Shown here: piece by piece, positions 1 to 64,000 of the stretch
How the letters are laid out: each line of letters opens with the position of its first letter
How positions within the stretch are numbered: the first letter of the stretch is position 1
The notes under the pieces: generated by a model
Told to the model about the DNA's origin: nothing
Database searches by the model: none
The model's input: the letters and a program-made list of their open reading frames with translations, nothing else
Made by a program: the position numbers and the translations under genes
IMG/VR virus record: IMGVR_UViG_3300036770_007539
Coordinates: 186,001-250,000 of that record
Reading direction: 5' to 3' (one strand)
Length of the DNA stretch: 64,000 nt

Positions 1-1
1 T

Positions 2-1489
2 GAAAGAACGGGCAATGATACTTTTTCAAGAAAGCAGTTTATTCCCAGCTTTAGTTTAATTTCTAATACTGAATTAACGGATCTTCAAGTTACAACAGAT
101 CCTTTGGTGGTTGGAGCTGCTAAAGATGTCAACCCTAAAAAAAATCCAGTTTTGCTTAAAAACCAAAGTGTAATTGGTCTTGCTAAATCAAATATATTTT
201 GTATTTTGAATCCAGACCCAGATTTAATTACCAATAATTTGGTTGGATCTGTTTTAACTCCTAACCTTTTGTCTAGTAGTAAATTTAAAATTGTTAAAGT
301 TGATTTATGTACAGATGGGTATGGCGATGTAAATGGCGACGGTCAGATCGATTTGTCAGATGTTACTCTTGCGTCTTCTTTAATTGGCGAAAGTATATAT
401 TATCCTGTTACTCAGCAAAAAATTGTTGATGGATACATTAATACATTTGATCTGTTAAGGGCGGACGTGGATGGTGACGGATATATCACTACTAATGATA
501 TTGATTTACTAACTCAATACGTAAATAAATCAATTAATTCATTTCCTGCAGGCACATCATTTAATCATCTATGCCTTGAGCTTCAGCCATTAGTTGGGAG
601 ATACGATGGATACTTTGACTGCGGAGATGGATATGTAAGGGTAGATGGCTCCTCTTCTAATATAATTTCATCTAGTTTACTTAGTGAGTATGAGCTTTTA
701 TATGATGGATATTACATTCCATCTAATCTGGAATTAGATCCTGTATTTTCTACCGTTCCATTTGCAGGAGTTAATTATCAAATTGCTCCTAAGCCATTTT
801 GGCAAGATTGGCAAATAAACTTATCTTCTGATGCAAGACTAGTTCCGGCAGCGTTTACATATCTTGAAAGTTCGGAAACTTTTTCTTGTACTGAGACTGT
901 TGATACGGTGTGCGATTCTCAATATCAAGAAGCTCCAACAATAGACACTGGAAGAAATGACTTTTTTATTCCAAATAATTTATTAATTGGTAATGGTCAA
1001 ATTTTGAATGTTGATGGGTCGCATTTTAAACAAGACTTTGAAATTGCAACTATTGAGCTTAGACTTCCAGAAATTCCTTTAAATGAATCAAAAATTAATA
1101 TTTTTGAAAAATTTGTAGTGGACGTAGGCAGTGGTAAAACAGCTTCTGGATATCCGGCTATGAAATATTCTGATTGCTCAACAGTTCAAATAGAAGATTT
1201 GTTTTTAAATAAAGTTAAATTCAATGTTGCAGTTCAAGCCTTCTATAAAAACTTGGATGGATATGACGCAGATTTAGATGGGTATGTTGTCATTGAAGAT
1301 CCTACGATTGGCGTCCTAATAGATCATTCTACTGGCATTCTTACTTTAAATGCCAGCGATCTTGCCGAAGATACGGTCTTCAAATCATTAGTAACAAAGA
1401 TTTCAGTAACAGTATACTTAAAGAAGGCAGGGTGGAATAATAGACATCTTATTGTGACTTCGAATGAGATACAGGGATTACTCTCATAA
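2..1489 (+). CDS. Putative virion structural protein with dockerin-like (paired EF/F-hand) domain; 5'-truncated by window edge
   Basis: Frame is open from nt 2. Motifs GDVNGDGQIDLSDV and ADVDGDGYITTNDIDLL match the two Ca-binding repeats of type I dockerins; 8 DGY tripeptides. Confidence 0.6.
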   Translation, partial: ERTGNDTFSRKQFIPSFSLISNTELTDLQVTTDPLVVGAAKDVNPKKNPVLLKNQSVIGLAKSNIFCILNPDPDLITNNLVGSVLTPNLLSSSKFKIVKVDLCTDGYGDVNGDGQIDLSDVTLASSLIGESIYYPVTQQKIVDGYINTFDLLRADVDGDGYITTNDIDLLTQYVNKSINSFPAGTSFNHLCLELQPLVGRYDGYFDCGDGYVRVDGSSSNIISSSLLSEYELLYDGYYIPSNLELDPVFSTVPFAGVNYQIAPKPFWQDWQINLSSDARLVPAAFTYLESSETFSCTETVDTVCDSQYQEAPTIDTGRNDFFIPNNLLIGNGQILNVDGSHFKQDFEIATIELRLPEIPLNESKINIFEKFVVDVGSGKTASGYPAMKYSDCSTVQIEDLFLNKVKFNVAVQAFYKNLDGYDADLDGYVVIEDPTIGVLIDHSTGILTLNASDLAEDTVFKSLVTKISVTVYLKKAGWNNRHLIVTSNEIQGLLS

Positions 1490-1510
1490 TCTGCTGTTAT
1501 AGAAAGGCTC

Positions 1511-2605
1511 ATGCGAGTTAAAGTACAAGGATTTTTATTTGGTAAGTCTCATAGCTGGGCATATGTTAATCAAAATTTAGGCAGATCCTTGCTTAAATTG
1601 GGGCATGATGTAGAGTTCGTTTCCACAGATGGCAATGACCCCAAGCATACCCCAAATGATTTAAAACCGTTTATTAAATCATTTGGAATTGGCAATTATG
1701 ATATGCAAATATCTTATACTGCTATGATTAATTTTCCTCAATATTTATCTTCTGGAGATAAAAATAGATTTGGAATATGGTGCTATGAATTTCCAATTAT
1801 TCCAAAAGACTTTATTAAATATTATAAAAGCTGCGATAAAATTCTAGCTCCCAGTAATTTTGCCAAAGATATTTTTATTAATAATAAAGTTCCAGGAGAT
1901 AGTGTTGTAGTCGTTCCTCATGGTATTGATTTAGATGCATTTAATAATAAAAATAAATTTAAATTAAAAACCAATAAAAAAATAAAATTTTTAATTCCAT
2001 TAGGTCAGCCTCATATCAGAAAAGCAATCCCTGAAACCATTGAATCGTTCTATAAAGCATTTACAAATAAAGATGATGTTTGTTTGGTTGCAAAAATACC
2101 AAGTTCTTCTAAAGAAGAGTCCAAGCCTTTCGAGGTTGATGTTAAAAAAATAATTAATAAATTAAATGAAAAATATAGACAGCATCCAGAAATAGAATTA
2201 ATTACTGATTATGTTCCTGATATGGTTTCTTTATTTAATGCTTGCGATGTAGTATATTCATTGACACATGCTGAATGTTTTTTCATGCCAGCACTTGAGG
2301 GTTTTGCTGCTAACAAGTTGGTTGTTGTTCCAGGTCATGGTGGTCAATTAGATTTTTGCAATAATGAAAATAGCTTGCTGATTTCTGGAAAAGAAGTTAG
2401 GGCTCCAATGGAAGCTCAGTATTGGTCCCCATCTCCATTTAATTCTTATTTTGAAGCAAATCAAGAGCACGCAGTAGAAGCATTAAGAAGTGTTTACCGC
2501 TCTTATGATTCTATTTTAGAATCTAAAAAAGAATCTATGAAAAATACGGTTCAAAATTATACTTGGGATAATGCTATTAATTTAATCTTGAAAGAAGTTG
2601 TTTGA
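1511..2605 (+). CDS. Glycosyltransferase family 4 (GT-B)
   Basis: VVPHGID, RKAI, ECFFMPALEG (EGFGLPxLEA-like) motifs. Confidence 0.9.
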   Translation: MRVKVQGFLFGKSHSWAYVNQNLGRSLLKLGHDVEFVSTDGNDPKHTPNDLKPFIKSFGIGNYDMQISYTAMINFPQYLSSGDKNRFGIWCYEFPIIPKDFIKYYKSCDKILAPSNFAKDIFINNKVPGDSVVVVPHGIDLDAFNNKNKFKLKTNKKIKFLIPLGQPHIRKAIPETIESFYKAFTNKDDVCLVAKIPSSSKEESKPFEVDVKKIINKLNEKYRQHPEIELITDYVPDMVSLFNACDVVYSLTHAECFFMPALEGFAANKLVVVPGHGGQLDFCNNENSLLISGKEVRAPMEAQYWSPSPFNSYFEANQEHAVEALRSVYRSYDSILESKKESMKNTVQNYTWDNAINLILKEVV

Positions 2606-3288
2606 TGTTGGTAAGTATTATAATACCTGTATTTAATCAAGTTTCTTTTACTCAGAAATGTATAAAAGACTTATTACAATTAAAAGTAGAAAATGAAATT
2701 ATAGTTATTGATAATAATAGCACAGATGGAACTGATTCTTTTTTTTCAAGTTTAAGCAGTAAAAATTTAAAATATTTAAAATTAAACAGTAATGTTGGAT
2801 TTGGAGCAGCTAATAATATAGGCGTGGAAAATTCTTCTGGTAAAAATTTATTATTTTTAAATAATGATGTTTGTGTTTTAAAAGATAAAGACAGTTGGAT
2901 TGATCCATTATTAAATCTTTGCCAAGATAGATTGTTGTCTTCTCAGTCAGGGTTGTTAGATTTTAATTTTAATTTTGTTAAAGAAGTATCTGACCCTCAT
3001 GTTTTAAAAAATTCTTTTGAGTATTTAAGTGGTTGGTCTTTGTTGGGATCTAGGGAGTTATTTAATCAAATCTCTCAAGAGGAAGGCGTGATATGGTCAA
3101 AAAAATATTTTGCATATTTTGAAGATGCTCATCTTAGCTGGAAGGCAAGAGATTTAAAAATACCAATGGAAGTAGTTAAAACTCCACTTCATCATTTTGG
3201 AAGAATTACTTCGAGTAAAATGGGTCTATCTAAAATGTATCAAGATTCTTATAAGATTTTTTCTAATTATTGGAAAAGTAAAAAATGA
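2602..3288 (+). CDS. Glycosyltransferase family 2
   Basis: VSIIIPVFN, IDNNSTDGT, GFGAANN, LNND, YFED. Confidence 0.9.
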   Translation: MMLVSIIIPVFNQVSFTQKCIKDLLQLKVENEIIVIDNNSTDGTDSFFSSLSSKNLKYLKLNSNVGFGAANNIGVENSSGKNLLFLNNDVCVLKDKDSWIDPLLNLCQDRLLSSQSGLLDFNFNFVKEVSDPHVLKNSFEYLSGWSLLGSRELFNQISQEEGVIWSKKYFAYFEDAHLSWKARDLKIPMEVVKTPLHHFGRITSSKMGLSKMYQDSYKIFSNYWKSKK

Positions 3289-4094
3289 AATTGCACATAT
3301 TAACTTTAACATGGAATGGCTCTTTTCTATTACAAAGATTAGCTCCAGGACTATTAAACAATGTAAAACATGCAAATATTGATTATCATTGGTATGTCCG
3401 CAGTAATGGATGCAAAGATGATTCTATTGATTATCTAAATTCTTTAGAAGAAAAAATTTCTATCTTAAAAAAAGATCATAATAGAGAAAATTTTTCTCAA
3501 GGAGTAAATTCTCTAGCAAATTTAGCCAGAGACAACATTTCAGATGGAGACCTGTTTTTGTTATTAAACAATGACATCTCTTTTAAAGATCCTTTTTCAT
3601 TAAAAAATGTTATTGATTTATATTTAAAATATAATCCTGGAATAGTAGGAGCTAAGTTAAATTATACGAATTCAAATAAGCTTCAACATGCTGGGGTTAT
3701 TTTTTCTACTAAGTATGGCAACATGCCTTGGCATTTTCGAGCAGGCGAAGAAGAGGATGAAGAATCTAAAAAGAATAGATATTTTCAAGCTGTTACTGCT
3801 GCTTTTATGATAACTCCATGCAAATTATTTTTTGAAGCGGGCATGCTGGATGAAAAATTCAATTGGGCATTTGAAGATATTGCTTATAACTTAAAAATTT
3901 CTAATATGGGTCATAAAATAATTTATTGTGGTAATACTCATATAGATCATGGAGAGTCAGTTTCTTTAAAAAAGAATCCAGTAAATAAACTCATGATAGA
4001 CTCAAATGTAAAACATTTTAAAAATAATTATGGGAATCTTTATAAGATAGATCATGATTTGTATTTGAATAATAAAAATTATGGACTAATATGA
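3285..4094 (+). CDS. Glycosyltransferase family 2
   Basis: LLLNND, LQHAGV, AVTAAF, FED, HGES motifs. Confidence 0.88.
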   Translation: MKLHILTLTWNGSFLLQRLAPGLLNNVKHANIDYHWYVRSNGCKDDSIDYLNSLEEKISILKKDHNRENFSQGVNSLANLARDNISDGDLFLLLNNDISFKDPFSLKNVIDLYLKYNPGIVGAKLNYTNSNKLQHAGVIFSTKYGNMPWHFRAGEEEDEESKKNRYFQAVTAAFMITPCKLFFEAGMLDEKFNWAFEDIAYNLKISNMGHKIIYCGNTHIDHGESVSLKKNPVNKLMIDSNVKHFKNNYGNLYKIDHDLYLNNKNYGLI

Positions 4095-5068
4095 AAACTT
4101 TATGCTTGCCCTACTGCCCTGGTATTCCTTGGAATATTAATGACCAAGAAGTTATTGTTAGGAAATTAAATGGAGACCCGCAAGCACTGTTAACAAAAGA
4201 TTTAAATATCGTATGTCATGGTGGCTTACTAGAATCTTTTATTTCAACATTTGCTATAGAATATTTAAAATATAAACATCCATATAAAAAAATTATTTGG
4301 CACGGGAGTCAAGAATTTAAGCACGTAATTGATTATCAAGGAATAGCTACTTATTCAAATGAAATTACTTCTGAAGTGGCTAATTCTTATCCTATACATT
4401 TCTTTAAAGACAAAGAGAACAATACTTATTTTAATTTATTAGATAATTATTTGGATTATCATACTTATCTTGGGAAAAAGATTAAAAAAAATAAAATGAA
4501 CTTCATTGATACTTTTAACAAGAATTTTATGTTGGAAAATTTAATGAAGCATAAACTGCAGTGTAGAAATAAGCCAGAAGATTTAGAATTTATATCTTGG
4601 TGTAATTTAAATAAAAACATATTAAATAAGCCCTATGTTGTCATTCTCCCAGACAGACTGACTACATCTATGCATCATCTAGATTTTATGAATTTTTCTA
4701 TGATGGAATTAAGAGGACTTACATCAGTATTGAATTCTAAGGGGATTCAAGTTATTATTATGTCTAACGATCCCTCTAAGTATTATGGAAATTTTAAGTT
4801 TATAAAATATTCTTTTGCAAGGTTTTTATCTTTGGCAGTAAATTCTAAGATTGTTTTGTCAAGACAGCCCGACTTTTCATTAATAGCATTAATGATTTCT
4901 AGAGCAAATGTATATTCTTATATGATTCGACACATGCCAAAAATCAAATTAAAGCCATCTATTCGAAGAATAAAAGGCAGAATAGATCCAGATTGGAAGT
5001 ATCTAAAGAGACAAAATACTATTCCTTTATTAATAGAAGACATTACTAGGAGAATTTATGAGCGCTAA
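4091..5068 (+). CDS. Hypothetical protein, possibly divergent GT9/heptosyltransferase-like fold
   Basis: Weak resemblance (HGGLLES, KYKHP, PYVVILP) and position in a GT operon. Confidence 0.35.
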   Translation: MKTLCLPYCPGIPWNINDQEVIVRKLNGDPQALLTKDLNIVCHGGLLESFISTFAIEYLKYKHPYKKIIWHGSQEFKHVIDYQGIATYSNEITSEVANSYPIHFFKDKENNTYFNLLDNYLDYHTYLGKKIKKNKMNFIDTFNKNFMLENLMKHKLQCRNKPEDLEFISWCNLNKNILNKPYVVILPDRLTTSMHHLDFMNFSMMELRGLTSVLNSKGIQVIIMSNDPSKYYGNFKFIKYSFARFLSLAVNSKIVLSRQPDFSLIALMISRANVYSYMIRHMPKIKLKPSIRRIKGRIDPDWKYLKRQNTIPLLIEDITRRIYER

Positions 5069-5837
5069 ATTATTAATGGTAACTTATAATAGGTTGGAAT
5101 TAACCAAGAAAACTTTAGATAATATTTTCAAAGTTACTAACTTTCCATTTGAATTGGTTATTGTTGACAATGCTTCTTCTGATGAAACGGTATCATACTT
5201 AAAAGAAATTCTTCCTAATAAATCTTTGAATGATAATTATATTGGAGCCAAGTTATTATGCAACTCAAATAACTTGGGAATAGCCATAGGTAGAAATCAG
5301 ACAATGCTATTAGCTGGTAATTCTGATTGGTACGCAACCCTAGATAATGACGTTCTCCTCCCAGAAGGATGGCTAAAAAAATGCATAGATATAATGACTT
5401 TAAATGCTAAGTATGGTATGATTGGAGTTAATTTTGAAAGCGTTAAGTATCCATTAGTAGATGTTGGACCATATAAAGTTCAGCACAAGAAAGAGGGAAA
5501 CTTAGGAACTGCTTGCATGGTTTTTTCTAAAAAAGTTCATAAAATGATTGGATTCTTTAATGATAAAGATTATGGAAAGTATGGGCTAGAGGATAGTGAT
5601 TATGGATTTAGGACAAGAGTTGCAGGGTTTCAATTGGGATATTTGGAAGATGAAGGTGTTCATTTAGGAGAAGATTCGGCAGATAAAGGCGAATATAGAA
5701 AGTTTAAAACTGAAGAACATAATAAATATTTGCAAAAATTTTATGGTAACTGTAAATTATATTATAATAACTCAAAACCCATCTATTTAAAAATAGACAA
5801 AGAAAAATATCAATTAGATAATATTTTAGAGTTTTAA
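5058..5837 (+). CDS. Glycosyltransferase family 2
   Basis: VTYNR, VDNASSDET, GIAIGRN, LDND, GLEDSDY. Confidence 0.9.
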   Translation: MSAKLLMVTYNRLELTKKTLDNIFKVTNFPFELVIVDNASSDETVSYLKEILPNKSLNDNYIGAKLLCNSNNLGIAIGRNQTMLLAGNSDWYATLDNDVLLPEGWLKKCIDIMTLNAKYGMIGVNFESVKYPLVDVGPYKVQHKKEGNLGTACMVFSKKVHKMIGFFNDKDYGKYGLEDSDYGFRTRVAGFQLGYLEDEGVHLGEDSADKGEYRKFKTEEHNKYLQKFYGNCKLYYNNSKPIYLKIDKEKYQLDNILEF

Positions 5838-8527
5838 TGATATCTGAATATTTTTATGAAGATTTGAAATTCGTATGTGCCTCTGCCGTATCTTGTAAAT
5901 ATAATAAAGAATATATATTAGAGCCTAGATACGGCAAGGTTAATTTCAATTTTATTGAAAAATTTACTTATATAAATTTATTCTTTAAAAGAATTTCTGG
6001 AAATGGAAAAATATTAATTAATAATGTTCCATATGTTATTTCTTCTAAAAGTTCTGATGTGAAAAGCATTTCAGCCAATGATGGCAATATTTTTATATCC
6101 AGACCCATTGATTCTATTGGCGAAGTGGCAATTTTTGGTATAGAACTATATTTGCAAGAAGGAAGTGATATAATGAATTGGAAGTCTTTAGTTAAGAAGT
6201 TGTCTGATTATCGTGGGCTATCATTAATAAATAATGAATTGCTGGCAAAAGAAAATGCTTATATTAGCCCAGCCAGCAGAGTAACTGATATTGTGACTTT
6301 GCCAGAAAATGTTTCGGTTGTTAAAGATGATAAAATTTATTTTAAATATCCTTGTAAAATTTTGCAACTAACATTACAGGATGATCAAGCTTCTAATTCA
6401 AATATTAATATTTTTCCGCCAAGAGAATCTCCAAGTCCTTCAGTTATAAACTTTAATAAAACTGATGATTTAACTTTAAATAGTCAGCAAAACAATATTC
6501 AAGTTATGAATTTTAAATCAACAAACAATCAAAATAATAAAGAAAAAGATCAAATTCTTCGCATCGTTTATGACTCATCGGCTAGTGGTGTAATTAATTC
6601 AAATACTATTAAAAATAATGAAAAATTATTAAAGTTCTCTCATGTTAATGAGAAGAATTATATTTTTATTAAAGCAGGGGGAACGCTGACCCTTCCCTTA
6701 TCGAGCATTGATCATGGAAAAAAATATATTTTAATAATTAATGCCAAGAAGGTTAGTGGTAACGGAAAGGCTCAGATAACTACTTCTTTAGATCAGCATT
6801 TTGATTTTGTTGTATCTAATTCATTTCAAGATAAAAATTTTAATTTTAGTTCTTTTAATTTATCTAAAGAGTATGACATATTTAAATTATCAATTTCTAT
6901 GCCTAATACTTCTTTCGGAGAAATTGTTATTTCTAGAATCATGATTTTAGAAGACTTTAATCAGGACAACCTAACTCTTTTAAATAGCGCTCACAGCCCT
7001 GGCAAGCAAACATATGCTCTTCAAAACAGTTCATATAATAAATTAAATAAAAATAAAAAATTTGTTATTGTTATTCCTAGTTATAAAAATCAAGAATGGG
7101 CAGAGAAAAACATTTTATCGGCATTAAATCAAAATTATTCAGATTTTAGAGTTCTTTTTACTGATGATTGCTCTCCTGATAATACTTTTGATGTTGTAAA
7201 AAAAGCTGCAGAAAATCATCCAAATAAAAATAAATCTGTTATTGTAAAAAATGAAGTTCGTAAAGGGGCTTTAGAAAATCTCTATAATATGATTCATTCC
7301 TGTGATGACGATGAAATTATATTAACATTGGACGGTGATGACTGGCTAGCAAGTCCAGAAGTATTAAATATTTTAAATAGTCATTATTCTGATGATATAT
7401 GGATGACTTATGGTCAGTATCAAAATTATCCAGATGGAGGAAGGGGAATTGCCCAACTAATACCAGACCAAGTTATAAAAAATAAAACTTATAGAAGCCA
7501 TACTTGGTGTTCTTCTCACTTAAGAACTTTTTATGCTTGGCTATTTAAAGAAATTAAAAAAGAAGATTTATTTTATGAAGGCAGGTTTATGGCAATGACC
7601 TGGGACATGGCTATGATGTTTCCAATGTTAGAAATGTCTGGTCACAGATCTAGATTTATAAGCGATTATTTATACATATATAATTTAGTAAATCCAATCA
7701 ACGATCATAAAGTTAATCAAAAATTACAACAAAAGCTAGATAGGCTGGTTAGAAACATGCCTAAATATTCTCTTCTCAACAGAGAGCCATCGCATGTATT
7801 GGAGAACAGAATTAAAAATAAAAATAAAATAGGATTATTAATAATTGCAACCGGCAAGTACGACCAATTTATTTCTCAATTAGTTGAATCTGCTGACAAG
7901 TATTATTTTAATGATTCAAGATTTGATGTAACGTATTTTATTTTTACTGATAAGCAAGTTTCATTAAATACTTTAAGAAATTATAAAGTAATTAATATAC
8001 AGCATCGAGGATTCCCCTATGCTAGTATGGACAGGTTCAAACATTTTACAAATAATTCTGAAGAATTATCTAAAATGGATTATTTATATTATGTAGACGT
8101 TGATTGTAAGTTTGTAGATCACGTCTCTGCTGAGACCTTGGGAGAATTAGTTGGGGTTCGTCATTGTGGTTATTTTAATGGCGGTGGCACGTTTGAAGAA
8201 AATAAAAATTCTGTATTTTATGAAAATCCCCAAAAATATAAATATTATTTTGGAGGAGGATTCAGCGGAGGAAAAGCCTCTTCTTATTTAGAATTGTCAA
8301 AATGGTGTTATGAAATGATAGAAAGAGATTTATCAAATAATATAATTCCAACCTGGCATGATGAAACAGCTTTAAATAGATACTTCTTAGATCACGAGCC
8401 TGAAATTGTATTAACTCCCAGCTATCACTATCCAGAAAATTATTCAAATTATATTGCAAAATGGAGACCCCATAAATTTACTCCTAAAATTATGCTCTTA
8501 GAAAAAAATCATAAGGAAGTAAGATGA
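5837..8527 (+). CDS. Multidomain glycosyltransferase: duplicated N-terminal beta-rich domain + GT2 + GT6 (ABO-type alpha-1,3-Gal/GalNAc transferase)
   Basis: GT2 part: IVIPSY, DDCSPD, LDGDDW. GT6 part: IGLLIIATGKY, YFIFTD, DVD, YYFGGGFSGG, WHDETALNRYF, LTPSY, LEKNH. Confidence 0.88.
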   Translation: MISEYFYEDLKFVCASAVSCKYNKEYILEPRYGKVNFNFIEKFTYINLFFKRISGNGKILINNVPYVISSKSSDVKSISANDGNIFISRPIDSIGEVAIFGIELYLQEGSDIMNWKSLVKKLSDYRGLSLINNELLAKENAYISPASRVTDIVTLPENVSVVKDDKIYFKYPCKILQLTLQDDQASNSNINIFPPRESPSPSVINFNKTDDLTLNSQQNNIQVMNFKSTNNQNNKEKDQILRIVYDSSASGVINSNTIKNNEKLLKFSHVNEKNYIFIKAGGTLTLPLSSIDHGKKYILIINAKKVSGNGKAQITTSLDQHFDFVVSNSFQDKNFNFSSFNLSKEYDIFKLSISMPNTSFGEIVISRIMILEDFNQDNLTLLNSAHSPGKQTYALQNSSYNKLNKNKKFVIVIPSYKNQEWAEKNILSALNQNYSDFRVLFTDDCSPDNTFDVVKKAAENHPNKNKSVIVKNEVRKGALENLYNMIHSCDDDEIILTLDGDDWLASPEVLNILNSHYSDDIWMTYGQYQNYPDGGRGIAQLIPDQVIKNKTYRSHTWCSSHLRTFYAWLFKEIKKEDLFYEGRFMAMTWDMAMMFPMLEMSGHRSRFISDYLYIYNLVNPINDHKVNQKLQQKLDRLVRNMPKYSLLNREPSHVLENRIKNKNKIGLLIIATGKYDQFISQLVESADKYYFNDSRFDVTYFIFTDKQVSLNTLRNYKVINIQHRGFPYASMDRFKHFTNNSEELSKMDYLYYVDVDCKFVDHVSAETLGELVGVRHCGYFNGGGTFEENKNSVFYENPQKYKYYFGGGFSGGKASSYLELSKWCYEMIERDLSNNIIPTWHDETALNRYFLDHEPEIVLTPSYHYPENYSNYIAKWRPHKFTPKIMLLEKNHKEVR

Positions 8528-9243
8528 TTACTTTCAGTCAGCTTGGTCAGTGGGGAAGACTAGGCAATCAATTATTTGAAGTAGCAACTACTGTCGGATT
8601 AGCCTTAAGAGTTAAAGAATCTTATGGATTTCCTGAATGGGAATATTCAAAGCATTGTAACTTACAGAACTGTTATTATGATAATTTAAAAATTACAAAC
8701 ATATATCATGAACCATTTTTTCATTATAAAAAAATAGACAATAAAAATAATAACTTAGATCTAAGAGGGTATTTTCAAAGCTACAAGTATTTTGATGATT
8801 ATAAATATTTTATTTTAGATGCTTTAGTTCCCAATTTAAATTTAAATCCAGAATCTGATTTATGTGGGATTCATGTTAGAAAGGGAGATTATATAAATTT
8901 AAAAGATTGCTATCAACAACTAGACATGAATTATTATAATCAAGCTATAGAAGAAATAAAATCTGATAGATATATTATATTCTCAGATGACATTGAATGG
9001 TGTAAAAAAAATTTTATTGGTGATAAATTTCAATTTTCTCAGGGCAGAGAGCCACATGAAGATTTAGCAATTATGGCAAAACAGTGTGATAATATGATTA
9101 TTGCAAATTCTTCGTTTTCATGGTGGGGAGCTTATTTAAATACAAATTTTAACAAAAAAATTATTGCGCCTAAAAAATGGTTTGGTCCAAAATTACCGCA
9201 TGATACCAGTGATTTATTGCCAAAAGAATGGATTGTTATATGA
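8524..9243 (+). CDS. Alpha-1,2-fucosyltransferase (GT11)
   Basis: GRLGNQLF, GYFQS, HVRKGDY, FSDD, ANSSFSWWGAYL are the GT11 signatures. Confidence 0.93.
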   Translation: MITFSQLGQWGRLGNQLFEVATTVGLALRVKESYGFPEWEYSKHCNLQNCYYDNLKITNIYHEPFFHYKKIDNKNNNLDLRGYFQSYKYFDDYKYFILDALVPNLNLNPESDLCGIHVRKGDYINLKDCYQQLDMNYYNQAIEEIKSDRYIIFSDDIEWCKKNFIGDKFQFSQGREPHEDLAIMAKQCDNMIIANSSFSWWGAYLNTNFNKKIIAPKKWFGPKLPHDTSDLLPKEWIVI

Positions 9244-10202
9244 TAAACTTGCACGTTTTAAAGTATGAGTCGCAAAATTTAGGCGATGATATTCAGAGTG
9301 TAGCTGTTATGGATATTTTAAATGACCTTAATATAAAATATTCATTGGTATCTCGCGACTCACTAGATAAATATCCATTTAGTGAAAATGAAAAAAATTA
9401 TGTCATTTTAAATGGGTGGTTTACTAATGGTTATGGCGTGGATGAATATTACTCTGTTCCAAGGGAATTTAGAGCAAATAAACATGTAAATTTACCGCCT
9501 AAAGGTAATTTTTTGCCAATCATTTATTCTTTTCATATTTCTGAGTGGGGTCCCTTTTATGACCGTGAAGTTCATCCAAGCTTTTTAAGCGAAGAGAGTG
9601 CAAATTTCTATAGAAAATCATTATCTGTAGGTTGCAGGGACGTGCATACATTAGAATTAATGAAAAAAATTAATGTAGATACTTCTTATTTTTCCGGATG
9701 CATCACTCTTTCTTTAAATAAAGAAAAATATTATTTAAAAAATAATCAAGATGATTATATATTATTTGTAGACGTTCCAAAGGAACATGAAAATGTTTTA
9801 GAGCAAAAGACTAAAGAGGTTTTTAAAGATTTAGAAATTATAAAGATGACTCATAATTTAGACTCGTCTTTTACTGATGAAAATTCAAGATTTGATAAAG
9901 CAAAATTACATTTAAAAAAATTCTGTAATGCAAAACTCGTAATTACAACAAGGCTTCATGTCTTTTTGCCCTGCTTAGCTTTTGGAGCGCCTGTAATATT
10001 TGTATTTGACGATGAAGAATTAAATAATTCCAGAGTTAGAGATTATATTAAAATGGTTAATACCATACCTTTTAGTCAGATAAAATCTATTAATTTAAAC
10101 GATTATTTAAAAAATAAATATGATGGAGAGATGTCAGTAAAAATTACAAACAAATTCAAAGAAATAATCAATGAGGTTATTAATGATACATCAGACGCAT
10201 AA
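9240..10202 (+). CDS. Polysaccharide pyruvyl transferase family protein
   Basis: NLGDDIQS, VGCRD, TTRLH; ATG at 9240 overlaps the upstream stop (ATGA). Confidence 0.82.
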   Translation: MINLHVLKYESQNLGDDIQSVAVMDILNDLNIKYSLVSRDSLDKYPFSENEKNYVILNGWFTNGYGVDEYYSVPREFRANKHVNLPPKGNFLPIIYSFHISEWGPFYDREVHPSFLSEESANFYRKSLSVGCRDVHTLELMKKINVDTSYFSGCITLSLNKEKYYLKNNQDDYILFVDVPKEHENVLEQKTKEVFKDLEIIKMTHNLDSSFTDENSRFDKAKLHLKKFCNAKLVITTRLHVFLPCLAFGAPVIFVFDDEELNNSRVRDYIKMVNTIPFSQIKSINLNDYLKNKYDGEMSVKITNKFKEIINEVINDTSDA

Positions 10203-10746
10203 TACTACTAAGATGGATAGGTATCCTAAAATTTTTAATTTTTTATCTGAAAATTATCAAGACTCATTAAAAATTCTATCTTTTGGCTGCTCTTCGGGAG
10301 AAGAATGCTTCTCTTTGAGAAAATACTTTTTAAAATCTAAAATATTTGGGGTAGATGCTAATGATGAAATATTAAAAGAAGCCATTAAAAATAATAATGA
10401 CAATAATATTTATTTTGACAACAGCATAATGAACATTGAATCTGTTGATATGATTTTTGCAATGTCGGTATTTTGTAAGCATCCAGAATCATTTGATTTA
10501 TTAAAAAATACTGTTTATAATTTTAAAGATTATAATGAAGAAGTTAAAAAGCTAGATAGTAAATTAAATAAAAATGGTATTTTTATAAACTATAATTCAA
10601 ATTATTTTTTTTCAGATACCGACGTTTATTATAAATATTCTCCGATTTTGGGAGATTTTGAAAAGGAATTTGTTAAAAAATTTGATAAAAATAAAAATTA
10701 TTCAAATTTAGAATCACCCGTCATTTTTATAAAAAATAAAGTTTGA
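10171..10746 (+). CDS. Class I SAM-dependent methyltransferase (CheR-like motif I)
   Basis: ILSFGCSSGEE, FGVD. Confidence 0.75.
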   Translation: MRLLMIHQTHNTTKMDRYPKIFNFLSENYQDSLKILSFGCSSGEECFSLRKYFLKSKIFGVDANDEILKEAIKNNNDNNIYFDNSIMNIESVDMIFAMSVFCKHPESFDLLKNTVYNFKDYNEEVKKLDSKLNKNGIFINYNSNYFFSDTDVYYKYSPILGDFEKEFVKKFDKNKNYSNLESPVIFIKNKV

Positions 10747-10771
10747 TATAGGTAAATTTTATTGGAGACAT

Positions 10772-11698
10772 ATGAAGCCTGAAAAAATTATTTTATGGGG
10801 ATACCCTCTTCACTCTCATACACATTCTTACATTCATTATGCTTTTAAGCGAGCCTTTGATTATTTGGGATGTGAAACTTATTGGTTTACTGACAAAGAT
10901 GATGTTTCTGGATTTAATTTTAATAACTGTTTATTTATTACTGGCGGAGATCAAGAACAAAATATTCCTTTAAATAAAAGCAGTCGCTATGTGATTCATA
11001 ATGTAAATGCAAAAAAATATTTAGACCAAAATTGTAAGATATTTTTAATACAGACTCATACTAAAGATGCTCCACTAGATACAAATCCTAATTCTCATAG
11101 AATTAATCCTTGGAGTCTATTACATACGGATAATGATATAAAATGTTTATATATGGCATGGGCAACGGACTTACTGCCAAATGAAATTAATTTAAACAAT
11201 GCAACGAATCAAAATCATAATAGAGAATGTGTTTGGGTCGGGACTTCTGGGGGCGGCAATTCTAAATTTGAAAATGGAAGTGCTCTCTATCCTTATTTTG
11301 AAGAATGTAAAAAAAACAATATTATTGTAAATAATATTGATCCCTGGGCTACTCCTGTCTCGCCAGAAAAAAATTTATTATTAGTTAAAAATTCATTTGT
11401 ATCCCCATCGATACAAGGACCTTGGCAAGTAGAGAGCCAATACATTCCCTGCAGAATATTTAAAAATATTTCTTATGGTCATTTTGGAATTACTAATAAT
11501 TCTTATGTGAATCGTATTTTTAATAATCAATTAATATATGATTCTAATTCTACTACGCTGTTCTATAAATCATTGGAGGCTAAGCAAAGCTCCGGGGCAG
11601 TTGATTATATAAAATCTTTAATGCAAGAAGTTAAAAATAATCATACATACATAAATAGAATACAAGTTTTATTTGATTGCATGGGGCTTGAATTATGA
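10772..11698 (+). CDS. Putative glycosyltransferase-like protein (GT-B C-terminal-like motifs)
   Basis: YIPCRIFKNISYG and HTYINRI resemble CgeB/GT1_2-type motifs; GGAG RBS. Confidence 0.5.
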   Translation: MKPEKIILWGYPLHSHTHSYIHYAFKRAFDYLGCETYWFTDKDDVSGFNFNNCLFITGGDQEQNIPLNKSSRYVIHNVNAKKYLDQNCKIFLIQTHTKDAPLDTNPNSHRINPWSLLHTDNDIKCLYMAWATDLLPNEINLNNATNQNHNRECVWVGTSGGGNSKFENGSALYPYFEECKKNNIIVNNIDPWATPVSPEKNLLLVKNSFVSPSIQGPWQVESQYIPCRIFKNISYGHFGITNNSYVNRIFNNQLIYDSNSTTLFYKSLEAKQSSGAVDYIKSLMQEVKNNHTYINRIQVLFDCMGLEL

Positions 11699-12666
11699 AC
11701 GTTTTACATGTTACGTTCCATCAGGGCTGTAAAATAAATCTAGATTATGTTGCTCAAAGTTTAGGTTTTAATCTTACAACTCAAAGAGCTGATTGGAATT
11801 ATAACATAGGCTCAAATAGAGCAAATGAAATTTGGAATAAGTATAAAGACTATTATAATTCATTTGATGCAATAGTTACATCTGACACAGCTCCGCTATC
11901 AAGAATATTTTTACAAAATAATTATAGTAAAAAATTAATTGTATGGGTTTGTAATAGATTCGATTATTGTGATATGTCAACAAATGACTGTGCTTTTCCA
12001 GACCAATCATATTATCAATTAATAAGAGATTCAATAAATAAAAATAATGTAAAATTTTTTTCTTATACTAAATTTGAGCATGAATACGCTCAAAAATATA
12101 GAGGTATAAACTGGGGCAATGAAACAATTAAACCATGCGCATTTTATGATGACACTCCTCCAGTTAATTTTGCTTTAAGTGGAATTGATAAAGAATCTAC
12201 ATTTTTTATTCCCCCATATCATAATGATACTATTTTTATGAATTTAAAATCTAAATGCGATCAGTTAGGGATAAGAGCTTATGCTGGGAGATACAATGGT
12301 CCATTAGATTTAATGAATATTAAAGGAATTATTCACATACCATATGCTTGGTCTAATTTGGCTCTATTTGAAAATTGGTCAATGGGAAATGTTTATTTTG
12401 TTCCTTCTAAAGATTTTCTAATTAATTTAGCACATCAAAATAATTTTTTCTGGAGCCCGCCTTTTCCATTGGACCATATCGAATCGTCCGAATGGTACCT
12501 CCCAGAGCATAAAGATCTTTTTATTTATTTTAATGATTGGAATCATTTAAAAACTTTAAGTAATGATAACGATTTAATAAATTCAAAAAAAACGAAAGTT
12601 TTAAATTATAGCAAAATTCACACGAATGAAATGTTAAATAAATGGAAAAAAGCACTTGACCTATAA
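11695..12666 (+). CDS. Hypothetical protein in glycan locus (possible glycosyltransferase)
   Basis: ORF with ATGA overlap; HIPYAWSNLALFE resembles a GT-B C-terminal motif. Confidence 0.45.
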   Translation: MNVLHVTFHQGCKINLDYVAQSLGFNLTTQRADWNYNIGSNRANEIWNKYKDYYNSFDAIVTSDTAPLSRIFLQNNYSKKLIVWVCNRFDYCDMSTNDCAFPDQSYYQLIRDSINKNNVKFFSYTKFEHEYAQKYRGINWGNETIKPCAFYDDTPPVNFALSGIDKESTFFIPPYHNDTIFMNLKSKCDQLGIRAYAGRYNGPLDLMNIKGIIHIPYAWSNLALFENWSMGNVYFVPSKDFLINLAHQNNFFWSPPFPLDHIESSEWYLPEHKDLFIYFNDWNHLKTLSNDNDLINSKKTKVLNYSKIHTNEMLNKWKKALDL

Positions 12667-12674
12667 GGAATAAA

Positions 12675-13889
12675 ATGATTCAAGGATTTTATACTGGATG
12701 TATAAATTCAGGAAATATTGGAGACGATGTTTTATTTAATATTTTTTTAAATTTATTAAGCGAATGCATTGTTGATAAATATAAAGTTAATTGCTCAATA
12801 GATCAAAATCAATTATTTCTAAAAGATTCTTCTAAAGAATGGATGGAAAACTCTTCTATTGGTGTAGTTGGAGGAGGGTCAATTCTTCATCCAGAAGAAA
12901 TTTCTTATTCAGGTCCTATTAAAAACTATGAATCAAATATTAAAGCATCTTTATTATTTGGAACTGGAATATCAGATACGCCAAATTTTAAAATATCAGA
13001 AAGTGATAAGTTAAATATATTGTCCGGAAAGTATTTAAATTTAAATTTTCCAATAAATAAAATGATGAGTGAAAACATTTTAATTGCTAAAAATATAAAA
13101 TTTGGCGGGCTACGAGGACCATTAGACGTGGCTGTATGTAGAAGTTTTGATGAAACTTTTCGTAAGCCATGGATTTATGATCCGGGACTGTTATTTAATA
13201 GATATTATAATTTAAATTCTTTAAAAAATAAAAATTCTAATATTATTGGAATAAATATTGCCAACATATCTGGAGATAATAGAATTTCATTAAAAAATGA
13301 AAAATACATTGATTATATGAACAGGTTGGAGTCTGTTATTGTAGATGTATGTAATTTTTTAATTAATAAAAATTATAAAATATATTTTTACTCAATGTCC
13401 GATGGTGAAATGCATTTGCATAATACTATTATTAATAAACTGGATAAGAATTTAATAGGATCAAATATATTAACTCACAATAAACCTTTAAATTATGTTG
13501 AATTGGCTTTGTTATCTTCTACTTTTAAATTCGCCATAGCAACTAGACTGCACGCCAATATTTTATTAAATTCTAATTTAATTCCTACCATAAATTTAAT
13601 GTATAATATTAAAGCAAGTAATTATATGAAAAGTATAGAAATGCTTGAACTGGGGGTTCCAACAGATTCTAATATGAATTTAAATAATATAATTAATAAA
13701 TATAATTTTTTAATGCAAAATTACGATAATATTATTAAAACATTAAAGTTTAATGTTGAAAAAGCGTATACGTTGCACTATGATGAAATAATGAAATTAT
13801 TAGATGGTATTAATTTAAAAATAGAAAATGATGTAAATATACAATATCAGATATATAATAGTATATTAGGTTTTTTTAAAATTAATTAA
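12675..13889 (+). CDS. Polysaccharide pyruvyl transferase family protein
   Basis: GNIGDD, VGGGS, LRGP, DPG, TRLHANI. Confidence 0.82.
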   Translation: MIQGFYTGCINSGNIGDDVLFNIFLNLLSECIVDKYKVNCSIDQNQLFLKDSSKEWMENSSIGVVGGGSILHPEEISYSGPIKNYESNIKASLLFGTGISDTPNFKISESDKLNILSGKYLNLNFPINKMMSENILIAKNIKFGGLRGPLDVAVCRSFDETFRKPWIYDPGLLFNRYYNLNSLKNKNSNIIGINIANISGDNRISLKNEKYIDYMNRLESVIVDVCNFLINKNYKIYFYSMSDGEMHLHNTIINKLDKNLIGSNILTHNKPLNYVELALLSSTFKFAIATRLHANILLNSNLIPTINLMYNIKASNYMKSIEMLELGVPTDSNMNLNNIINKYNFLMQNYDNIIKTLKFNVEKAYTLHYDEIMKLLDGINLKIENDVNIQYQIYNSILGFFKIN

Positions 13890-13898
13890 AGGCAAAAA

Positions 13899-14531
13899 AT
13901 GAAAGAGTATAGTTTTGAAGGCGCACAAGATTGGCATCATTATTTTAAAATTATTTTTGATAATTTCAAAGTAAGAAATATGTTAGAGTTTGGTCTTGGC
14001 AATGGTACTGAATTTTTATTAGATCATTGTAACACCGTTACTTCTGTTGAAATTTCATTGGGCGATTATAACAAATCCTGGTATTCTATGTGTTTAAAAA
14101 AATATTCTCATTATAATAATTGGAATCCAATATATATTGAAGCTTGTGATGAAATTAGAGAAGCTAATGAAATCGCTCAAAAGAATAGATATCCGATATC
14201 ATATAATAAACATTTATCTAAATTAGAAGAAATTACAGATCTTGTTTTATCAGATCATGAATATGATGCTATTTTTGTTGATGCTGGAATTCATAATAGA
14301 GGCGATATTTTAAATTTAGTAATGGGCAAAGCTCCTATAATTGCAGCACATGATTCCTCTAGGGATGAAAATAGAATACTTAAAAATATATACGGATACA
14401 ATATTGTTCGAGTTCCGAGTGATTATTTAGAATTTCATTTTGAAGATACGTATATGGGTACTACGATTTGGGTTAAAAAAGATTTTAACAGCAATGTTAT
14501 TAGTTCTTTGTCAGGAAGATTAAACAAATGA
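13899..14531 (+). CDS. SAM-dependent methyltransferase
   Basis: MLEFGLGNGT, VTSVE, YDAIFVDA, AHD. Confidence 0.75.
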   Translation: MKEYSFEGAQDWHHYFKIIFDNFKVRNMLEFGLGNGTEFLLDHCNTVTSVEISLGDYNKSWYSMCLKKYSHYNNWNPIYIEACDEIREANEIAQKNRYPISYNKHLSKLEEITDLVLSDHEYDAIFVDAGIHNRGDILNLVMGKAPIIAAHDSSRDENRILKNIYGYNIVRVPSDYLEFHFEDTYMGTTIWVKKDFNSNVISSLSGRLNK

Positions 14532-15223
14532 AAATTTTAGATACTTATAAAAAGTATTTAGATCTTGGCACAAATGAAGGATTAAGATATAATGATGAGA
14601 GTAAATCTCGTTTTGTTTCTTTTAATATGTGCTTAGAGCGTCTTGCAAAATTAAGTGCCCCTAAAATATTGGAACTAGGGACTAGTCGTAGTTATGTTGA
14701 TGGAAAATTTCCAGGATGTAACTCTGATGATAAAAAATTTTGGAATAAAGATGACTTTTCAAAATGGGACTGGGGCGCAGGGTGTTTTACATTAATGTTT
14801 GGAATGCATCTTCCAAATGCAAAAATTACTACATTAGATTTAATTCCCAATCACATTAATAGATGCCAATATATGACCTCTTCTTTGGATCTTGATAACG
14901 TATCCCATGTTGTATCTGATTCAATAAGTTATTTAAACAGCACGAGTGAATCATATGATCTAATTTATTTAGATACAGGCGATATGCACCCAATAGAGCC
15001 AACTTGCCTTCTCCAGTTGGAAGAGGCTAAATCTATTGTTGGCAAAAAAATATTAAATGCTCAAGGTCTGCTTTTAATTGATGATGTATTAAATGGAACT
15101 CCAAGAGAGATGGGAGATCTATCAAATAGATATGGTAAGTCAGAATTAGCTTTGCCTTATTTATTAAATAATAATTATAAATTATTATTTGAAGGTTATC
15201 AATATATTTTAACGCAAGGATAA
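14528..15223 (+). CDS. SAM-dependent methyltransferase (Methyltransf_24-like)
   Basis: ILELGT, SDS, YDLIYLDT, LLLIDD. Confidence 0.78.
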   Translation: MKILDTYKKYLDLGTNEGLRYNDESKSRFVSFNMCLERLAKLSAPKILELGTSRSYVDGKFPGCNSDDKKFWNKDDFSKWDWGAGCFTLMFGMHLPNAKITTLDLIPNHINRCQYMTSSLDLDNVSHVVSDSISYLNSTSESYDLIYLDTGDMHPIEPTCLLQLEEAKSIVGKKILNAQGLLLIDDVLNGTPREMGDLSNRYGKSELALPYLLNNNYKLLFEGYQYILTQG

Positions 15224-15224
15224 A

Positions 15225-16133
15225 ATGAAAGTTTTAATTACAGGGGGAGCTGGTTTTATTGGAAGCCATCTTGCGGATAAATTATTAGAATTAAATCATG
15301 AAGTTTTTGTTCTTGATGATTTATCTTCTGGAGATTTAAATAATTTATCTGCAAGGTGTAAATTTTTTGAAGTTGAAATATGCGATAAAAATTCAATTTC
15401 AAAAGCTTTTGAAATAGTTAAACCAGATGCTGTTTATCATTTGGCAGCTCAAATTAACGTAAGAAAATCCATTACAGATCCTGTATCAGATGCAGAAATC
15501 AATACTATTGGAACATTGAATGTTTTAAGCGAATGCGTTAAGCATAAAGTTAATAAGATTATTTTTTCTTCTTCTGGTGGTGCTATTTATCAAGATGATA
15601 ATGATTTTCTTAAAACAGAAAATTCTGTAATTCAACCAGCTTCTCCTTATGGAATTTCTAAATGGACAGGTGAGCAGTATATTAAATTTTATAAAGAAAT
15701 TTACGGTCTAGACTATACAATATTAAGATTAAGTAATGTGTATGGTCCCAGACAAAATAGCAAGGGAGAGGCTGGAGTTATTTCTATTTTTATTAATAAT
15801 GTTAAAGGCAATAAGCCCTTAACTGTTTTTGGCACAGGTGAACAAATTAGAGATTATATTTACGTAGAAGATGTCGTTAATGCAATGGAGTTATCTTTAA
15901 GAGTTTCGGGCACATTTAACGTTTCTACTGGAAAAGAAACAAAAGTTAATCAGCTCGTTGATAAAATATGTTCAGAATTTAATTATGATACTGTACTGTA
16001 TGCTCCTAAAATTGAGGGCGAATTGTTTAGAAATTGTTTGTCTTCTAAACTGCTACAGTCTTATGGATGGCAAGTTCTACATGATATAGAATCTGGTCTT
16101 AATAAAACAATAAAATATTTTAAAAATAATTAA
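15225..16133 (+). CDS. NAD-dependent nucleotide-sugar epimerase (UDP-Glc/GlcNAc 4-epimerase-like)
   Basis: TGGAGFIG, HLAAQ, YGISK (YxxxK), NVYGPRQ, RDYIYVED. Confidence 0.9.
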   Translation: MKVLITGGAGFIGSHLADKLLELNHEVFVLDDLSSGDLNNLSARCKFFEVEICDKNSISKAFEIVKPDAVYHLAAQINVRKSITDPVSDAEINTIGTLNVLSECVKHKVNKIIFSSSGGAIYQDDNDFLKTENSVIQPASPYGISKWTGEQYIKFYKEIYGLDYTILRLSNVYGPRQNSKGEAGVISIFINNVKGNKPLTVFGTGEQIRDYIYVEDVVNAMELSLRVSGTFNVSTGKETKVNQLVDKICSEFNYDTVLYAPKIEGELFRNCLSSKLLQSYGWQVLHDIESGLNKTIKYFKNN

Positions 16134-16138
16134 AAATT

Positions 16139-17140
16139 ATGAAGAAAGTTTTAATTACTGGCGTAACAGGTCAAACAGGCTCTATTCTTGTTGAAAATTA
16201 TTTAAAACAAGGAGATTATGTTCACGGTATGATTAGAAGAAATTCTAATTTTAACACTAGAAGAATTGATCATGTATATAATCATCCCAATTTAAAATTA
16301 TTTTATGGTGATTTGGCAGATTATGGTTCTATTTGTTCAGCTGTATCCGATTTAAAGCCTGATTATTTTATTAATTGTGGGGCTCAGTCTTATGTCAAAG
16401 CTTCTTTTGATATTCCTGAATACACTTTTGATATTGATGCAACTGGAACTATTAGATGCCTTGAAGCAATTAGAAAGTTTAGTAAAAATACTAAGTTTTT
16501 ACAGTGCTCTACTTCTGAGTTATATGGTTCAACTCCACCTCCTCAAAGTGAAACTACATCGTTTCATCCACGCTCCCCTTATGGGGCAGCTAAAATTGCT
16601 GCTTACTGGGCAACTGTAAATTATAGAGAAGCATATAATATGTTTGCTGTAAACTCGATCTCGTTCAACCATGAAAACTCTAAAAGATCAGAGCACTTCG
16701 TTACTCGTAAAATTACCCGAGCAGCTACTAGAATTAAACTTGGTCTTCAAGATAAATTAACTCTTGGCAATCTCGAAGCTAAAAGAGATTGGTGTGATGC
16801 TCGTGATATTGCCCGTGGTCAAATGATGATGCTAGATTCTGATGTTCCAGATGATTATGTCTTGTGCTCTGGCAAGTCTCGTTCAGTAAAAGAATTTGCT
16901 GACATTGTTTTTTCTAAATTGGGTCTGAATTATCAAGATTATGTTGAAGTTTCAGATAAGCATTTTAGACCCTCAGAAGTAGATCATCTTTGCGGAGACT
17001 ATACAAAAATTAATAAAGCTTTAGGCTGGGAGCCTCTAATTTCTTTTGATCAAATGGTCGAGGAGATGATCGATCACGATCTCAAGCTTGCCCAACAAGA
17101 GCAGGTCTTAGCTCAAAACGGATTTAAATATACTCTATGA
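16139..17140 (+). CDS. gmd: GDP-mannose 4,6-dehydratase
   Basis: ITGVTGQTGS, AQSYVKASF, STSELYG, PRSPYGAAK, FNHE, FVTRKIT, RPSEVDHL. Confidence 0.95.
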   Translation: MKKVLITGVTGQTGSILVENYLKQGDYVHGMIRRNSNFNTRRIDHVYNHPNLKLFYGDLADYGSICSAVSDLKPDYFINCGAQSYVKASFDIPEYTFDIDATGTIRCLEAIRKFSKNTKFLQCSTSELYGSTPPPQSETTSFHPRSPYGAAKIAAYWATVNYREAYNMFAVNSISFNHENSKRSEHFVTRKITRAATRIKLGLQDKLTLGNLEAKRDWCDARDIARGQMMMLDSDVPDDYVLCSGKSRSVKEFADIVFSKLGLNYQDYVEVSDKHFRPSEVDHLCGDYTKINKALGWEPLISFDQMVEEMIDHDLKLAQQEQVLAQNGFKYTL

Positions 17141-18096
17141 AAGTTTTAGTTACAGGCGCAGCCGGATTTATTGGTGCTAATTTTATTAGGCGCTCTACTT
17201 ACCTAAAAGGTAAAGAACATCAATTTGTATCTATAGACAGTCTTTTATATCCTCATAGCAAAAGTAATTTCTATATCAGTAATGGAAAGTCTGATAGTTT
17301 TTATATGGCTGATATTGCTGATAAAAAGATTATTGATAATATTTTTGAAATTGAAAAACCTGATATTATCGTGCATTTCGCCGCAGAGTCTCATGTAGAT
17401 CATTCTATTGAAACGGCAGCGCCCTTTATACACTCTAATGTTTTGGGTACACAAACTTTAATTGATTGTGCCGTTAAACATAAGGTCAAAACTTTCTTTT
17501 ATATTTCTACGGATGAAGTGTATGGTCAGTTAAAATCTGAAAATGAAGAAGGTTGGGATGAATCCGCTTTCCCTAATCCTAGAAATCCATACTCTGCTTC
17601 TAAATTGTCCGGTGAGTTTTTAGTTAAAGCAGCTCACGAAACTCATAAACTTCAATATATTATTAGTCGATGCTCCAATAATTTTGGACCTAGACAATCC
17701 ACTAGGAACCTTATTCCAAAAGTTATAAAAAATATTGCAGAGGGCGTCGATGTTCCAATTTATGGTCAGGGTCAGCAAATGCGAGAGTGGATCTTTGTAG
17801 AAGACCACTGCGATGCCATCTGGCACATTATAGAGTCTAAACAATATAATCAAATCTATAATATTTCTACTGGCAATGAAATTACTAACCTAGAATTAGT
17901 TAATCATATTGCTAATATTATGGGCAGAGGTCATAATTTATTTAAATTTGTTCCTGATAGACCCGGACATGATTTTAGATACTCTTGCAAATCAGATAAA
18001 CTTCGAGCCTTGGGCTGGAAGCCAAGTGTAAAATTTACTAAGGCGCTAGAGTCTACCATATCATGGTATGACAATAATAGGTGGTTTTTTAAATGA
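17137..18096 (+). CDS. rmlB: dTDP-glucose 4,6-dehydratase
   Basis: HFAAESHVDHSI, STDEVYG, PYSASK, RCSNNFGP, DRPGHDFRY. Confidence 0.95.
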   Translation: MKVLVTGAAGFIGANFIRRSTYLKGKEHQFVSIDSLLYPHSKSNFYISNGKSDSFYMADIADKKIIDNIFEIEKPDIIVHFAAESHVDHSIETAAPFIHSNVLGTQTLIDCAVKHKVKTFFYISTDEVYGQLKSENEEGWDESAFPNPRNPYSASKLSGEFLVKAAHETHKLQYIISRCSNNFGPRQSTRNLIPKVIKNIAEGVDVPIYGQGQQMREWIFVEDHCDAIWHIIESKQYNQIYNISTGNEITNLELVNHIANIMGRGHNLFKFVPDRPGHDFRYSCKSDKLRALGWKPSVKFTKALESTISWYDNNRWFFK

Positions 18097-18668
18097 TAAA
18101 ATATGTCTTTACTAAAGAAGAAGTAGATGCCTGTAAACTTTTCTCTGAGGCAGTAGATACTTCACATTATTCTAAACGTGGACAAAACAATGATCAGAAA
18201 AGGCAAAAGGATGCCTTGATTGGCAAGCTTGGAGAGGTTGCCACGTATCATTCTTTAAAAGATAAAATACATGGTCTTACAATTCCAGATTTTAAAATTT
18301 ATTCAGCAAAAGAAAAATCTTGGGACTTTGATTTAAAAGGTCAAGAAGTAAATGTTCATGTTAAAACTCAAGATGTAGAACAGGGAGAAAAGTATGGAGT
18401 TAGCTGGATTTTCCAATATGGAAATGGAAAAAATCAGCATTATGACAAAGAAATATTTGACAAATTAACGCCCAATCAATATGTTGTCTTTGTGTCTTTG
18501 TCATTAAAAGACAACCTTGCAATAATAAGAGCTATCTTAAAACTAGAATTTCTTCATGAAAGAAAATTATTTGGGCTACCCAAATTAGAATTTTTGCAAA
18601 AAGAAAATAAAAAAGCAGTTTATTTAAAAGATATCGAGAGATATTCTGACCAATTATTTCAATTATAA
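18093..18668 (+). CDS. Hypothetical protein, possible PD-(D/E)xK nuclease fold
   Basis: GKLGE helix, then D..L and HVK spacing typical of restriction-endonuclease-like folds. Confidence 0.35.
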   Translation: MIKYVFTKEEVDACKLFSEAVDTSHYSKRGQNNDQKRQKDALIGKLGEVATYHSLKDKIHGLTIPDFKIYSAKEKSWDFDLKGQEVNVHVKTQDVEQGEKYGVSWIFQYGNGKNQHYDKEIFDKLTPNQYVVFVSLSLKDNLAIIRAILKLEFLHERKLFGLPKLEFLQKENKKAVYLKDIERYSDQLFQL

Positions 18669-18690
18669 GATATAATAACCTAAGGATTAT

Positions 18691-20010
18691 ATGATTAAAA
18701 CCGAAGAAAAGCAAATTGAAAAACCCACAGTTGTTGATGATCTTGATAAAGATACACTCAGCGCTTTAAAAGCAAAACTCGCTAAAAAGGAAGAGTCAAC
18801 TATGTCACCTAAAATTGTAGCACCTAAAAAACGAAGTATTAACCTTGGCGTTGTAGGAACGGGTCAAGGCGGATCTAGATTAGCAGAAGCATTTTATGCC
18901 CTTGGATATAACGCTATTGTTATGAATACCGCTCCACAAGATCTGGAGCACATCGACGTTCCAGAAGCTAATAAACTTCTTTTGCAGTTTGGTCTTGGCG
19001 GAGCCGCAAAAGAATTAGAAATTGGAAAAGAAGCAGCAGAGACTCACCGAGACGCTATTCATCTCTTGGTTCAAGAAAAGCTTGAAGACGCTCAGGCTTT
19101 TGTACTTTGTCTTTCTTTGGGCGGTGGTTCAGGTGCGGGCTCATGCGAAACCGTGATTGATGTCTTGGCATCTGTCGGTAAGCCAATGGTCGTCATTTCT
19201 GTTTTGCCAATGACAAATGATGATGCGCAAACTAAACACAATGCATTAGAAACATTAAGCAAATTGGCAAAACTAGTTCAATCTAAAAAAGTTCAATCTA
19301 TGGTTGTTGTTGACAATGCAAAAATTGAAACTATTTATAGCGATGTTTCTCAGCTTGACTTTTTCTCAGTGGCTAACAAAGCAATTGTTGAACCTATTGA
19401 GCAGTTCAATTTCCTTTCTTCTCAAGCATCTCCTTCTAAAGCCTTAGACTCCACAGAATGGGCAAAACTTTTAATCGATGGCGAAGGCTTAACAGTATTT
19501 GGATCCCTTACAGTTGATAATTATCAAGACGAAACTGCCATTGCAGAAGCCGTAGTTACCAACTTAGATCATAACTTGCTTGCGGGAGGTTTCGATCTTA
19601 AACATTCAAAATATGCTGGATTTATTGTTGCTGCCAATAAAGAAGTTTGGAGTAAAATTCCAAGCTCAGCAGTAAACTATGCAAGGGCATTAATCCAAGA
19701 ACATGCAGGGACTCCGAAGGCACTATTTCATGGAATATATGTTACCGATGATAAAGAAGATAGTGTTAAAATTTATTCTTGTTTTACCGGCTTATCTCTT
19801 CCAATGAGTCGAGTGGATACTCTTAAAAAAGAGGCAATGGAATTAATGAATCAAGCTAAATCAAAAGATACAACTCGTTCTCTTAGCTTATCATTAGATA
19901 CTGGTGCAAATGAAACTGTTTCAGCTGCCCAGAAGGTGAAAGATAAAATTGCAGCTAAATCTTCTGCCTTTGGCAAATTCATGGGCTCAGTTGTAGATAA
20001 AAGAAAGTGA
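18691..20010 (+). CDS. Tubulin/FtsZ-superfamily GTPase (PhuZ/TubZ-like)
   Basis: GTGQGG (T1), NT, LGGGSGAG (T4 signature), VLP, VDN, ALDSTE (T7-like loop). Confidence 0.9.
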   Translation: MIKTEEKQIEKPTVVDDLDKDTLSALKAKLAKKEESTMSPKIVAPKKRSINLGVVGTGQGGSRLAEAFYALGYNAIVMNTAPQDLEHIDVPEANKLLLQFGLGGAAKELEIGKEAAETHRDAIHLLVQEKLEDAQAFVLCLSLGGGSGAGSCETVIDVLASVGKPMVVISVLPMTNDDAQTKHNALETLSKLAKLVQSKKVQSMVVVDNAKIETIYSDVSQLDFFSVANKAIVEPIEQFNFLSSQASPSKALDSTEWAKLLIDGEGLTVFGSLTVDNYQDETAIAEAVVTNLDHNLLAGGFDLKHSKYAGFIVAANKEVWSKIPSSAVNYARALIQEHAGTPKALFHGIYVTDDKEDSVKIYSCFTGLSLPMSRVDTLKKEAMELMNQAKSKDTTRSLSLSLDTGANETVSAAQKVKDKIAAKSSAFGKFMGSVVDKRK

Positions 20011-20021
20011 TTTAATTTTAA

Positions 20022-20070
20022 ACAAAAAAAGGAAAAGAGCGGGTAGATCTCGCTCTTTTCCTTTTTTTGT
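20022..20070. terminator. Bidirectional intrinsic terminator
   Basis: Perfect 20-bp inverted repeat acaaaaaaaggaaaagagcg / cgctcttttcctttttttgt with A and T tracts, directly after the tubulin gene. Confidence 0.92.
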
Positions 20071-20129
20071 CGAGCCTGCCAGATTCTCTTTGAAAAGAAG
20101 TTCTATCTCTAATTAGATAAGAAATTAAA

Positions 20130-21593
20130 ATGAATAAAATTGAAATTTTAGATAATAAAAAAGTTAAAATATTCTTTGATGATTCGGATGATTTTGAAAA
20201 ATTTAAAAATCATTTATCATTTAAAATTGCTGGGGTAGAATATACGAAAGCTTATAAAGCTGGAAATTGGGATGGCATTACATACATGGTAAATGCTAAA
20301 AAAGAATTTCCTATCGGATTGTTAGATAGAGCTAAAAATTATTTAAAAAATAATAAAATAGACTATTCTATTCAAGATAATAGAGCCCCAATTAAAAACT
20401 CCAATTCACTTGACATTTCTAATAGATTAAAAGAATTAGAAATGCCACCAAGAGACTATCAAATTAGAGCGTCTGAGATTATAGATAAATCAAACTTTGG
20501 TATAATAAGAGCGGCAACTGGCGCCGGTAAGACTTTGATAGCCGCCTTAATTGCTGCAAGAATTAATAAGCCAACAATTATATATGTTATTGGTCTTGAT
20601 TTGTTAAATCAATTCTTTGATTTCTTTTCAAAAGTTTTTGATGAGGAAATTGGATATATTGGAAATGGAACTTGCAATATTAAAAGAATTAATATTGCAA
20701 GTGTATGGACTATAGGAAAAGCTTTAGATATACAATTAGATGATTTAACTTTTGATGACGAAATTGACGAGGAAAAATTTCAAGAAAGTAATAAGTACAA
20801 AATTATTTCGCTTTTAAAAGATACCAAGGTTCACTTATTAGATGAGTGCCACGTTGCTACAGCTACAACAATTAGATCTATTCATAAAGTTATTGAGCCA
20901 GAATATTTTTACGGCTTAAGCGGAACTCCATTTAGAGAAGATAATTCTGATCTGCTAATCGAAGGCATTTTAGGACCTAAATTAATAGATATTTCAGCTT
21001 CAGAACTAATTGACAAAGGTGTGCTGGCTCAGCCTATAATTAAATTTATTGAAGTTCCAAAAGAAAAAATATCAGGACCTTATCAGACTATTTATAAAAA
21101 TTATATTATTGAAAATCATATTAGAAATAATTTAATTTTAGAAAATACTTTGAAATTAATTGAAAAAGGATATAAAGTTTTGGTTCTATTTAAAAATATT
21201 AAGCATGGAAAAATTTTATCTAATATTTTTAAAAATAATAATATTAAATATAAAATTCTATCTGGAAATGACTCGCTAGATAAAAGAGAAGATGTTAAAA
21301 AGGCTATTTATAATGGCGAGATAGATGTAATTTTAGCATCAACTATTTTTGACATTGGAGTTGACATAAAGTGTTTGTCTGCGTTAGTTTTAGCTGGCGG
21401 TGGAAAGAGCTATGTTAAAGCTTTACAAAGGATTGGTCGAGTAATACGATCCTATCCTGGAAAAAAATTTGCTGCCATAGTAGATTTCTATGACGATATT
21501 AAATATTTAAAAGCACATTCCACTGAAAGGTGCAAGATTTACATGACTGAAGATGGTTTTAAAGTTATTCCAGCTCCAGGAATGAAAGTATGA
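20130..21593 (+). CDS. Superfamily 2 DNA helicase (UvsW-like)
   Basis: RDYQ, ATGAGKT, LDECH, SGTP, QRIGR. Confidence 0.92.
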   Translation: MNKIEILDNKKVKIFFDDSDDFEKFKNHLSFKIAGVEYTKAYKAGNWDGITYMVNAKKEFPIGLLDRAKNYLKNNKIDYSIQDNRAPIKNSNSLDISNRLKELEMPPRDYQIRASEIIDKSNFGIIRAATGAGKTLIAALIAARINKPTIIYVIGLDLLNQFFDFFSKVFDEEIGYIGNGTCNIKRINIASVWTIGKALDIQLDDLTFDDEIDEEKFQESNKYKIISLLKDTKVHLLDECHVATATTIRSIHKVIEPEYFYGLSGTPFREDNSDLLIEGILGPKLIDISASELIDKGVLAQPIIKFIEVPKEKISGPYQTIYKNYIIENHIRNNLILENTLKLIEKGYKVLVLFKNIKHGKILSNIFKNNNIKYKILSGNDSLDKREDVKKAIYNGEIDVILASTIFDIGVDIKCLSALVLAGGGKSYVKALQRIGRVIRSYPGKKFAAIVDFYDDIKYLKAHSTERCKIYMTEDGFKVIPAPGMKV

Positions 21594-21602
21594 GGAGGAC
21601 CC

Positions 21603-22190
21603 ATGGTAGAAGTTACAGCCGTTAATCTTGGTAAAAGATGGGAAACATTTTTTAAAAAATTATCATTGCATGATTCTACATCTGTAGAAAAATGGAAAGA
21701 ATATCAGATTCTGGGATATTTAATTTCAAGATTAGAAAGATACCTTCAAAGAAAATTCGCATTCACACTCTCTGGGCAGCCATCAAAATGTCCGGAGATG
21801 TTTTTTATAAAAAAAATTATTTATTCTTTAGATACCAAAGACCCTGAGGCAATTAAAAATTACATAGACTGGGTTTTTGATACTAAAATCATTCCAAGCA
21901 AAGTTAAACTTAGAAGCGTTGGATACTTTCATAGCTCTGTCTTTGCAAATCAATTCTTGGATGAAGTTAAAAAATCCAAACAAATTACTAGAACGACTCC
22001 AATTCCAGAAGAATACAGGGTAATTGTTAATTTTTTCAAAGCCCCAGTAGAAACATTTGGAGATCTTGCCTTTGTAAAAAAAGTCATAGAATCTAATCCA
22101 GAAGATGAAGACTCTCAGCAATTTAAAAAAATGTTTATTAACCTAATTTCAATAGGGTTCAAGGAAGAGTGCCTAAAGGACCTGAAATGA
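21603..22190 (+). CDS. Hypothetical protein in replication module
   Basis: GAGGA RBS; lies between helicase and helicase-loader genes. Confidence 0.6.
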   Translation: MVEVTAVNLGKRWETFFKKLSLHDSTSVEKWKEYQILGYLISRLERYLQRKFAFTLSGQPSKCPEMFFIKKIIYSLDTKDPEAIKNYIDWVFDTKIIPSKVKLRSVGYFHSSVFANQFLDEVKKSKQITRTTPIPEEYRVIVNFFKAPVETFGDLAFVKKVIESNPEDEDSQQFKKMFINLISIGFKEECLKDLK

Positions 22191-22675
22191 ATAAGGGAGA
22201 TAAAGTTAAAGTATTTTTAACAAACTCTTTATCTGCAGAAGGCACAGTTGATTCTTATAATGAATTGGAGCTTATACTGGTTTCCAATGGTTACAAATTA
22301 GTCATTAATAATCCTTATAAAAATATAATAATGTATTATGTTTTTTCAAACCCTCAAGTAAATTCAGAATTTTCTGATTTGATTAAAAAATCAGTTGAAT
22401 CAGAAAAAAATATTAGCAATCAAGAGCTGCCAAGAGACCTTGATTTAAGAATTAAAAAATTAGTTGAATTAAAAAGTATGTCGGCAGAAGCTCAGCGAGA
22501 ACAAATTAGAAAAGAGCTTACAACTTTCCATTCTGTTAACACCGAACAAATATTAGGAAAATATGGAACTCCCAGTTTTATCAGCCCTCAGCACAGTGCC
22601 TCAAAAGAAATTAATGATGGAAATGCAGATGACGTTGGAGGCTTGTCCTCAATGCCAAGGCAAGCCCCTCAATAA
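22187..22675 (+). CDS. Hypothetical protein with N-terminal Hfq/Sm-like motif
   Basis: KVKVFLTNSLSAEGTVDSYNELELIL...YKNII parallels Hfq [25 protein letters not shown]...YKHAI; AAGGA RBS. Confidence 0.45.
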   Translation: MNKGDKVKVFLTNSLSAEGTVDSYNELELILVSNGYKLVINNPYKNIIMYYVFSNPQVNSEFSDLIKKSVESEKNISNQELPRDLDLRIKKLVELKSMSAEAQREQIRKELTTFHSVNTEQILGKYGTPSFISPQHSASKEINDGNADDVGGLSSMPRQAPQ

Positions 22676-23282
22676 AGCTTGCCAAGACTGCAATACTTTA
22701 AATACTATTCTTCAAAGGTTTGCAAATGCCAATATCCCTGTCAGATATTGGCGATTAAAAATGTCAGAGTTCTTAGGTCCAACAGCCTTAAAAAAACTTT
22801 ACGATGATACTTCTTCAGACCTTGATAAGTCTTATAGGTCTGGAATATCATTTTGTTTAACTGGCACTCACGGGGTGGGTAAGACCATGACCGTAACTAG
22901 TATTTTAAGATCTGCCCTTGCGAAAGGCTACAGTGGTCTTTATACTACCTTGAATCAAATTGTGTTGAGTCTAACGTCTCATACTGATGAATCTAGAATC
23001 GACATAAGAAAAGCATACACATTAGTTGATTTTTTAGTTATTGATGAGTTTGATCCTAGGCATATGGGCTCGGACAATGCCTCAGATTTGTTTGGAAGAA
23101 TATTAGAAGATATTTTTAGAACTAGGGTTCAAAATAATTTGCCGACTTTGATGTGTACCAATTCTCCAAACGTTCAAGAGTCTTTTCAAGGTTCAATTAA
23201 GACTAGCATTTCCAGCCTGATGAGTTATGTAAAAGAAATTCCAGTAATTGGAAAGGATTTACGTAAGGAAAAGAAATTATGA
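22563..23282 (+). CDS. DnaC/DnaI/IstB-like AAA+ helicase loader
   Basis: CxxC...CxxC, ANIP, Walker A GTHGVGKT, Walker B LVIDE, R...LPTLMCTN, GKDLR. Confidence 0.88.
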   Translation: MELPVLSALSTVPQKKLMMEMQMTLEACPQCQGKPLNKACQDCNTLNTILQRFANANIPVRYWRLKMSEFLGPTALKKLYDDTSSDLDKSYRSGISFCLTGTHGVGKTMTVTSILRSALAKGYSGLYTTLNQIVLSLTSHTDESRIDIRKAYTLVDFLVIDEFDPRHMGSDNASDLFGRILEDIFRTRVQNNLPTLMCTNSPNVQESFQGSIKTSISSLMSYVKEIPVIGKDLRKEKKL

Positions 23283-24703
23283 GTGATAATTTTAATTATT
23301 TGGTAGATGATCAAGACCTAAGAATTATAAAAAATATTTTAGAGGACAAGTCATCTGCAAATGAATTCGTCAAATCTTTTGACGAAAGTATTTTTATTGG
23401 ATCTAGCAAGAAATTAATGAAAGATGTAATATCTTATATTGATTGCTATAAGAGCCCACCTACTAAACGAGTCTTATTAGAGAATATTGAAAATGATACA
23501 TCATTATATAATGAATATTCTTATATTTTTTCTTGCCTGGATAATGTTGAGGCAAATCCTAATGAATTCAAATATGATTTAGACAAGATTTGTTCTAGAT
23601 TTAAAGAACATACTACTTTAAATTTTAAAAAATCAGTACAATCCTTAAAAGATCTTGATAGCATCCAAGAAGCTACCAGAAATTACAATAAAGAAATAGA
23701 AAAAGCTTCTTATAAAAAACAATCCCATGTTCAGAAGCCAATTTCTAGGTTCCTTGATGACTTTAAACGTGATTATAATAATAAATTTCATAATAAAGAC
23801 CAGTCCCAAGGAATTTTAACTCAGTATAAATATTTAGATTATATTACGAATGGGTTACAGCCAGCTGAAATGGTCATTATCGGAGGAGAGACTGGAGCTG
23901 GTAAATCTCAATTGTTAAACAACCTTGCAATCCAGCTATGGATGCAAAACAATACTATAGACGACAGAGGTGCTTTTAAAAAGGGTTATAATGTTTTATA
24001 TTTCTCTTTAGAAATGCCATACAAGCAATGCTTTAACAGAACAGTGTCTAGAATTTCTCAATTAGAGCTTTATGGTATTCGAGATGCTACTTTAGCACCT
24101 TCTGAGGTTGAAAAACTATATAAAGCTTGTGAATTTATTGAATCTTACCCTTATCAATTTGAAATTGTTGATATTCCGCGTGGAGTTACAGTAGAAGATG
24201 TCGAGGAAAGATATTTAGAAGCAAAATCGAAGTTCAATCCAGATATTATTGTAGTTGATTATCTTGGGCTTCTAGAAGATAAAGATGCGCCAGGTGATGA
24301 TTGGTTGAAACTAGGTCACATTGCTGGGAAGCTTCATGAAATGTCTCGTGTATATGGATGTGCAATGCTAACAGCCGTTCAATTAAATAGATTGGCTAAA
24401 AATTCTGATAATAGAATTGGATTGCATCGATTTGGAAGATCTAGTCTTATCGCCACTCACGCTACGTTATGTTTACAAATTGAAACAAGACCTGATGAAA
24501 ATCAGTTTGGTGATATGGTAGTTCATATCATTAAAAATAGAAACGGAGCGTTGGGTCATTTTTCTTTGCAGAGAGATTTTTCACGATCTTTACTTTTGGA
24601 CTATGATGAAGTATTCTTGCCTTCTGGCAAAGAGCCTAAAATGCTTATGCCTTCTGATGTTGCCGATGTTTCTAAACTATTAGAGAAATATAGTTGGATT
24701 TAA
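23279..24703 (+). CDS. dnaB: DnaB-like replicative helicase
   Basis: GETGAGKS, FSLEM, IVVDYL, QLNR, KNRNG. Confidence 0.92.
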   Translation: MSDNFNYLVDDQDLRIIKNILEDKSSANEFVKSFDESIFIGSSKKLMKDVISYIDCYKSPPTKRVLLENIENDTSLYNEYSYIFSCLDNVEANPNEFKYDLDKICSRFKEHTTLNFKKSVQSLKDLDSIQEATRNYNKEIEKASYKKQSHVQKPISRFLDDFKRDYNNKFHNKDQSQGILTQYKYLDYITNGLQPAEMVIIGGETGAGKSQLLNNLAIQLWMQNNTIDDRGAFKKGYNVLYFSLEMPYKQCFNRTVSRISQLELYGIRDATLAPSEVEKLYKACEFIESYPYQFEIVDIPRGVTVEDVEERYLEAKSKFNPDIIVVDYLGLLEDKDAPGDDWLKLGHIAGKLHEMSRVYGCAMLTAVQLNRLAKNSDNRIGLHRFGRSSLIATHATLCLQIETRPDENQFGDMVVHIIKNRNGALGHFSLQRDFSRSLLLDYDEVFLPSGKEPKMLMPSDVADVSKLLEKYSWI

Positions 24704-24897
24704 TTATGGTAAAATTATCACCTAATCACATTGTTGCAGAAATGATAAGAATGGAAGTAAAACCAAGTACTGGTCAATTATATTTAATCTTCGAGGTAAG
24801 CGATCCTCTCTTTAAAAAAGAGATGTTAAAAGATTGGACTCAAGATTTTGAGTTAAAAGTTACAGAAACAAAACTTCTTTATATTAAGAAAGGTTAA
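24694..24897 (+). CDS. Hypothetical protein
   Basis: Short ORF filling the operon gap; start uncertain. Confidence 0.55.
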   Translation: MDLIMVKLSPNHIVAEMIRMEVKPSTGQLYLIFEVSDPLFKKEMLKDWTQDFELKVTETKLLYIKKG

Positions 24898-24901
24898 GGC
24901 A

Positions 24902-25192
24902 ATGCCTACATACGAACATCTTTGTCAAAGCTGCAGTCACGAATGGGAAGAATTTTATAGTATTAAATCAGACCCTCCAACAGTATGTCCCAGCTGTAAG
25001 ACTGAAGGAACTGTAAAAAGATTAATTTCTGGAGGTTCAGGTAAAGGAAAAGTAGAGCTAACGGGTCATGAATATAAAGAAAAAGTCATGTCGGATGCTA
25101 ACGCTTTAAAGAGAGAAGCTTATAGAAATGAAAATGTAATGGCAAATTTAGTCGGGGAAAGTAAATATCATCGAAATCAAAGCAGTAGGTGA
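24902..25192 (+). CDS. FmdB-family zinc-ribbon protein
   Basis: MPTYEHLCQSC...CPSC...KRLIS. Confidence 0.88.
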   Translation: MPTYEHLCQSCSHEWEEFYSIKSDPPTVCPSCKTEGTVKRLISGGSGKGKVELTGHEYKEKVMSDANALKREAYRNENVMANLVGESKYHRNQSSR

Positions 25193-25195
25193 TGT

Positions 25196-25837
25196 ATGAA
25201 CTTTACACAAGAACAGCTTGAACAAATGGCAATAGACTATCTTGACATTCAAGACAATATAAAAAAAACTCAAAATTCTTCTGAGCTTAGGAAGTTTAAA
25301 TCTCAACAAGAGCAAATTATTAAAAATTTAAAATGTTTGGTTAATATCAGATCTTTTAAGTATAAAAAATTTTCTAATTTTCCAGATTTAGAACAAGAAG
25401 GTTTAGAGGCTTTAGTTATGGCGCTTAATACTTTCAAGCCAAATAGATCTTCTTTTACTTGGTGGGCAGATAAATATATAAGCACTAGGCTTTCCCGAGC
25501 AGCAAATGCTCACTCTACCGTAAGAGTTCCTATTAAACATGCCAGGGAATTTAAACCTTTAAAATCTTCTGTGATTCCATTAATTGTTGATGAGAGAAAT
25601 GGTCACTCTGAGTTAGAAATAAAAGATGTTGAAAAGAGGGTAAATGAAGCTATAAATAAGCTTCCGGAGATGAATAAAAAATTTATTTCTATGTTGTACG
25701 GTCTTAATGGAATAAGACAATATAATATTACTCAGTTGTGTGAAAAGTTTTCTTTAAACAAGTCAGAGTCATTAAAGTTAATTAATGATTCTAAAAGGAA
25801 ACTAAAAAATATTTTGGAAACATATGAAGAAGTTTAA
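25196..25837 (+). CDS. Sigma-70 family RNA polymerase sigma factor
   Basis: Region 2 DLEQEGLEALVMALNTFKP..FTWWA; region 4-like C-terminal HTH. Confidence 0.85.
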   Translation: MNFTQEQLEQMAIDYLDIQDNIKKTQNSSELRKFKSQQEQIIKNLKCLVNIRSFKYKKFSNFPDLEQEGLEALVMALNTFKPNRSSFTWWADKYISTRLSRAANAHSTVRVPIKHAREFKPLKSSVIPLIVDERNGHSELEIKDVEKRVNEAINKLPEMNKKFISMLYGLNGIRQYNITQLCEKFSLNKSESLKLINDSKRKLKNILETYEEV

Positions 25838-25915
25838 AAACAAAATATTTCACTGGATGCATTTAGATTATTTTATTTTATTTTAATTTTTGATTAAAAA
25901 TCAAACAACTTAACT

Positions 25916-25933
25916 TGACTAATTTATTAGTCA
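25916..25933. promoter_or_regulatory. Palindromic candidate operator upstream of nrdB
   Basis: TGACTAAT-TT-ATTAGTCA; the ACTAAT-N2-ATTAGT core recurs at 42746-42759. Confidence 0.45.
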
Positions 25934-25961
25934 GTGGTGTCTTATATTTTAGGAGAAACGA

Positions 25962-26936
25962 ATGAGTATTTTAACGCCAAGAGTAACGTATGGACCTTTT
26001 GAATATCCACAATTTTATGATATGTGGCTTAAACAGCAAGCTTCATTTTGGATGTTCACCGAAGTTCAAATGTCCAGTGATATTAATGATTTTAAATTAA
26101 ATTTAACAGATTCAGAGCGAAATGTTATTGGCAATACTTTAAAGGGCTTCGTACAAGCCGAGATCTTTATTGAAGACTATTGGAGTTCTAAAGTTTCTCG
26201 CTGGTTTAAAAAGCCAGAAATTCAAATGATGTCATCTGCTTTTGCTTCTTTTGAAAGCATTCATGCCACGGCATATTCTTACTTAGAAGAATCTCTTGGT
26301 ATTCAAAATTATGAGGCTTTTTTGCATGAGCCAACTTCAAAAGCTAAAATCGATCGACTGATTAATATTAAAGGAAAATCAAAAGAAGATATTGCAAAAA
26401 GCCTTGCTATATTCTCCGCTTTCAATGAAGGTGTTAATTTATTCTCTTCTTTTAGTATTTTGTTAAGTTTTTCTCGCAGGAATTTATTAAAAGGAGTCGG
26501 TAAAATTATTGAATGGTCTATCAGAGACGAAAGCCTTCATTCAAAAGCCGGGTGCATGTTATTTAAAATTTTGGTAACCGAACACCCCGAAGTTTTTACA
26601 GATGAATTAAAGAAAGATATTTATGATGCCGCTAGATTGACAGTTCAGCTCGAAGATGCTTTTATTGATAAAGCTTTTGAGCTAGGACCAATCGAAGGTC
26701 TTGACCCCAAAGATCTCAAGAATTATATTCGTTATCGTGCCAACACAAAGCTTCAAGAGCTTGGCTTAAAAAGCAATTGGAAAAACATTGATAAAGAAGC
26801 TCTTGAAAGATTAAATTGGTTCGATGTATTAAGTAACGGCGTAACATTGCAAGACTTCTTTGCAAGTCGAGAGACTGCTTATGCCAAATCTATTGTAGAT
26901 TTTGAAGACATATGGAATGGAGCACAGCATGGATGA
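25962..26936 (+). CDS. nrdB: Ribonucleotide reductase class Ia beta subunit
   Basis: ESIHATAYS, EGVNLFSSF, RDESLH di-iron motifs; DFF C-terminal tail; AGGAG RBS. Confidence 0.95.
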   Translation: MSILTPRVTYGPFEYPQFYDMWLKQQASFWMFTEVQMSSDINDFKLNLTDSERNVIGNTLKGFVQAEIFIEDYWSSKVSRWFKKPEIQMMSSAFASFESIHATAYSYLEESLGIQNYEAFLHEPTSKAKIDRLINIKGKSKEDIAKSLAIFSAFNEGVNLFSSFSILLSFSRRNLLKGVGKIIEWSIRDESLHSKAGCMLFKILVTEHPEVFTDELKKDIYDAARLTVQLEDAFIDKAFELGPIEGLDPKDLKNYIRYRANTKLQELGLKSNWKNIDKEALERLNWFDVLSNGVTLQDFFASRETAYAKSIVDFEDIWNGAQHG

Positions 26937-28659
26937 ATTGGAAGTATTAAAAGAAAAAGGTGAAGCGCCAGAGTGGTTAACCTCTGAAGGCTTTACCACT
27001 TTAAAAAATGGTTATCTCCTCCCAGGAGAAACACCAGTGCAGCTTTATAGGCGAGTTGCCAACACTTCTGCATCAAGGCTTAACAAACCAGATTTGGCTT
27101 CTAAGTTTTTTGATTATATTTTTAATAATTGGATTTGTTTAGCCACTCCAGTAGCAGCTAATTTGGGAGCGGAGCGAGGTCTTCCTATTTCTTGCTTTAG
27201 TACCCACGTTCATGATACTACCGATGATATTTTCAAATCATATCATGAGGTTGCCATGCTGACTAAACATGGCGGTGGCATTGGCAAATATTGGGGCGAT
27301 GTTCGTGGTCGAGGCGTGCCTATTAAAGGCGGTGGAGCCAGTGAAGGCATTATCCCTTGGTTAAAAATTGAAGAGACTGTTTTGCAAGCAGTCTCTCAGT
27401 CTGGAACTCGCAGAGGAGCAGGAGCTAATTATTTAGATATTGAACATCCTGATGCCGATGAATTTATTGATATACGCAGACCTACCGGCGATCTTACTCG
27501 CCGTTGTTTGACAAGTAACTTTCATCATGCTATTAAAGTTACAGATAATTTTATGCAAAGCATGATGGATGGGAATGAAAAAAATAGAGAACTTTGGGTT
27601 AAGTTATTAAAAGCCAGAGTAGAGACTGGTGAGCCCTACGTTATGTTTACGGATAATTCAAATAGCAATCTCCCACAGGCATATATAAATAATAACTTAA
27701 AAGTAAGTACCAGTAATTTATGCTCTGAAATCTTTTTGCATACAGATAAAGATCACACTTTTGTATGCTGTCTTAGCAGTTTAAATCTTGCCAGATATGA
27801 TGAATGGAAAGATACTGATGTTGTAGAAACTGCAATTTGGTTTCTTGATGGCGTCATGGAAGAATTTATTATCAAGGCAAGTAAGTTGCCAGGATTTGAA
27901 AAGGCAGTTCGCTTTGCAGTTAAATCCAGGGCTTTAGGTCTTGGTGTTCTTGGATGGCACACACTGCTTCAAGCAAAACTAATTGCATTTGATAGCTTTG
28001 ATGCAATGAAATTAAATGCTGAAGTTTTTAGAAAAATTAAAGCAGACGCAGAAAAAGCAAGCAGAGAATTGGCTCAACAATATGGAGAGCCAGAATGGTG
28101 CAAAGGTACCGGCATGAGAAATACTCATACTTGCGCAATTGCTCCAACGGTTTCTAACTCTTTAATTTCTGGAGGCGTATCTCAAGGAATTGAGCCAATT
28201 ATTGCAAATTATTATGCACAGAAATCTGCTAAAGGTACATTTATTAGAAAGAATCCGATACTAGAAAAGTTTCTTAACGAAACTAATAGAAATTCACCAG
28301 AAGTATGGCAGCAAGTTTCGGTTGACTCCGGATCTGTTAAAAATGTTAAATGTTTATCAGATCATGAAAAGGAAGTTTTTCAAACAGCTAGAGAAATTAA
28401 TCAATTTGCTATTGTTCGTCAAGCGGCTCAGCGTCAGAAATATATTGATCAGGGTCAAAGCATTAATCTTTTCTTTGCAGCTCCTTCTGATATACAAGAT
28501 GTATCTATAAAAAAACGCCTAGCTCAATATATTCACGATGTGCATTTAGAAGCTTGGCAAGGTGGAGTTAAGAGTTTGTATTATTTAAGAGTCGATTCTG
28601 TTTTAAAAGGCGATTCAGTATTTAAGGAGGCTTCTGACTGCAAAGCATGTGAGGCATGA
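26929..28659 (+). CDS. nrdA: Ribonucleotide reductase class Ia alpha subunit (short, no ATP-cone)
   Basis: PISCF, SNLCSEI, CCLSSLN, APTVS, SLYYLR, C-terminal CKAC. Confidence 0.95.
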   Translation: MDELEVLKEKGEAPEWLTSEGFTTLKNGYLLPGETPVQLYRRVANTSASRLNKPDLASKFFDYIFNNWICLATPVAANLGAERGLPISCFSTHVHDTTDDIFKSYHEVAMLTKHGGGIGKYWGDVRGRGVPIKGGGASEGIIPWLKIEETVLQAVSQSGTRRGAGANYLDIEHPDADEFIDIRRPTGDLTRRCLTSNFHHAIKVTDNFMQSMMDGNEKNRELWVKLLKARVETGEPYVMFTDNSNSNLPQAYINNNLKVSTSNLCSEIFLHTDKDHTFVCCLSSLNLARYDEWKDTDVVETAIWFLDGVMEEFIIKASKLPGFEKAVRFAVKSRALGLGVLGWHTLLQAKLIAFDSFDAMKLNAEVFRKIKADAEKASRELAQQYGEPEWCKGTGMRNTHTCAIAPTVSNSLISGGVSQGIEPIIANYYAQKSAKGTFIRKNPILEKFLNETNRNSPEVWQQVSVDSGSVKNVKCLSDHEKEVFQTAREINQFAIVRQAAQRQKYIDQGQSINLFFAAPSDIQDVSIKKRLAQYIHDVHLEAWQGGVKSLYYLRVDSVLKGDSVFKEASDCKACEA

Positions 28660-29048
28660 AATACTCAGTAATAACAAATCATGATAGGGCTTCTATCAAT
28701 GAAGCTATAGAAGAAGAAAAACTACAATTTTTAGTTTTTGTTTTAGATTCTATGGGTTTAAATTTGGAGGGTTGTTTTCCAGATCCTTTAAATCCAAAAG
28801 AGATTACAGTTGATCACAGATCAAAACTTTTTGAGACTTTACAAAAGTTTAATATTTCTGTTATAGATTACGCTGATAAAACCTTTGAACTTTATCTTGA
28901 GAAAGATAAAGTTGCCTCTTGGGGCAAGCATTGGGTAGAGTTAAAAAAAGATTTATCGGAAATTAATCCGAAACGCAAGATATATGTAGAAATACATTTG
29001 GATTGTTGGTCTATATTTGAACAAAAAGAGGATGAAAATCATGAGTGA
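28656..29048 (+). CDS. Hypothetical protein
   Basis: ORF with ATGA overlap. Confidence 0.65.
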   Translation: MKYSVITNHDRASINEAIEEEKLQFLVFVLDSMGLNLEGCFPDPLNPKEITVDHRSKLFETLQKFNISVIDYADKTFELYLEKDKVASWGKHWVELKKDLSEINPKRKIYVEIHLDCWSIFEQKEDENHE

Positions 29049-29382
29049 TGCAAAAAAAGCAGATAAAATTTCAGTAGAAGAATTACACTTTCTTGAAACT
29101 CTCAAGAAAGAATTTAATATGCTCAACCTAAAAGTTGATAATACCAAACTTCAATATGAAAATGCACTATTTAAAATCATGAGAAAATATGATTTAAAAG
29201 AATCAGATTCTATTGATGAGACCACTGGTAATATTGTTCGACGGACGCCTCCAGCTCCAGTGGCACCACCACCTCCCTCGCCACTAGTTCCGGAATTACC
29301 CCCACAAGCCTTTGAAACTCCGGAACCAGCAGCAGAGCCCGAACCGGTAAAAGCCAAAAAAGGAAGAAGAGATTCTAAATGA
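29041..29382 (+). CDS. Hypothetical protein with coiled coil and Pro-rich/basic tail
   Basis: GAGGA RBS; PPAPVAPPPPSP segment. Confidence 0.65.
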   Translation: MSDAKKADKISVEELHFLETLKKEFNMLNLKVDNTKLQYENALFKIMRKYDLKESDSIDETTGNIVRRTPPAPVAPPPPSPLVPELPPQAFETPEPAAEPEPVKAKKGRRDSK

Positions 29383-29927
29383 ACGTAAATAATTTGCACG
29401 CATTAATAGTTTTAAGAAATCATGCGCAATCCATTCTTAATGGGGCAAGAGCTGATTTAAAATTAACTAAAGAAGAAAAGTCCTCATTAACGAATGGACT
29501 TAAAAAAGTTGATGAAGTTTTTATTAAAAACTTTGAAACTTGTGTAGAAGCATCTAATACATCTTCTAAAGTAAGAAGTTGGACATCTACCGAGAGTGAA
29601 GAAAGTGTTCTCTTGGGCGCTATGTCGTTAGTTAATACAGTGGCATCTGTTCACCCTGAAGCTCTTACAGATGAAATCAAAAAAGATATTCATCATGTAG
29701 CTGAATTAGTTGGTGTATTGCCCAAAACTTCAAATCATAAAGATGGACTCTTTTCAAGAGTAGATGCTACTGAGCAAAGAGATCGCTTGGTAGCAGCAGC
29801 CGTCAAGGGACTGGGAACAGAATCTGTAATAGCTGAAGATAAGGCTTCTGAAGTTGTCACGGTTCCAGTAGTTACCACGAAAGATAAGGCTGATAAAAAA
29901 GCAAAAAGAGGTCCTAAAAAGGCATGA
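29379..29927 (+). CDS. Hypothetical protein
   Basis: ORF with ATGA overlap; basic C-terminus. Confidence 0.65.
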   Translation: MNVNNLHALIVLRNHAQSILNGARADLKLTKEEKSSLTNGLKKVDEVFIKNFETCVEASNTSSKVRSWTSTESEESVLLGAMSLVNTVASVHPEALTDEIKKDIHHVAELVGVLPKTSNHKDGLFSRVDATEQRDRLVAAAVKGLGTESVIAEDKASEVVTVPVVTTKDKADKKAKRGPKKA

Positions 29928-30673
29928 GCTTAACAAGATCATTTTCAGACCATCAATTGGTTGTTCTGCAAGATGATGAATGGCTGGAGCGACAGCGAAT
30001 AGCTGGTCGCTCCGTTGTTTTTTGTCTAGAATCAGCCAAATCTATGATTGAAAATAGAAAAGAGTTGACCGTCTCTTCTTTAAAGGGTGAGGCAGTACTT
30101 TTAATGAAGGGCTTTGATTGCACTCAGGTTCTAACAAGAGATAAGTCTCATAAGTCTTCAGTTAACATTTATGTCAACGGTATCTTTAATAAAGAAGATG
30201 ATTCTTATAAGTTTCAAGACGGAGATCTTATAAAATTAGAAATAGCAAGTTCTCACAAGGGAGCCGTTGCTAAATCAATAATTACTGTAATCAAGGGCAA
30301 ATCAAAATCTTTTGCTCAAACTGAAATGTTAAAAGTATGTCAAAAGGCATTAGAAAATGCTATTGCACAAATTGAGGTAGGTAAAAGATTGGGGTCAATA
30401 GGTGCTGGCATAAAATATATTGTTAAAAATAGTTCATTTAGAATAGTTCAAGAACATTTTGGAAATGGCTTGGATGAAGATAATATTTTTGCTAATCCTG
30501 TAGTTTTAAACAAGTCTCAATTTAATACGGGAATTAGAATCCAGCCAGGCATGACTTTTACTGTGTCTCCAGCTTTATCAATAGATGGTAAACTAGGTTG
30601 CTGTTTTGAAAAAACAATTTTTGTTAATGAAAATAAAGTTGAAATAATAACTCCTTGGAGCGAGGTAAATTAA
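29924..30673 (+). CDS. Methionine aminopeptidase (M24) homologue lacking most metal ligands
   Basis: R.AG, DGDL, G.RL..IG, G.GL, I.PGMTFTV.P, FE.TI align with MetAP; ligand positions substituted. Confidence 0.8.
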   Translation: MSLTRSFSDHQLVVLQDDEWLERQRIAGRSVVFCLESAKSMIENRKELTVSSLKGEAVLLMKGFDCTQVLTRDKSHKSSVNIYVNGIFNKEDDSYKFQDGDLIKLEIASSHKGAVAKSIITVIKGKSKSFAQTEMLKVCQKALENAIAQIEVGKRLGSIGAGIKYIVKNSSFRIVQEHFGNGLDEDNIFANPVVLNKSQFNTGIRIQPGMTFTVSPALSIDGKLGCCFEKTIFVNENKVEIITPWSEVN

Positions 30674-30856
30674 ATGAAGATCTCTTTCGAGTCAGGTGAA
30701 TATGTGGAAGTTGTTCCAAACAAAGGAAATGTTGTGCTATCTATAGCATCAAAGCATCCTTCCAAACCAAAATCTTTACTTGTAAATTCAGCAGAGCTTA
30801 CGGTAGAGCAATTTAAACAATTATCATTAGATATCTTTCAGGAGAAAGAAATATGA
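30674..30856 (+). CDS. Hypothetical protein
   Basis: 60-aa ORF with GAGG RBS. Confidence 0.6.
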   Translation: MKISFESGEYVEVVPNKGNVVLSIASKHPSKPKSLLVNSAELTVEQFKQLSLDIFQEKEI

Positions 30857-31173
30857 CAATTAGTAAACGCACACGTCAAATGGTATCATCAGTTGATTCA
30901 CGCCGCATTCGCAATAATACACAGCGTGTATTGCTTGCACTCCTCCGAGCAGAAGGAGATTGGGTTCCTCGTACATCTGTGCGGGTGCGCAATGCTACTT
31001 CCCGCATGAGAGAACTTCGCCGTTCTGAATACGGAGGCTTTGATGTTCAGGTTGCCACAGCATCAGAGCTTGGTCGTCCAGGCGGTTCACGTCGAACTTA
31101 TTATCGAATCAACCCCCGCACAATTACCGCTGACCGCGTTGCGGTCGTAATGCGAGATGCCGTTACGGTTTGA
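30853..31173 (+). CDS. Arg-rich putative winged-helix DNA-binding protein
   Basis: RVLLALL...W...SRMRELRR..GG..V...Y.I pattern; AGGAG RBS; 21 Arg, 1 Lys. Confidence 0.6.
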   Translation: MTISKRTRQMVSSVDSRRIRNNTQRVLLALLRAEGDWVPRTSVRVRNATSRMRELRRSEYGGFDVQVATASELGRPGGSRRTYYRINPRTITADRVAVVMRDAVTV

Positions 31174-31206
31174 AAAATATAAAATCTTAAAATTATAAAC
31201 CAATAT

Positions 31207-31247
31207 AAATATAAAAGCCTACTAGATAATAGTAGGCTTTTATATTT
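31207..31247. terminator. Intrinsic terminator
   Basis: 18-bp perfect inverted repeat aaatataaaagcctacta-gataa-tagtaggcttttatattt. Confidence 0.85.
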
Positions 31248-31288
31248 GTTGCGCATATTATTGTATTTCTTGGTAGGGAATAACAACT

Positions 31289-32569
31289 ATGAGCACTAGT
31301 TTATATCCAAATCAGCTTGATAATTCTACTTCTATACCTATTGCTACGGATAAAGTTACTCCCGTAAATGCAGAGTCGGTAAATAGACTTCGTGATGCTA
31401 TTATTTCTATTGAAAGTGAATTGGGATTAAATCCCTCTGGCACCTTCGGTACCGTTAAAGATAGATTGGACTTTATTGAGGCAAATGGTGGCGGCGGCGG
31501 TGGTGGTGGCTCAGTTTCCGTTGAGGACAACGGGTCTATTATTGTGCCTGTTGCCTCTACTTTGAATTTCGTTGGAACAGGAGTAACTGTAACAAATCCG
31601 ACGACTGGCACTGCAGAGATTAATATTGCGGGGGGATCTGCAACTCAAGTTCAAGAAACTATTGCAGTAACCTCTCCTGGACAAACTTCTTTTACTTTAT
31701 CTCAAATACCTGCTCAAGCATCTGCTTTGCAGATGTTTTTAAATGGTAGCAAGTTAGAAGAAGGCGTGGAGTATGTCAATACTCCGTCAACAACCGCTGT
31801 AACATATACAGGTTTAATTTCATTAAATTTAATTGACATTGTAGAATTTTGGTATTTAGTAGATGCAACTTCCATAGTTTCAACTTATAATCTCACTATT
31901 AAAGACAGTGGCTCAATAGTAGAAGCAGCTGCAACATCAATAGATTTTACTGGGAACGTAACAGTTACTAGTATATCTTCTGGTCTAGTTGAAGTTAATG
32001 TTCCAAATGCAACAGTTGCAGTAGAGAATAATGGAGCCCCAGTAGATTCTGCCGTTGTTCTTATTGACACGGTTGGAAAGTTAATATCTACTTCTGTATC
32101 TCCTGGTAATGTTCAATTTGAAGTTCCAGAGGCAAAAATTAGAGTTTATATTGATTCTGCTAATTTTTCAGGTGCGACATCTGGTATTGATCAAACTATT
32201 ACTTGGAACGGTACATCTACTAAAATTACCCCTGCAAATGCTTCTCTATCTGGAGGAACTCAGTTAACTACTACTAAATCTGGTACGTATTTAGTTCAAG
32301 GGCAATTAACAATACAGCCTACTGTGGACTCTATTAGCGGGATTATAATCAAAATAATTCACAATGGATTAACTGACGTTCATACTATTTATGACGCTGG
32401 TGCGGTGTGGGGAACGGGAATTAATCGTTCTTTTAGTTTTAATTTTCCTATAGAATTAGATACTTCAGATACTTTGGAAGTTACTTGGCAGCATACTGGA
32501 AGCGCATTATCTGCTACAGATTTAGTCTTTGGAGATAATTTATCTTGGTTTTCAATTGTTTTAGTTTAA
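31289..32569 (+). CDS. Putative virion fibre/decoration protein with C-terminal C1q/BclA-like beta-sandwich
   Basis: Poly-Gly hinge, three V.V.(D/N)(N/S)G..V......(N/D)(F/T)(V/T)G repeats, SGTYLVQGQLT...LDTSDTLEV...SWFSIV tail. Confidence 0.6.
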   Translation: MSTSLYPNQLDNSTSIPIATDKVTPVNAESVNRLRDAIISIESELGLNPSGTFGTVKDRLDFIEANGGGGGGGGSVSVEDNGSIIVPVASTLNFVGTGVTVTNPTTGTAEINIAGGSATQVQETIAVTSPGQTSFTLSQIPAQASALQMFLNGSKLEEGVEYVNTPSTTAVTYTGLISLNLIDIVEFWYLVDATSIVSTYNLTIKDSGSIVEAAATSIDFTGNVTVTSISSGLVEVNVPNATVAVENNGAPVDSAVVLIDTVGKLISTSVSPGNVQFEVPEAKIRVYIDSANFSGATSGIDQTITWNGTSTKITPANASLSGGTQLTTTKSGTYLVQGQLTIQPTVDSISGIIIKIIHNGLTDVHTIYDAGAVWGTGINRSFSFNFPIELDTSDTLEVTWQHTGSALSATDLVFGDNLSWFSIVLV

Positions 32570-32581
32570 AATAAGGTAACG

Positions 32582-35500
32582 ATGCCTCAATTTAGAAAAG
32601 AACAGCTTAATCTTTTAAGTGCAAATTGGTCTACATACACTTATTCTGCTGCCGCAGGAGACACATTCACTGATTTGCCCGCTGGATTTGAATCATCTAC
32701 GGTAACTCAAGTCTCCGGAGGAGAGACTTCTGGACCTACCAGGGGCATTGTTACTAGTGCTCCAGATAATTATATTAAATTGCGTTTGGAACAAGACGGA
32801 TCGTCATTAGTAAATAATGGCGTTATTTTTGGGAGATTAACTTATTTATCTGGGGTTTACACTCTTACCTATTACGTTCTTTCTGGCGGATCTGAGGTTT
32901 CTGCTACTTTGCCTGGCTCTGGAATTTACAATGTAACAATGTTATTTCCAGAAGTAATGAAACTTGAAGAGATACCATCAAATTCTACTATAACATTTGC
33001 ACAGTCAGAGGCGCTTGGCGGTTCAGGTGCAATTATCATTCCAGATGGTGGGAATATATCTGGCACTTATGCTTCTGATGTTTTTTGCGAAGGCAATGCC
33101 AATATAGTTGGCAATTTATGGGTTAAAGGAGATTTAATTGTAGATGGTGACTTAATTAACTCGGATGGGTATTCTGCCTCTATTGCAGGAGATCTTCGAG
33201 CAGTAAATTTGAATTTTGACAGGGCAGATACTAGTCAGCCGCAGGGAAATTTAAATGTTGGTGGCGATTTATTATTTTCAGAAAACATGTATTATAGACC
33301 CACTGCAGTTGGAACCGTTGATTTAACTGTAAATGGAAATATAATTGGCGGATCTTCGATTGGTTCCGAAATGAATTGTAATGGCTACGAAGACACTAAC
33401 GGGTTAAATGTTTTTGTTGGTGGTAATTTAATTGTTGGATATTTAGATGTTTCTGGTGGTGATGCAGATTCCATAGGTGCAGGTAATGGCGGAACTATCT
33501 TTGTTCGTGGTGATTTAAATGTTACTATTTATTTGTCTTCTTCTGGTGGCGATTCAGCTGCTGGACTTAACGCAGGAAACGCTGGAGAGATCATTGTTTA
33601 TGGAAACTTGTCCAATTCATACAATTCTGGATTTTTTGGCTCTGTATTACTGCTGGACGGCGGTGACTCTATTGGTGCAGACGCATCTGCTGGAAATGGT
33701 GGCACTTTAACAGTTTTTGGAAACGCCAATCTTAGATACTGTGATATGGTGGGAGGATATTGCGACTCGTCTATTGAATCTAATAATTCTGGTCAAGGTG
33801 GAAGTGTAAATATTTTTGGCTCAGCTGTTGCTTACAGCTTAGATGTTTCTGGCGGTGATAGAGGAGGCACTTTAACTGCAGAAGGTTCTGCTACTCCTCC
33901 ACACGCAGGCTCAATATTTATTCAAGGAAATTTAACTTCTTATGACGCTATTGGCGGAACAGGTGGAACAATTTCTTCATCAAATTTTGCCCCCAGTTTT
34001 GCGGGTGATGGCGCAGTGGTTTCAGTCGAAGGGGATTGCAATGCAGAAACAATACTAGTTTCTGGTGGGGATTTTATATTTTCCTCATCTCTTTCTTATG
34101 GGGCTGGAAATGCTGGAGATTTTGATGTTGGCGGCAATTTGTACTGCGGAAATATATATGCGGATGGAGGCAACTGCAGCTCCGGAACTAACGCTGGAAA
34201 TGGAGCAGATATTAGTATTTTAGGCTCTGCAAATTGTTATTTTATTTTCATGCCAGGCGGAAATGCTACTGAATCATCAGCAGGAGACGCTGGTTACTTA
34301 GAAATTAGAGGCAATTTTTTATGTTCTGAAATATCTATATATGGAGGGTCTTGTGACTCTTCTGTAGAAACTCATAATGCTGGACTTGGGGGATACATAG
34401 AATGCGACTCTTTTAACGTTGATAATTTTTCAATTTATGGAGGCACACGCTCAGGAGCCACAACTGTTTCATATGCTTCACAGCAGCCTAATGCTGGATC
34501 TATATTAGTAAGAGGGGATTTTCACTGTGAAGGATGGGCAGAATGTTTTGGTGGCGATGTTATTACGGATGAACCTAATGCTTTAGGTGGCGATGGTGCA
34601 AATATTGATATTTTTGGAAGTGCATATATGGCAACATTACAAGCTCAAGGGGGCAATTGTGATTTAAATCGTGGCGGTAATGGTGGCAATATTAGCATTG
34701 TTAGCGGGAATCTTAACATATCTAATCAATTTTTAATAAATGGAGGAGATTCTTCATATAATTCTTTTGGTGGTGGAAATGGCGGTTCTCTCTCTGTAAA
34801 TGGAAATTTGAACGGTAATATAGATCTTTTTGCCAAAGGAGGGGTTGGGACGGATGCGCCTGGTGGTTCTGGCGGAACAATTCAAATTAAAGGCAATGTT
34901 AATTTGCAAGAGCTAGATGTTAGTGGCGGGAGCAGTGTTTCCACTGATGGTTCATACTCAGCTGGAAATGGTGGGAGTATTACAATACAAGGTAATTCTA
35001 ACATTGAAGAAGCTTCTTTTTTTGGTGGAGAAGGAACTCAGGCTTCCGGTGGAAATGGCGGTAATTTTTATATTTATGGTATGGCTAATTCAATTTTTGT
35101 TATTGGCTTTGGTGGAAATTGCGATTCTGACTATGAAACTAATAGAGCTGGTACTGGCGGAAGTGTTTTCGCTCAATCGGCAGTATTTTATAATGTTGAT
35201 GTTTCTGGCGGTAATAGATTTGGAACTTTATCATCTTCCGGATCTCAATTACCTGCAGATAGTGGAAACATACAAATCAACGGCTCAATAACTGCCATGG
35301 ATATTTATGCAAATGGAGGCGCTATAAATACTCTTAATTTTGCACCTTCTTCTGCTGGCTCTGGGGGAAATATTCAAATAGGGGGAGTGGTCAATGTTTC
35401 TAGCGATATTGACCTTTATGGCGGAGATGCTTCGGTTGGCAACGCTGGAGATGGCGGAACGTTAAACGTTCCATACGGTAATGTTATAACTGAAGGAATA

Positions 35501-36511
35501 AATGCTAGCGGCGGACAATCTTCTCAAGGCTCTGGCGGTGATGGCGGAGGAATATATTGCACTTTTAGTGACGTTGGCGGAGTAATTTATCTAGATGGTG
35601 GAGATTCGGTTAATGGAAATGGCGGTAATGCTGGTGAGATATATGCATCAAGTATTCGTGCGTTTATTAGTTTAAGCGGTGGAAACTGCGATTCTTCAGA
35701 CGAAAATCACGTCGCTGGAAATGGCGGATATATTGCTTGCATTAATCTTGATGGCACTGACGTTTATATTGATGGCGGAGATCGATCTGGGTCCTTAGTT
35801 TCTTCTGGGTCTGTTCTTGTTGGACCATCTGCAGGAAGTGTAAATGTAAATGGACAGGTAAATTTGTTATATTTATATGGCAGAGGCGGGGACGTTACCA
35901 CAAATCTTAAATGCGCCCCAGGGGGGAATGGAGCTGAAGTTTTAATTGGTTTGGGCAATACAGTATCGTCCGCAAACATTGCATTTATAAATATCAGTGG
36001 GGGCGATAGTAATGGATATGATGGAGGTGCTTCTGGTCAGTTGAAAAGCACTGGTTCAGCGGTTATCAGTGAAGAATTATTAGCAGTAGGTGGAATATCT
36101 TATCCTTCTTTAGATGCGGCAGCAGCAAGGAATGGAATGGGACCTGCACTTGTCCAGTTTTCTGGCGGTGTAACCGCTAGATATGTTACTTTGCAAGATG
36201 GTTATGGATCTGGATCTCCCCCTTTAAACACTGGCTCTACAGAGGTTATTTTAAGGTTGGCTGGAAGTTGCACTTTTCATACTTTGGACATGACTAGTAG
36301 ACAAGGATTTATATTGCCGCACAATGATGACAGCACTCCTGCTTCTGTTATATTTAAGGTGCAAAATATGCCGGATAAATCTACTTTGAATGTTCCAGAA
36401 TTTACAGATCTTTTACGTTCTAATACTTCGGATATATCTTCTGACTTGGAAGATAGTGTTTTTATATCAGGTCAAGCTAATTGGTATAAATTAACAGGAA
36501 CAGCAATATAA
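32582..36511 (+). CDS. Large Gly-rich repeat (beta-solenoid-like) protein, putative tail fibre/adhesin
   Basis: Dozens of GGD/N...GNGG.I.V.GN repeats; acidic and very Lys-poor. Confidence 0.7.
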   Translation: MPQFRKEQLNLLSANWSTYTYSAAAGDTFTDLPAGFESSTVTQVSGGETSGPTRGIVTSAPDNYIKLRLEQDGSSLVNNGVIFGRLTYLSGVYTLTYYVLSGGSEVSATLPGSGIYNVTMLFPEVMKLEEIPSNSTITFAQSEALGGSGAIIIPDGGNISGTYASDVFCEGNANIVGNLWVKGDLIVDGDLINSDGYSASIAGDLRAVNLNFDRADTSQPQGNLNVGGDLLFSENMYYRPTAVGTVDLTVNGNIIGGSSIGSEMNCNGYEDTNGLNVFVGGNLIVGYLDVSGGDADSIGAGNGGTIFVRGDLNVTIYLSSSGGDSAAGLNAGNAGEIIVYGNLSNSYNSGFFGSVLLLDGGDSIGADASAGNGGTLTVFGNANLRYCDMVGGYCDSSIESNNSGQGGSVNIFGSAVAYSLDVSGGDRGGTLTAEGSATPPHAGSIFIQGNLTSYDAIGGTGGTISSSNFAPSFAGDGAVVSVEGDCNAETILVSGGDFIFSSSLSYGAGNAGDFDVGGNLYCGNIYADGGNCSSGTNAGNGADISILGSANCYFIFMPGGNATESSAGDAGYLEIRGNFLCSEISIYGGSCDSSVETHNAGLGGYIECDSFNVDNFSIYGGTRSGATTVSYASQQPNAGSILVRGDFHCEGWAECFGGDVITDEPNALGGDGANIDIFGSAYMATLQAQGGNCDLNRGGNGGNISIVSGNLNISNQFLINGGDSSYNSFGGGNGGSLSVNGNLNGNIDLFAKGGVGTDAPGGSGGTIQIKGNVNLQELDVSGGSSVSTDGSYSAGNGGSITIQGNSNIEEASFFGGEGTQASGGNGGNFYIYGMANSIFVIGFGGNCDSDYETNRAGTGGSVFAQSAVFYNVDVSGGNRFGTLSSSGSQLPADSGNIQINGSITAMDIYANGGAINTLNFAPSSAGSGGNIQIGGVVNVSSDIDLYGGDASVGNAGDGGTLNVPYGNVITEGINASGGQSSQGSGGDGGGIYCTFSDVGGVIYLDGGDSVNGNGGNAGEIYASSIRAFISLSGGNCDSSDENHVAGNGGYIACINLDGTDVYIDGGDRSGSLVSSGSVLVGPSAGSVNVNGQVNLLYLYGRGGDVTTNLKCAPGGNGAEVLIGLGNTVSSANIAFINISGGDSNGYDGGASGQLKSTGSAVISEELLAVGGISYPSLDAAAARNGMGPALVQFSGGVTARYVTLQDGYGSGSPPLNTGSTEVILRLAGSCTFHTLDMTSRQGFILPHNDDSTPASVIFKVQNMPDKSTLNVPEFTDLLRSNTSDISSDLEDSVFISGQANWYKLTGTAI

Positions 36512-36518
36512 GGTTAAT

Positions 36519-36929
36519 ATGCAATACATTTATTTGGTGAGAAATGACCGTACCGGTCAATATTTAAACAAAAAAGGTTCTTGGTCTAAAAATTTACTTT
36601 CTTATAGATTGGCAGAATTTGAAACCGAAGAGTTGGCTAAAGCCGCTATGCCTTCAGGAGTAAAGTGTTTAGTTACACGTAGAGAAAAAAAAGAGTTAGA
36701 TACCTCTGGTAAATATAAATTCTTTTTAAAAGATTTAAAAACTAAATGTTATTTAAATTCTTTGGATCAATTTAAAGTTTGGGCTCCAATGCCTAGCGCC
36801 GTGTCTTTTAATACTGAGGCGGAAGCCTTAGATAAAGCGGAATCTTTAGGTTTAGATCTAGATAGTATTTCTGTTTTGAAAATGCCAATATTCGAAGAGA
36901 TCGGTCAAGGAACCAATACAGATGAATGA
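36519..36929 (+). CDS. Hypothetical protein with internal duplication (possible fibre accessory)
   Basis: Two similar halves: YLVRNDRTGQYL..AEFETEELA and FFLKDLKTKCYL..VSFNTEAEA. Confidence 0.6.
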   Translation: MQYIYLVRNDRTGQYLNKKGSWSKNLLSYRLAEFETEELAKAAMPSGVKCLVTRREKKELDTSGKYKFFLKDLKTKCYLNSLDQFKVWAPMPSAVSFNTEAEALDKAESLGLDLDSISVLKMPIFEEIGQGTNTDE

Positions 36930-37584
36930 TAGAATATTTAAGTTTTTATATTTATTGAAGAGTAAATACGAAGTCCAAATAAAGTATAAAAACTCTTCGT
37001 CCTTTATGAAGTTTTTATCTTATATTTTATTTTTTGTTCCTGACTTCATGACTAGATTTACAACTACGATTGGAAGTACTATTTACTTCCCTAATGAAGA
37101 AGCTCTCAAAGACGAAGGTAAAATAGTTACTTTAGCCCATGAAGTCCGTCACATTCACGATAGTCAACTAGATAAATTATATAATTTAAAATATTTATTT
37201 CCTCAAGTTTTTTCAATTTTATTTTTTACTTTAAGCCTTGTTTCGTTATGGTTTTTAATTCCATCTTTTATTTTATTAGCGCCACTGCCAGCTTATTGGA
37301 GAATGAAACTTGAGTTGAGGGGATATGCTACTTCTTTATTTGTATTAAATTTAATGCTAAAAGAAAAAGAAGAGCACCTAGAAAATAGATTAAAAATTTT
37401 ATTGGATAGAGCGGATAAAATTAATGGAAATTTTACGGGACCTTCTTATTATTTTATGTGGGTGACTGGTGTTAGATTAGGGCTTGCAGATATAGTATAT
37501 AAAATATTAGAAGAAAAATTAGAAAAAGAAGATTCTTTTTATCTCTTTATTAAAGATTGTTTTAATCAATCTAAGCTTGGCTAG
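36922..37584 (+). CDS. Putative membrane-associated zinc metallopeptidase
   Basis: LAHEVRH (HExxH), downstream ELRGY, hydrophobic segment between them. Confidence 0.65.
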   Translation: MNDRIFKFLYLLKSKYEVQIKYKNSSSFMKFLSYILFFVPDFMTRFTTTIGSTIYFPNEEALKDEGKIVTLAHEVRHIHDSQLDKLYNLKYLFPQVFSILFFTLSLVSLWFLIPSFILLAPLPAYWRMKLELRGYATSLFVLNLMLKEKEEHLENRLKILLDRADKINGNFTGPSYYFMWVTGVRLGLADIVYKILEEKLEKEDSFYLFIKDCFNQSKLG

Positions 37585-37672
37585 AATTAAAATAAAAAAT
37601 AAAATTATTTATTTACCATTTATGGCTTGATATATTAAGCTATTAGTTTAATTACTTTTTGGAGAACATAAT

Positions 37673-38872
37673 ATGATCTATGATTTGGCGATTATTGGTG
37701 CTGGCGTTGCTGGTTGCTTTGCCGCACAAAGACTTTCTGAAAATTATAATTTAAAAATATTATTATTAGATTTGGGGAGACCTTTTGCAAAAAGAAGGCG
37801 TCAAATTGAAGGGGCTATGGGATGTTTGCCATCAGGTGATGGTAAATGGTATTTATCTCATATAGACCAGTTCCAACATTTGGATGGTAGAAAATTGAAC
37901 GCCGCTCGGAAATGGCTTGATAAAAAATTTGAAGAATGTGGTAGTGGAAAGATTATAAAAGACAATTTGCCATCTTCGGGCGTAAGAAACAGAGCATCTA
38001 AATTAGGATACAGCCCTCAGTTAAATGATTTTATTCAATGGAAACCAGATAACATTCATAAATTAAGCAAGATTTTTAGTGATACATTTGAGCAAGATGA
38101 AAATATTAAAATGCAATTCGACACTGAGGTTTTCAAAGTTTTCAAAAAGAAAAATAATTTTATAATTCACACTGAAGGTCAAGATTTCTTTGCTAAGAAA
38201 ATACTATTTAATCCTGGAAGGTCGGGATGGCGTTGGGCTAACGACTTTTATAAAGAGCTTGGGCTACAAGTTCAGGATAACTATTCTCACTATGGCGTTA
38301 AATTTGAAATTGCCGGTCAATACGTGAAAGAACTTCAAAAGACCAATTGTTCTTTTATAAAAGACAATGTGGAAATAGGACCTTTTTTATGGAACGGCAC
38401 TGTAATCCCAGAAGACCATGCGGATATGGTTATCTCTTCATTTAGATCAAATGAGGAGCGGTGGAAGACTGAAAAGGTTACGTTCTCCTATATGAATAAA
38501 TTTAAATGTGAAAATGACGGCGTAAATCAAACTGAAAGAATTGCAAAATTAACTTATTTATTATTCAATGACCGAGTTAGTAGAGAAAAAAATAGAATTT
38601 ATTTAAAAGGAAACAGTCAATTAAATCTCTTGCCAGAATTTAATTGGTTATCTTCCGCTATTCAAGAAGTAGGTAATTTATTACCTGATTTTGTTAATAG
38701 AGGAGCCTATCATATTCCTGAAATTTTGCCACTTCCTGGAAAAATTAACTTAGACAGCAATCACATGTCAGAAATTACAGATTTATATATAGCAGGAGAG
38801 AGTGCGGGCTATCGTGGAATTATGGGCGCAGCTTTGTCGGGAATTTTAGCAGCAGAAGGAGTTGTAAAATGA
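37673..38872 (+). CDS. FAD-dependent oxidoreductase
   Basis: IIGAGVAG, GAMG..SGDGK, PGRSG, LYIAGE...GIMGAALSG. Confidence 0.85.
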   Translation: MIYDLAIIGAGVAGCFAAQRLSENYNLKILLLDLGRPFAKRRRQIEGAMGCLPSGDGKWYLSHIDQFQHLDGRKLNAARKWLDKKFEECGSGKIIKDNLPSSGVRNRASKLGYSPQLNDFIQWKPDNIHKLSKIFSDTFEQDENIKMQFDTEVFKVFKKKNNFIIHTEGQDFFAKKILFNPGRSGWRWANDFYKELGLQVQDNYSHYGVKFEIAGQYVKELQKTNCSFIKDNVEIGPFLWNGTVIPEDHADMVISSFRSNEERWKTEKVTFSYMNKFKCENDGVNQTERIAKLTYLLFNDRVSREKNRIYLKGNSQLNLLPEFNWLSSAIQEVGNLLPDFVNRGAYHIPEILPLPGKINLDSNHMSEITDLYIAGESAGYRGIMGAALSGILAAEGVVK

Positions 38873-39210
38873 GAGATGATGATTTTGGAGTTGGTAATTC
38901 AGAGGTTAGAAATTTTGCATATCATTTAACTAAAGCAGAGAATGAGTTCTTTAAAGAAGAACTTTACAAAGCAAATTCCGTTATAAGAATAAAAAGAAAG
39001 TATTCAAAAAAGAACGGTGAAGAGTGGCAAATTATGCAAGATGGTAAGATTGCTTTGACACTCAAGGAATCTAGATTTACTATCGCGGAAAGGTCTTTCC
39101 TCCACACCGTGGATGGGATGCAATTTTTAATCAATTCTTTTAAATCTGGTCTTTTTTCAGTTTCTAAAATTAAAGAAGCTATAAAAGAAATTTTAAATAG
39201 GAAAAAATGA
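38869..39210 (+). CDS. Hypothetical protein
   Basis: ORF with ATGA overlap and AGGAG RBS. Confidence 0.65.
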   Translation: MRDDDFGVGNSEVRNFAYHLTKAENEFFKEELYKANSVIRIKRKYSKKNGEEWQIMQDGKIALTLKESRFTIAERSFLHTVDGMQFLINSFKSGLFSVSKIKEAIKEILNRKK

Positions 39211-39410
39211 TTATTTATAATAAGTTATATAAAAAAGATCGTCAGGATTTTATATCATTTGTAAATGATAAGGGCTGGGAAGTTTCAATTCCTATTGATT
39301 TTTTTCACGCTAATAGAATTGCTTTATATTTGGAGCAAATTGGGGGAACATCAAACCCCGTTAATATTCAAGAGAATAATTTAAAAGAGGAGTCAGAAGA
39401 AGATATATGA
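39207..39410 (+). CDS. Hypothetical protein
   Basis: ORF with ATGA overlaps on both sides. Confidence 0.6.
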   Translation: MIIYNKLYKKDRQDFISFVNDKGWEVSIPIDFFHANRIALYLEQIGGTSNPVNIQENNLKEESEEDI

Positions 39411-40054
39411 GTGATTCTTATGTAATTTATGTAATTGATACTGAGACTACAGGTTTCGATCCAGTAAATAATGATATTATAGAATTGTCAGCATTGCGTT
39501 TGATAAAAGAAGGGCAAGAATTTAAAAGAGAGCAAAAAACTTGGTATATAAAACCTACCAACATTTATAGCATTTCAGACGAGGCATTAAAAGTTAACGG
39601 TCATAAAAAAGAAGACATCTTAGGAAATACCAAAGAGGGAAAGGATAAGTATCTTGATTTAAAAGATGTTGTTTCAGATTTTGAGCTTTGGGTCATGGAA
39701 GATTGCGCATCGGTAATGGACCGAATTTTTGCAGGTCACAATCCAGTGTTTGATGCTAACTTTATGAAGTCCGCTTGGTCAAAAGCAGGATCTGAATCTA
39801 CCTTTCCTTTTGACTTAACTGCAAATAATAGGATATTAGATACTAAACAGTTGGTAATTTTTATTGATATTTGTACTGGAAGGCGTCGCTCCAAATATAA
39901 CTTATCTGAAATTGTTAAGTGCTTTGATATTAAAAAGGGCAAAGCTCACAGGGCAGACGAAGACACTCGTATGACGGCTGATTTCTTAGAAAAGATAGTT
40001 AAATCTTCTGAGAATGTATTTAATGAATTATATAAAGATGCATATAGCGAGTGA
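39407..40054 (+). CDS. DEDDh 3'-5' exonuclease (DnaQ-like)
   Basis: DTETTG, HNPVFD, HRADED. Confidence 0.92.
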   Translation: MSDSYVIYVIDTETTGFDPVNNDIIELSALRLIKEGQEFKREQKTWYIKPTNIYSISDEALKVNGHKKEDILGNTKEGKDKYLDLKDVVSDFELWVMEDCASVMDRIFAGHNPVFDANFMKSAWSKAGSESTFPFDLTANNRILDTKQLVIFIDICTGRRRSKYNLSEIVKCFDIKKGKAHRADEDTRMTADFLEKIVKSSENVFNELYKDAYSE

Positions 40055-40079
40055 GTTATTAATAGTGACTTAAAAAATA

Positions 40080-41120
40080 ATGAAAATTTTATATGCCATT
40101 TCTGACAGACCCAGCGCTTGGTTGCAAGCCTCTATAGTGTTATCTGAGCTTAGAAGTCAGCATGAAGTCAAATTAGCAGGTTACAAAACTTTACATCCTT
40201 ATATTAAAAATATTGATTATAATCTTTCATCGCTATATACCGCAAGAGACTACGTTGGTAAAAAATACAACTTAACATTAAGTCCATGCAATGGTAAAGT
40301 TTTTTCTTCTTACATTAATCATATTAATGAATATTCTCCAGATTTAATAATTTCAGATCATGAGGAGTATACTTTGGCGGCTGGTCACATTTTAAAAATT
40401 AAAACATGGAATGTATCTCCATTAAATTTAATTTATCATTGGTTTCCAGTTGCCATGAGATATTATTATGATTTTATTTTATATTATTACAAAAGACAAA
40501 CATTAAGATACAATCGGGAATTTTTCTGGGGAAACATGAATATTACATATTCGCCCTTGTGTCATATGAAAATTCCAATGGATTGGAGAAATGATAAAAT
40601 AATATGGGTAAATCCATATACTCCAAAAGTTGAATTTATAGATTCCCCATGCAGTCAGTTACATACACATTTTAGACCTCAATTAGAATCTTACTTTGAT
40701 CAAGTACCTAGGATTGAAAATCAATTTAATCCAGATGTTACTTCTATAAAAGCAAGTAAGAATATTAATTTTTGCTCGGGAGAAAGTGGATATTTATATT
40801 CTTTGTTAAATAATCAATTTATTTTTGATAAAAATTCTTCTTACAGAGTTCATATTGTTCCTAACTTAAATGATATTGAAACAATAATGAATGCTGTTGT
40901 GATTAAAAATAATCAGGTAGGAATGGATCTTGGGCAAGTTGAAAATATGAAAGATTATTCAATTACTAGGATTGATTCAGTGTTAGATATGCCTGAAAGA
41001 ATGCCCTTAAATTTTAAATTATCTCACCTTCCCAAGTTTCGTAAATCAATAAAGTTTTCCTTATTAGAAAGGGTAAATTATCATGAAAGTCGTTTTGGAC
41101 ATAGGAAACGTCTTAGTTAA
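40080..41120 (+). CDS. Divergent GT-B-fold protein (MJ1255-like glycosyltransferase N-terminus)
   Basis: MKILYAI...HEV...SPDLIISDHE. Confidence 0.45.
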   Translation: MKILYAISDRPSAWLQASIVLSELRSQHEVKLAGYKTLHPYIKNIDYNLSSLYTARDYVGKKYNLTLSPCNGKVFSSYINHINEYSPDLIISDHEEYTLAAGHILKIKTWNVSPLNLIYHWFPVAMRYYYDFILYYYKRQTLRYNREFFWGNMNITYSPLCHMKIPMDWRNDKIIWVNPYTPKVEFIDSPCSQLHTHFRPQLESYFDQVPRIENQFNPDVTSIKASKNINFCSGESGYLYSLLNNQFIFDKNSSYRVHIVPNLNDIETIMNAVVIKNNQVGMDLGQVENMKDYSITRIDSVLDMPERMPLNFKLSHLPKFRKSIKFSLLERVNYHESRFGHRKRLS

Positions 41121-41721
41121 TGTTTCAATTGATGGTTTTGTTAAAAAAATATCTGAATTAATTCCAGAAGAAAATGACCCCCTATTGTTTTTAGAAACTA
41201 TTCAAGGGATGCATGACATTGGTTTGCTTACTATGAGACAGGCATTCCGAGACAGATATGAATTATCTCATTCTAGTAAAGTTTCATTAGAAGATCTTTT
41301 ATTGTTATGGAATCAAGTTGTTACTAGAAATGATTTTATGATTAATTTCATGAAAGATTTGCATTTTCAGGGAGTAAGATTTGGTCTAGTTTCTAATATG
41401 GGCTTTGAGCATCATCAGTATTTGCAAGAAATTTGTCCAGAAATCTTTGAACTTTCAGAAATTCATCATTTGTCTTATCAGGTAGGTGCTAGAAAACCTA
41501 GCAAACTATATTTTCAATCATTTCTTCAAGATCACCCTTCTTGGATTGGATGCGTCTATTTGGATGACAGAATGGATAATATTTTAGCAGGAAAGTCTTA
41601 TGGGTTTAGGACTGTTCCATTCAATTTAGAAGACTTCAGTTCAATAAAAGATTTAAAATCTTCAACGGATTCAATTAAAAAATTAATTCTAAAACATAGA
41701 GTCAACGAAGATTTGAAGTAA
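41083..41721 (+). CDS. HAD-superfamily phosphatase (YihX-like)
   Basis: LDIGNVL, VSN, RKP, YLDDR.DN. Confidence 0.88.
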   Translation: MKVVLDIGNVLVNVSIDGFVKKISELIPEENDPLLFLETIQGMHDIGLLTMRQAFRDRYELSHSSKVSLEDLLLLWNQVVTRNDFMINFMKDLHFQGVRFGLVSNMGFEHHQYLQEICPEIFELSEIHHLSYQVGARKPSKLYFQSFLQDHPSWIGCVYLDDRMDNILAGKSYGFRTVPFNLEDFSSIKDLKSSTDSIKKLILKHRVNEDLK

Positions 41722-42690
41722 TTAAATCTTAGACGTGTCATATTCTTTGTATCCTTGCCTGTCAGATACCAAAGAAAACATTTTGGGATTATTAATCATT
41801 GCTTTTAATGATATTGCTACTTTGGATCCATCAGGTTTTGTAATTACAGCCTGATCTTTTACTAGCTTATCAATGGTTATCTCGTACTCAGTATAATGAG
41901 TTTTAACAGCTCCAGCATGAGCCTTTGCTTCTGGTTGCCAGGCTCCTACGAAACTAATTTTATCATTTCCATCATCCAATGGTTGAATTATATGTTTTGA
42001 GTCATTGTAATACAATCCATCAGGATTTTTTTGCATCTCTTCCATTATCTTTTGAGTATAGGCAAGACCTGCCCTAGTATCAGAAATATGATATTTGGCA
42101 ACTTCCTCTGGGGTATAGCTTTTTCCAGTTGTAGGATCGATATATCCGGATGAGCTTAAAGGAGATACTTTAATTCTTTTTCCTTTTCCCTTTTGCTCTG
42201 CCTTGTCTACTTTTTTTTCTATAAATTTTAGCATCTTTCCTGTTGGAAGAATCATATCCCATTTTTTTGCCAAAGCTTGGAGTGTAGAGGGGGAGGGGTT
42301 GGGAATAACAGTGTCTGTACCTGTTCCGATTTTTTTAGGAGCTTTTAACACCTGCATGGTGAGCCTATAGCCATTACCAATATTTACTGTTACAGGATGT
42401 AAATCGTTTGGAGTTACATCGGGCGTATATTTTAATATTAATTTTTGTTTTGTCTCAGGGTCTGCCTCAGAATAAGCTTGTTTAAAGGATTTGGAAGATT
42501 TTTCAGTTTTGTCAGCTTTTTCTTCTGTCTGTAAGAAAATTTGCTCGCTTTTTTCTTCTGTTAACTTTTCTTTATTTTTATTTTTTAATTTTTCTTCTAC
42601 GAGCATTGATAAAGCTCCGCCCGCTATAGCGTATACTATTAATTTTTCAGTTCGAGTCATCATGTTGTTTATATTTCCCATGTTGGTCAT
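41722..42690 (-). CDS. Hypothetical protein with N-terminal signal anchor
   Basis: Long ORF against the local strand; hydrophobic LIVYAIAGGALSMLV; start uncertain. Confidence 0.65.
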   Translation of the reverse strand: MTNMGNINNMMTRTEKLIVYAIAGGALSMLVEEKLKNKNKEKLTEEKSEQIFLQTEEKADKTEKSSKSFKQAYSEADPETKQKLILKYTPDVTPNDLHPVTVNIGNGYRLTMQVLKAPKKIGTGTDTVIPNPSPSTLQALAKKWDMILPTGKMLKFIEKKVDKAEQKGKGKRIKVSPLSSSGYIDPTTGKSYTPEEVAKYHISDTRAGLAYTQKIMEEMQKNPDGLYYNDSKHIIQPLDDGNDKISFVGAWQPEAKAHAGAVKTHYTEYEITIDKLVKDQAVITKPDGSKVAISLKAMINNPKMFSLVSDRQGYKEYDTSKI

Positions 42691-42745
42691 TGAGCTATAA
42701 GTGCCTAATGAAATATATCTTGCCTATATGACAAATTATTATAAT

Positions 42746-42759
42746 ACTAATCAATTAGT
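42746..42759. promoter_or_regulatory. Palindromic candidate operator in divergent intergenic region
   Basis: ACTAAT-CA-ATTAGT, same core as upstream of nrdB. Confidence 0.45.
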
Positions 42760-42826
42760 GCTTTGTCGAGGAATCCCCGCTAGACATAACGTAATTATGT
42801 CTTATTCTTTATGAGAAAGGTTTGAA

Positions 42827-43909
42827 ATGAAAAATTCTTTATTACAATCTCTTATAGATCGCGGCATCTTATTTAAAAATATTCATACAGATGAATACGA
42901 TATCAATCCATTGTTAGATCTGTTTAATTCGGAAGTGTCCTATGGCTTTGAAGATATTGCCATTACCCAGCAGAAAAATATTTGCAAGTCAAGGTTGGAC
43001 GCTGATACCTCTTCTGAGATTATAAGAGGTGTAACGGTAAAGCTTCCTTTAATTGCTAGCAATATGTCTACTGTTATTAACAGTAGTTTTTATATTAAAC
43101 TTTATAACCTTGGTGCATTTGCTTTTATGCATCGAGCTGCCTCGGATGAAGTATTAGAACAAGAAGTTTCTGTAATTGCAAAAAATTGTCAGTGGGTAGC
43201 CGCTTCAATCGGAATTGATGATTGGCAGTTTAACTTAGCTAAAAAGCTAATTAATGCAGGGGCGAATATTTTGGTTATCGATATTGCTCATGGCTATACT
43301 GATTCTATTTTTGATTTGGCTAGAAGGATTAAATCCTATTCAAAGGATGTTAAAGTTGTGATTGGTAATGCTACCAATCCCGAGATCATGTATGAATGCA
43401 ATGATTTTGTAGATGCAGTTAAGGTTGGAATTGCTCAAGGATTTGCATGTGAAACCAAAAATACGGCAGGATGCACTGAAAAACAATTTTCTGCTGTTTT
43501 AAAATTTAAATCATTGTCTCGCAAATTTGGTATACCCATCATATCTGATGGGGGCACTAGAGAGCCAGCTGATTTGGTTAAGGCAATTGCAGCAGGCGCA
43601 AACTCTATTATTGCTGGTAAAATTTTTGCCGCCTGTCCCGAAAGTGCTGCTGAAACAGAGCTGGTTAATGGGGCTTTGAAAAAGGTTTATGCTGGGATGG
43701 CTTCTCGTTATGTTCAAGACCGATGGAAAGGCGGTCTTAAGCCCGGTACCTGCCCAGAAGGCGGGGTAAGATACCTTGATGTTGGTGAGTCTGCAGAGAA
43801 GCTCCTTGAAAGATATGGCGGTGCATTAAAATCTGGAATTACTTATGCAGGAGCAAATGATATTAAATCTTTCCAAGATAAAGTTAAATTTGTTAGATTT
43901 GCAAAATGA
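42827..43909 (+). CDS. IMP dehydrogenase / GMP reductase family protein (no CBS domains)
   Basis: ASNM, IDIAHG, GN, KVGI..G.AC.T (catalytic Cys loop), ISDGG, YAGMAS, EG. Confidence 0.9.
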   Translation: MKNSLLQSLIDRGILFKNIHTDEYDINPLLDLFNSEVSYGFEDIAITQQKNICKSRLDADTSSEIIRGVTVKLPLIASNMSTVINSSFYIKLYNLGAFAFMHRAASDEVLEQEVSVIAKNCQWVAASIGIDDWQFNLAKKLINAGANILVIDIAHGYTDSIFDLARRIKSYSKDVKVVIGNATNPEIMYECNDFVDAVKVGIAQGFACETKNTAGCTEKQFSAVLKFKSLSRKFGIPIISDGGTREPADLVKAIAAGANSIIAGKIFAACPESAAETELVNGALKKVYAGMASRYVQDRWKGGLKPGTCPEGGVRYLDVGESAEKLLERYGGALKSGITYAGANDIKSFQDKVKFVRFAK

Positions 43910-44268
43910 ATATTTTATCAATTCCTTATTATGCTCAAATCTTTTTTGAAAAGATAGTTGAGCCACATTTATCCGATAAAATAAAAAAAATAATAGTAAA
44001 TCTTAATAAAGAAGCTGTTGTATATTTGCAAGATCTATTTAGCCTAGAGTTATGCAAAGACGAACAAGTCATCAACGATATTATATATTCTTTTCAAGAA
44101 TTATTTGAAAATTCTGATAAAAGAAAAATATACTATGCACATCTATTTCATCACATAGATAATTATTTTAAAATTAATAAAATTGAATATTTTATAGATT
44201 CAACTGGTAAGAAAATAATTTTAAAATTAAATTATAATTTTTCTCCCGGAGCTTCATATGAATGTTAA
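43906..44268 (+). CDS. Hypothetical protein
   Basis: ORF with ATGA overlap. Confidence 0.55.
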   Translation: MNILSIPYYAQIFFEKIVEPHLSDKIKKIIVNLNKEAVVYLQDLFSLELCKDEQVINDIIYSFQELFENSDKRKIYYAHLFHHIDNYFKINKIEYFIDSTGKKIILKLNYNFSPGASYEC

Positions 44269-44788
44269 GGCTATTGCGGCTGTTGATTTGAATTATTTGA
44301 TGGGTTACAATAACTCTATTCCTTGGAACAAACCTGCAGACTTAAAAAGATTTAAGCAGAAGACTTTAAGTAGCATTGTTGTGATGGGAAGAAAAACTTA
44401 TGAATCAATTGGCAGACCTTTGCCAGATAGAATTAATTGTGTAATCTCTAGAGACCCAGGTAAAATAAAAAATTTAAATTCAAGTGTCTTGGTTAACAGC
44501 TCTTTGGATGAGTTTTTTAAAAACTTATCAAATACAGATAAAAATATTTGGATTATAGGAGGCTCTCAAATTTATTCCGAAGCATTTTTAATGGACGTAG
44601 TATCTGAAATAGATTTAACCATTCTAAATGGAAGGTGGATCCCTCCTCCAACTGATTCGGTTGATGATTTTAAAGAAAAAAGAGTATTATTTCCAAGAAT
44701 ACCTTTGGAGTTTACAATTGAATCAGAAGAAATAAACAAGGAAGATCCAACATTAATGCATAGAAAATACGTCAAAAGTTACTGGTGA
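44258..44788 (+). CDS. folA: Dihydrofolate reductase
   Basis: IPW..P.DLKRFK, MGRKTYESIGRPLPDR, IIGGSQIY. Confidence 0.95.
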   Translation: MNVKAIAAVDLNYLMGYNNSIPWNKPADLKRFKQKTLSSIVVMGRKTYESIGRPLPDRINCVISRDPGKIKNLNSSVLVNSSLDEFFKNLSNTDKNIWIIGGSQIYSEAFLMDVVSEIDLTILNGRWIPPPTDSVDDFKEKRVLFPRIPLEFTIESEEINKEDPTLMHRKYVKSYW

Positions 44789-44791
44789 GAA

Positions 44792-45502
44792 TTAACTATT
44801 TTTAATAATTAATTCTTCCATTAGACATGACATTTTATAAATATCTAACGCTGAGTTGGATGACGCTTTTGATTTTTTAAAAGAGCCAACTGGCTTACCT
44901 ATAACTTTAGACAAGGGGTCTACCGAAACATTATCTATCTTTGTCGATAAATGTACGTGTGGAGCTGTGCCCTTAGCAGATCCTGTATCGCCATTTTTTC
45001 CAATTACTGTGTTTTGAGTTACTTTGTCTCCAACAGCAACGTTGATTTGACTTAAATGTGCATAATATGAAATTAAGTTTTCGTCCGGAAAATGTTTAAT
45101 TTTACAATTAATTCCACCCTTGCCACTTTTAGGGTTATTTTCCACACTAATAACTGTTCCTGGACCTATGGGATACACAGGAACTCCCATTCCAATACTC
45201 CAATTGTTTTTTGATCCTGGTACGATTACGTCAATTGCAGGATGACCATCTGGGTGTCTGCTTAAAGATGCAACAGACCCTGGCTTATTAACAGCTTGTT
45301 CCTTTGAAACGAAACGACTTAAAATCTCTCCATTTTTCAATGGCAATTGATATTTTAAATTTAAATCTTCTTCAGGGCTCTCAGGCTCTTCAAGCTCTCC
45401 GGTCAATTTTTTTTGCAATTCTTCTAAATCAGCATCATCAAAATTATTCGAGTAGCCGGATTCATCCAATAAGCTTATTTGAGATTGTGGTTTTAAAGCC
45501 AT
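44792..45502 (-). CDS. M23 family peptidoglycan endopeptidase
   Basis: HPAID, YAHL, G.TG...APHVH; likely start MALKPQ at 45502 rather than 45571. Confidence 0.88.
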   Translation of the reverse strand: MALKPQSQISLLDESGYSNNFDDADLEELQKKLTGELEEPESPEEDLNLKYQLPLKNGEILSRFVSKEQAVNKPGSVASLSRHPDGHPAIDVIVPGSKNNWSIGMGVPVYPIGPGTVISVENNPKSGKGGINCKIKHFPDENLISYYAHLSQINVAVGDKVTQNTVIGKNGDTGSAKGTAPHVHLSTKIDNVSVDPLSKVIGKPVGSFKKSKASSNSALDIYKMSCLMEELIIKNS

Positions 45503-45563
45503 GATATTATAATATATCATTATTGCGTGAATTTTCATAGCATTTTTAAATACGAGGAATAAT

Positions 45564-45797
45564 GTGAACAATATAAATAAACCATCTTTAATTTATTATA
45601 CTGTTAAATTAGAAGCAGACGTGCCAACTCTTATAGAATATAAAATCCTCGCTTCCTCTCCTGAGGAAGCTTTGGAGAAAATTAAAACTTCTAACGCAAT
45701 CGAATCTGTTAAACCTATTCTTCCAAAAATGAAAAGGAAAAACGCTAAAGTGTATAAGCGTGGAACTATTGAAATTCAAGCCTCTAAGAGATATTAA
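45564..45797 (+). CDS. Hypothetical protein
   Basis: GAGGA RBS, GTG start. Confidence 0.6.
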   Translation: MNNINKPSLIYYTVKLEADVPTLIEYKILASSPEEALEKIKTSNAIESVKPILPKMKRKNAKVYKRGTIEIQASKRY

Positions 45798-45798
45798 A

Positions 45799-46413
45799 AT
45801 GTCAGGATTAAAATATTATATCATAGATACTGAAACAACGGGGCTAAGCGCAAATTACCATGAGATAATTGAAATTTCAATTATCAGAGCCGATGATAAA
45901 CATCAACTAACTAAATTTATCAAAGCAGAATACCCTCAAAGAGCCTCCCCAGAAGCTTTAAAAGTTACAAATAAAACTCCCAAGGATTTATTAAGAGGAG
46001 AATCTAAAAATTCGGCAGTTGAAGCTATTGATTTATTTTTATCTCAAGATCAAAGCACTCCAGAGCATAGAGTTTTCGTAGCCCATAACGCTCCATTCGA
46101 TAGAAGATTTTGCCATGCTTTATGGTCAAGTGTAAATAAAATTTTTCCAGCTAATTGTTGGCTAGATACTAAGACCCTAGTAAAAGAAACTTTGGTTAAA
46201 AATGGAATCTCAAAACCTAAAGATTTAACTTTAAAGGGCGCCATGTCTCAAATTGGAGCAAAAGCATATGAGGGAGCCCACAACGCTCTTGTAGATTCTA
46301 GAAATTGTTATCTTTTGTGGAAGAAAGCAATGGATAATAATGTTAATTACTTGCCGCATATTAAACGATCCCCTCACGTTTTAAATGGAGACATGCCAGA
46401 TGAAGATGATTGA
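45799..46413 (+). CDS. DEDDh 3'-5' exonuclease (second DnaQ-like paralogue)
   Basis: DTETTG, AHNAPFD, HNALVD. Confidence 0.92.
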   Translation: MSGLKYYIIDTETTGLSANYHEIIEISIIRADDKHQLTKFIKAEYPQRASPEALKVTNKTPKDLLRGESKNSAVEAIDLFLSQDQSTPEHRVFVAHNAPFDRRFCHALWSSVNKIFPANCWLDTKTLVKETLVKNGISKPKDLTLKGAMSQIGAKAYEGAHNALVDSRNCYLLWKKAMDNNVNYLPHIKRSPHVLNGDMPDEDD

Positions 46414-46909
46414 GGCTAAAATTTATAACTTAATTATAAATGGAGTTATTGATTTTAAAGATGAAAATGAAGAAGATGTTGCAATTGATTTTTTAATAAC
46501 TTCAGCTCAAAAGCATCCAGAAATTTTACTATCTGTTATTGCAAAGGCTTTTACCTATGATTATATAGGTATGTCAATTCCGGCATTAGCAGCTTACTTA
46601 TGCAACTCTGACGGCAATCATTTTAATGATAAGATAAGATTTCATATTATAAATCTAATTGAATCTCTAGACCCTGCCGCCCTTCTGGAATTGGTAGAGT
46701 ATATAAAAAGTAAAGTTTTTAAAGGGGGACTGGGCTCTAAAAATCAAAAATTAATCAGAGAGGTGATGGAGAGATGGAGCTTAGATATATTAAAAAAATA
46801 TGCTACATCTTATCCCTCTGAATTGAAAACTTTATTAGAATTAATACATCCAAGATTTCAAGGTGAAAAAAGCTTTATTATTAAAACTGTAACTAATAAA
46901 AAGGTATAG
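46385..46909 (+). CDS. Hypothetical helical protein, possible partial TROVE (Ro60/Rsr-like) domain
   Basis: GGLGS...K.I....W.....KY.......LL.L.HP resembles the TROVE core. Confidence 0.35.
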   Translation: METCQMKMIEAKIYNLIINGVIDFKDENEEDVAIDFLITSAQKHPEILLSVIAKAFTYDYIGMSIPALAAYLCNSDGNHFNDKIRFHIINLIESLDPAALLELVEYIKSKVFKGGLGSKNQKLIREVMERWSLDILKKYATSYPSELKTLLELIHPRFQGEKSFIIKTVTNKKV

Positions 46910-46945
46910 TTTTGTCGGGAAGCAATGAGACATTGATTTAAATTT

Positions 46946-47164
46946 ATGGGAACAGATATGAGCGCATATATTTTATCTGAATCGAGTGCTTCTGTAGAAG
47001 AATCCGTAGATAATAAAGAAGAGCTAGAGGCATTTAATAAGCTTTTGGTTTTAGAAAAAGACTTAACAAAACTTAAAAGCATTGTAGATGAAGTAAAAAA
47101 ATTAAAAAAGTGCTGTTCTGTTTCATCGGAATTAGAGGAAATCAATGCCTCCCGTAAAAAATGA
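46946..47164 (+). CDS. Hypothetical coiled-coil protein
   Basis: Short ORF upstream of, and overlapping, the next gene. Confidence 0.5.
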   Translation: MGTDMSAYILSESSASVEESVDNKEELEAFNKLLVLEKDLTKLKSIVDEVKKLKKCCSVSSELEEINASRKK

Positions 47165-47558
47165 CTTACTAACTCAGGAGTTAGTGAAGAATTTAGATCT
47201 TACTAATGAATTAGTGAGAGAGTTGGTATCTAGTTTACACGCCGGAGAAGTTGACTTTGCTAAATTAAGCACCGAGTTAAGTCATCTTGTTGCTCAATTT
47301 AAAGAATTGTCTACCTCTTTAGACCAAACTGACGAATTAATTCTTAATATTAATTTAAAAATAGCTTTGTTAGAAAAGACAGTAAACGATCTTGAAGCTT
47401 CAATTAAGGAGCAAAGAAAGAGAGAGCAAGATCGTTCATTGCAAAATGAAATCGCCGATAAAGCTGGTAAGTGGAGAATTTTAACTTCTCTTATTGCTGG
47501 TGTGCTTGGCATATTAGGTTCTTTAATTGCAATAATACTAAATTATATAAACAAGTAA
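47145..47558 (+). CDS. Coiled-coil protein with C-terminal transmembrane helix (holin/XhlA-like architecture)
   Basis: Heptad pattern followed by ILTSLIAGVLGILGSLIAIIL; GAGGA RBS. Confidence 0.55.
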   Translation: MPPVKNDLLTQELVKNLDLTNELVRELVSSLHAGEVDFAKLSTELSHLVAQFKELSTSLDQTDELILNINLKIALLEKTVNDLEASIKEQRKREQDRSLQNEIADKAGKWRILTSLIAGVLGILGSLIAIILNYINK

Positions 47559-47598
47559 AGAAACGCAGGGTTTTCGTTTCAAAATAAAAATAATAGCT

Positions 47599-47637
47599 TA
47601 TCATGGAGGGTAGCGCTTTTCGCTACCCTCCATGATA
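47599..47637. promoter_or_regulatory. GC-rich 17-bp perfect hairpin without U-tract
   Basis: tatcatggagggtagcg-ctttt-cgctaccctccatgata. Confidence 0.7.
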
Positions 47638-47663
47638 TATATTATGATGAAGGAGAAAGAAAA

Positions 47664-47843
47664 ATGACATATGAATATTTATGCACTAGTTGCAACCATC
47701 AGTGGGAAGCAGAACAATCTATTAAAGATGATTCTTTAAAAACCTGTCCCAAATGCGAAAATGAAACGGCTAAAAGATTAATTTCTAAATCTAGTTTCGT
47801 TCTACAAGGTAGTGGCTGGGCAAAAGACAACTATTCAAAATGA
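47664..47843 (+). CDS. FmdB-family zinc-ribbon protein (59 aa, absent from ORF track)
   Basis: Hand translation MTYEYLCTSCNHQWEAEQSIKDDSLKTCPKCENETAKRLISKSSFVLQGSGWAKDNYSK; AAGGAG RBS; ATGA overlap with next gene. Confidence 0.9.
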   Translation: MTYEYLCTSCNHQWEAEQSIKDDSLKTCPKCENETAKRLISKSSFVLQGSGWAKDNYSK

Positions 47844-48487
47844 TAAATAATCGCCAGGCTTTAATTCGGCTTGAAAAATGGATATTGTCTCAAGTCCCAG
47901 CAAACTATAAGGCAGCATGGGTTAACATAGATGAAACATCTGACATTAAACTGGATTGCAAGTTAATAGATGCATATCAAAAAAATCAGTCTATTGCATT
48001 AAAGCAAATTTGTTTAAAAAACAATATTCCTTTTATAACTTATACTGCAAGCCCATCTTTATCAGATAAAGATAGACTAAGTGAGTATTCCAAATTTTTA
48101 ATTTGGAAATCAGAAAATTACAACACTATTCTTTTTAGCAAGTTGTTAAAAGAGCATTTGTATTTTGGTGAGTATAAAAAATATTCTCTTGATAATTTAG
48201 ATTATTATCCTTTTATTAATTTTACTCAATCACAAGTCGATAGCATCGTTGAATTATTGCTTTCTGGAACGGATGTTGTTAGCCATCCTGTTAACTCTAT
48301 GTTAGAATGGTTATACATGCAGGATGTGCAATTTAAAGTAATTTCATCAAGTGATAGCCCTACAAAGCATTCTAGATGGGGAACTTACAGTTTAGAGCAA
48401 AAGTCTGTAATAGCTAAATATTTCGCTCTAGCCAGGAGCCGAGAACATAAAATAAAAAATTTAAACACTTTTAATTTTAATGATTAA
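47840..48487 (+). CDS. Degenerate NAD synthetase (NadE)-like protein lacking the PP-loop
   Basis: GEYKKYSLDNLDYYPFINFTQSQV resembles GFFTKYGDG.AD..PL..L.K.Q; C-terminal REHK resembles EHKR; no SGGxDS. Confidence 0.5.
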   Translation: MINNRQALIRLEKWILSQVPANYKAAWVNIDETSDIKLDCKLIDAYQKNQSIALKQICLKNNIPFITYTASPSLSDKDRLSEYSKFLIWKSENYNTILFSKLLKEHLYFGEYKKYSLDNLDYYPFINFTQSQVDSIVELLLSGTDVVSHPVNSMLEWLYMQDVQFKVISSSDSPTKHSRWGTYSLEQKSVIAKYFALARSREHKIKNLNTFNFND

Positions 48488-49010
48488 TAAAAATTTAGTT
48501 TCTTTAAAAGCGTCTAATCCAAATAATTTCCCGCCTTTAAAGTTTTTAATAGAATCATTTGGGATGAAGTCTAGCATTTGGACTCAGTGGGAAAATAATT
48601 TCGGAGATCAAATTTTAATATTTGATGATGGTCAAAAATTAAATTATAAATTTAAATTTAAAGATTTAAATGACTTATTACAATTTTCTACTTTTGGTAC
48701 AATGCTAAGCGCCTCTTCTTCATTGATTGGCTTGAAAAAAGCCAACACTTTAAAAGTTTTCTTTTTAGGAAAAGATAACTTTATTAGATTTTTTTATTAT
48801 GATGGTAGCGACTGGAGCATGCGCCATTTGTTTTCTGAATCTACTTCATTAATTTTTAATATTATCAAAATGTTTTTAGGTCTAGATGATTCTATTTCAA
48901 AAAATTTACATTATGAAGATATAGTGATTTTAACTCATCCGTTTGATGATTTGACTGAATATAGAAAAAACAATAATTTTAATGAACTTTGGAAAGAATT
49001 AGAGGATTAA
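48480..49010 (+). CDS. Hypothetical protein
   Basis: ORF overlapping upstream gene, abutting downstream gene. Confidence 0.55.
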   Translation: MINKNLVSLKASNPNNFPPLKFLIESFGMKSSIWTQWENNFGDQILIFDDGQKLNYKFKFKDLNDLLQFSTFGTMLSASSSLIGLKKANTLKVFFLGKDNFIRFFYYDGSDWSMRHLFSESTSLIFNIIKMFLGLDDSISKNLHYEDIVILTHPFDDLTEYRKNNNFNELWKELED

Positions 49011-49496
49011 ATGTCGGGATTAAAAGGTTTACTAAGATATCGGTCAGGAGATGCAACTTTTCCTCATGGTGGTGGGCATAAAATTATTATGCACGTTTGT
49101 AATAATTTGGGCGGTTGGGGGGCGGGTTTTGTTTTAGCGCTTTCCAAGCGCTGGAAAACTCCAGAACAAGAATACAGAAAATGGTTTACCGGCAAGAATA
49201 ATTTTAAGCTAGGAGAAACTCAGTTTGTTTTTGTTCAAACTGACATAACCGTAGCTAACATGTTAGCTCAGCACGGCTTTCGATCCAATAATGATGAGCC
49301 CCCCGTGGTTGATGTTAAGGACTTGGAACTATGCCTGCAAAAAGTTTATCAGCATGCCTTTGAAAATGGTTCCACGGTTCATGCCCCCAGAATTGCATCA
49401 GGATTGGCAGGATTAAAATGGGAAGAAGTAGAACCACTAATTAAGAAGCATTTAATAGACAAGGGCGTTGACGTAATAATATATGATTTAAAATGA
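49011..49496 (+). CDS. Macrodomain ADP-ribose glycohydrolase (TARG1/DarG-like class)
   Basis: GDAT, HVCN..GGWGAGF, PRIASGLAGLKW. Confidence 0.88.
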   Translation: MSGLKGLLRYRSGDATFPHGGGHKIIMHVCNNLGGWGAGFVLALSKRWKTPEQEYRKWFTGKNNFKLGETQFVFVQTDITVANMLAQHGFRSNNDEPPVVDVKDLELCLQKVYQHAFENGSTVHAPRIASGLAGLKWEEVEPLIKKHLIDKGVDVIIYDLK

Positions 49497-49921
49497 ACTA
49501 CCTAGAACTAATTCAAATAATTAAAAAGCATCCAGTGGAGCCGGGTGAAATTCACCCGGCAGACGCTATCTTGAATCATATGGCGAAAAGTAGTAATGAT
49601 TATTTAGAATCTATCTACTTAATTTTTAACAGTTATCCAGAGCTTAGAGCGGATCTTTTTAAATTAATTTCTAGATTGGATAATAAATATTTAGATAATT
49701 TAGTTTTTTATAATTTGGCTAGAAGACATTTAAATGATTCTAATATTGAAGTTGTTGATGCTGCTATTGGAATGTTTGAATCTTTTTCTAATAAATCTTC
49801 TTTAAAAGAATGGTTAGATTGCAGCCCTAGTCAGCCCAAGTGGATTTTGGATTACGCTGTTCAAGTTTTAAATCAAGATTCTTCTTTGCATCTAATGGCT
49901 AACCATTCTACAAATTCATGA
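49493..49921 (+). CDS. Hypothetical helical (HEAT-like) protein
   Basis: HLNDSNIEVVDAAI motif; ATGA overlap. Confidence 0.5.
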   Translation: MNYLELIQIIKKHPVEPGEIHPADAILNHMAKSSNDYLESIYLIFNSYPELRADLFKLISRLDNKYLDNLVFYNLARRHLNDSNIEVVDAAIGMFESFSNKSSLKEWLDCSPSQPKWILDYAVQVLNQDSSLHLMANHSTNS

Positions 49922-50592
49922 TCAAAACCTGTTGGGTCTATTTTATTAGTAGTGATATTATAATGACCCAATAAACCTTTATATTTATCTACTTCAGGGA
50001 CAACTGCTTTAATGTATTTATTATCTTTGTCTTTAGGAAAGCTTAATTCTACGGCGGGACAAAAGTGATTTACTGCGAAGGCTATTCTGCCAGCTGCTTC
50101 TAATTGAGCTTTGGTTGGCTTAAACACCTTCATGTTCATATTGTGAATTTTTTCAGAAACAATCTCATGTTCTTGAACTTTATATTTTTTTCTATTAGCT
50201 TCGCTATATAGATTTTCGTCTTGCCAGGCTTGGGGCATATAGCAAATTTCTACGCCAGGACCGAGCTGATTCACTGGCTTTTGTGACCATCCAATGTCTT
50301 TAATCATTAGGCATTGATAAATGGTTGCACAGCCATCTTCGTTGATGTCATCATCTACAATGAAGTTAACACTCAGACCCCTAGCATTTAACCCCGTATA
50401 AGTTTGTTTTGCGTTATAAGTTACAGTATGATGCATGACGCATTGTTTTATTTCTTTTAAAGCCTTGTTACTGTCACGAGATTGATACTTTCCCGAACTG
50501 TAAAAGCTATAATTTGGAGACTCATTCCAAAGAACTACCTTGCATCCAACATCGACTTTGTTATTTTCATCAAAATAAATATATGAACTCAT
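49873..50592 (-). CDS. N-acetylmuramoyl-L-alanine amidase (Amidase_2, endolysin-like)
   Basis: VMHHT, SVNFIV, GVEI, GHY, KIDP. Confidence 0.85.
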   Translation of the reverse strand: MSSYIYFDENNKVDVGCKVVLWNESPNYSFYSSGKYQSRDSNKALKEIKQCVMHHTVTYNAKQTYTGLNARGLSVNFIVDDDINEDGCATIYQCLMIKDIGWSQKPVNQLGPGVEICYMPQAWQDENLYSEANRKKYKVQEHEIVSEKIHNMNMKVFKPTKAQLEAAGRIAFAVNHFCPAVELSFPKDKDNKYIKAVVPEVDKYKGLLGHYNITTNKIDPTGFDHEFVEWLAIRCKEES

Positions 50593-50597
50593 AAGAC

Positions 50598-51410
50598 CTA
50601 TTTCTTAGTAAGAAATTTAACAACTAAATAAATAAATTCTTTAATTAATTCAAATAATTTATTACTTGAGTTAATTTTTTCTATGGTGATATTAGAGACT
50701 TTTGATTGTCTTGTTTCTTTGGACTGTTCTGATGATGGTTCTGGTTCTGGGGTGGAAGGCAAAGTATTATGCGTTTCTTCCGTGGTGGTTTCTTTTTTAG
50801 GAATCGATTCTCTAACTGTTGGCGGTAAGCTATCTGGTAAGTCTTCAGATTCCTTTTCATAATTTTCGGGCACAAATGTCATAAACTCATTGCTTTTTTT
50901 ATCAAAAGACTTTGATAGTTTAATCATTAAATTAGTATAGTAATTTAAATCAGCTGTGAAGTATCCGCCTTCTTTTAATTTGGCGCAGTATTTAGGTATG
51001 CTGCCTTCTTTTAAGGCTTCTAATGCTGGCTGATACCTTTTCTTGTTTAGAAATTGTAAATAAGCCTTAGCGCCTTCTATTGGGCTGTCCCAGTGCTGGA
51101 AAAATGTTTGGGGGTGGTATGGTTCAAACCAATGAGTTTTACCATTTAAAATCTCATTGCATTTATATGACGTATATGTAACTCCTGGTTTTCTTTTAAT
51201 ATTCCCAAAATTATTGTTATAAATAAACTTTCCTCTACCTACCTCTAAAGAGGTATGACACCACAAAATACATAATTGTTCTTTTGTTATTTCTTGATTA
51301 TATAATTCTTTCCAAGCCTGCCTCAGATAAAAAGCTAGCTCATTTTCATTTAAAGATGTGATGACGGCATCTCTGAATAAAGGATCGTTGGGTCTGGTAG
51401 AATGGTCCAT
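50598..51410 (-). CDS. GH73/FlgJ-like peptidoglycan glucosaminidase with low-complexity C-terminal tail
   Basis: SLEVGRG, NNFGNIK, GYFTA..YY; Pro/Glu/Thr-rich linker. Confidence 0.72.
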   Translation of the reverse strand: MDHSTRPNDPLFRDAVITSLNENELAFYLRQAWKELYNQEITKEQLCILWCHTSLEVGRGKFIYNNNFGNIKRKPGVTYTSYKCNEILNGKTHWFEPYHPQTFFQHWDSPIEGAKAYLQFLNKKRYQPALEALKEGSIPKYCAKLKEGGYFTADLNYYTNLMIKLSKSFDKKSNEFMTFVPENYEKESEDLPDSLPPTVRESIPKKETTTEETHNTLPSTPEPEPSSEQSKETRQSKVSNITIEKINSSNKLFELIKEFIYLVVKFLTKK

Positions 51411-51424
51411 AAGGTCCTCATAAT

Positions 51425-51463
51425 AAAAAACTCCTGAAAAAAGTTTCCTTCTTTCAAGAGTTT
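51425..51463 (-). terminator. Intrinsic terminator with GAAA tetraloop
   Basis: Minus strand aaactcttgaaagaag-gaaa-cttttttcaggagtttttt; two G-U pairs form only on the minus strand. Confidence 0.8.
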
Positions 51464-51493
51464 GTTAGATAATTATATTTCAAATTATGCAAA

Positions 51494-52324
51494 CTAATTC
51501 ATTATTTTAATCCAAACATCTTTAAATTTGTTTAAATATTTTTCTTGCAGCAAAGAATTAAATCCTAATTCTGAGAATTTGACAGATAGTTTTTCTAAAT
51601 CAAAAACTCCTTCTTTAACTTTCCAGTCGTTTGAATCAGAGTCTTTAATTGTAACAAAATTAATCAGAATCATATTCCTTTGATAGATTGAAAGCTCTTC
51701 TTCATTTAGAAGATCTACGAAATTTTCTTTTATAACAGTTTTCTCTGCTTTCTTTTCGCCCATGATTCCGGGAATATTATCAGCTGTGTCTCCTTTGAGA
51801 GATTTAAATCTTACATAGTCGTAAGTTGGTGCTTCCATGAATTTTTTAGAAAAAGGATTGTAAATTTGAACGTTTAATTCTTTTTCTTGCAAGAGTTGCA
51901 GGTAGTCAGAATCATTGCTAATGACAATATTTTCATGTTCTTTATTTTTTCTAACTAAAGTATTAATAACATCATCGCATTCATATTTGGCATGGCTAAT
52001 TACTGTCATGGGTAAATGATCTAAAATCTCATAAATTTTATATTTATTTTCGCGGAATAAATCTCTAACTTCTTGTTGAGCCGCTGTTTTAACAATTCGA
52101 TTAGCCTTATAAGAAGCTAATAACTGATATCTGAATTCAGGATGACCCTCCAAAACAAAATAAACTTTGTCAGGACTGAATTGTTCCACTGTGGCTTTTA
52201 AATTTCTAATGAAATTAAAAGTCATAGCAAAGCTATCATCGGCATCTGATTTGCTTTTGCCAAATTTAATATTGGCACGCCACATGGCATTCATGCCATC
52301 AAAATATAAAATTTTCACATTCAC
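51494..52324 (-). CDS. 5'-3' exonuclease / flap endonuclease (T4 RNase H-like)
   Basis: FDG.N, YKANR, ECDDVI, SNDSDYLQL, GDTADNIPGI. Confidence 0.92.
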   Translation of the reverse strand: MNVKILYFDGMNAMWRANIKFGKSKSDADDSFAMTFNFIRNLKATVEQFSPDKVYFVLEGHPEFRYQLLASYKANRIVKTAAQQEVRDLFRENKYKIYEILDHLPMTVISHAKYECDDVINTLVRKNKEHENIVISNDSDYLQLLQEKELNVQIYNPFSKKFMEAPTYDYVRFKSLKGDTADNIPGIMGEKKAEKTVIKENFVDLLNEEELSIYQRNMILINFVTIKDSDSNDWKVKEGVFDLEKLSVKFSELGFNSLLQEKYLNKFKDVWIKIMN

Positions 52325-52325
52325 C

Positions 52326-53252
52326 TCAAAGAGTAATATTAAAATCTTTTACAGCTTTATGAATTGCAAGATTTTTCATTTTGAATTCAAATTCAATATC
52401 TAGCTTCTCTTCATTGTTTAATTTTCTTTGAAGCTCTGGAATGTAGTGAACATAATCAGAATGTTTTCTTCGATCTTTAAAGGATCCTTCTTTAAGCAAA
52501 GGATCTGTATTGCTTAAATGAGTTAATGCTTTTACTTGCCATGTCTTCATAGATTTCTCTAGCCCTTCATCAATGCTCATGCCTCCATCGTTAAAGACGT
52601 GATGGTGGCTATCGAAGCAAATAGGAACGCCTGTTTCTTCAAAACATTGATATAAGTCATTGACATTATAGCAAAGCTCGTCATTTTCTAACGTTAACCT
52701 GTTTTTAACATTTTCTGGTAGCTTTTTAATGCTATCAATTAAAGTTGTTAGCTGATCCCTTGTTCCGCCATGAATGTTAATTGCATAAAACGGACTCTGT
52801 TCTAGTTCCATAGAGTCAAAAATCCAGGCATGGTGTTCTAAAATTTTAATGCTTTTTCCAATAATGTCGTTTGTTTTAGACGAGATTACGCAAAATTGAT
52901 CAGGATGACAGGTAACTCGAACGTTTGATTCTTTGAGCTTTTTGCCAATCATCTTTAGTTTGTTATTAATCAAATTATTGTTAATTAACAAATGACTCAC
53001 CAAGTCATACAAAGGAAACAAATTAGAAGACAACCTAAAAACTTTGAATCCTTCTTTGATAACTTCATTTAAAGTCATAGAAAGATTATCCAAATTTGAC
53101 ATCCAAGTTTGGATTATTTGTTCTTCTGAGTATTTACCTTCATTGAATCTTCCAAATTGAAGATTTTTTTCTTCCATGGCATTGAAATATTCAATGATTC
53201 CATTTCTCTTCTCTTTTGATTTTAAATATTGACAGCACAAACCTATTGACAT
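52326..53252 (-). CDS. uvdE: UV damage endonuclease (UvdE/UvsE)
   Basis: FRLSSNLFP, HPDQF, NIHGG, LENDE, FDSHHH, RKHSD, EFKMK. Confidence 0.92.
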   Translation of the reverse strand: MSIGLCCQYLKSKEKRNGIIEYFNAMEEKNLQFGRFNEGKYSEEQIIQTWMSNLDNLSMTLNEVIKEGFKVFRLSSNLFPLYDLVSHLLINNNLINNKLKMIGKKLKESNVRVTCHPDQFCVISSKTNDIIGKSIKILEHHAWIFDSMELEQSPFYAINIHGGTRDQLTTLIDSIKKLPENVKNRLTLENDELCYNVNDLYQCFEETGVPICFDSHHHVFNDGGMSIDEGLEKSMKTWQVKALTHLSNTDPLLKEGSFKDRRKHSDYVHYIPELQRKLNNEEKLDIEFEFKMKNLAIHKAVKDFNITL

Positions 53253-53800
53253 TGTTCGCCGAACCCTTCCAAGTCTATGACTTTGATCTTTAAAGAAGCA
53301 TCACGCATGATGTTTGCGTACCATAAGTCAATGTGCTTATAAGTAAACTCAGATAAAAATTGCCAGAAGCTATTTATTCTTTGAGTTTTAGTTTTGTGTA
53401 TTTTAAATGGTTTTTCTTCTGTTATGAATCGATGATAGCGGTCGCAGTTATATTCTATTTCATTCATTTCATATTTTTTCAATGGTAATAATTTTTCTCC
53501 GACATACCAAAGAAATTTACCATCTAATATTTCGCCAAAATCATAAATATCCATGATATGTAAAGGCTTATTATTCTTTACATATTCACAAATTTCAAAA
53601 AAGTTATTTTTATTTACTCTTGGATCTAAATTAATTTTAATAATTTTGTCATCATCATATTCGTAGATAATTCCTTCTGATCCGTATCCAATTCTGGATT
53701 TAATTTTATTTTTATTTATTTTGCTGGGAAGTAATTGAAATATCTCTTCATCTTTCAATTCTTCGAATGTCAAATCATAAAATGCTTCTGTTATCCCCAT
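53243..53800 (-). CDS. Minimal protein kinase-like protein
   Basis: IGYGSEGIIY Gly loop, IIKI, HIDLWYAN (HxDxxxxN), VIDL. Confidence 0.75.
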   Translation of the reverse strand: MGITEAFYDLTFEELKDEEIFQLLPSKINKNKIKSRIGYGSEGIIYEYDDDKIIKINLDPRVNKNNFFEICEYVKNNKPLHIMDIYDFGEILDGKFLWYVGEKLLPLKKYEMNEIEYNCDRYHRFITEEKPFKIHKTKTQRINSFWQFLSEFTYKHIDLWYANIMRDASLKIKVIDLEGFGEQCQ

Positions 53801-54137
53801 AAATACACAATTTGTCCCAAGTTAAATTTACTACACGGTATGTGATGCCATGTGGACCAATTTTATTGTGCAACACATGTGCCATCCCTAGCTTAACAAA
53901 GATATTTACATCTGTCAAGCTTCTGTTAAAATTATCTTGATAAGAGCGAATTACTAAAATTCTTTTATTTAATTTCTTATTATCTTCAATGTATGAGGCG
54001 TAGCCATCAATGGAAGAATCAAAAGTATATCCATCAATGATTTCATCAATAAACAATTGCTTAACCAACATGTTTTTAACATTATCGGTTAAGTCATTAT
54101 TTACTACGATAATTGCTGATGGGTAAAGACCACCCAT
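53775..54137 (-). CDS. Hypothetical protein (two DGY motifs)
   Basis: IIDGYTF...IDGYASY; overlaps both neighbours. Confidence 0.6.
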   Translation of the reverse strand: MGGLYPSAIIVVNNDLTDNVKNMLVKQLFIDEIIDGYTFDSSIDGYASYIEDNKKLNKRILVIRSYQDNFNRSLTDVNIFVKLGMAHVLHNKIGPHGITYRVVNLTWDKLCIYGDNRSIL

Positions 54138-54907
54138 CAGCTCTCTTCCTCAAAGTCCTCATCTTCCTCTTCCTCTTCCTCTTCCTCTTCCTCTTCCTCT
54201 TCTAGCTTATTCATTAAATTAAGAAGATTAACTTCGTTTTCATCATCAGAACTGTCAGCTAACTTTTTAAAAGTCGAATCATGAATATTTAACATTTTTA
54301 AATTTGACTCTTGAAACTTTGCAGTTCTCAGCAAGGACAAATACAAATCATCAACTTCTTTATCAGAAACATAATTCATGTCGTCTGAAGAATTAACGTC
54401 TTGAGTGTCTTCAACGTCTCCGCCATCTTCATCGCTTGAATCGTCCATGCCTTGATTATATGAAGCATCATTAGCGTCATCTTCGATTTTATCATCTTCT
54501 TTTTCTTTATTTTCTTTTCTATGACGCCTTTTGGGAAGCATTTTAACTTCTCCCAAATCATCAACTGAGACATGTTGCTCAACTCCATCTACAATATAGC
54601 CAACATCGCCAGAATCATAAAATATAGCATCTGAAGCATTCGTTAAATCCATATGTTGGATTGTCTTATGGAACTTCATCATGTCTTTTCTAGCTGCATT
54701 TACTTGGCTTCTGGTTTTTTCTAAAGCAGCATTAATTTTGCTTGCTTGAGATTCCAAGTCATTTAAAGCCGCCTTGAGTCTACTGTAATTTTTTTTAGCT
54801 TTTTCTAAAGACGAAACTACTTTTTTTCTGCCAGTTTTTTCTTTAGCAGCTAATTTTTCAATAGCGGTAGCAAATTCTTCTGATGCTGAATGAATTTCTT
54901 TTATCAT
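54137..54907 (-). CDS. Coiled-coil protein with highly acidic C-terminal half
   Basis: N-terminal heptads; Asp/Glu-rich tail ending in a poly-Glu run encoded by GAAGAG repeats. Confidence 0.7.
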   Translation of the reverse strand: MIKEIHSASEEFATAIEKLAAKEKTGRKKVVSSLEKAKKNYSRLKAALNDLESQASKINAALEKTRSQVNAARKDMMKFHKTIQHMDLTNASDAIFYDSGDVGYIVDGVEQHVSVDDLGEVKMLPKRRHRKENKEKEDDKIEDDANDASYNQGMDDSSDEDGGDVEDTQDVNSSDDMNYVSDKEVDDLYLSLLRTAKFQESNLKMLNIHDSTFKKLADSSDDENEVNLLNLMNKLEEEEEEEEEEEEEDEDFEEES

Positions 54908-54928
54908 GTCATTATGTTTTATTATTGA

Positions 54929-55654
54929 TTAATAATGTAGGTTTTTCTTATTTGCCCAGTATACATTTGCTTTTAATAAATTGTCATAAGTTCCAGCGTC
55001 TTGCCAATATCCATTTAACATGGAGTGCTTTAATTGATTCTTATTTAGATACAAATTCAATACATCTGTAATTTCCAGCTGGTTTCTGTGAGAAGGAGAT
55101 ACTTCATTTATCAGAGAGGACAATTGCTCATCAAACAAATATAATCCGGTAACGGCAAATTGACTTCCTGGATTGCTTGGTTTTTCAATAATTTCTAATA
55201 TATTTCCATTTGAATCAAAAGATGGGCAGCCAAAATTCTCAGGATCGGGAACTTCTTTTAAGAAGATTTTAGCTCCCTGAGAGAAGTCATTTACATCTTG
55301 ATAAATACTTGCGTCGGTGGTGTTGTCTCCAAGAATTACCGCCACTTGGCTGTCTTTGATAAAACTATCAGCTGCCTTAATGGCATCAGCAATACCACCG
55401 TCAGCTTTATCTTGATAGAAAAAAGACAGACTATTCAATCCAAAATCTTTTCCATTATTTAAAACTCTAATAAAATTACCAGCAAAAGGACCTGATACTA
55501 CAATTCCAATATCTTTTACTCCTGCACTGACCAAAGTTTCTAGGGGATAGAAGATCATTGGCTTATCATAAATAGGTAAAAGATGCTTATTATTGGATTG
55601 GGTTAATAGTCCAAGTCTCGTACCTAGTCCACCAGCTACAATTAAACCTTTCAT
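54929..55654 (-). CDS. rmlA: Glucose-1-phosphate thymidylyltransferase (RmlA/SpsI-like)
   Basis: AGGLGTRL, NKHLLPIYDKPMI, LGDN, EKP, AVTGLY, LEITD, W.DAGT. Confidence 0.93.
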   Translation of the reverse strand: MKGLIVAGGLGTRLGLLTQSNNKHLLPIYDKPMIFYPLETLVSAGVKDIGIVVSGPFAGNFIRVLNNGKDFGLNSLSFFYQDKADGGIADAIKAADSFIKDSQVAVILGDNTTDASIYQDVNDFSQGAKIFLKEVPDPENFGCPSFDSNGNILEIIEKPSNPGSQFAVTGLYLFDEQLSSLINEVSPSHRNQLEITDVLNLYLNKNQLKHSMLNGYWQDAGTYDNLLKANVYWANKKNLHY

Positions 55655-55667
55655 ATTTTTCTCAATC

Positions 55668-55919
55668 TCAGTTTAGTTTCATCATTTCTTTATTAATGGA
55701 TTCGTTAATTACGACATCTTCAATCTCTGAATCAATTAAATATTCTTTATAATATTGATTGAAATTTAAATTTAAATATTCTACTTCTTCCGCTGATAAT
55801 TTTTTCATTCTGCTACTTAATAGTAATGATTCTGTTTTAATTAGAAAATCTGGATAGCCATTGTCTTTCATTAGTTTAAATCGGCACATGCTTCGAATAG
55901 TTAAATTTAAATTTTCCAT
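55668..55919 (-). CDS. Hypothetical protein
   Basis: ORF in tight minus-strand operon. Confidence 0.6.
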   Translation of the reverse strand: MENLNLTIRSMCRFKLMKDNGYPDFLIKTESLLLSSRMKKLSAEEVEYLNLNFNQYYKEYLIDSEIEDVVINESINKEMMKLN

Positions 55920-55920
55920 T

Positions 55921-56268
55921 TTATGATAAATCCTTTGGGTTTTTTGTTGAGGGCTCTAGCCATGATGATGATTTTAATAATTCATCATGACCAATTACTG
56001 TTTTTGCATTTTGCCAAAAGTCCTTGGATACTTCTAAAAAGTCTTCCAGCGACATCCCTAATTCAATAGCGCAGTTGGCTGATAATGACAATAACACATT
56101 AAATATTGATATCGTGCTGTCATAATTATATTTTTTTTCATAACTTGAACCAACTTTATCTATTACTTCTAAAAATTTCTCCGCAAGAAGTTGATTGAAT
56201 TCTTCATGAATTTTTTCTATTTCTTCTTCGGACATTTTTGTTTTTTTATAAGTTTTTTTCTTAGTCAA
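55921..56268 (-). CDS. Hypothetical protein
   Basis: ORF in tight minus-strand operon; AAGGA RBS. Confidence 0.6.
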   Translation of the reverse strand: MTKKKTYKKTKMSEEEIEKIHEEFNQLLAEKFLEVIDKVGSSYEKKYNYDSTISIFNVLLSLSANCAIELGMSLEDFLEVSKDFWQNAKTVIGHDELLKSSSWLEPSTKNPKDLS

Positions 56269-56942
56269 AATATTTTCCTTTTTAATTTTTTACAAAGTCT
56301 ATAAATTCCTATTTCAGTTTTGGCGTCCGTTAAATAACCAGAGAGAATATGATTCAAAGCATCTTCTATTGATATTTTAAATGTTTGAGTATGTTTTTCT
56401 AATGGATGACCGTCACCAATAACTGGAACTTTATTTTCATTTTTTATCTCTATATCTAAAAAGAATAGCCTTTCCCCACCTGTACCTGAGAAAACTCTTT
56501 TTCCGAGAAATGACATTTCATCGGGATTTACAACCAAGCCTGTTTCTTCTTTTAATTCTCTGGCAGCTGCCATCTTATAGCCTTTTACCAGTTGTTTAGA
56601 TTCTTCTGGCTCCACAGCTCCTGCTGGCAATTCCCAAGTATTTCCAATTCCTACTTCTTCTGGAAAAGCCAAGTAATCTCCCGAACAAAAATCTTTTGTG
56701 GGTCGAAAGCAGCTTGTTAAATAAATGTGAGGTTCAGTCTCCAAGCTATAAGGTACAATAACTACTGCATCTAGAAACTTATTAAGTGCAAGGTCTAGCT
56801 CAAACTCCTCTGATACTTCTTGCGGATCTGTGTCGTATCGAATTACACCTTTTGTTTTCCAGATTTCATGCCATCCAGAATGAATAATTTTATAATCACT
56901 TAATTCTAATTTATGTTGTATGTGTGGTAATTTACAAGTCAT
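56265..56942 (-). CDS. NUDIX hydrolase (ADP-ribose pyrophosphatase-like)
   Basis: WELPAGAVE...AAARELKEETGL Nudix box with a short insertion; DAKT. Confidence 0.85.
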   Translation of the reverse strand: MTCKLPHIQHKLELSDYKIIHSGWHEIWKTKGVIRYDTDPQEVSEEFELDLALNKFLDAVVIVPYSLETEPHIYLTSCFRPTKDFCSGDYLAFPEEVGIGNTWELPAGAVEPEESKQLVKGYKMAAARELKEETGLVVNPDEMSFLGKRVFSGTGGERLFFLDIEIKNENKVPVIGDGHPLEKHTQTFKISIEDALNHILSGYLTDAKTEIGIYRLCKKLKRKIF

Positions 56943-57766
56943 TTTTGTATCTCCGGGCACCACCAAGTGGTTCTTTTGTCCAATGTTTCTTCTTTGAGAA
57001 TTTTCATATTATCGATTTGATTTTTACCATAAACTTTCAGGAAATTTTCAAAACCACCTTCTGCACCATTTGCATCTTTATAAGTCATTAAAGAAGCTCC
57101 CTGGAGATTATAACTTTCTTTTAAAACATTTTCAATAGATTCTTTTAAAAGTTCTAGTTCATTATCAGATAGAGATAAGCCCGTTCGATGAGGGCTTAAT
57201 TTTGCTCTGAACAAAGCTTCAGCTTTGACATAATTTCCAACCCCAGAAATATTCTTTTGATTCATCAAAATTTCTGGCAAAGTTTTGTCTTGTTTGATTT
57301 TCTTGTTAAAATCTTCTTGAGATGGAGGCGAATTTAACATGTCAGGTCCAATGGAGTTTAATTTTTCTTGCAATTCTTTTTCAGTCACTCGTTTAATTGT
57401 TCCGAAGTGCCTAGTATCATTAAAATAAATAATTTCTCGAATATTTATTCCTGGTTCAAAAGGCAATGATAAATGAATTCCAACTCCACTGTGTTTGCTT
57501 GGATTAAACTGCCAAGCCCCGCTCATTCCTAGAGTAGAAATCAGGTTAGTCGAATCAGATAATTTCCAATATATAAACTTGCCCTTACAATTAATCGCTT
57601 TAATAATTGGATATTGGCAATTGTTTAATTCTTCTTGAAATTTTGATAAAGAAATATCGGGTTTAGTTTTGAATCTGCCTCCGATTAGATCTAGTTTAAT
57701 TATTTTTGAATTTTCGATCTTTTTAATTTGATCGACAATAGTTCTTACTTCAGCGCCTTCAGGCAT
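56939..57766 (-). CDS. Fpg/Nei family DNA glycosylase
   Basis: N-terminal MPEG, KGK, LGMSG, D.RHFG, H2TH SGVGNY..E.LF, C-terminal RTTWWCP..Q. Confidence 0.92.
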   Translation of the reverse strand: MPEGAEVRTIVDQIKKIENSKIIKLDLIGGRFKTKPDISLSKFQEELNNCQYPIIKAINCKGKFIYWKLSDSTNLISTLGMSGAWQFNPSKHSGVGIHLSLPFEPGINIREIIYFNDTRHFGTIKRVTEKELQEKLNSIGPDMLNSPPSQEDFNKKIKQDKTLPEILMNQKNISGVGNYVKAEALFRAKLSPHRTGLSLSDNELELLKESIENVLKESYNLQGASLMTYKDANGAEGGFENFLKVYGKNQIDNMKILKEETLDKRTTWWCPEIQK

Positions 57767-57789
57767 TGCATATCTTCCTTTAATTCAAA

Positions 57790-58089
57790 TCAAGAAATGT
57801 TATTAATTTTTTTCTTATTTTGTAAAAATGTAAGAGATTCAAGATCGTCTGTTTTGTTTAATACTTTTTTCTGTTGCTCTCTTAATGCAACTTCAATTTC
57901 GCAGCTAATTAATTTAGGATACAAATCCAATACGTCTTGGGCATTAAAATTCCCTGGACCCATTAAATCTTCCAAAATGACTTTGCAAGTTTTCAATGTT
58001 TCATAGCAAAGAGAGGCGCCTTCTTTTGCATAAATTAAGTAATCGGTCTTCTTTTCTAATTCAACTAATCTATCTTTAAATGACGACAT
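57790..58089 (-). CDS. Hypothetical protein
   Basis: AGGAG RBS. Confidence 0.6.
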   Translation of the reverse strand: MSSFKDRLVELEKKTDYLIYAKEGASLCYETLKTCKVILEDLMGPGNFNAQDVLDLYPKLISCEIEVALREQQKKVLNKTDDLESLTFLQNKKKINNIS

Positions 58090-58097
58090 AATTCTCC

Positions 58098-58313
58098 TTA
58101 ACTGTTTTTACATGACCAACATTTGAAATGTGGTTTAAGTTCCGCATAAGGATAAAACTCAAAACAACTTTGACAAGTCGCCCCTGTAACTTGGCAAGTA
58201 TCAAATACAGGCAATTTAACAGAAAAATCAAACTCTAATTGTTGATTAGAGTTTTGATTTTTAAGTTTATTAATCATTTTTTCTTGTAAAATTTCTATAT
58301 CTTTATCAATCAT
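58098..58313 (-). CDS. Small Cys-rich (CxxC...CxxC) protein
   Basis: CQSC...CWSC. Confidence 0.6.
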   Translation of the reverse strand: MIDKDIEILQEKMINKLKNQNSNQQLEFDFSVKLPVFDTCQVTGATCQSCFEFYPYAELKPHFKCWSCKNS

Positions 58314-58758
58314 TTTTTCTCTTTTTATATGAATAAGTGTCTCCGCTTATATGATTTGAAACTTCTATATATTTTACATCTGTTACAGCCGAAATGCTGT
58401 AAATTGTTTCAGGATATATTTCATAAGCGTCGTCTGGGAGTAATTTTATAGTATGCGATGAATTGCCTTTTTCTACAAAAAGATCCATTCTACCTGAGAT
58501 TATGAAAAAAGTTTTTATGGTATTTTTATGAAACTTTTTAGTTAAAATAGTTCTTCTTTTCAAGAAGATATTTTTAGCTATATATAATCTATTGTTTGTC
58601 CAGCGGCTTTCTTCGCCCCACAAGAACTTTTCTTTTTTTATTGAAATTTTTTTTGTTATTATTTTGTTTTGGTTCAAATAATGAACATATATCTTTACAA
58701 GATAAAGATAGCTAAAAATTCCAAATAAAAAAAAAAAAATACCACTCAGCCCAGCCAA
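58306..58758 (-). CDS. Membrane-anchored cupin (mannose-6-P-isomerase C-terminal-like), degenerate metal site; 5' end crosses a T13 tract
   Basis: WG.E...Y..K.I...FH....T...SG...EVS cupin pattern; N-terminal hydrophobic segment. Confidence 0.65.
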   Translation of the reverse strand: MAGLSGIFFFLFGIFSYLYLVKIYVHYLNQNKIITKKISIKKEKFLWGEESRWTNNRLYIAKNIFLKRRTILTKKFHKNTIKTFFIISGRMDLFVEKGNSSHTIKLLPDDAYEIYPETIYSISAVTDVKYIEVSNHISGDTYSYKKRKND

Positions 58759-58785
58759 ATCCGCTCATAACAATATACTTAAAAT

Positions 58786-59079
58786 TTAGTTAATATCTTC
58801 TTTAACTGAATTATCTTTTAAAAGTTTTTCAACATAAATTCCGGCAGAATCAATCATTTCTGATAATTTATTTTTGTATTTGTATTTTTTTTCTAGTTCT
58901 TTTATTGCTTCTCTACACCAGAAATCATTGTGAGCTAAAATCATCAATTCTTCCGAAGAGAGCTTTCTCTTAGATTTATTTTCAAAATAAGCTCTAATAT
59001 GGTTCGAAAGTTTCTCTGTTTGCTCTGCACAATCATCTTCTTCTTTGACTAAATATTTAAATTCAGAACTGTTAAACAT
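58786..59079 (-). CDS. Hypothetical protein
   Basis: AAGGAG RBS and upstream sigma70-like promoter. Confidence 0.65.
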   Translation of the reverse strand: MFNSSEFKYLVKEEDDCAEQTEKLSNHIRAYFENKSKRKLSSEELMILAHNDFWCREAIKELEKKYKYKNKLSEMIDSAGIYVEKLLKDNSVKEDIN

Positions 59080-59108
59080 ATGCTCTCCTTCTTGGCAAAG
59101 TTTGTTTA

Positions 59109-59136
59109 ATTATCAGGCGTGAATTGTTTTTGTCAA
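59109..59136 (-). promoter_or_regulatory. Sigma70-like promoter
   Basis: Minus strand TTGACA-N16-GATAAT about 30 nt upstream of the ATG at 59079. Confidence 0.6.
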
Positions 59137-59151
59137 GTTGTTATTTTTGAT

Positions 59152-59334
59152 TTAAGTGAATTCTTTAACCAATTCCATTGCTATTTGGCAAAATTTTTCC
59201 ATAGAATCTTCTAATTTTTCGCCAGAAGATTCTAAAAAAATTTTACCGTAACTTCCACAAACAACAAATTTATTATTTTTTTTAGTAAACTTTAACTTAA
59301 AACCTTTTTGTTTTAATTCAAAATATTTTTCCAT
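59152..59334 (-). CDS. Hypothetical protein
   Basis: Likely start MEKYF at 59334, which avoids overlap with the upstream gene. Confidence 0.5.
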   Translation of the reverse strand: MEKYFELKQKGFKLKFTKKNNKFVVCGSYGKIFLESSGEKLEDSMEKFCQIAMELVKEFT

Positions 59335-59350
59335 TTTTTCCGAAAAAGCA

Positions 59351-59578
59351 TCAGGTAAATTCTTTCCAAGAAATTGACCCAACGAACGAGTCGGTGCCAC
59401 CGCCAAATTTTTGTACTGCAAGCACTAACTGGTCGGATATTTCAACTGCTCCAGTTCCTTCATTAATAAATAATAAAGATTCATTATCGATAATGTTTAT
59501 TAAAATGTCCGGTTGTACCGAAAAAGAATTAGAAGAAACTAAAACCTTTTCAAAAAAGAATCTATCTCTTCGGCTCAT
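59351..59578 (-). CDS. Hypothetical protein
   Basis: AAGG RBS and upstream GATATA motif. Confidence 0.55.
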   Translation of the reverse strand: MSRRDRFFFEKVLVSSNSFSVQPDILINIIDNESLLFINEGTGAVEISDQLVLAVQKFGGGTDSFVGSISWKEFT

Positions 59579-59603
59579 AAAACCTTTATAATAAAATTAT
59601 ATC

Positions 59604-60047
59604 TCACTGTTGAAACCAGCGATAAGTAACTCCCAGCATCACATTGCTGGCGCCTGTATTTTCATAAGTTATTTTAATGCATACCCCTTCTGGAATAATT
59701 AAAACGGCAGAAGTGGTAATTTCGTGCAAATGATCCCAAGGCGCAATGTATAAATCTTCAACATACTCGCCTACTATACTGTCAAGCCCTCTTCCTAAAA
59801 CGTTATTTTTATCCACAATTGATAGAGAAAATTTATCTCCTAAATTTGGAGTTTTGACCCAATAACATAATCCTTGGAGTCGAACAGAAGAGCTAATCAT
59901 CTTTTCATGTATTGAAGTTCCTGGCGTACACGTATATAGTTCACCAATAAATCTTGGGTTAATTTCGGTGTAAGCATAAGGAGATTGTGCAATAATTGGA
60001 GTTCCATCACTGGTTTTTGGATTTCCCCCTGAAATAAATCCACTCAT
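59604..60047 (-). CDS. Putative virion protein (beta-rich)
   Basis: Last gene of the structural-type array; AAGGAG RBS. Confidence 0.55.
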   Translation of the reverse strand: MSGFISGGNPKTSDGTPIIAQSPYAYTEINPRFIGELYTCTPGTSIHEKMISSSVRLQGLCYWVKTPNLGDKFSLSIVDKNNVLGRGLDSIVGEYVEDLYIAPWDHLHEITTSAVLIIPEGVCIKITYENTGASNVMLGVTYRWFQQ

Positions 60048-60673
60048 ACTGACTCCTTATATCCGCGAGCAATGCATCGAAAAGTATTTATAGAAGTTAA
60101 ATTATCTCTAATAGTAATCTTTAAAGAATCGCTTCCTCCAGAGGTAAGAACTACAGGCTTGTCAAAATTAATGTCAAAATGAATATAGTCTTCTGTAGAA
60201 CTCACTGAGTTAATTAAGTTTGTGAAAGAGTCTGCATATTTCAAAAAATCACCTAAAAATCTAATAGGCTCATTTGAAATGTCTACTGTTTCTCCGGATT
60301 GAACAGTTTGTATAAGAATTCCATTAGTTAATGGCGTTCCGCCGCCTGTAGCGGTTCCAAATCTTCGAAAATCAGCAGTGTTTATTTCTAAGCTGGCATC
60401 TTCTAAAAATATTCTGATTCCATTAATCCATTGAGTAAATCCCGGAATAGAAACAATATTAAAAGTCACATTAGTTACCGATCCGTTAACATTCATATCA
60501 GGCGAAATGCCGTTTACTAAATATTCTCTTAGCTGTCTTAAATTGGACAAATCAGGCGATGGAACTCCTTTAGAAGTTTCTGGCAACAACTGCACTCTAA
60601 GAGCATTGTTTTCAGTTACTGCAACTGCTCTATTGGTTCCAGTTCCATCAATAATTACTGATTTTAAGCTCAT
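60044..60673 (-). CDS. Putative virion protein, IxDGxG N-terminal family
   Basis: IIDGTGTNRAVAVTENNALRV N-terminus; Gly/Thr/Ser-rich. Confidence 0.6.
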   Translation of the reverse strand: MSLKSVIIDGTGTNRAVAVTENNALRVQLLPETSKGVPSPDLSNLRQLREYLVNGISPDMNVNGSVTNVTFNIVSIPGFTQWINGIRIFLEDASLEINTADFRRFGTATGGGTPLTNGILIQTVQSGETVDISNEPIRFLGDFLKYADSFTNLINSVSSTEDYIHFDINFDKPVVLTSGGSDSLKITIRDNLTSINTFRCIARGYKESV

Positions 60674-60682
60674 AAATTAACC

Positions 60683-61270
60683 TCATGCAAAATACGCACA
60701 AATTAAATTCAAAGATACGTCTGCATTGGCTCCAACAGGTGTAAAAGTTACGGCAATTGTATCAGAAGTTCCTAAAACCAAAGCGCCTTGAAGAACTAGT
60801 TCATTAAAGCCAGCTGAAACATAGCCCAAAGATATTTCATTTCCTGCAGAAGATCCTACTGTTTGACCTGATGCATTTGCCCTATAAGCAACCCCAGAGA
60901 ATCCCTTGCTGCTAGGAACATATAACTGTATTGGAGTTACAGCCGTTCCGCCAGATAATACTGTTCCGCCAGTAGTTTTTCTCCAAAGTTTCCAAACGCC
61001 CGCCGTAGTGCTACCAGCTGAAATTCCACCAACCGATAGCGGAAACAAGCCGTCATTTCTAACCCACAAAACTCCAGATTCTGTACCGGCTACCAAGCCA
61101 GTAATAAGACCTGTAGCAGAGTTTACAGCGGTATTTATTGTAAAAGCATCCTGTCTTTCTGCTGATGCCAATGCAATTGAGGGGATTGATTCTGCTTGTA
61201 CTTTTAATTTGTTTTTCGAAGTAACTGCAGCTAAATACCCTTGACCCGTTCCATCTTCAATTTTTGACAT
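60683..61270 (-). CDS. Putative virion protein, IxDGxG N-terminal family
   Basis: IEDGTGQGYLAAVTSKNKLKV N-terminus. Confidence 0.6.
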   Translation of the reverse strand: MSKIEDGTGQGYLAAVTSKNKLKVQAESIPSIALASAERQDAFTINTAVNSATGLITGLVAGTESGVLWVRNDGLFPLSVGGISAGSTTAGVWKLWRKTTGGTVLSGGTAVTPIQLYVPSSKGFSGVAYRANASGQTVGSSAGNEISLGYVSAGFNELVLQGALVLGTSDTIAVTFTPVGANADVSLNLICAYFA

Positions 61271-61284
61271 ATTAATCCCTTGAT

Positions 61285-61869
61285 TTAAGCCACATTAACA
61301 TAACCGGAAAAACCGGTATATGCATTAATTGTTTGAGCGCCATTAGCTGTGATAGTTACTAATAGGCTTTGTCCTCTTGGAATAGTTAGGTCTACTTCGC
61401 CAAATACTCTTGTTGAGGCTGTTTGAGTTTGAAATAATAGTGGTGAAGAAGGCGGCGTTGCAAGCAAAGGCGTACCAGAATCTTGCTTCTTTGCATCAAA
61501 TGCAAAAGATCTTCCTTCTCCAATTCGTCTGTTTTGAGGTGTAATGGCGACTCCCCCTGATACAGCGCTTGGATTTGCCCAAACTTTTAATAAAGCATTT
61601 TCAGTAGGTGCTCCACCAGCCACTCCAAGACCAATAAACCAGGCAGATATAAGAACATCATATGGCTCATTGTTTTTAAAATAAAATAATGGAGTTTGGG
61701 TTCCAATAGTAATAGATACAAATTCTGTATTTAAATTAAAACCTAAGCCTTTAGCGCTTGCTTCTTCAAAAGTGGTTTGATTAACCGCTGAAGTAACTAA
61801 TCTATTGTTATTATCAACGGAAGCCAGAAATCCTCTGCCTTTTCCGTCTTGAATAAAACTATTATTCAT
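61285..61869 (-). CDS. Putative virion protein, IxDGxG N-terminal family
   Basis: IQDGKGRGFLASVDNNNRLVT N-terminus. Confidence 0.6.
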   Translation of the reverse strand: MNNSFIQDGKGRGFLASVDNNNRLVTSAVNQTTFEEASAKGLGFNLNTEFVSITIGTQTPLFYFKNNEPYDVLISAWFIGLGVAGGAPTENALLKVWANPSAVSGGVAITPQNRRIGEGRSFAFDAKKQDSGTPLLATPPSSPLLFQTQTASTRVFGEVDLTIPRGQSLLVTITANGAQTINAYTGFSGYVNVA

Positions 61870-62387
61870 AATGGGTCCTTTTCACCTGTAATTGATTCGA
61901 GCTGTCTACGTATTAATGTTAATTCAGATAGCATTTGACTCATTAACATTGTTAATTGCCTGGATTCTACCGATAAAGAATTGGTATTATTTATCTCGGC
62001 AGAAGATAATTTTGCACCACTTCCATCTGAAATTTTTACATTCAAAGTTTCTGGAAATTTTTTTCTAAAAATAGAAGCTGTTACTCCAGCGACAGATGTT
62101 CCTGATAATGCCCAGTGAACTTTTACCGTTGGACTTTTGTTTAAATTTAAAATAATTACCTGAGCCACAGGCTCATTAATTGTAACAGATGATATTGCCT
62201 CTCCTATGAGAGTATTTTCATCTGCTGGATCGACTTCAGATAAACTAAATGTTATAGAAGACCCTGAAGTTACTGGACCTGCAATATTATATACCAATCC
62301 TACTTCTGAGAATGAACCGGCTCTAAAAATAAAAGAACCATCAGAAGTAATGGTTTGATTATTTAATACAATTTCTGCGTCGCTCAT
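61866..62387 (-). CDS. Putative virion protein (beta-sandwich + C-terminal helix)
   Basis: GGAG RBS before ATG at 62387; C-terminal LSELTLIRRQLESITGE helix. Confidence 0.55.
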   Translation of the reverse strand: MSDAEIVLNNQTITSDGSFIFRAGSFSEVGLVYNIAGPVTSGSSITFSLSEVDPADENTLIGEAISSVTINEPVAQVIILNLNKSPTVKVHWALSGTSVAGVTASIFRKKFPETLNVKISDGSGAKLSSAEINNTNSLSVESRQLTMLMSQMLSELTLIRRQLESITGEKDPL

Positions 62388-64000
62388 CTTATCTCCGACC
62401 AAGTTAAATCAGCTTCGACATTGGTTCTGCCCACTGCCTCATTAACAGCTACAACAGTTAACGTATCAGCAACATTTGTTCCAGTTCCAGAAAAACCAGC
62501 AGTTCTGATGATTCTGCCTTGAATATTAAAGAATTTAGAAATATCTATGTCTTGATGTCCTGAGTCTTCGGGTATAAACCCATGATAAATTAATTCCCCT
62601 CCAGAATAAGAAGTTGCTGATTCATCGTACTCGACACCAGATTTAGAATTAACAGAATTCCAACTGCTGCCCGTTAAAGTTGCACCATAAATTAATTTAA
62701 AAGATATTTTATATCCTTCCGTGCTAGCAGATAATAACTTTGGAAGAATCAACATTCTATTTGTGACTCCATTAAATGTAGCCTTGGGTCGAATTGATAA
62801 TACGGGAATTTCTGTTAAACCAACTAATTTTGGAACACTAGAATCAATAGCATGGATCCATTCAAAAGGTTCTTGCTGTTGCCCTTGAGCAGCTACACGA
62901 GCACAAATTAATTTTACAGATCCTGCTGATGAAGCTGCCGTATTAGTAACTCGAACTTGAATTGGTAATGTGGCGGTCTTCATGTATGGAGCCGTTAAAG
63001 TGTTGGCATGTTTTACTTCATGAACTAAAACTCCATCAACTGAATATCTTGTTGTTCCAACCCCAAACCATTGAAGTTCTATTTGGAAAATATTTCCCTT
63101 ACTTAAATCCAATGTTATTCCGCTAGGACCGCTACCATTCAAAGGATCAATATTCCAGGCGCTTTGATTATAAGTGGTTTCTACCGGAGCGCCTGAAGTA
63201 CTGCTTCTTTCTACAATGGAAAAAGTTGTGCCTGATAATCTGAAAAATAACCCATCTTGATCATCAAAGTAGCCCCACTCCCTAACTTGATTAACTTGCC
63301 CGGTATCCGAATTAATAATAGACATATCAACTAATTGAGTATAGCTTGATTGATACTTGTAATATGTATTGGTTCTTATTTCAGAAGTGGAACCTGATGC
63401 ACTTGTGACTTCAACTTTTATAGCCGACTCTGCAGCTTCGTGAGTGGCAGCGCCTCCAGTAGAAGTTTTAATATCCCAATAACGAGAATCTAATTCATAT
63501 TTGCTAGTTAAATCCGCAAATGTGTATAATTGTGCAACTTTTAATTCTTGTGATAAAGTGGCTTTGACTGGAGTGTTATTAGAGTCAAATAATTGAATCG
63601 GCTGTTTGGTCGTTCCAGTAGGATCGACCCTTAAAGGATTGCTTGAAGTTCCTGTTTCAACAGAGCCTCCAGATGCACTGGCTCTAAGCATGCTGCCAAT
63701 AACATATTCATTTCCAACACCAGTATTTGCATCAAAGACTCTGGCGCTTTGCATGTTGGAGCCATCATTGAATCCTGAAGCAGTTCCATTTTCAGGAAAT
63801 GGAAAATCGAAAGGATCGGTTGATGTGTAACCATCGCCACTGCCGCCGCCACCAGTGGATTGAGCAAAGTTATATATTGACGCATCATTTTGAATAAGGA
63901 TAGTGGCTGATACACCAGCTACTAGTCTAAACCAAATTTTATTAATGTTTGAATAATTAACTAATAAACTCTTGATTCCTAAAGTAGAATTTAATTCACC
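62384..64000 (-). CDS. Putative virion protein with lectin-like beta-sandwich; 5'-truncated by window edge
   Basis: Frame stays open to nt 64000 (hand translation ...AQSTGGGGSGDGYTSTDPF...NMQSARVF); WGYFDDQDGLFF and QWFGVG motifs. Confidence 0.65.
   Translation of the reverse strand, partial: GELNSTLGIKSLLVNYSNINKIWFRLVAGVSATILIQNDASIYNFAQSTGGGGSGDGYTSTDPFDFPFPENGTASGFNDGSNMQSARVFDANTGVGNEYVIGSMLRASASGGSVETGTSSNPLRVDPTGTTKQPIQLFDSNNTPVKATLSQELKVAQLYTFADLTSKYELDSRYWDIKTSTGGAATHEAAESAIKVEVTSASGSTSEIRTNTYYKYQSSYTQLVDMSIINSDTGQVNQVREWGYFDDQDGLFFRLSGTTFSIVERSSTSGAPVETTYNQSAWNIDPLNGSGPSGITLDLSKGNIFQIELQWFGVGTTRYSVDGVLVHEVKHANTLTAPYMKTATLPIQVRVTNTAASSAGSVKLICARVAAQGQQQEPFEWIHAIDSSVPKLVGLTEIPVLSIRPKATFNGVTNRMLILPKLLSASTEGYKISFKLIYGATLTGSSWNSVNSKSGVEYDESATSYSGGELIYHGFIPEDSGHQDIDISKFFNIQGRIIRTAGFSGTGTNVADTLTVVAVNEAVGRTNVEADLTWSEIR

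What the first reader, a model, noticed from the sequence alone, without database searches (positions are those of the whole stretch)
2..1489. Recurrent DGY tripeptide in structural-type proteins: possible sequon or metal-binding micro-motif
Seen: DGY occurs 8 times in this 461+ aa protein, twice in the 120-aa ORF at 53775-54137, twice in the 1309-aa Gly-rich protein, and once right after a poly-Gly linker in the last ORF (~63827-63835). The flanks are unrelated, so this is not tandem duplication. Inference: a selected short linear motif, for example a modification site (the gene abuts the GT cluster and a kinase-like gene abuts the 120-aa DGY protein), a protease site or a Ca-binding turn.
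Basis: partly seen in the sequence, partly recalled or inferred. Interest (0 to 1): 0.6.

Follow-up and report, generated by a model that had tools for sequence, protein, structure and literature searches.

The report
Recurrent DGY motif in phage tail proteins
The tripeptide Asp-Gly-Tyr really is several-fold over-represented, conserved and repeatedly re-invented in the tail, baseplate and fibre proteins of a large group of uncultivated jumbo phages, which points to a selected surface motif (possibly a sugar-attachment site) whose function is still unknown.

Summary
The window lies in a 301-kb jumbo-myophage record. ORF 2..1489 is the C-terminal half of a 973-aa baseplate-associated protein and carries 8 DGY (expected 0.13).

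- Genome-wide, DGY occurs 56 times against 13.5 expected. It ranks second of 7,570 tripeptides.
- 53 of the 56 lie in genome 128-268 kb, mostly in tail, baseplate and fibre genes. The head module has none.
- The signal is at protein level: codons follow background usage and flanks are unrelated.
- Relatives at about 50% identity show 8-9-fold enrichment. T4, S-RIM12 and phiKZ show none.
- Between such relatives DGY is retained 59% of the time, against 11% for average tripeptides.
- Its Tyr is rarely replaced by Phe.
- Most sites modelled lie in loops.
- It can expand into arrays of 1-7 copies in one loop.
- It replaced other residues at homologous loops of the sheath insertion domain and the dockerin. 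The folds therefore do not need it.

Only 2 of 56 sites are classic Ca loops. The two DGY in the 120-aa ORF are not conserved. Those in the 1309-aa and last ORFs are at chance level. No kinase was found.

My best guess (about 0.3) is a Tyr O-glycosylation or recognition site served by the soluble glycosyltransferase cluster that always follows the baseplate genes. This is unproven.

The parts
2..1489 (+). C-terminal 495 aa of a 973-aa baseplate-associated protein (P0005). It has 8 DGY, at window 314, 428, 476, 605, 626, 704, 1256 and 1277.
   Evidence: The family has more than 440 homologues of about 975 aa, and all 8 sites are conserved in 32-50 of 50 aligned. Residues 183-414 resemble a phi812 baseplate chain (Z 13.3). 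The gene follows a gp6-like wedge gene and a 2225-aa protein.
320..526 (+). Type I dockerin module inside that protein. DGY637 lies in its second Ca-binding loop. DGY583 and DGY621 lie at its start and between its helices.
   Evidence: Pfam PF00404 scores 35.5 bits against a cut-off of 22.9. The structural match to dockerins has Z 10.6 and rmsd 1.8. The PDB sequence search gives the same answer.
605..634 (+). Double DGY element DGYFDCGDGY (P0005 680-689). It is highly conserved but falls in a low-confidence loop of the model.
   Evidence: pLDDT below 50 at 686-698.
1256..1285 (+). Double DGY element DGYDADLDGY (P0005 897-906). This is the oldest pair. It is kept even in the weakly enriched lineage G012-G014.
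1511..18096 (+). Soluble glycan-synthesis cluster directly downstream. It holds GT4, three GT2, a GT2+GT6 fusion, GT11, two pyruvyl transferases, a methyltransferase, GDP-mannose 4,6-dehydratase and two epimerase/reductases. It is the candidate modifying machinery by inference only.
   Evidence: No predicted membrane protein. The same position is occupied in relatives.
32582..36511 (+). 1309-aa Gly-rich protein with 2 DGY (33164, 36197). This is chance level on its own.
   Evidence: 2 against 0.61 expected, p 0.12. No Pfam or PHROG match.
53775..54137 (-). 120-aa ORF with 2 DGY (54000, 54027). They are not conserved, and the gene context is non-structural. Probably not part of the phenomenon.
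62384..64000 (-). Virion structural protein (phrog_1645), 593 aa in full. It has one DGY after a poly-Gly stretch (63827-63835).

Best explanation
DGY is a real three-residue motif kept by selection in the tail apparatus of a broad group of uncultivated jumbo myophages. It occurs in the sheath insertion domain, the peripheral baseplate proteins and the fibre-like proteins.

It behaves as an autonomous unit. An Asp-Gly tight turn places a tyrosine hydroxyl in a loop. The unit does not depend on the fold that carries it, and it can be multiplied in place.

I think each DGY is most likely a recognition or acceptor site for a phage-encoded modification. The leading candidate is O-glycosylation of the Tyr by the all-soluble glycosyltransferase cluster that follows the baseplate genes in every relative examined. 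The result would be a sugar-coated tail.

Shown:
- enrichment at protein level;
- restriction to tail genes;
- conservation together with turnover;
- preference for Tyr over Phe;
- location in loops;
- independence from the fold;
- repeated conversion of loops to DGY;
- amplification into arrays;
- synteny with the glycosyltransferase cluster.

Inferred, not shown:
- solvent exposure of the Tyr;
- that any modification occurs;
- which enzyme does it;
- that the glycan cluster acts on proteins at all.
For: 1. Statistics.
- 56 observed against 13.5 expected genome-wide, rank 2 of 7,570 tripeptides.
- 53 against 8.1 in genome 128-268 kb; 3 against 5.7 elsewhere.
- None in the head module: TerL, portal, protease-bearing protein and seven large neighbours.

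2. Protein level.
- Codons follow background usage, and out-of-frame matches equal the permuted controls.

3. Breadth.
- Relatives' virion modules show 47 against 5.4 and 41 against 4.8. DGY is the top tripeptide by far, z 16-18 against about 7 for the next.
- Whole-record pattern against reversed control: 34/4, 19/3, 50/8, 66/11, 170/42, 71/14, 70/6.
- T4 19/15, S-RIM12 19/33, phiKZ 53/40.

4. Selection on the tripeptide itself.
- Retained 37 of 63 times between roughly 50%-identical orthologues, against 10.7% for all tripeptides and 22% for other DGx. There are also 22 gains.
- The sites are invariant islands within variable flanks.

5. Hydroxyl preference.
- DGY 6.6x, DGT 3.1x, DGS 1.4x, DGF 1.2x, DGV 1.0x, DGI 0.7x, DGW 0; EGY is depleted.
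- Tyr to Phe occurs at 1.5% of cells in DGY columns, against 11.8% at other conserved Tyr columns.

6. The fold does not need it.
- In the homologous sheath insertion domain, outgroups have RD(A/S)(Y/F)G, PI(A/S)GTAKF and LDANGN where this clade has RDGYG, IDGYAKF and LDGYGN.
- The dockerin of lineage G012-G014 has none of the three DGY.

7. Units act additively.
- One loop of a LamG-like domain in the 2225-aa neighbour holds 1-7 DGY across 120 homologues.
- The units use different synonymous codons and different spacers.
- An orthologous single site is (DGY)4 in a relative.

8. Structural context.
- In the two AlphaFold2 models, 9 of 10 sites are in coil. Four lie in conserved but low-confidence loops.
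- The sheath sites lie in the non-core insertion domain.

9. Candidate machinery.
- At least six GT domains plus GDP-fucose synthesis, with no membrane protein, lie on the same strand directly after the DGY-richest genes.
- That position is conserved in every relative checked.

10. Precedents.
- Tyr-linked glycans exist in bacterial S-layer proteins (PMC2943079).
- Virion glycosylation is reported for mycobacteriophages (as cited in PMC12619734).
Against: - No direct evidence of any modification.
- I know of no precedent for a D-G-Y sequon or for Tyr glycosylation in a phage. A literature search for 'DGY motif' found nothing.
- The co-occurrence test could not discriminate. Lineage G012-G016 is only weakly enriched: whole-genome ratio about 1, tail module 15 against 3.8. 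Yet it also has a large GT cluster (GT4-type) at the same position. All enriched lineages are related, so the association amounts to roughly one evolutionary event.
- Phage GT clusters may instead act on host envelope glycans or on DNA.
- Some DGY sit in well-ordered, highly conserved segments (sheath 172-185, dockerin), as a structural element would.
- A shield-type glycosylation might be expected on the head too, but the head module has no DGY.
- No model coordinates were available, so exposure of the Tyr was not measured.
Confidence: 0.3

Rival explanations
1. Intrinsic structural or assembly staple. DGY is an Asx-Gly turn whose Tyr hydroxyl makes a fixed hydrogen bond within the chain or across a subunit interface, comparable to a tyrosine corner or an Asp-box. 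It stabilises the loops of long-lived extracellular tail proteins, and no outside partner is involved.
For: - The residue before the motif is hydrophobic in 50% of sites, against 35% background, and most sites are at strand-loop junctions.
- Asp cannot be replaced by Glu, and Tyr is rarely replaced by Phe, as in tyrosine corners.
- The sheath sites lie in a confident, conserved segment.
- The C-terminal double DGY of P0005 is kept in all lineages.
- Conserved loops that the monomer model cannot place could be subunit interfaces.
Against: - The same folds exist without DGY in related lineages.
- Val, Ile, Phe and Trp after DG are not enriched, so this is not a generic strand-start preference.
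- T4, S-RIM12 and phiKZ show no enrichment although they have similar kinds of proteins.
- Arrays of 2-7 selected units in one loop, and (DGY)3-4 tandems, do not fit a single staple.
- The structural contexts differ: helix-loop-helix, strand ends and long loops.
Confidence: 0.25
2. Multivalent adhesion loops. Tyr, Asp and Gly-rich loops, as in antibody binding sites and sugar-binding sites, give the tail many weak contacts with host surface polysaccharide or other glycans.
For: - The motif is restricted to the tail.
- The largest array sits in a loop of a concanavalin/LamG-like lectin fold in a baseplate protein, and its copy number varies between relatives.
- DGY proteins include a collagen plus LamG fibre.
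- Tyr is preferred over Phe, as in binding sites.
Against: - A tripeptide cannot form a binding site alone.
- Many sites are strictly conserved over wide divergence, unlike receptor-binding loops.
- Sites occur in the sheath and in a dockerin, which are not usual receptor binders.
- No binding data exist.
Confidence: 0.2
3. Calcium or other metal-binding micro-motif. The Asp residues of DGY, especially in the paired element DGY-x(2-4)-DGY with a third acidic residue between, hold Ca2+ and stiffen loops in Ca-rich water.
For: - DGY637 lies in a true dockerin Ca loop, DVDGDGY.
- Paired elements recur: sheath RRDGYGNPIDGY, P0005 DGYFDCGDGY and DGYDADLDGY, and elements in relatives. They often have acidic residues at i, i+4 and i+7.
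- The conserved loops are modelled with low confidence when no ions are present.
Against: - Only 2 of 56 DGY have the [DN]x[DN]xDG context.
- 41 of 56 are isolated.
- Tyr is not a Ca ligand, yet it is the most specific position.
- The dockerin of the related lineage keeps its Ca-loop pattern without DGY.
Confidence: 0.1
4. Protease processing site for virion maturation.
For: Three paralogues have DGY at residue 14 and two have it at residue 41, near their N termini. A head-maturation-protease domain is encoded at genome 109797-114398.
Against: - There is no DGY in the head module, where such proteases act.
- Sites lie inside folded sheath and dockerin domains.
- Tandem arrays make no sense as cleavage sites.
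Confidence: 0.03
5. Artefact of composition, DNA-level bias, paralogy or tandem duplication.
For: One seven-copy tandem array and two paralogue groups inflate the raw count slightly.
Against: - About 47 independent sites against 13.5 expected, p about 1e-12.
- Isolated sites alone give 41 against 13.5.
- Within-protein shuffles reach at most 22.
- Codon choice follows background, and off-frame counts equal the controls.
Confidence: 0.01

Closest known systems
Bacterial glycosylation sequons: Campylobacter PglB D/E-X-N-X-S/T, and Bacteroidota O-glycosylation D-(S/T)-(A/I/L/V/M/T) (from my own knowledge of the field)
   Same: A very short motif with an obligatory acidic residue one or two places before a hydroxyl- or amide-bearing acceptor. 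It is scattered over many unrelated surface proteins, gained and lost in evolution, and linked to a dedicated glycosyltransferase locus.
   Different: The acceptor here would be Tyr, preceded by Gly. Glu does not substitute for Asp. The machinery has no membrane or oligosaccharyltransferase component, so transfer would happen in the cytoplasm. No glycan has been shown.
Tyrosine O-glycosylation of S-layer proteins (Paenibacillus alvei, Thermoanaerobacter; review PMC2943079)
   Same: Tyr-linked glycans on self-assembling surface proteins of prokaryotes, at several sites per protein.
   Different: Those glycans are built on a lipid carrier and transferred outside the membrane by an O-oligosaccharyltransferase. 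That review gives no DGY consensus. They are cellular, not viral.
Virion glycosylation in mycobacteriophages (Freeman et al. 2023, as cited in PMC12619734) and in chloroviruses (my own knowledge)
   Same: Virus-encoded glycosyltransferases next to structural genes decorate virion proteins inside the cell.
   Different: In mycobacteriophages the glycans sit at the C termini of capsid and tail-tube subunits, not on a dispersed tripeptide. Here the head module lacks the motif.
Asp-box (S-x-D-x-G-x-T-W) and tyrosine corner (my own knowledge)
   Same: Short turn motifs with Asp/Gly and an aromatic or hydroxyl residue that recur in unrelated folds with unrelated flanks. Tyr in such corners resists replacement by Phe.
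   Different: Pattern searches found no Asp-box and only 3 L-x-P-G-x-Y in the genome. Those motifs are not lineage-specific, do not form tandem arrays, and are needed by their folds. Here related folds do without DGY.
His-x-His metal sites of T4 long and short tail fibres (my own knowledge)
   Different: HxH sits on the threefold axis of trimeric fibres and binds Fe or Zn. DGY occurs in monomeric domains such as the sheath insertion and the dockerin, and its key residue, Tyr, is not a typical Ca ligand.
Dockerin / EF-hand DxDxDG calcium loop (Pfam PF00404)
   Same: One DGY (P0005 637-639) is the end of such a loop. The domain is a true dockerin by sequence and by fold.
   Different: It accounts for about 2 of 56 sites. 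No cohesin partner was found in the record.

Membership tests
Type I dockerin (PF00404), for residues 585-653 of P0005 | Profile match above the curated cut-off, covering both duplicated Ca-loop plus helix segments | tested here: met
   35.5 bits against 22.9, profile positions 1-57 of 57.
Type I dockerin (PF00404) | Dockerin fold | tested here: met
   Model residues 582-663 superpose on solved dockerins with Z 10.6/10.2, rmsd 1.8-2.2 and 29-35% identity.
Type I dockerin (PF00404) | A cohesin partner encoded by the same system | tested here: not met
   No PF00963 match in the 301-kb record at E 0.1. The record is about 71% complete, and the partner could be unrelated in sequence.
EF-hand-like DxDxDG Ca loop, as a general explanation of DGY | Acidic or amide residues at positions -4 and -2 before the DG | tested here: not met
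   Only 2 of 56 DGY match [DN]x[DN]xDGY.
Glycosylation sequon | Short motif enriched in surface proteins beyond composition, with unrelated flanks | tested here: met
Glycosylation sequon | Acceptor residue with a hydroxyl is required | tested here: inconclusive
   Tyr far exceeds Phe, and DGT is the second most enriched DGx. This is compatible but does not prove it.
Glycosylation sequon | Cognate transferase present and co-distributed with the motif | tested here: inconclusive
   The GT cluster is adjacent in all lineages, including the weakly enriched one. No motif-free relative was available as a control.
Glycosylation sequon | Glycan attached at the motif | not testable with these tools
   Needs mass spectrometry or glycan staining of virions.
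Tyrosine corner | Gly at Y-2 (classically L-x-P-G-x-Y), with Tyr at the edge of a Greek-key strand | tested here: not met
   Here Gly is at Y-1 and Asp at Y-2. Only 3 L-x-P-G-x-Y occur in the genome. The contexts include helix-loop-helix.
Asp-box | S-x-D-x-G-x-T-W hairpin | tested here: not met
   0 matches in the genome.
Contractile tail sheath, for the DGY-bearing ORF at genome 155954-158386 | Sheath core fold and C-terminal domain | tested here: met
   Z 32.5 to the phi812 sheath with 318 aligned residues. PF17482 and phrog_2839 match.
Tandem or paralogous duplication as the source of the repeats | Similarity of the flanks between sites | tested here: not met
   With DGY masked, only 2 paralogue groups link sites. 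One local array in the neighbour gene is the exception.

The most novel reading that the evidence does not exclude
D-G-Y is the acceptor sequon of a previously unknown, virus-encoded, cytoplasmic tyrosine O-glycosylation system. The system coats the tail (sheath, baseplate, fibres) of a widespread group of environmental jumbo phages with fucose-containing, pyruvylated glycans made by the adjacent GT2/GT4/GT6/GT11 cluster. The number of sites is tuned by gain, loss and tandem expansion of the tripeptide.
Probability: 0.25. Interest if true: 0.9.

Novelty: new variant of a known kind. Interest (0 to 1): 0.66.

Why it matters
Short motifs selected across many unrelated proteins usually mark a shared partner, such as an enzyme, an ion or a receptor. 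Here the signal is unusually clean:
- one tripeptide, 6-9-fold enriched;
- restricted to tail proteins;
- conserved, yet repeatedly re-created in loops whose folds do not need it;
- shared by hundreds of uncultivated jumbo-phage genomes.

If it is a glycosylation site, it would give phage glycobiology its first predictive sequon, and glycoengineering a compact tag for Tyr-linked glycans. It would also explain why these phages keep a large sugar-synthesis cluster inside their tail operon.

If it is instead an adhesion or structural unit, it is a new building rule for tail surfaces. In either case the proposal is directly testable on virions or on co-expressed proteins.

Tried and rejected
- DNA-level cause (methylation or recombination site, codon bias): rejected. 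DGY codons mirror background usage and off-frame counts equal the permuted controls.
- Composition artefact: rejected by per-protein expectation, a Markov-1 model and within-protein shuffles.
- Paralogy or duplication: only 2 paralogue groups and 1 array.
- General property of phage structural proteins: rejected for T4, S-RIM12 and phiKZ. Phage G shows a mild 2.2x excess that I did not follow up.
- An extended consensus around DGY: none beyond a weak hydrophobic -1 and a small or acidic +1.
- Kinase, GT8 (glycogenin-like) and sulfotransferase searches in the record: nothing.
- Cohesin partner for the dockerin: none.
- T4-type major capsid protein search: uninformative, because the controls did not ring either. 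The 366-aa candidate turned out to be a cysteine desulfurase, so the capsid gene remains unidentified.
- Co-occurrence of DGY richness with GT clusters. GT2 counts looked promising: 4-8 in rich lineages against 0-1 in weak ones. But the weak lineage has 6-11 GT4-type genes at the same place, and its tail module is still 3.9x enriched. The test does not discriminate.
- ESM Atlas look-up of the C-terminal part: no usable hit.
- Literature: 'DGY motif' gave 0 papers and 'Asp-Gly-Tyr' gave nothing relevant. Two papers on Tyr glycosylation and on phage virion glycosylation were not held.
- Whether the phage belongs to the 'moraphage' or ERM lineages (PMC12619734) could not be checked.
- Solvent accessibility could not be computed, because model coordinates are not exposed.
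- No reads tools were used.
Full report
**What the locus is.** The window is bases 186001-250000 of a 301,007-bp IMG/VR virus record. The record has 35% G+C and CheckV rates it 71% complete. ORF 2..1489 is the last 495 residues of a 973-aa ORF, P0005. Upstream lie a gp6-like baseplate wedge gene (phrog_6) and a 2225-aa protein, P0006, that has LamG-type domains. Downstream lies a glycan-synthesis cluster.

An AlphaFold2 model of P0005 (pLDDT 78) shows two recognisable parts:
- a beta-sandwich at residues 183-414 that resembles a phi812 baseplate chain (Z 13.3, 151 residues aligned);
- a true type I dockerin at residues 582-663 (Z 10.6, rmsd 1.8; Pfam 35.5 bits against a cut-off of 22.9).

The phage is a jumbo myophage. 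It has a tail sheath (Z 32.5 to the phi812 sheath), a tubulin-like gene, UvsW and DnaB. More than 440 homologues of P0005 and about 690 of the sheath exist in environmental contigs of up to 459 kb.

**Checking the observation.** The first ORF has 8 against 0.13 expected (p about 2e-12). The 120-aa ORF has 2 against 0.04. The 1309-aa and last ORFs are at chance level on their own.

I called 373 crude ORFs (94,186 aa) in the whole record. Results for DGY:
- It occurs 56 times against 13.5 expected from composition, or 19.1 under a first-order Markov model.
- It ranks second of 7,570 tripeptides, beside the collagen-type triplets and GGG.
- Within-protein shuffles give a mean of 13.0, sd 3.5 and a maximum of 22.
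- Codon choice inside DGY follows background usage. Out-of-frame GAYGGNTAY matches (16) equal the permuted controls (16-34). The signal is therefore in the protein, not in the DNA.
- With DGY masked, flank similarity links only two paralogue groups. About 47 sites remain independent.
- Isolated sites alone number 41 against 13.5 expected.

**Where the motif sits.** Fifty-three of the 56 sites lie in genome 128-268 kb (53 against 8.1 expected). The rest of the genome has 3 against 5.7. The carriers include:
- the tail sheath;
- P0005 and P0006;
- proteins of 1749, 1186 and 537 aa upstream of the sheath;
- a collagen plus LamG fibre and its paralogue;
- several 'virion structural' proteins.

The head module at 97-128 kb has no DGY at all. 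It comprises the large terminase, the portal, a protein with a head-protease domain, and seven further large ORFs.

The 120-aa ORF is different. It sits among genes for an NTP-transferase, UvdE, an exonuclease, NUDIX, Fpg and lysis enzymes. Its orthologue at 45% identity has TGQ and AGS at the two sites. I regard that pair as coincidental. No kinase was found next to it or anywhere in the record.

**Breadth.** The evidence from relatives is as follows.
- Two relatives at roughly 50% identity have 47 against 5.4 and 41 against 4.8 in their virion modules. DGY is by far the most over-represented tripeptide there, with z 17.9 and 16.4 against about 7 for the next.
- Whole-record counts of the coding pattern against its reversed control are 34/4, 19/3, 50/8 and 66/11 in close relatives. 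In further lineages found through sheath homologues they are 170/42, 71/14, 97/33, 122/43 and 70/6.
- T4 (19/15), cyanophage S-RIM12 (19/33) and phiKZ (53/40) show nothing. Phage G shows a mild excess, 58/26.
- A third related lineage (G012-G016) has whole-genome ratios near 1. Its tail module alone still has 15 against 3.8.
- Distant sheath homologues from the 50%-cluster library remain enriched, at 43/4.5, 23/2.6 and 46/6.8. The sites are at other positions, in the insertion domains.

**Signs of selection on the tripeptide itself.**
- In 50 P0005 homologues (54-81% identity) all eight sites are kept in 32-50 sequences. Often they are invariant islands within variable flanks. Two further common DGY columns exist, and one of them has been lost here (DGS at 693-695).
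- Between this genome and the roughly 50% relatives, DGY is retained at 37 of 63 aligned sites (59%). The figure is 10.7% for all tripeptides and 22% for other DGx. Relatives also have 22 DGY where this genome has none, so there is turnover as well.
- Tyr in DGY columns is replaced by Phe in 1.5% of cells. At other Tyr-majority columns of the same alignment the figure is 11.8%.
- Among DGx triplets only Y (6.6x) and T (3.1x) stand out. S is 1.4x, F 1.2x, V 1.0x, I 0.7x and W is absent. EGY is depleted.
- There is no wider consensus around the motif.

**The folds do not need DGY.** The three sheath sites (RRDGYG, PIDGYAKF, LDGYGN; the third is DSF in this genome) lie in a confidently modelled insertion domain outside the conserved sheath core. 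Homologous domains of outgroup sheaths, at 44-60% identity, read RD(A/S)(Y/F)G, PI(A/S)GTAKF and LDANGN at those places. A few other lineages have DGY at one or two of them independently.

The dockerin tells the same story. The dockerin of the G012-G014 homologue keeps its calcium-loop pattern but has none of the three DGY. Only the C-terminal pair (897/904 here) is shared by all lineages. Loops were therefore converted to DGY several times within existing folds.

**Arrays.** P0006 carries PDGYVDGYADGYVDGYDGYSDGYYPLDGYVPGY in a loop of a second LamG-like domain. Across 120 homologues that loop holds 1-7 DGY, most often 2 or 4, and this genome has the maximum. The units use different synonymous codons and different spacers, so each unit is kept at the amino-acid level. 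A single DGY in the 1749-aa protein corresponds to (DGY)4 in one relative. Another relative has (DGY)3 elsewhere in the same protein. Paired elements of the form DGY-x(2-4)-DGY-[VA]-x-hydrophobic recur in several proteins.

**Structural context.** In the two models, 9 of 10 sites are in coil. Two pairs in P0005 (680/687 and 897/904) lie in loops that are highly conserved yet modelled with pLDDT below 50. That pattern is typical of segments ordered by a partner, an ion or a neighbouring subunit.

**The neighbouring glycan cluster.** Window 1511-18096 encodes:
- GT4;
- three GT2;
- a GT2+GT6 fusion;
- GT11;
- two pyruvyl transferases;
- a methyltransferase;
- GDP-mannose 4,6-dehydratase;
- two epimerase/reductases, which complete a GDP-fucose route.

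None of its products has a predicted membrane span. The order sheath-initiator, gp6-like, 2225-aa protein, dockerin protein, GT cluster is kept in every relative examined.

I tried to use this as a test. GT2 genes number 4-8 in strongly enriched lineages and 0-1 in the weak lineage. However, the weak lineage has 6-11 GT4-type genes at the same position, and its tail is still enriched. The association holds everywhere I looked but has no negative control. It amounts to about one evolutionary event.

**Interpretation.** Six properties must be explained together:
- autonomy from the fold;
- loop location;
- a requirement for Asp rather than Glu, and for Tyr rather than Phe;
- additive arrays;
- restriction to the tail;
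- restriction to one lineage.

Together they fit a short linear motif read by a shared partner better than a purely internal structural role.

I rank the readings as follows.
- Tyr O-glycosylation or another modification served by the adjacent cluster comes first, at about 0.3. Precedents are Tyr-linked S-layer glycans (PMC2943079) and mycobacteriophage virion glycosylation (cited in PMC12619734). I also draw an analogy, from my own knowledge, with the acidic residue that other bacterial sequons require.
- An internal or inter-subunit staple, about 0.25.
- Multivalent adhesion loops, about 0.2.
- Calcium binding, about 0.1. This is shown only for the dockerin loop, and only 2 of 56 sites have the DxDxDG context.
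- A protease site, about 0.03.
- An artefact, below 0.01.

None of these is proven. The decisive experiments are mass spectrometry and structures of virions or of co-expressed proteins.

**Verdict.** The finding is real, statistically very strong, much wider than the window, and not described in the literature I could search. Its function is open.

Noticed in passing
window 1511-18096: An all-soluble glycan cluster. It combines a GT6 domain fused to GT2 (5837-8527), GT11 (8524-9243) and a GDP-fucose synthesis route, which is chemistry like that of histo-blood-group antigens. It also has two pyruvyl transferases and a methyltransferase, and it sits inside a phage tail operon. Its target (virion, host envelope or DNA) is unknown.
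   Followed up: partly
window 18691-20010: A tubulin/TubZ-like gene (PF00091 plus the TubZ C-terminal domain), as in phages that position their DNA with a tubulin spindle.
   Followed up: no
window 320-526: A true type I dockerin module embedded in a phage baseplate protein and conserved in hundreds of homologues. No cohesin is detectable in the record, so its partner is unknown.
   Followed up: partly
genome 138471-139571 (L002:10471-11568): A cysteine desulfurase of IscS/NifS type (E 7e-20). It also matches the SspA protein of a DNA phosphorothioation system, and it sits among tail and virion genes.
   Followed up: no
genome 262702-266928 (L006:14702-18928, minus strand): Two paralogous fibre proteins with long collagen-type G-x-Q repeats plus a LamG domain. 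They make PQG, GPQ and QGP the other top over-represented tripeptides of the genome.
   Followed up: no
window 32582-36511: A 1309-aa protein with 18% Gly and recurring GGD/GGN/SGG-type segments. It has no Pfam or PHROG match. It may be a beta-helical fibre or an injected protein.
   Followed up: no
L010:13114-13860, L010:15752-16798, L022:12925-13485 and the ENA contig: Relatives carry an Acb1-like/2',5'-RNA-ligase-fold gene between the dockerin gene and the GT cluster. They also carry HNH, GIY-YIG or LAGLIDADG homing-endonuclease genes there. This genome has none of them at that place.
   Followed up: no
G005 (IMGVR_UViG_3300009537_002640) 1-12 kb, minus strand: About 60 DGY codon triplets at regular spacings. 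This suggests a giant repeat protein in which every repeat carries the motif.
   Followed up: no
window 49873-57766, minus strand: A block of DNA-repair and nucleotide genes (UvdE, 5'-3' exonuclease, NUDIX, Fpg, sugar-nucleotidyl transferase) next to two cell-wall hydrolases (glucosaminidase, amidase).
   Followed up: no
Bacillus phage G (NC_023719), about 324-345 kb: A mild DGY excess (58 against 26 for the reversed control), with a local cluster of hits. The motif may be used, more weakly, outside the clade studied here.
   Followed up: no

Follow-up and report, generated by a model that had tools for sequence, protein, structure and literature searches.

What does a huge phage build with 17 consecutive genes rich in glycosyltransferases (GTs), and where does it place the product? 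The genes form an island at positions 1511–18096 of the window, the whole 64,000-nucleotide stretch analysed here, and from enzyme families and conservation, established by sequence comparison and structure prediction, we infer the sugars and the acceptor. The source contig is a 301 kb phage, in line with the phage origin proposed in a preliminary description: it encodes Baseplate_J, a T4-like virion protein, UvsW, DnaB, RNR and TubZ. The 17 co-oriented genes described earlier coincide exactly with open reading frames, all on the plus strand (Table 1). From the dockerin gene to the tubulin gene, neighbours overlap by 1–32 nt or lie at most 25 nt apart, and the GC content of the cluster (29.0%) falls below that of its flanks (33.9%). 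The earlier remark that the island starts after a structural-type gene is borne out by the order upstream, namely, a 1,076-aa Baseplate_J/phrog_6 baseplate wedge protein, a 2,225-aa Laminin_G_3 protein and a 973-aa dockerin protein, the last in tail-fibre position and a candidate acceptor or island neighbour. The gene that follows the RmlB gene is possibly the last of the transcription unit. With replication genes on its downstream side, the island occupies a module boundary.

Table 1. Genes of the glycan island and associated features (window coordinates)
Position	Strand	Product	Evidence
104..1489	+	C-terminal 461 aa of 973-aa dockerin-type-I protein	Dockerin_1 E 9e-9; full gene L008:10001-12922
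1511..2605	+	GT4-family (GT-B) glycosyltransferase	Glyco_transf_4 E 3e-10; no equivalog
2602..3288	+	GT2 glycosyltransferase	PF00535 E 6e-19
3285..4094	+	Divergent GT2 glycosyltransferase	Orthologues carry PF00535
4091..5068	+	325-aa protein, GT-B-like lead only	ESM Atlas fold lead, TM 0.53-0.58
5058..5837	+	GT2 glycosyltransferase, conserved core	PF00535 E 2e-17
5837..8527	+	Three-part fusion, 896 aa: tandem CBM-like domains, GT2, DXD-type GT6	Pfam, AF2 + Foldseek
8524..9243	+	GT11-family (alpha-1,2-fucosyltransferase family) enzyme, conserved core	PF01531 E 1e-28
9228..10202	+	Polysaccharide pyruvyltransferase	PF04230 E 6e-21; orthologue in L006
10171..10746	+	Class I SAM-dependent methyltransferase	Methyltransf_31 33.2 bits (cut-off 27)
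10772..11698	+	GT-B fold glycosyltransferase	AF2 pLDDT 90.5, pTM 0.89; Foldseek PDB + BFVD
11695..12666	+	GT-B fold glycosyltransferase	ESM Atlas model, TM 0.68-0.87 to GT4-like clusters
12675..13889	+	Probable second pyruvyltransferase (CsaB/WcaK-like)	PF04230 E 7e-4, 20 bits; TIGR03609 CsaB E 1e-5
13899..14531	+	210-aa protein, no family	No family, PDB or locus match
14528..15223	+	Probable SAM methyltransferase	Methyltransf_31 23.3 bits, under cut-off 27
15225..16133	+	GalE-type UDP-hexose 4-epimerase	263 bits, E 2e-77 to UDP-glucose 4-epimerase 4ZRM; Pfam, NCBIfam
16139..17140	+	GDP-mannose 4,6-dehydratase (Gmd)	PF16363 E 8e-112; TIGR01472 393.6 bits (cut-off 415)
17137..18096	+	RmlB-type dTDP-glucose 4,6-dehydratase	TIGR01181 356.5 bits; 254 bits to PDB dTDP-glucose 4,6-dehydratases
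18093..18668	+	191-aa protein, no family match	Overlaps RmlB gene by 4 nt
54929..55654	-	RmlA-like glucose-1-phosphate thymidylyltransferase	PF00483 E 2e-43; TIGR01207 204.6 bits, under cut-off

The GT complement, previously put at six clear genes (seven domains) and three GT-like ones, now stands at eight genes with nine GT domains and one further candidate, comprising a GT4, three GT2, a GT2-GT6 fusion, a GT11 and two GT-B enzymes. The GT4 (1511), two of the GT2 (2602 and 5058), both GT domains of the fusion (5837) and the GT11 (8524) exceed Pfam cut-offs. The 3285 protein gave no direct match in the Pfam search, but its orthologues in three loci (L090, L093 and L006; 44% identity) score PF00535, which leads us to class it as a divergent GT2. 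The GT4 gene, with orthologues in L003, L004, L006 and L090, opens a 5′ module (1511, 2602, 3285, 4091 and 5058) that ends with a GT2 whose orthologues in L003–L006 are 46–76% identical. Within this module, the 4091 protein showed no relation in PDB or profile comparisons; its fold lead is GT9- or pyruvyltransferase-like, its family is small (169 clusters among 1.84 billion proteins), its closest ESM Atlas clusters are mostly viral, and its gene always resides within a GT4-GT2-GT2-X-GT2 block. The protein is a candidate attachment or initiating enzyme. The 10772 protein, structurally nearest to domains of giant-virus multi-domain GTs (Foldseek, BFVD), belongs to a GT-B family common to Dependentiae/Chlamydiae-type genomes, with orthologues in phage and in 11 cellular loci, and the 11695 family is dominated by viruses (Uroviricota, Nucleocytoviricota), with orthologues in L005 and nine cellular loci.

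The fusion enzyme points to the tip of the glycan. Its CBM-like beta-sandwich region (aa 1–375), an assignment made from a two-domain AF2 model and Foldseek at low TM-scores (0.2–0.25), is followed by GT2 (aa ~411–562) and GT6 (aa 654–896) domains; it has 193 relatives, many on contigs of 200–480 kb, and the fused GT2 domains form one clade, so that the fused forms are monophyletic. The GT6 domain is of the metal-dependent DXD type, with a DVD motif, and compared with BoGT6a it keeps the catalytic Glu of WHDE together with the His, Gly, Thr, Tyr and Trp acceptor residues (PMC3516806). The DXD-type GT6 of Parachlamydia (PaGT6) is an A-antigen synthase active only on fucosylated acceptors (PMC3516806). 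Because the phage GT6 retains the residues that bind a fucosylated acceptor, the glycan likely ends in GalNAc/Gal-alpha1,3-(Fuc-alpha1,2)-Gal, a histo-blood-group-A/B-like cap. GT11 adjoins the fusion in the window, and wherever a phage-type locus continues beyond the fusion, GT11 comes soon after it (at most four genes between them in L003, L005, L006 and L091–L093). Fusions that begin with a methyltransferase or CBM are reminiscent of the multi-domain enzymes of giant viruses.

The chemistry foreseen in the preliminary description, 6-deoxyhexose or fucose, pyruvate ketal and O-methyl groups, fits the enzyme families, and its three nucleotide-sugar enzymes are all present (GalE-type 15225, Gmd 16139 and RmlB-type 17137). 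Of the two pyruvyltransferases listed there, 9228 is clear and 12675 sub-threshold (20 bits against a PF04230 cut-off of 25.3); of the three methyltransferases, 10171 is clear, 14528 is sub-threshold, with orthologues in 10 cellular loci, including a copy in L085 with a weak Methyltransf_24 match, and the third was not found. The 13899 protein has no detectable relative in family, PDB or locus comparisons. The GalE-type enzyme would supply UDP-Gal or UDP-GalNAc, and the RmlA-like gene, outside the island, may be an unlinked supplier for the RmlB branch. Fucosylation, also proposed earlier, is likely given GT11 and Gmd, yet no Fcl orthologue is present; the GDP-6-deoxyhexose is probably GDP-fucose, with the final step contributed by the host or by an unrecognised enzyme.

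The island is a genuine gene set, conserved among related huge phages. Its core (GT2, GT2-GT6 fusion and GT11) recurs on 200–480 kb contigs, two published huge phages among them. In L003, L004, L006 and L091, too, the cluster follows a dockerin gene, with identities as low as 42–52%; fibre-gene adjacency is missing in three of the eight phage-type contexts (L005, L092 and L093). Part of the set, again without exporters, is found in Dependentiae, Chlamydiae and Verrucomicrobia-type genomes, some of them complete chromosomes of 1.2–1.5 Mb, where the clusters adjoin ankyrin, Fic and LRR effector-like genes and, in one case, a GT25 LOS-type gene. The 5′ module was found in none of the 76 cellular loci sharing the outer module, which, along with the small 4091 family and its mostly viral neighbours, suggests that the attachment chemistry differs from that of the cellular clusters. 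Sugar modules flanking the core are swapped freely among the eight phage-type contexts.

All island enzymes lack transmembrane segments, and neither the window nor the 10 kb upstream encodes a multi-pass membrane protein; indeed, none of the 77 window ORFs scanned by the Kyte-Doolittle method has more than two hydrophobic segments. Flippase, polymerase, exporter and phosphoglycosyl transferase (PGT) families were found neither in the cluster nor in the other scanned window ORFs (Pfam, NCBIfam), which upholds the earlier statement that the locus has no Wzx, Wzy, exporter or PGT, and exporter, polymerase or PGT genes occur in none of the eight sampled phage-type contexts. However, the step from this absence to virion glycosylation is non-diagnostic: missing linked exporters carry little weight because they are equally missing from the cellular clusters that share the outer module; the only membrane ORFs near these clusters are an MFS transporter and KdpABC. 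Neither LOS-type growth on lipid A-core nor teichoic-acid glycosylation needs an exporter in cis. The same is true of WecA-primed O-units, an established bacterial route (PMC4506291).

Of the two main destinations considered for the glycan, the virus particle and the infected-cell surface, the first is slightly favoured: glycosylation of the virion, and specifically of its fibres, is the leading reading, one we hold tentatively. Of the original case for it, the soluble enzymes and the fibre-gene adjacency fit, and the exporter argument carries little weight. Against it count the lack of any recognised protein-targeting GT (GT41, EarP, BAHT or similar), the fact that lipid-linked pathways, too, normally employ soluble GTs and, as regards position, the three contexts without fibre-gene adjacency and the fact that module boundaries often house cargo genes. 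The main rival, somewhat less probable, is remodelling of the host envelope, whereby soluble GTs at the inner membrane face would use a lipid carrier of the host, namely lipid A-core (LOS-style) or a WecA-primed Und-PP-sugar, with export by host MsbA/Lpt or Wzx/WaaL, and the new surface glycan would block superinfection or keep progeny from adsorbing to debris. The GT families match those of O-antigen and LOS loci (in E. coli O86, GT4, GT2, GT11 and GT6 enzymes act on Und-PP; PMC4506291), cluster content differs among related phages as it does in O-antigen loci, and similar jumbo-cyanophage clusters have been interpreted in this way (PMC7824862). The low GC content is typical of acquired surface-glycan loci, and clusters with part of the gene set, one beside the GT25 LOS-type gene, are found in cellular genomes, for which a cell-associated product would most simply be expected. 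However, seroconversion-type membrane parts (GtrABC-like) occur nowhere in the window, and the absence of the inner module from cellular loci would be odd if the acceptors were host intermediates. Moreover, a Wzy-dependent host is unlikely to polymerise a foreign unit, and no lytic phage is known to make an entirely new surface glycan.

Some other target in the infected cell, whether a phage or host protein outside the virion, a glycolipid or a polysaccharide that is soluble or secreted, would mirror the Dependentiae/Chlamydiae clusters, with their effector-like neighbours, and the CBM-like domains could bind polymer; nevertheless, nothing points to a specific target, and the retention of so costly a set of 17 genes throughout a phage clade speaks for a role in structure or at the surface, so that we regard this scenario as unlikely. 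Far less probable still is DNA hypermodification, in which the GTs would decorate hydroxymethylated phage bases and thereby evade restriction. Phage DNA can bear multi-sugar glycans, according to the account of Pyle et al. 2024 given in PMC12619734, and in PDB the fold of the 10772 protein comes closest to the T4 alpha- and beta-glucosyltransferases (TM 0.5–0.6, E ~5e-4 to 1e-3). Yet the 10772 orthologues sit within cellular glycan clusters, the GT6 domain keeps its oligosaccharide-acceptor residues, and the annotated window ORFs include no hydroxymethylase or base-modifying enzyme. To our knowledge, GT6, GT11, pyruvyl- and methyltransferases have no part in DNA modification.

The island represents a further variant of the glycan clusters described in jumbo phages and giant viruses. 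Giant viruses glycosylate virion fibrils using clusters of 6–33 genes with pyruvyl- and methyltransferases, and the Megavirinae fibril and chlorovirus capsid glycan clusters share with the island nucleotide-sugar enzymes, multi-domain GTs, pyruvyltransferase, methyltransferases, clade-specific content and the lack of membrane machinery (PMC10117803). The nearest structural relatives of the 10772 and 11695 families are in Nucleocytoviricota, at a low sequence identity of 10–22%. By contrast, the island belongs to a tailed phage of a prokaryote, its predicted GT6/GT11 HBGA-type cap differs from the Vio4NAc, Rha, bacillosamine and other sugars of giant viruses, and it has candidate acceptors only, whereas fibril protein R135 is an established acceptor in Mimivirus. 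Mycobacteriophage virion O-glycosylation (Freeman et al. 2023, as described in PMC12619734 and PMC11256854) also relies on soluble phage GTs, which are considered to modify structural proteins while these are still cytoplasmic, but, by that description, involves ~2–4 GTs in ~50–70 kb siphoviruses of Actinobacteria and targets capsid and tail-tube subunits at their C-termini.

Jumbo cyanophage "capsular polysaccharide/LPS modification" clusters, too, are polymorphic sets of multiple GTs and nucleotidyltransferases in large phages (PMC7824862), and the GT6 domain shares 31% identity with the GT6 of P-SSM2, likewise of the DXD type (PMC3516806); the island differs in phage lineage, habitat (sediment, pool mud and lake for its clade), fusion architecture, GT11 pairing and place after a baseplate/fibre module. 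The blood-group-B-like, Wzx/Wzy-dependent E. coli O86 system (WbnH/J/K/I) resembles it in GT4, GT2, GT11, GT6 and GDP-fucose genes and in sequential soluble GTs (PMC4506291), whereas the island lacks wzx, wzy and wzz, adds pyruvyl- and methyltransferases and more GTs, has a DXD-type GT6 fused to GT2 and CBM-like domains, and resides in a phage, beside fibre genes. The GT6 clusters of Parachlamydia, Dependentiae and Verrucomicrobia, also without linked exporters, contain orthologues of GT2, DXD GT6, GT11, two GT-B, methyltransferase, GalE-type SDR and Gmd (37–56% identity), but with GT2 and GT6 as separate genes and without the CBM-like domains and the 5′ module of the phage contigs.

If virion glycosylation is the correct reading, the GalE-like, Gmd and RmlB-like enzymes, with the RmlA-like one, would top up UDP-Gal/GalNAc, GDP-6-deoxyhexose and dTDP-6-deoxyhexose; the 5′ module (GT4, GT2, GT2, 4091-type, GT2) would make the inner glycan and its attachment; the outer module (GT2-GT6 fusion, GT11 and two GT-B) would add the cap; and the pyruvyl- and methyltransferases would provide ketal and O-methyl decorations. 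Assembly would be cytoplasmic, with phage structural proteins as the direct acceptors, akin to giant-virus fibril glycosylation, and the tandem CBM-like domains of the fusion would hold the enzyme on the growing glycoprotein. The acceptors suggested previously, at 31–36 kb and 59–64 kb, are plausible virion proteins with no link to the cluster; the giant, presumably baseplate-attached fibre proteins encoded directly upstream are better candidates. The island may represent, as a tentative proposal, a self-contained, membrane-protein-free glycan assembly line of an environmental huge-phage clade.

The glycan island is phage-encoded, as the preliminary description held. Besides UvsW-type and DnaB-type helicases, RNR and a TubZ/PhuZ tubulin, the window, which is 100% identical across the 896-aa fusion protein to the 301,007-bp source contig Ga0310126_0000027 (IMG/VR, JGI 3300036770), encodes a virion structural protein common to T4-like cyanophages as well as lysis-type amidase and glucosaminidase, and the phage appears to be virulent. 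The 17 contiguous, co-oriented ORFs occupy exactly the interval first reported for them, 1511–18096, all on the + strand, and the proposed start of the island after a structural-type gene likewise holds. Upstream of the gene for a 973-aa dockerin protein, of which the C-terminal half lies in the window, the order is a 1,076-aa Baseplate_J/baseplate-wedge protein and a 2,225-aa Laminin_G_3 protein, so that the island lies directly 3′ of baseplate and fibre-position genes; replication genes are found downstream. From the gene before the island to the tubulin gene after it, neighbours overlap by 1–32 nt or are separated by at most 25 nt. Predicted promoters (138 vs 118 ± 10) and terminators (10 vs 7.5 ± 2.9) did not exceed the shuffled expectation, and the scan yields no operon boundaries. 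The GC content is low, 25–41% across the window in 2-kb windows, and that of the glycosyltransferase (GT) part of the island (1511–15223) is 28.1%, compared with 33.9% in the rest of the window and 32.3% in the upstream fibre genes; this AT-richness fits a separate origin or turnover. Megablast of 25 kb found no close relatives among annotated phages, and tblastn searches with the 973-aa protein, the partial 2,225-aa protein and the products of genes 4091 and 11695 (island genes are named by start coordinate) found nothing.

Several other features of the window can be recorded here. The TubZ/PhuZ-like tubulin gene directly after the island (18691–20010) matches Tubulin at E 2e-17 and TubZ-like_C at E 1e-7. 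The ORF at 40080–41120 has a sub-threshold GT-B-like match (Glyco_trans_1_3, E 0.0055; MJ1255/VC2487 family, E 2e-5) and may encode a further glycosyltransferase outside the island. A DNA-repair/nuclease set at 51494–53252 (−), 56939–57766 (−), 39407–40054 and 45760–46413 comprises a 5′-3′ exonuclease, the UV endonuclease UvdE, an Fpg-type glycosylase and two RNase T-like exonucleases. Stop-codon recoding was considered and rejected, given standard usage (TGA 44, TAA 28, TAG 5) and intact reading frames in all 17 island ORFs; no tRNAs were found in the window.

The gene inventory of the preliminary description was essentially right. Its 6 clear and 3 GT-like genes now become 8 GT genes with 9 domains and 1 candidate, based on Pfam, orthologues and structural models. 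Gene 3285 is regarded as a divergent GT2 because its orthologues score PF00535; a search of its product against the PDB found nothing. The remaining candidate, 4091, represents a small family with a weak GT9-like lead, for which the nearest ESM Atlas clusters are mostly viral; a PDB profile search and hhalign comparisons with a pyruvyltransferase and a GT-B family gave nothing. One of the two pyruvyltransferases is clear and the second only probable, whereas among the three presumed methyltransferases, one is clear, one is probable and the third was not borne out. A PDB search with 13899 gave nothing. All three nucleotide-sugar enzymes, of the GalE, Gmd and RmlB types, stand by Pfam cut-offs and bit scores. 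No Fcl orthologue is present, and no recognisable protein-specific initiating GT was identified. The island combines nucleotide-sugar enzymes, several GTs and modifying enzymes, as do the giant-virus clusters with which it was compared (PMC10117803).

Genes of the glycan island and two associated features (island genes by start coordinate in the window)
Feature	Position	Strand	Evidence
GT4	1511	+	above Pfam cut-off
GT2	2602	+	above Pfam cut-off
Divergent GT2	3285	+	PF00535 match in orthologues (44% identity) from three other contigs
GT-B-like lead only	4091	+	
GT2	5058	+	above Pfam cut-off
GT2 + GT6 domains, 896 aa	5837	+	above Pfam cut-off
GT11	8524	+	above Pfam cut-off
Polysaccharide pyruvyltransferase	9228	+	above Pfam cut-off
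SAM methyltransferase	10171	+	above Pfam cut-off
GT-B glycosyltransferase	10772	+	confident model: pLDDT 90.5, pTM 0.89
GT-B fold	11695	+	ESM Atlas, TM 0.68–0.87 to GT4-like clusters
CsaB/WcaK-like pyruvyltransferase	12675	+	sub-threshold
No recognised family	13899	+	
Methyltransferase	14528	+	sub-threshold
GalE-type 4-epimerase (SDR)	15225	+	263 bits to 4ZRM; above Pfam cut-off
Gmd (SDR)	16139	+	393.6 bits; above Pfam cut-off
RmlB-type dehydratase (SDR)	17137	+	254–356 bits; above Pfam cut-off
RmlA-like gene, unlinked to island	54929–55654	−	
973-aa protein with type I dockerin; C-terminal half in window	104–1489 (full gene L008:10001–12922, upstream-extended source locus)		

In the product of gene 5837, a CBM-like N-terminus is fused to a GT2 and a GT6 domain. 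Alignment of the latter with BoGT6a and with human GTA/GTB (E 1e-38 to 1e-33) shows VDVD as opposed to FNAN in BoGT6a, that is, the DXD form rather than the NXN of metal-independent bacterial enzymes. The catalytic Glu is kept (WHDE), and all 6 catalytic or acceptor-binding residues considered from BoGT6a, His122, Gly124, Thr134, Tyr153, Trp189 and Glu192, are conserved in the phage alignment; the first five of these bind 2′-fucosyllactose (PMC3516806). DXD-type GT6 enzymes have been recorded only in vertebrates, cyanophage P-SSM2 and Parachlamydia, and that of Parachlamydia accepts H-antigen or 2′-fucosyllactose, but not LacNAc, in GalNAc transfer (PMC3516806). Given that GT11 (an alpha-1,2-fucosyltransferase family) is encoded beside the DXD-type GT6, and that the island also has a GalE-type epimerase and Gmd, we infer that the glycan cap would be GalNAc/Gal-alpha1,3-(Fuc-alpha1,2)-Gal; the position discriminating GalNAc from Gal reads F-G-G, so that the donor is not assignable. 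The pyruvyl- and methyltransferases would be expected to add pyruvate ketals and O-methyl groups, and RmlA together with RmlB would supply a dTDP-6-deoxyhexose. The first ~400 residues of the fusion are confidently modelled as two beta-sandwich domains separated by a disordered linker and match tandem CBM or galactose-binding-like modules; TM-scores are low, since these domains can shift relative to each other.

Of the 193 relatives of the fusion, many are encoded on contigs of 200–480 kb. In the tree of GT2 domains, every fused protein falls into a single clade (SH-aLRT 99) that is separate from the 140 cellular paralogues, and the N-terminal module was swapped several times. The 8 phage-type contexts were all retrieved via the fusion, which is therefore present in 8/8 by construction; GT11 follows it shortly (at most 4 intervening genes) in all 7 loci extending beyond it, GT2 directly precedes it in 6/8, and none of the 8 contains a membrane export gene. 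The flanking modules vary and include FkbM/TylF methyltransferases, a PRK-aldolase fusion, nucleotidyltransferases, DegT aminotransferases and PMM. In the synteny comparison with related huge phages that the preliminary description proposed, the dockerin gene adjoins the cluster in 5 of the 8 contexts, all with the CBM-like N-terminus, but not in the other 3, namely, both variants with a methyltransferase N-terminus and one CBM-type contig. The same 5/8 adjacency to baseplate/fibre genes is the point of comparison with virion O-glycosylation of the mycobacteriophage type, where GT genes lie beside structural genes. There, the glycans reportedly reside on the C-termini of capsid or tail-tube proteins. 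The likeness to the polymorphic GT clusters of jumbo phages (Iyer et al. 2021, PMC7824862) extends to several GT families, a nucleotidyltransferase and sugar-modifying genes that vary among relatives. Among the relatives are RIF_PHAGE_35_13 (420 kb, Rifle sediment) and SR-VP_PHAGE_CIR_35_26 (462 kb, circular, vernal-pool mud), both from Al-Shayeb et al. 2020, where the host tables assign no host to these relatives and Proteobacteria account for only ~5% of genes. In the latter genome (179178–201376), genes for IF3, a Thg1-like and a PTH2-like protein lie just upstream of the glycan cluster. Mimicry of mammalian blood groups in the gut was rejected because the relatives come from sediment of the Rifle aquifer, vernal-pool mud and a lake, Lac Pavin.

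Searching one genome per prokaryotic species with a GT2-GT6 profile retrieved 76 loci, the great majority of which belong to Dependentiae/TM6/Babeliales, to environmental Chlamydiae or to Verrucomicrobia MAGs, including complete chromosomes of 1.1–1.5 Mb. The only window genes with matches in these loci are glycan genes, at 37–56% identity (GalE-type SDR in 29 loci, Gmd in 23, GT11 in 14, the 10772 type in 11, the 14528-type methyltransferase in 10 and the 11695 type in 9), so that the loci are cellular rather than mis-binned relatives of this phage. The outer module (the fusion, GT11, 10772 and 11695) has cellular counterparts, whereas the 5′, or inner, module (1511–5837) is missing from all 76. 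One 1.2-Mb chromosome, which also encodes ankyrin, Fic, T2SS and MutS proteins, carries Gmd, an Fcl-like SDR, GT2, a standalone GT6, GT-B, methyltransferases and LicD, and a Simkaniaceae contig has GT25, GT6, GT2, an unknown gene and GT11. Membrane ORFs near the cellular clusters were considered as wzx/wzy and rejected where looked up (MFS transporter and KdpA/B in L051 and L073); the multi-pass ORF of L010 is T2SSF, ORFs with 4–5 segments occur in L010, L012, L015 and L020, and one with 11 segments lies at the edge of L080. In MAGs of Chlamydiae, Dependentiae and uncultured Pseudomonadota (e.g., L061, L034, L066), members of the fusion's GT2 family stand in tandem, with arrays reaching 5–6 paralogues, within large, exporter-free glycan clusters of reduced genomes. 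A Dependentiae single-cell locus (JBHPCA010000001.1, 38879–59751) combines three GT32-like genes (TcdA/TcdB-like fold family), four GT2 and a GT6 with ATP-sulfurylase/APS kinase and a sulfotransferase, alongside an ankyrin protein, and is reminiscent of genes for sulfated glycans described from Moumouvirus. The best viral neighbours of the 10772 model are domains of giant-virus multi-domain GTs, from Hokovirus (E 3e-14) followed by ChoanoV1, Pithovirus and Tupanvirus; Mimivirus L138, a member of the fibril-glycan cluster, is a weak neighbour (rank 50, E 0.013). The fibrils of giant-virus virions are glycosylated by clusters of 6–33 genes that include pyruvyl- and methyltransferases (PMC10117803).

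What, then, is glycosylated? The preliminary description noted the absence of multi-pass membrane proteins, and a Kyte-Doolittle scan of all 77 window ORFs found none; neither are there any in the 10 kb upstream or in the 8 related contexts. The island has the sequential cytosolic GTs and sugar-nucleotide genes of a Wzx/Wzy-type system, and the hydrophobicity scan and Pfam/NCBIfam searches detected no wzx flippase or wzy polymerase in the locus. The argument from a missing exporter to cytoplasmic glycosylation of virion proteins nonetheless fails as stated, because cellular clusters sharing the outer module likewise lack linked exporters and standard pathways need none in cis: growth of LOS type on lipid A-core and teichoic-acid glycosylation do without one. 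The same applies to WecA-primed O-units (PMC4506291). Tempting as it is, the inference is to be corrected: a GT cluster without adjacent wzx/wzy does not show cytoplasmic protein glycosylation. The proteins at 31–36 kb and 59–64 kb, originally proposed as acceptors, are plausible virion components, but nothing ties either group to the island, and the 973-aa and 2,225-aa proteins are better candidates. Dockerins usually pair with cohesins on cell-surface scaffolds, and the dockerin of the 973-aa protein may therefore be a receptor-binding device; this protein is kept in tail-fibre position in L003, L004, L006 and L091. The 1,309-aa protein at 32582–36511 (18% Gly, many GG(D/N)-type repeats, no family match) looks like a beta-helical fibre or adhesin and is preceded by a 426-aa S/T-rich fibre-like protein (31289–32569). 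A run of small S/T-rich ORFs (59604–62402, −) adjoins a virion structural gene (62384–63754, −); at least two of this group of ~195 aa are paralogues (60683–61270 and 61285–61869; 26% identity, E 3e-9), and read-through at the in-frame junction at 60.68 kb was rejected in favour of an ordinary TGA, RBS and ATG. At 37673–38872, only the N-terminus weakly resembles FAD/GMC oxidoreductases; Mimivirus glycosylates a fibril protein that is itself a GMC oxidoreductase, which makes this ORF an acceptor lead and nothing more.

Tentatively, at somewhat short of even confidence, we take virion (fibre) proteins to be the putative target. We lean this way given the operon-like position after baseplate/fibre genes, which a subclade retains at identities as low as ~45%; the lack of the inner module in cellular loci, which implies that the attachment chemistry is not common to cellular clusters; the fold kinship with giant-virus GTs; the CBM-like domains fused to the capping enzyme; and the consistent lack of membrane components even though modules are often swapped. 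Remodelling of the host envelope is a serious, if rather doubtful, contender. In assembly of the LOS/LPS-core type, soluble or peripheral GTs suffice and export is by the housekeeping MsbA/Lpt, with which the soluble-only gene content is compatible; a LOS-type GT25 neighbour was seen in just one of the cellular clusters that have the outer module (L088), and GT8, GT9 and GT25 were not confirmed in the phage. The GT clusters of jumbo cyanophages, too, have been read as modifying the host surface (PMC7824862). Another intracellular or secreted target seems unlikely, and DNA is barely credible as the substrate: hydroxymethyl-pyrimidine synthesis genes or DNA-directed GTs were not seen among the annotated window ORFs, and this reading is weakened by 10772, whose orthologues belong to glycan clusters of cells and whose fold is like that of T4 AGT/BGT only in its general GT-B character.

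It was already known that jumbo phages carry multi-GT clusters and that giant viruses have autonomous glycosylation. New are the conserved CBM/methyltransferase-GT2-GT6(DXD) fusion with GT11 across an environmental huge-phage clade, the placement of the island after fibre genes, the outer module common to Dependentiae, Chlamydiae and Verrucomicrobia genomes, and the structural links to giant-virus GTs. Given the conserved DXD-type fusion and its accompanying GT11, environmental phages are predicted to make a blood-group-like epitope, and the part of the gene set common to the three bacterial groups hints at the hosts of the phage. In a speculative and quite improbable extension, the hosts would be protist-associated Dependentiae-/Chlamydiae-like bacteria, with phage fibres coated in their HBGA-like, pyruvylated and methylated glycan, which giant viruses would convergently display; the virion would be taken up by the protist or would adhere to whatever surfaces its host adheres to, and a ‘glycan passport’ toolkit would circulate among intracellular bacteria, giant viruses and huge phages. 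Should the envelope be the target, the island would represent a 17-gene re-engineering of the cell surface by an apparently virulent phage. Display of the glycan on virions would make the island the first large, autonomous pathway of its kind in a tailed phage beyond the small actinophage systems, tying huge phages mechanistically and evolutionarily to giant viruses, with a bearing on adsorption, grazing and particle stability in sediments.

What the first reader, a model, noticed from the sequence alone, without database searches (positions are those of the whole stretch)
7829..9243. Adjacent GT6 + GT11 genes could make a histo-blood-group A-like epitope
Seen: a GT6 domain translationally coupled (ATGA) to an alpha-1,2-fucosyltransferase, with Gmd and a 4-epimerase in the same locus. 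The GT6 has a DVD motif like the metal-dependent vertebrate ABO enzymes (most bacterial GT6s have NxN). YYFGGGFSGG puts Gly-Gly-Gly at the positions equivalent to ABO 266-268 (LGG in A-transferase, MGA in B-transferase). Known: GT11 makes Fuc-alpha1,2-Gal (H antigen) and GT6 adds alpha1,3-GalNAc or Gal to it; small residues at 266/268 admit UDP-GalNAc. GT6/GT11 genes are known from a cyanophage, so the pair has precedent but its function there is not settled. Inference: an A-antigen-like or Forssman-like cap on the phage glycan.
Basis: partly seen in the sequence, partly recalled or inferred. Interest (0 to 1): 0.78.

Follow-up and report, generated by a model that had tools for sequence, protein, structure and literature searches.

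The report
Huge-phage blood-group-A-like glycan enzymes
A very large bacterial virus from a subsurface metagenome carries a fused GT2-GT6 enzyme followed by a fucosyltransferase that together probably build a sugar cap like the human blood-group A antigen. The enzyme families are known, but the fused form and its conservation across huge phages and environmental chlamydiae are new, and what the cap is attached to is unknown.

Summary
A GT6 domain (Pfam 2e-39) with a DVD motif and Gly-Gly-Gly at the ABO 266-268 positions ends in an ATGA overlap with a GT11 gene (1e-28). Gmd and a GalE-type 4-epimerase lie 7 kb downstream.

Three corrections:
- The GT6 is the C-terminal third of an 896-aa protein: two CBM-like beta-sandwiches, then GT2, then GT6.
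- DxD is the rule in this branch (131 of 134 nearest cluster representatives). It was already described for the phage/Parachlamydia clade, so it is not unusual.
- No GDP-fucose synthase (Fcl) is found in the 301 kb held, although related phages have adjacent Gmd-Fcl pairs.

New context: the window belongs to a jumbo phage from a subsurface metagenome, estimated at about 420 kb. More than 190 GT2-GT6 fusion proteins exist in metagenomes, many on 420-480 kb contigs. The trio GT2 + GT11 + GT6 recurs in three gene orders in phages and in environmental Chlamydiota.

The acceptor and donor residues resemble those of GalNAc transferases that need Fuc-alpha1,2-Gal (BoGT6a, GTA, PaGT6). An A-like cap, GalNAc-alpha1,3(Fuc-alpha1,2)Gal, is the best reading (about 0.55). 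A Forssman-like cap is disfavoured. Whether the carrier is the virion or the host envelope is open. I rate this a new variant of a known kind, of moderate interest.

The parts
5837..8527 (+). 896-aa three-part glycosyltransferase: N-terminal CBM-like region, GT2 domain, GT6 domain
   Evidence: One ORF. Homologues align over 97-100% of its length at 40-64% identity. Pfam GT2 and GT6 hits.
5837..7036 (+). N-terminal region (residues 1-400): two beta-sandwich, carbohydrate-binding-module-like domains joined by a disordered Asn/Ser/Gln-rich linker (about 181-240)
   Evidence: No Pfam or PDB sequence match. AF2 model has pLDDT 82 and is all-beta. Foldseek hits are to tandem CBM51, CBM22, CBM6 and CBM4_9 proteins at E 1e-7 to 1e-11, but TM is only 0.2-0.27. 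Atlas feature hits are CBM_4_9 and CBM_6. This supports the fold class only.
7055..7786 (+). GT2 domain (residues about 407-650), an inverting GT-A enzyme with an intact DGDD motif. Proposed to make the beta-linked acceptor sugar.
   Evidence: PF00535 3.2e-16. Invariant D37/D38 and D93-G-D95-D96 in 34 homologues. Sugar specificity is unknown; the best PDB match is only TarS at 8e-7.
7796..8524 (+). GT6 domain (residues 654-896), a retaining alpha-1,3-GalNAc/Gal transferase fold. Key residues: DVD 754-756, His776, Gly778, GGG 806-808, Glu843, Leu887, Lys890, Arg896.
   Evidence: PF03414 2.2e-39. phmmer gives BoGT6a 2e-38 and human ABO 4e-33. The model superposes on BoGT6a 4ayj with TM 0.89 and rmsd 1.9 A. 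The key residues are invariant or nearly so in 120 fusion homologues.
8524..9243 (+). GT11 fucosyltransferase, 239 aa. Its start overlaps the GT6 stop (ATGA), with an AAGGAAG Shine-Dalgarno-like run upstream.
   Evidence: PF01531 1e-28. Motifs GRLGNQ, HVRKGD (H117, R119, D122 invariant), SDD and NSSFSWW are conserved in 120 homologues. phrog_2644 2e-54.
15225..16133 (+). GalE-type UDP-hexose 4-epimerase (302 aa), a possible source of UDP-Gal and/or UDP-GalNAc
   Evidence: Best solved match is T. maritima UDP-glucose 4-epimerase 4zrm at 2.4e-77. Its TIGR01179 score is below the cut-off. Whether it takes acetylated or plain substrates was not resolved.
16139..17140 (+). GDP-mannose 4,6-dehydratase (Gmd), the first step to GDP-fucose
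   Evidence: TIGR01472 7.6e-118, 393.6 bits (cut-off 415); PF16363 8e-112.
17137..18096 (+). RmlB-like dTDP-glucose 4,6-dehydratase. It occupies the slot where related phages carry Fcl.
   Evidence: TIGR01181 356.5 bits (cut-off 365.1). PDB dTDP-glucose 4,6-dehydratases at 1e-74. Synteny with G004 and G001.
1511..5837 (+). Upstream part of the glycan operon: GT4 (1511-2605), GT2 (2602-3288), two unknown ORFs (3285-4094, 4091-5068), GT2 (5058-5837)
   Evidence: Pfam. No predicted TM helices.
9228..15223 (+). Downstream part of the operon: pyruvyl transferase (9228-10202), methyltransferase (10171-10746), unknown ORFs, pyruvyl-transferase-like (12675-13889), methyltransferase (14528-15223)
   Evidence: Pfam.
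54929..55654 (-). Sugar-1-phosphate nucleotidyltransferase (241 aa), a possible supplier of an NDP-sugar precursor
   Evidence: PF00483 1.6e-43.
1..1489 (+). C-terminal part of a 973-aa dockerin-domain protein. It follows the baseplate J gene and a 2225-aa LamG/ConA-like protein, so the glycan operon starts right after the tail/baseplate module.

Best explanation
The window belongs to a jumbo tailed phage from a subsurface metagenome: 301 kb are held and the estimated full size is about 420 kb. Inside an 18-kb operon of soluble glycan-building enzymes, three transferase activities form one module.

1. The GT2 domain of the 896-aa protein (inverting) puts on a beta-linked hexose, probably Gal. 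This step is inferred.
2. The GT11 enzyme, encoded next and overlapping by ATGA, adds L-fucose alpha-1,2 to it from GDP-fucose. This is inferred from family and motifs.
3. The GT6 domain of the same 896-aa protein (retaining, metal-dependent through DVD) adds alpha-1,3-GalNAc from UDP-GalNAc to the fucosylated Gal.

The product would be a blood-group-A-like trisaccharide cap, GalNAc-alpha1,3(Fuc-alpha1,2)Gal-beta-R. The two N-terminal CBM-like beta-sandwiches probably hold the enzyme on its glycan or glycoprotein substrate. Gmd, the GalE-like epimerase and a nucleotidyltransferase feed the donors. The last step to GDP-fucose (Fcl) must come from the host or from the unsequenced part of the genome.

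What is shown: domain identities, motifs, fold, conserved gene neighbourhood and fusion. What is inferred: sugars, linkages and order of action. What is unknown: the carrier of the glycan (virion protein or host envelope polymer).
For: Family and fold:
- GT6 HMM 2.2e-39 and GT11 1e-28.
- The GT6 model superposes on BoGT6a (TM 0.89, rmsd 1.9 A) and on human GTA/GTB (TM 0.72-0.76).

Donor:
- R691/G778/G806/G808 sit at the GTA/GTB-discriminating positions (PMC4202792).
- GGG is invariant or nearly so in 120 fusion homologues.
- BoGT6a, a proven GalNAc transferase, has AGG at the same place (PMC3961637).

Acceptor:
- His776, Gly778 and Leu887 match the residues that PMC3516806 ties to 2'-fucosyl acceptors.
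- PaGT6, the one assayed DXD-type prokaryotic GT6, transfers GalNAc to H trisaccharide and 2'-fucosyllactose and not to LacNAc (PMC3516806).

Functional linkage:
- GT11 lies within 1.2 kb of GT6, on the same strand, in 18 of 18 informative related loci.
- Three different gene orders occur: GT2-GT6 fusion then GT11; GT2, GT11, GT6; and, in Chlamydiota, GT6, GT2 with GT11 nearby.
- Fusion of GT2 with GT6 is seen in more than 190 proteins.

Donor supply:
- Gmd and the GalE-like epimerase lie in the operon.
- Related phages have adjacent Gmd-Fcl pairs. In the complete 428,320-bp genome G001 they lie about 11 kb from its GT2-GT6 gene, and the Fcl's best PDB match is GDP-L-fucose synthase at 1e-94.

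Precedent:
- E. coli O86 builds a B-like unit with WbnJ, WbnK and WbnI (PMC4506291, PMC4202792).
Against: - No enzyme was assayed.
- Identity to characterised GT6 enzymes is only 30-34%.
- This GT6 belongs to a sub-branch (His-Cys-Gly, GGG, Leu-Leu-x-Lys) that splits with SH-aLRT 100 from the P-SSM2/chlamydial type (His-Pro-Gly, AGG, Ala-Leu-x-Lys). No member of the sub-branch has been tested.
- Thr785, the equivalent of acceptor-binding Thr245 (GTA) and Thr134 (BoGT6a), is Pro in 81 of 120 homologues.
- The GT11 family also holds an alpha-1,3-fucosyltransferase (PMC4202792), and the window's enzyme has Lys at the second Arg of HxRRxD.
- No Fcl is present in the 301 kb held, so the GDP-sugar available could differ.
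- The sugar added by the GT2 domain is unknown.
- The epimerase's preference for acetylated substrates could not be read from the sequence.
- The predicted GT2-GT6/GT11 complex gave no answer.
Confidence: 0.55

Rival explanations
1. Same module, different donor. The GT6 domain transfers Gal (B-like, or alpha-Gal on an H acceptor) or a larger 2-substituted UDP-hexose, not GalNAc.
For: Gly at position 266 is smaller than Leu (GTA) or Ala (BoGT6a), so the pocket could be wider than GalNAc needs. The epimerase's substrate range is unresolved. No member of this sub-branch has been assayed.
Against: B-type and alpha-Gal enzymes carry Ala or Ser at position 268 and a larger residue at 266 (MGA, HAA). 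Such triads (xGA, xGS) do exist among relatives but not in this clade, where GGG is fixed. Both assayed prokaryotic enzymes that use H acceptors and carry small residues here use UDP-GalNAc (PMC3516806, PMC3961637).
Confidence: 0.2
2. The GT6 acts on a non-fucosylated acceptor (Forssman-like or alpha-Gal-like cap), and the GT11 decorates another position or uses another GDP-6-deoxyhexose, since Fcl is missing here.
For: No Fcl is present in the held genome, and an RmlB-like gene sits in the Fcl slot. GT11 includes a non-alpha-1,2 enzyme (PMC4202792). The Thr245 equivalent is not conserved.
Against: His776, Gly778 and Leu887 differ from the Gln/Trp/Trp of alpha3GT that exclude fucose (PMC3516806). 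GT11 stays next to GT6 through three gene orders and across phages and Chlamydiota. Relatives carry Gmd plus true Fcl. The genome is only 71% complete.
Confidence: 0.15
3. The glycan is attached to phage virion proteins (tail fibres or capsid) in the cytoplasm. This is a reading of the carrier, not of the enzymes.
For: None of the operon's transferases has a TM helix, and no flippase, polymerase or initiating phosphoglycosyl transferase family was detected. The operon directly follows baseplate J, a 2225-aa LamG protein and a dockerin protein on the same strand. The enzyme has CBM-like domains. Virion glycosylation by phage-encoded transferases is known in mycobacteriophages (cited in PMC12619734).
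Against: In the relative L008 the module sits in another context. Pyruvyl transferases and methyltransferases are typical of cell-wall and capsule polymers. Cyanophage clusters with GT6/GT11 are usually read as host-surface modification (PMC12801897). There is no direct evidence either way.
Confidence: 0.35
4. The glycan remodels the host cell envelope (LPS, capsule or S-layer glycan) during infection, for example to block superinfection, using host lipid carriers and export machinery.
For: The same trio occurs in bacterial chromosomes, where it presumably serves surface glycans. PHROGs places both proteins under 'moron, auxiliary metabolic gene and host takeover'. Pyruvyl and methyl decorations are present.
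Against: No membrane step is encoded in the operon. The host is unknown.
Confidence: 0.45

Closest known systems
Parachlamydia acanthamoebae PaGT6 and cyanophage P-SSM2 GT6 (the DXD, minimal-domain prokaryotic GT6 clade of Thiyagarajan et al. 2012, PMC3516806)
   Same: DXD motif, no C-terminal membrane-binding domain, and the C-terminal K-x-H-x-x-x-R motif. P-SSM2 also has GT11 in the same cluster. PaGT6 is a metal-dependent GalNAc transferase on H acceptors.
   Different: Here the GT6 is fused behind a GT2 domain and two CBM-like domains. It falls in a separate sub-branch (HCG/GGG/LLxK against HPG/AGG/ALxK; SH-aLRT 100). Identity to P-SSM2 is 34-35%. In P-SSM2, GT11 and GT6 are separated by two genes, and its GT2s are not of this subfamily.
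Bacteroides ovatus BoGT6a (4AYJ/4AYL)
   Same: Best solved sequence and structure match (2e-38; TM 0.89, rmsd 1.9 A). Same His/Gly/Tyr/Trp/Glu acceptor residues, small residues at 266-268, and a YxYPE segment.
   Different: BoGT6a has NAN instead of DVD and is metal-independent. It carries a C-terminal membrane-binding region and is a single-domain protein (PMC3516806, PMC3961637). The window's protein scores below the NCBIfam cut-off for that bacterial subfamily (177.7 against 250).
Human ABO A-transferase (GTA)
   Same: DVD; Arg/Gly/Gly at positions 176/235/268; the WHDE catalytic segment; C-terminal KNH-x-x-VR.
   Different: About 30% identity. Gly instead of Leu at 266. No stem or TM region. 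A 4-residue insertion before the C-terminal Lys. It is part of a multi-enzyme fusion.
E. coli O86 O-antigen enzymes WbnJ (GT2), WbnK (GT11), WbnI (GT6)
   Same: The same three CAZy families act in sequence to make a blood-group-like Fuc-alpha1,2-(hexose-alpha1,3)-Gal unit (PMC4506291, PMC4202792).
   Different: The O86 unit is built on undecaprenyl-PP with WecA, Wzx and Wzy. No such membrane components are present in the phage operon. WbnI is a Gal transferase. The three O86 transferases are described as separate proteins.
Chlorovirus PBCV-1 A064R and virus-encoded GDP-fucose/rhamnose synthesis (from my own knowledge, not checked here)
   Same: A virus-encoded, cytoplasmic, multi-domain transferase (two GT domains plus a methyltransferase) with virus-encoded Gmd. 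The huge-phage clade also has a methyltransferase-GT2-GT6 form.
   Different: Eukaryotic virus, unrelated GT families, and the glycan is shown to sit on the capsid protein. Nothing of that kind is shown here.

Membership tests
CAZy GT6 / Pfam PF03414 | Significant match to the family profile above the curated cut-off | tested here: met
   135.5 bits against a cut-off of 25, E 2.2e-39, profile positions 65-312 of 313.
CAZy GT6 / Pfam PF03414 | GT-A fold superposable on solved GT6 enzymes | tested here: met
   AF2 model pLDDT 91.5. Foldseek gives BoGT6a TM 0.89 with rmsd 1.9 A, and human GTA/GTB and bovine alpha3GT TM 0.72-0.76.
CAZy GT6 / Pfam PF03414 | Catalytic Glu (GTA E303, BoGT6a E192) in the WHDE segment, and the C-terminal Lys (plus Arg) that bind the UDP diphosphate | tested here: met
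   E843, K890 and R896 align and are 120/120 conserved in fusion homologues.
CAZy GT6 / Pfam PF03414 | Retaining alpha-1,3 transfer of Gal or GalNAc | not testable with these tools
   Needs an enzyme assay.
Metal-dependent (DXD) GT6 clade of P-SSM2/PaGT6 | DXD motif in place of NXN | tested here: met
   D754-V-D756 aligns to NAN of BoGT6a and DVD of GTA. 120/120 in homologues.
Metal-dependent (DXD) GT6 clade of P-SSM2/PaGT6 | Minimal, single catalytic domain protein of about 230-250 aa | tested here: not met
   Here the GT6 is the C-terminal domain of an 896-aa protein. In the tree it splits from P-SSM2-type sequences with SH-aLRT 100.
NCBIfam NF041524 (bacterial 'family 6 glucosyltransferase' subfamily) | Score above the curated cut-off | tested here: not met
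   177.7 bits against a cut-off of 250.
CAZy GT11 / Pfam PF01531 (alpha-1,2-fucosyltransferases) | Profile match above the cut-off | tested here: met
   100.9 bits against 23.9, E 1e-28. It is the only GT11 in the held genome.
CAZy GT11 / Pfam PF01531 (alpha-1,2-fucosyltransferases) | HxRRxD motif, whose first Arg is critical (PMC4202792) | tested here: met
   H117-V-R119-K-G-D122. His, the first Arg and Asp are 120/120 conserved. The second Arg is Lys here and in 7 other homologues, and Arg in 108.
CAZy GT11 / Pfam PF01531 (alpha-1,2-fucosyltransferases) | Alpha-1,2 linkage to Gal with GDP-fucose | not testable with these tools
   The family also holds an alpha-1,3 enzyme (PMC4202792). An assay is needed.
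De novo GDP-L-fucose pathway (Gmd + Fcl) | Gmd present | tested here: inconclusive
   393.6 bits, just under the TIGR01472 cut-off of 415, but E 7.6e-118 and a full-length match.
De novo GDP-L-fucose pathway (Gmd + Fcl) | Fcl (GDP-L-fucose synthase) present | tested here: not met
   The best match in the 301 kb is 88 bits against a cut-off of 500, and it is the RmlB-like gene. Relatives do have Fcl next to Gmd. The genome is 71% complete.
Wzx/Wzy- or ABC-dependent O-antigen/capsule gene cluster (E. coli O86 type) | Initiating phosphoglycosyl transferase, flippase/polymerase or ABC exporter in the cluster | tested here: not met
   None of the operon's transferases (window 1511-18096) has a predicted TM segment; the only hydrophobic stretches are one in the pyruvyl transferase and one in the 191-aa ORF at 18093-18668, by a crude 19-residue Kyte-Doolittle scan. 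No Pfam family of that kind was found.
Carbohydrate-binding modules (CBM4_9 / CBM6 / CBM51-like jelly rolls), for the N-terminal region | Sequence or structure match to a CBM family | tested here: inconclusive
   No sequence match. Foldseek probability is 1.0 to tandem-CBM proteins, but TM is 0.2-0.27 because of the two-domain geometry. Atlas feature scores are 0.78-0.85, a lead only.

The most novel reading that the evidence does not exclude
A whole clade of 420-480 kb phages, together with environmental Chlamydiota and Dependentiae, shares a dedicated three-activity module. In the phages it is fused to substrate-binding domains or a methyltransferase. The module would let the virus itself decorate its own particles, for example the fibre proteins encoded just upstream, with a blood-group-A-like trisaccharide in the host cytoplasm. 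That would make it a bacterial-virus counterpart of the autonomous glycosylation machinery of chloroviruses and mimiviruses. It would also mark a large environmental reservoir of the DXD-type GT6 proposed as the ancestor of the vertebrate ABO genes.
Probability: 0.2. Interest if true: 0.75.

Novelty: new variant of a known kind. Interest (0 to 1): 0.5.

Why it matters
GT6 enzymes were long thought rare outside vertebrates. This search finds 2,283 clusters at 50% identity, and among the 134 nearest representatives almost all are of the metal-dependent DxD type. One sub-branch is fixed in huge phages as a GT2-GT6 fusion next to GT11.

If the module makes an A-like cap, several things follow:
- The 'blood-group' trisaccharide would be a common environmental glycan motif, made far from any vertebrate.
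- It would give a concrete, testable case of complex glycan synthesis encoded by a bacterial virus.
- It would offer compact, soluble, naturally fused enzymes for chemo-enzymatic synthesis of H and A antigens.
- It bears on the proposed prokaryote or phage origin of the vertebrate ABO gene family.

Tried and rejected
- Megablast of the locus against GenBank phages: no match.
- PADLOC defence models on eight operon proteins: none.
- PHROGs and Pfam on six unknown operon ORFs: none.
- Sequence-profile searches for the N-terminal 400 aa (PDB, Pfam): nothing usable. Internal repeat by BLASTP: only a short K-x-SGNGK motif, E 0.03.
- Predicted complex of GT2-GT6 with GT11: score 0.01, explicitly no answer. 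Not used as evidence.
- Promoter and terminator scans over 1-20000: counts within shuffle expectation, uninformative in this AT-rich DNA.
- Reading the epimerase's substrate class from the E. coli GalE Tyr299 'gatekeeper' position: the alignment is gapped there, so inconclusive.
- Assigning the GT2 domain's sugar from solved relatives: only weak matches to TarS and chondroitin synthase. The structural search of the two-domain model was swamped by GT6 hits.
- DNA hypermodification as target: considered and set aside. The operon has pyruvyl and methyl transferases and 6-deoxyhexose enzymes typical of polysaccharides, and the only thymidylate-synthase-family gene scores as an ordinary ThyA (339 bits). 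It was not tested further.
- P-SSM2's GT2 genes as counterparts of the fused GT2: no tblastn match at 1e-3.

Full report
**What the window is.** The 64-kb window is bases 186001-250000 of a 301,007-bp linear IMG/VR virus record. CheckV rates it 71% complete, which implies roughly 420 kb in full. GC content is about 30%. The window and the sequence just upstream encode typical tailed-phage genes:
- DnaB-like and other helicases and a ribonucleotide reductase;
- a virion structural protein;
- a TubZ/PhuZ-like tubulin;
- a gp6/baseplate-J protein.

Identical DNA is found only in subsurface metagenome runs. This is an uncultured jumbo phage.

**Checking the observation.**
- ORF 5837..8527 (+) is 896 aa long. 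Its residues 654-896 match Pfam Glyco_transf_6 (2.2e-39) and residues 411-562 match Glycos_transf_2 (3.2e-16).
- Its TGA stop (8525-8527) overlaps the ATG (8524) of a 239-aa ORF that matches Glyco_transf_11 (1e-28).
- phmmer against all PDB chains ranks BoGT6a first (2e-38), then human ABO transferases (about 4e-33), then bovine alpha3GT (7e-25).
- In those alignments D754-V-D756 lies on the NAN of BoGT6a and the DVD of the human enzyme.
- YYFGGGFSGG aligns without a gap to human FYY-x-G-x-FFGG and to BoGT6a YYYAGGLSGG.
- WHDE (catalytic Glu843) and the C-terminal K890-N-H-x-x-V-R896 are present.
- An AlphaFold model of the GT2-GT6 half (pLDDT 91.5) superposes on BoGT6a with TM 0.89 and rmsd 1.9 A, and on human GTA/GTB with TM 0.72-0.76.
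- Gmd is at 16139..17140 (7.6e-118).
- The SDR at 15225..16133 is closest to T. maritima UDP-glucose 4-epimerase (2.4e-77).

**Corrections to the observation.**
1. The GT6 is a domain of a three-part protein, not a gene.
2. Four-base overlaps occur at eight junctions of this operon, so the ATGA is a property of the operon and not of this pair alone.
3. The third SDR (17137..18096) is an RmlB-like dTDP-glucose 4,6-dehydratase.
4. No GDP-L-fucose synthase is present in the 301 kb held. The best score is 88 bits against a cut-off of 500.

**The DVD motif is not unusual.** An exhaustive HMMER search of 1.84 billion cluster representatives finds 2,283 GT6 clusters at E <= 1e-3. Among the 134 nearest representatives, 131 have DxD and one has NxN. 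The literature already defines a clade of prokaryotic and phage GT6 enzymes with a minimal domain and a DXD motif. It includes P-SSM2, marine metagenome sequences and Parachlamydia PaGT6, and PaGT6 was shown to be metal-dependent (PMC3516806, PMC3961637). 'Most bacterial GT6s have NxN' holds for the cultured, mostly host-associated Gram-negative bacteria studied then. It does not hold for this environmental branch.

**Specificity residues.** PMC4202792 lists the four residues that separate human GTA from GTB: 176/235/266/268 = Arg/Gly/Leu/Gly against Gly/Ser/Met/Ala. The phage has Arg691/Gly778/Gly806/Gly808.

PMC3516806 links acceptance of a 2'-fucosylated Gal to three positions:
- A1 is His; alpha3GT has Gln.
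- A2 is Gly or Ser; alpha3GT has Trp.
- A7 is Ala or Ile; alpha3GT has Trp. A7 lies three residues before the conserved Lys.

The phage has His776, Gly778 and Leu887. The pairwise alignment puts a 4-residue insertion here, so Pro883 is the alternative for A7, but neither residue is Trp. In 120 fusion homologues these residues are invariant or nearly so:

| Residue(s) | Conserved in |
|---|---|
| D754, D756, H776, G778, G807, G808, E843, K890, R896 | 120/120 |
| G806 | 117/120 |
| L887 | 119/120 |

One acceptor contact is not conserved. Thr785, the equivalent of Thr245 in GTA and Thr134 in BoGT6a, is Pro in 81 of the 120.

Both prokaryotic GT6 enzymes assayed on H-type acceptors, BoGT6a (AGG triad) and PaGT6 (DXD type), transfer GalNAc to H-type acceptors. 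PaGT6 is inactive on LacNAc (PMC3516806). This supports an A-type product and argues against a Forssman-like one.

**The GT11 partner.** Among 120 homologues (236-246 aa, 48-80% identity), the motifs GRLGNQ, GYFQS, H-x-R-[RK]-x-D, SDD and NSSFSWW are conserved. The first Arg of HxRRxD is the critical one (PMC4202792) and is invariant. The second is Lys in the window's protein and in seven others. GT11 also contains an alpha-1,3-fucosyltransferase (PMC4202792), so the linkage remains an inference.

**A conserved fusion and a conserved trio.** The 896-aa protein has more than 190 homologues with GT2 and GT6 fused. They come in two architectures:
- unknown 400 aa + GT2 + GT6 (850-930 aa);
- methyltransferase + GT2 + GT6 (about 720-1090 aa).

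The GT2-GT6 halves are 55-89% identical. Many lie on contigs of 420-480 kb, including NCBI assemblies of 419,687 and 462,167 bp and a complete 428,320-bp IMG/VR genome with terminal repeats.

In 18 of 18 related loci where the flank is present, GT11 lies on the same strand within 1.2 kb of GT6. Three gene orders exist:
- GT2-GT6 fusion followed by GT11 (the huge-phage clade);
- GT2, GT11, GT6 as separate genes (L028, L035, L037, L047);
- GT2 followed by GT11 without GT6, in many viral contigs.

In cellular genomes the same GT2 subfamily, GT6 and GT11 co-occur mainly in environmental Chlamydiota (Simkaniaceae, Parachlamydiaceae, Rhabdochlamydiaceae), Dependentiae and Verrucomicrobiota MAGs. There a 245-aa GT6 gene sits directly upstream of the GT2 gene, with GT11 within about 4 kb. 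Fusion together with neighbourhood conservation through rearrangements is good evidence that the three activities work on one product. The same three CAZy families act in sequence in E. coli O86 to make its blood-group-B-like unit: WbnJ, WbnK and WbnI (PMC4506291, PMC4202792).

**A distinct sub-branch.** In a maximum-likelihood tree of 148 GT6 domains, all fusion proteins and some standalone forms make a 43-member group. It splits with SH-aLRT 100 from the other 105, which include P-SSM2 and the standalone phage genes. The group carries His-Cys-Gly, Gly-Gly-Gly and Leu-Leu-x-Lys. The others carry His-Pro-Gly, mostly Ala/Cys-Gly-Gly, and Ala-Leu-x-Lys. The two N-terminal architectures interleave in the tree, so the N-terminal module has been swapped several times. 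No member of this sub-branch has been characterised.

**The N-terminal 400 residues.**
- There is no sequence-level family.
- An AlphaFold model (pLDDT 82) is all-beta: sandwiches at 1-106 plus 124-180 and at 243-372, joined by a disordered linker.
- Foldseek finds tandem CBM51 of a pneumococcal GH98, tandem CBM22, a Bacteroides surface glycan-binding protein, and AFDB clusters named CBM6 or CBM4_9. E-values are 1e-7 to 1e-11, but TM is only 0.2-0.27.
- Atlas feature hits point the same way at sub-threshold scores.

I read this as two carbohydrate-binding-module-like jelly rolls at the level of fold class only. Their ligand is unknown.

**Donor supply.** Gmd, the GalE-like epimerase and an RmlB-like dehydratase are in the operon. 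A sugar-1-phosphate nucleotidyltransferase is at 54929..55654 (-). Four related viral genomes, and a fifth viral genome that has the GT2-GT11 pair without GT6, carry Gmd beside or within 2 kb of an Fcl-like gene (Gmd over its cut-off in four of the five, Fcl-like in none); for the two Fcl-like genes checked, the best solved match is GDP-L-fucose synthase (1e-94 and 7.5e-55). In G004 the order is GalE-like, Gmd, Fcl. In the window it is GalE-like, Gmd, RmlB-like. So fucose is well supported for the clade. For this phage, the last step must come from the host or from the missing 29% of the genome, or the GDP-sugar differs.

**Carrier of the glycan.** None of the operon's transferases has a predicted transmembrane helix; the only hydrophobic stretches are one in the pyruvyl transferase and one in the 191-aa ORF at 18093..18668, and no initiating transferase, flippase, polymerase or exporter family was found. 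The operon follows directly, on the same strand, the baseplate J gene, a 2225-aa LamG/ConA-like protein and a 973-aa dockerin-domain protein. This fits cytoplasmic glycosylation of virion proteins. It fits equally well with elongation of host lipid-linked intermediates. Pyruvyl and methyl transferases are typical of envelope polymers, and in one relative the module sits in another context. I leave the carrier open: host envelope about 0.45, virion about 0.35.

**Comparison and novelty.**
- The GT6 and GT11 memberships are met on every sequence and structure criterion that can be tested.
- The protein does not fit the 'minimal single-domain' definition of the P-SSM2/PaGT6 clade.
- It scores below the cut-off of the NCBIfam model for the bacterial subfamily.
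- GT6 plus GT11 in a phage is known from P-SSM2, and DXD-type phage GT6 is known.
- What I could not find described is the CBM-like (or methyltransferase)-GT2-GT6 fusion, its fixation in a clade of 420-480 kb phages, and the GT2/GT11/GT6 trio shared with environmental Chlamydiota.
- The main huge-phage survey does not mention glycosyltransferases in its text, and literature searches found nothing on this.

I rate it a new variant of a known kind, interest 0.5. The source is a subsurface metagenome, so vertebrate mimicry is an unlikely purpose. 'Blood-group A-like' describes the chemistry, not the biology.

Noticed in passing
L122, L126, L127, L123, L132, L118, L120, L125 (genome-contig loci): The same GT2 subfamily, a standalone 245-aa DXD GT6 and a GT11 co-occur in chromosomes of environmental Chlamydiota (Simkaniaceae, Parachlamydiaceae, Rhabdochlamydiaceae), Dependentiae and Verrucomicrobiota MAGs. 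There the GT6 gene lies directly upstream of the GT2 gene. This suggests gene exchange between these bacteria and the huge-phage clade, or a hint to the host.
   Followed up: partly
L128 (contig 445,804 bp) and L129 (contig 425,589 bp): Two 'MAG' contigs labelled uncultured bacterium or Verrucomicrobiae have the size of this huge-phage clade and carry tandem copies of the GT2 (and GT11) genes. They may be mis-binned phage genomes.
   Followed up: no
window 17137-18096, compared with G004 107530-109433 and G001 295961-297867: In relatives, Gmd is adjacent to a true Fcl. In this phage the slot after Gmd holds an RmlB-like dTDP-glucose 4,6-dehydratase, and no Fcl is found in the 301 kb held.
   Followed up: yes
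window 18691-20010: A TubZ/PhuZ-like tubulin gene (Tubulin 2e-17, TubZ-like C-terminal domain 1e-7) lies immediately after the glycan operon.
   Followed up: no
window 51494-57766 (- strand): A run of DNA-repair genes: 5'-3' exonuclease, UvdE UV-damage endonuclease (6e-47), a NUDIX protein and an Fpg-type glycosylase. A UV endonuclease is an odd find in a phage from a subsurface sample.
   Followed up: no
genome 174636-187489 (window ..1489): Baseplate J-like protein (1076 aa), then a 2225-aa protein with a LamG/ConA-like domain, then a 973-aa protein with a dockerin type I / EF-hand-like calcium-binding domain. All lie directly upstream of the glycan operon on the same strand. A dockerin-domain protein also precedes the syntenic operon in L007.
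   Followed up: partly
L016-L095 (IMG/VR loci): The GT2 subfamily with the NP[IL]NDHK motif is followed by a GT11 gene in most of 80 viral contigs even where no GT6 is present. The GT2-GT11 pair (an H-antigen-like disaccharide module?) is therefore more widespread than the trio. Half of the loci also have Gmd, Fcl or a GalE-like gene within 10 kb.
   Followed up: partly
window 32582-36511: A 1309-aa ORF in the most GC-rich stretch of the window (0.39-0.41 against about 0.30), with no PHROG match.
   Followed up: no
window 49873-51410 (- strand): Adjacent Amidase_2 and glucosaminidase genes, probably the lysis enzymes. They imply a host with ordinary peptidoglycan.
   Followed up: no
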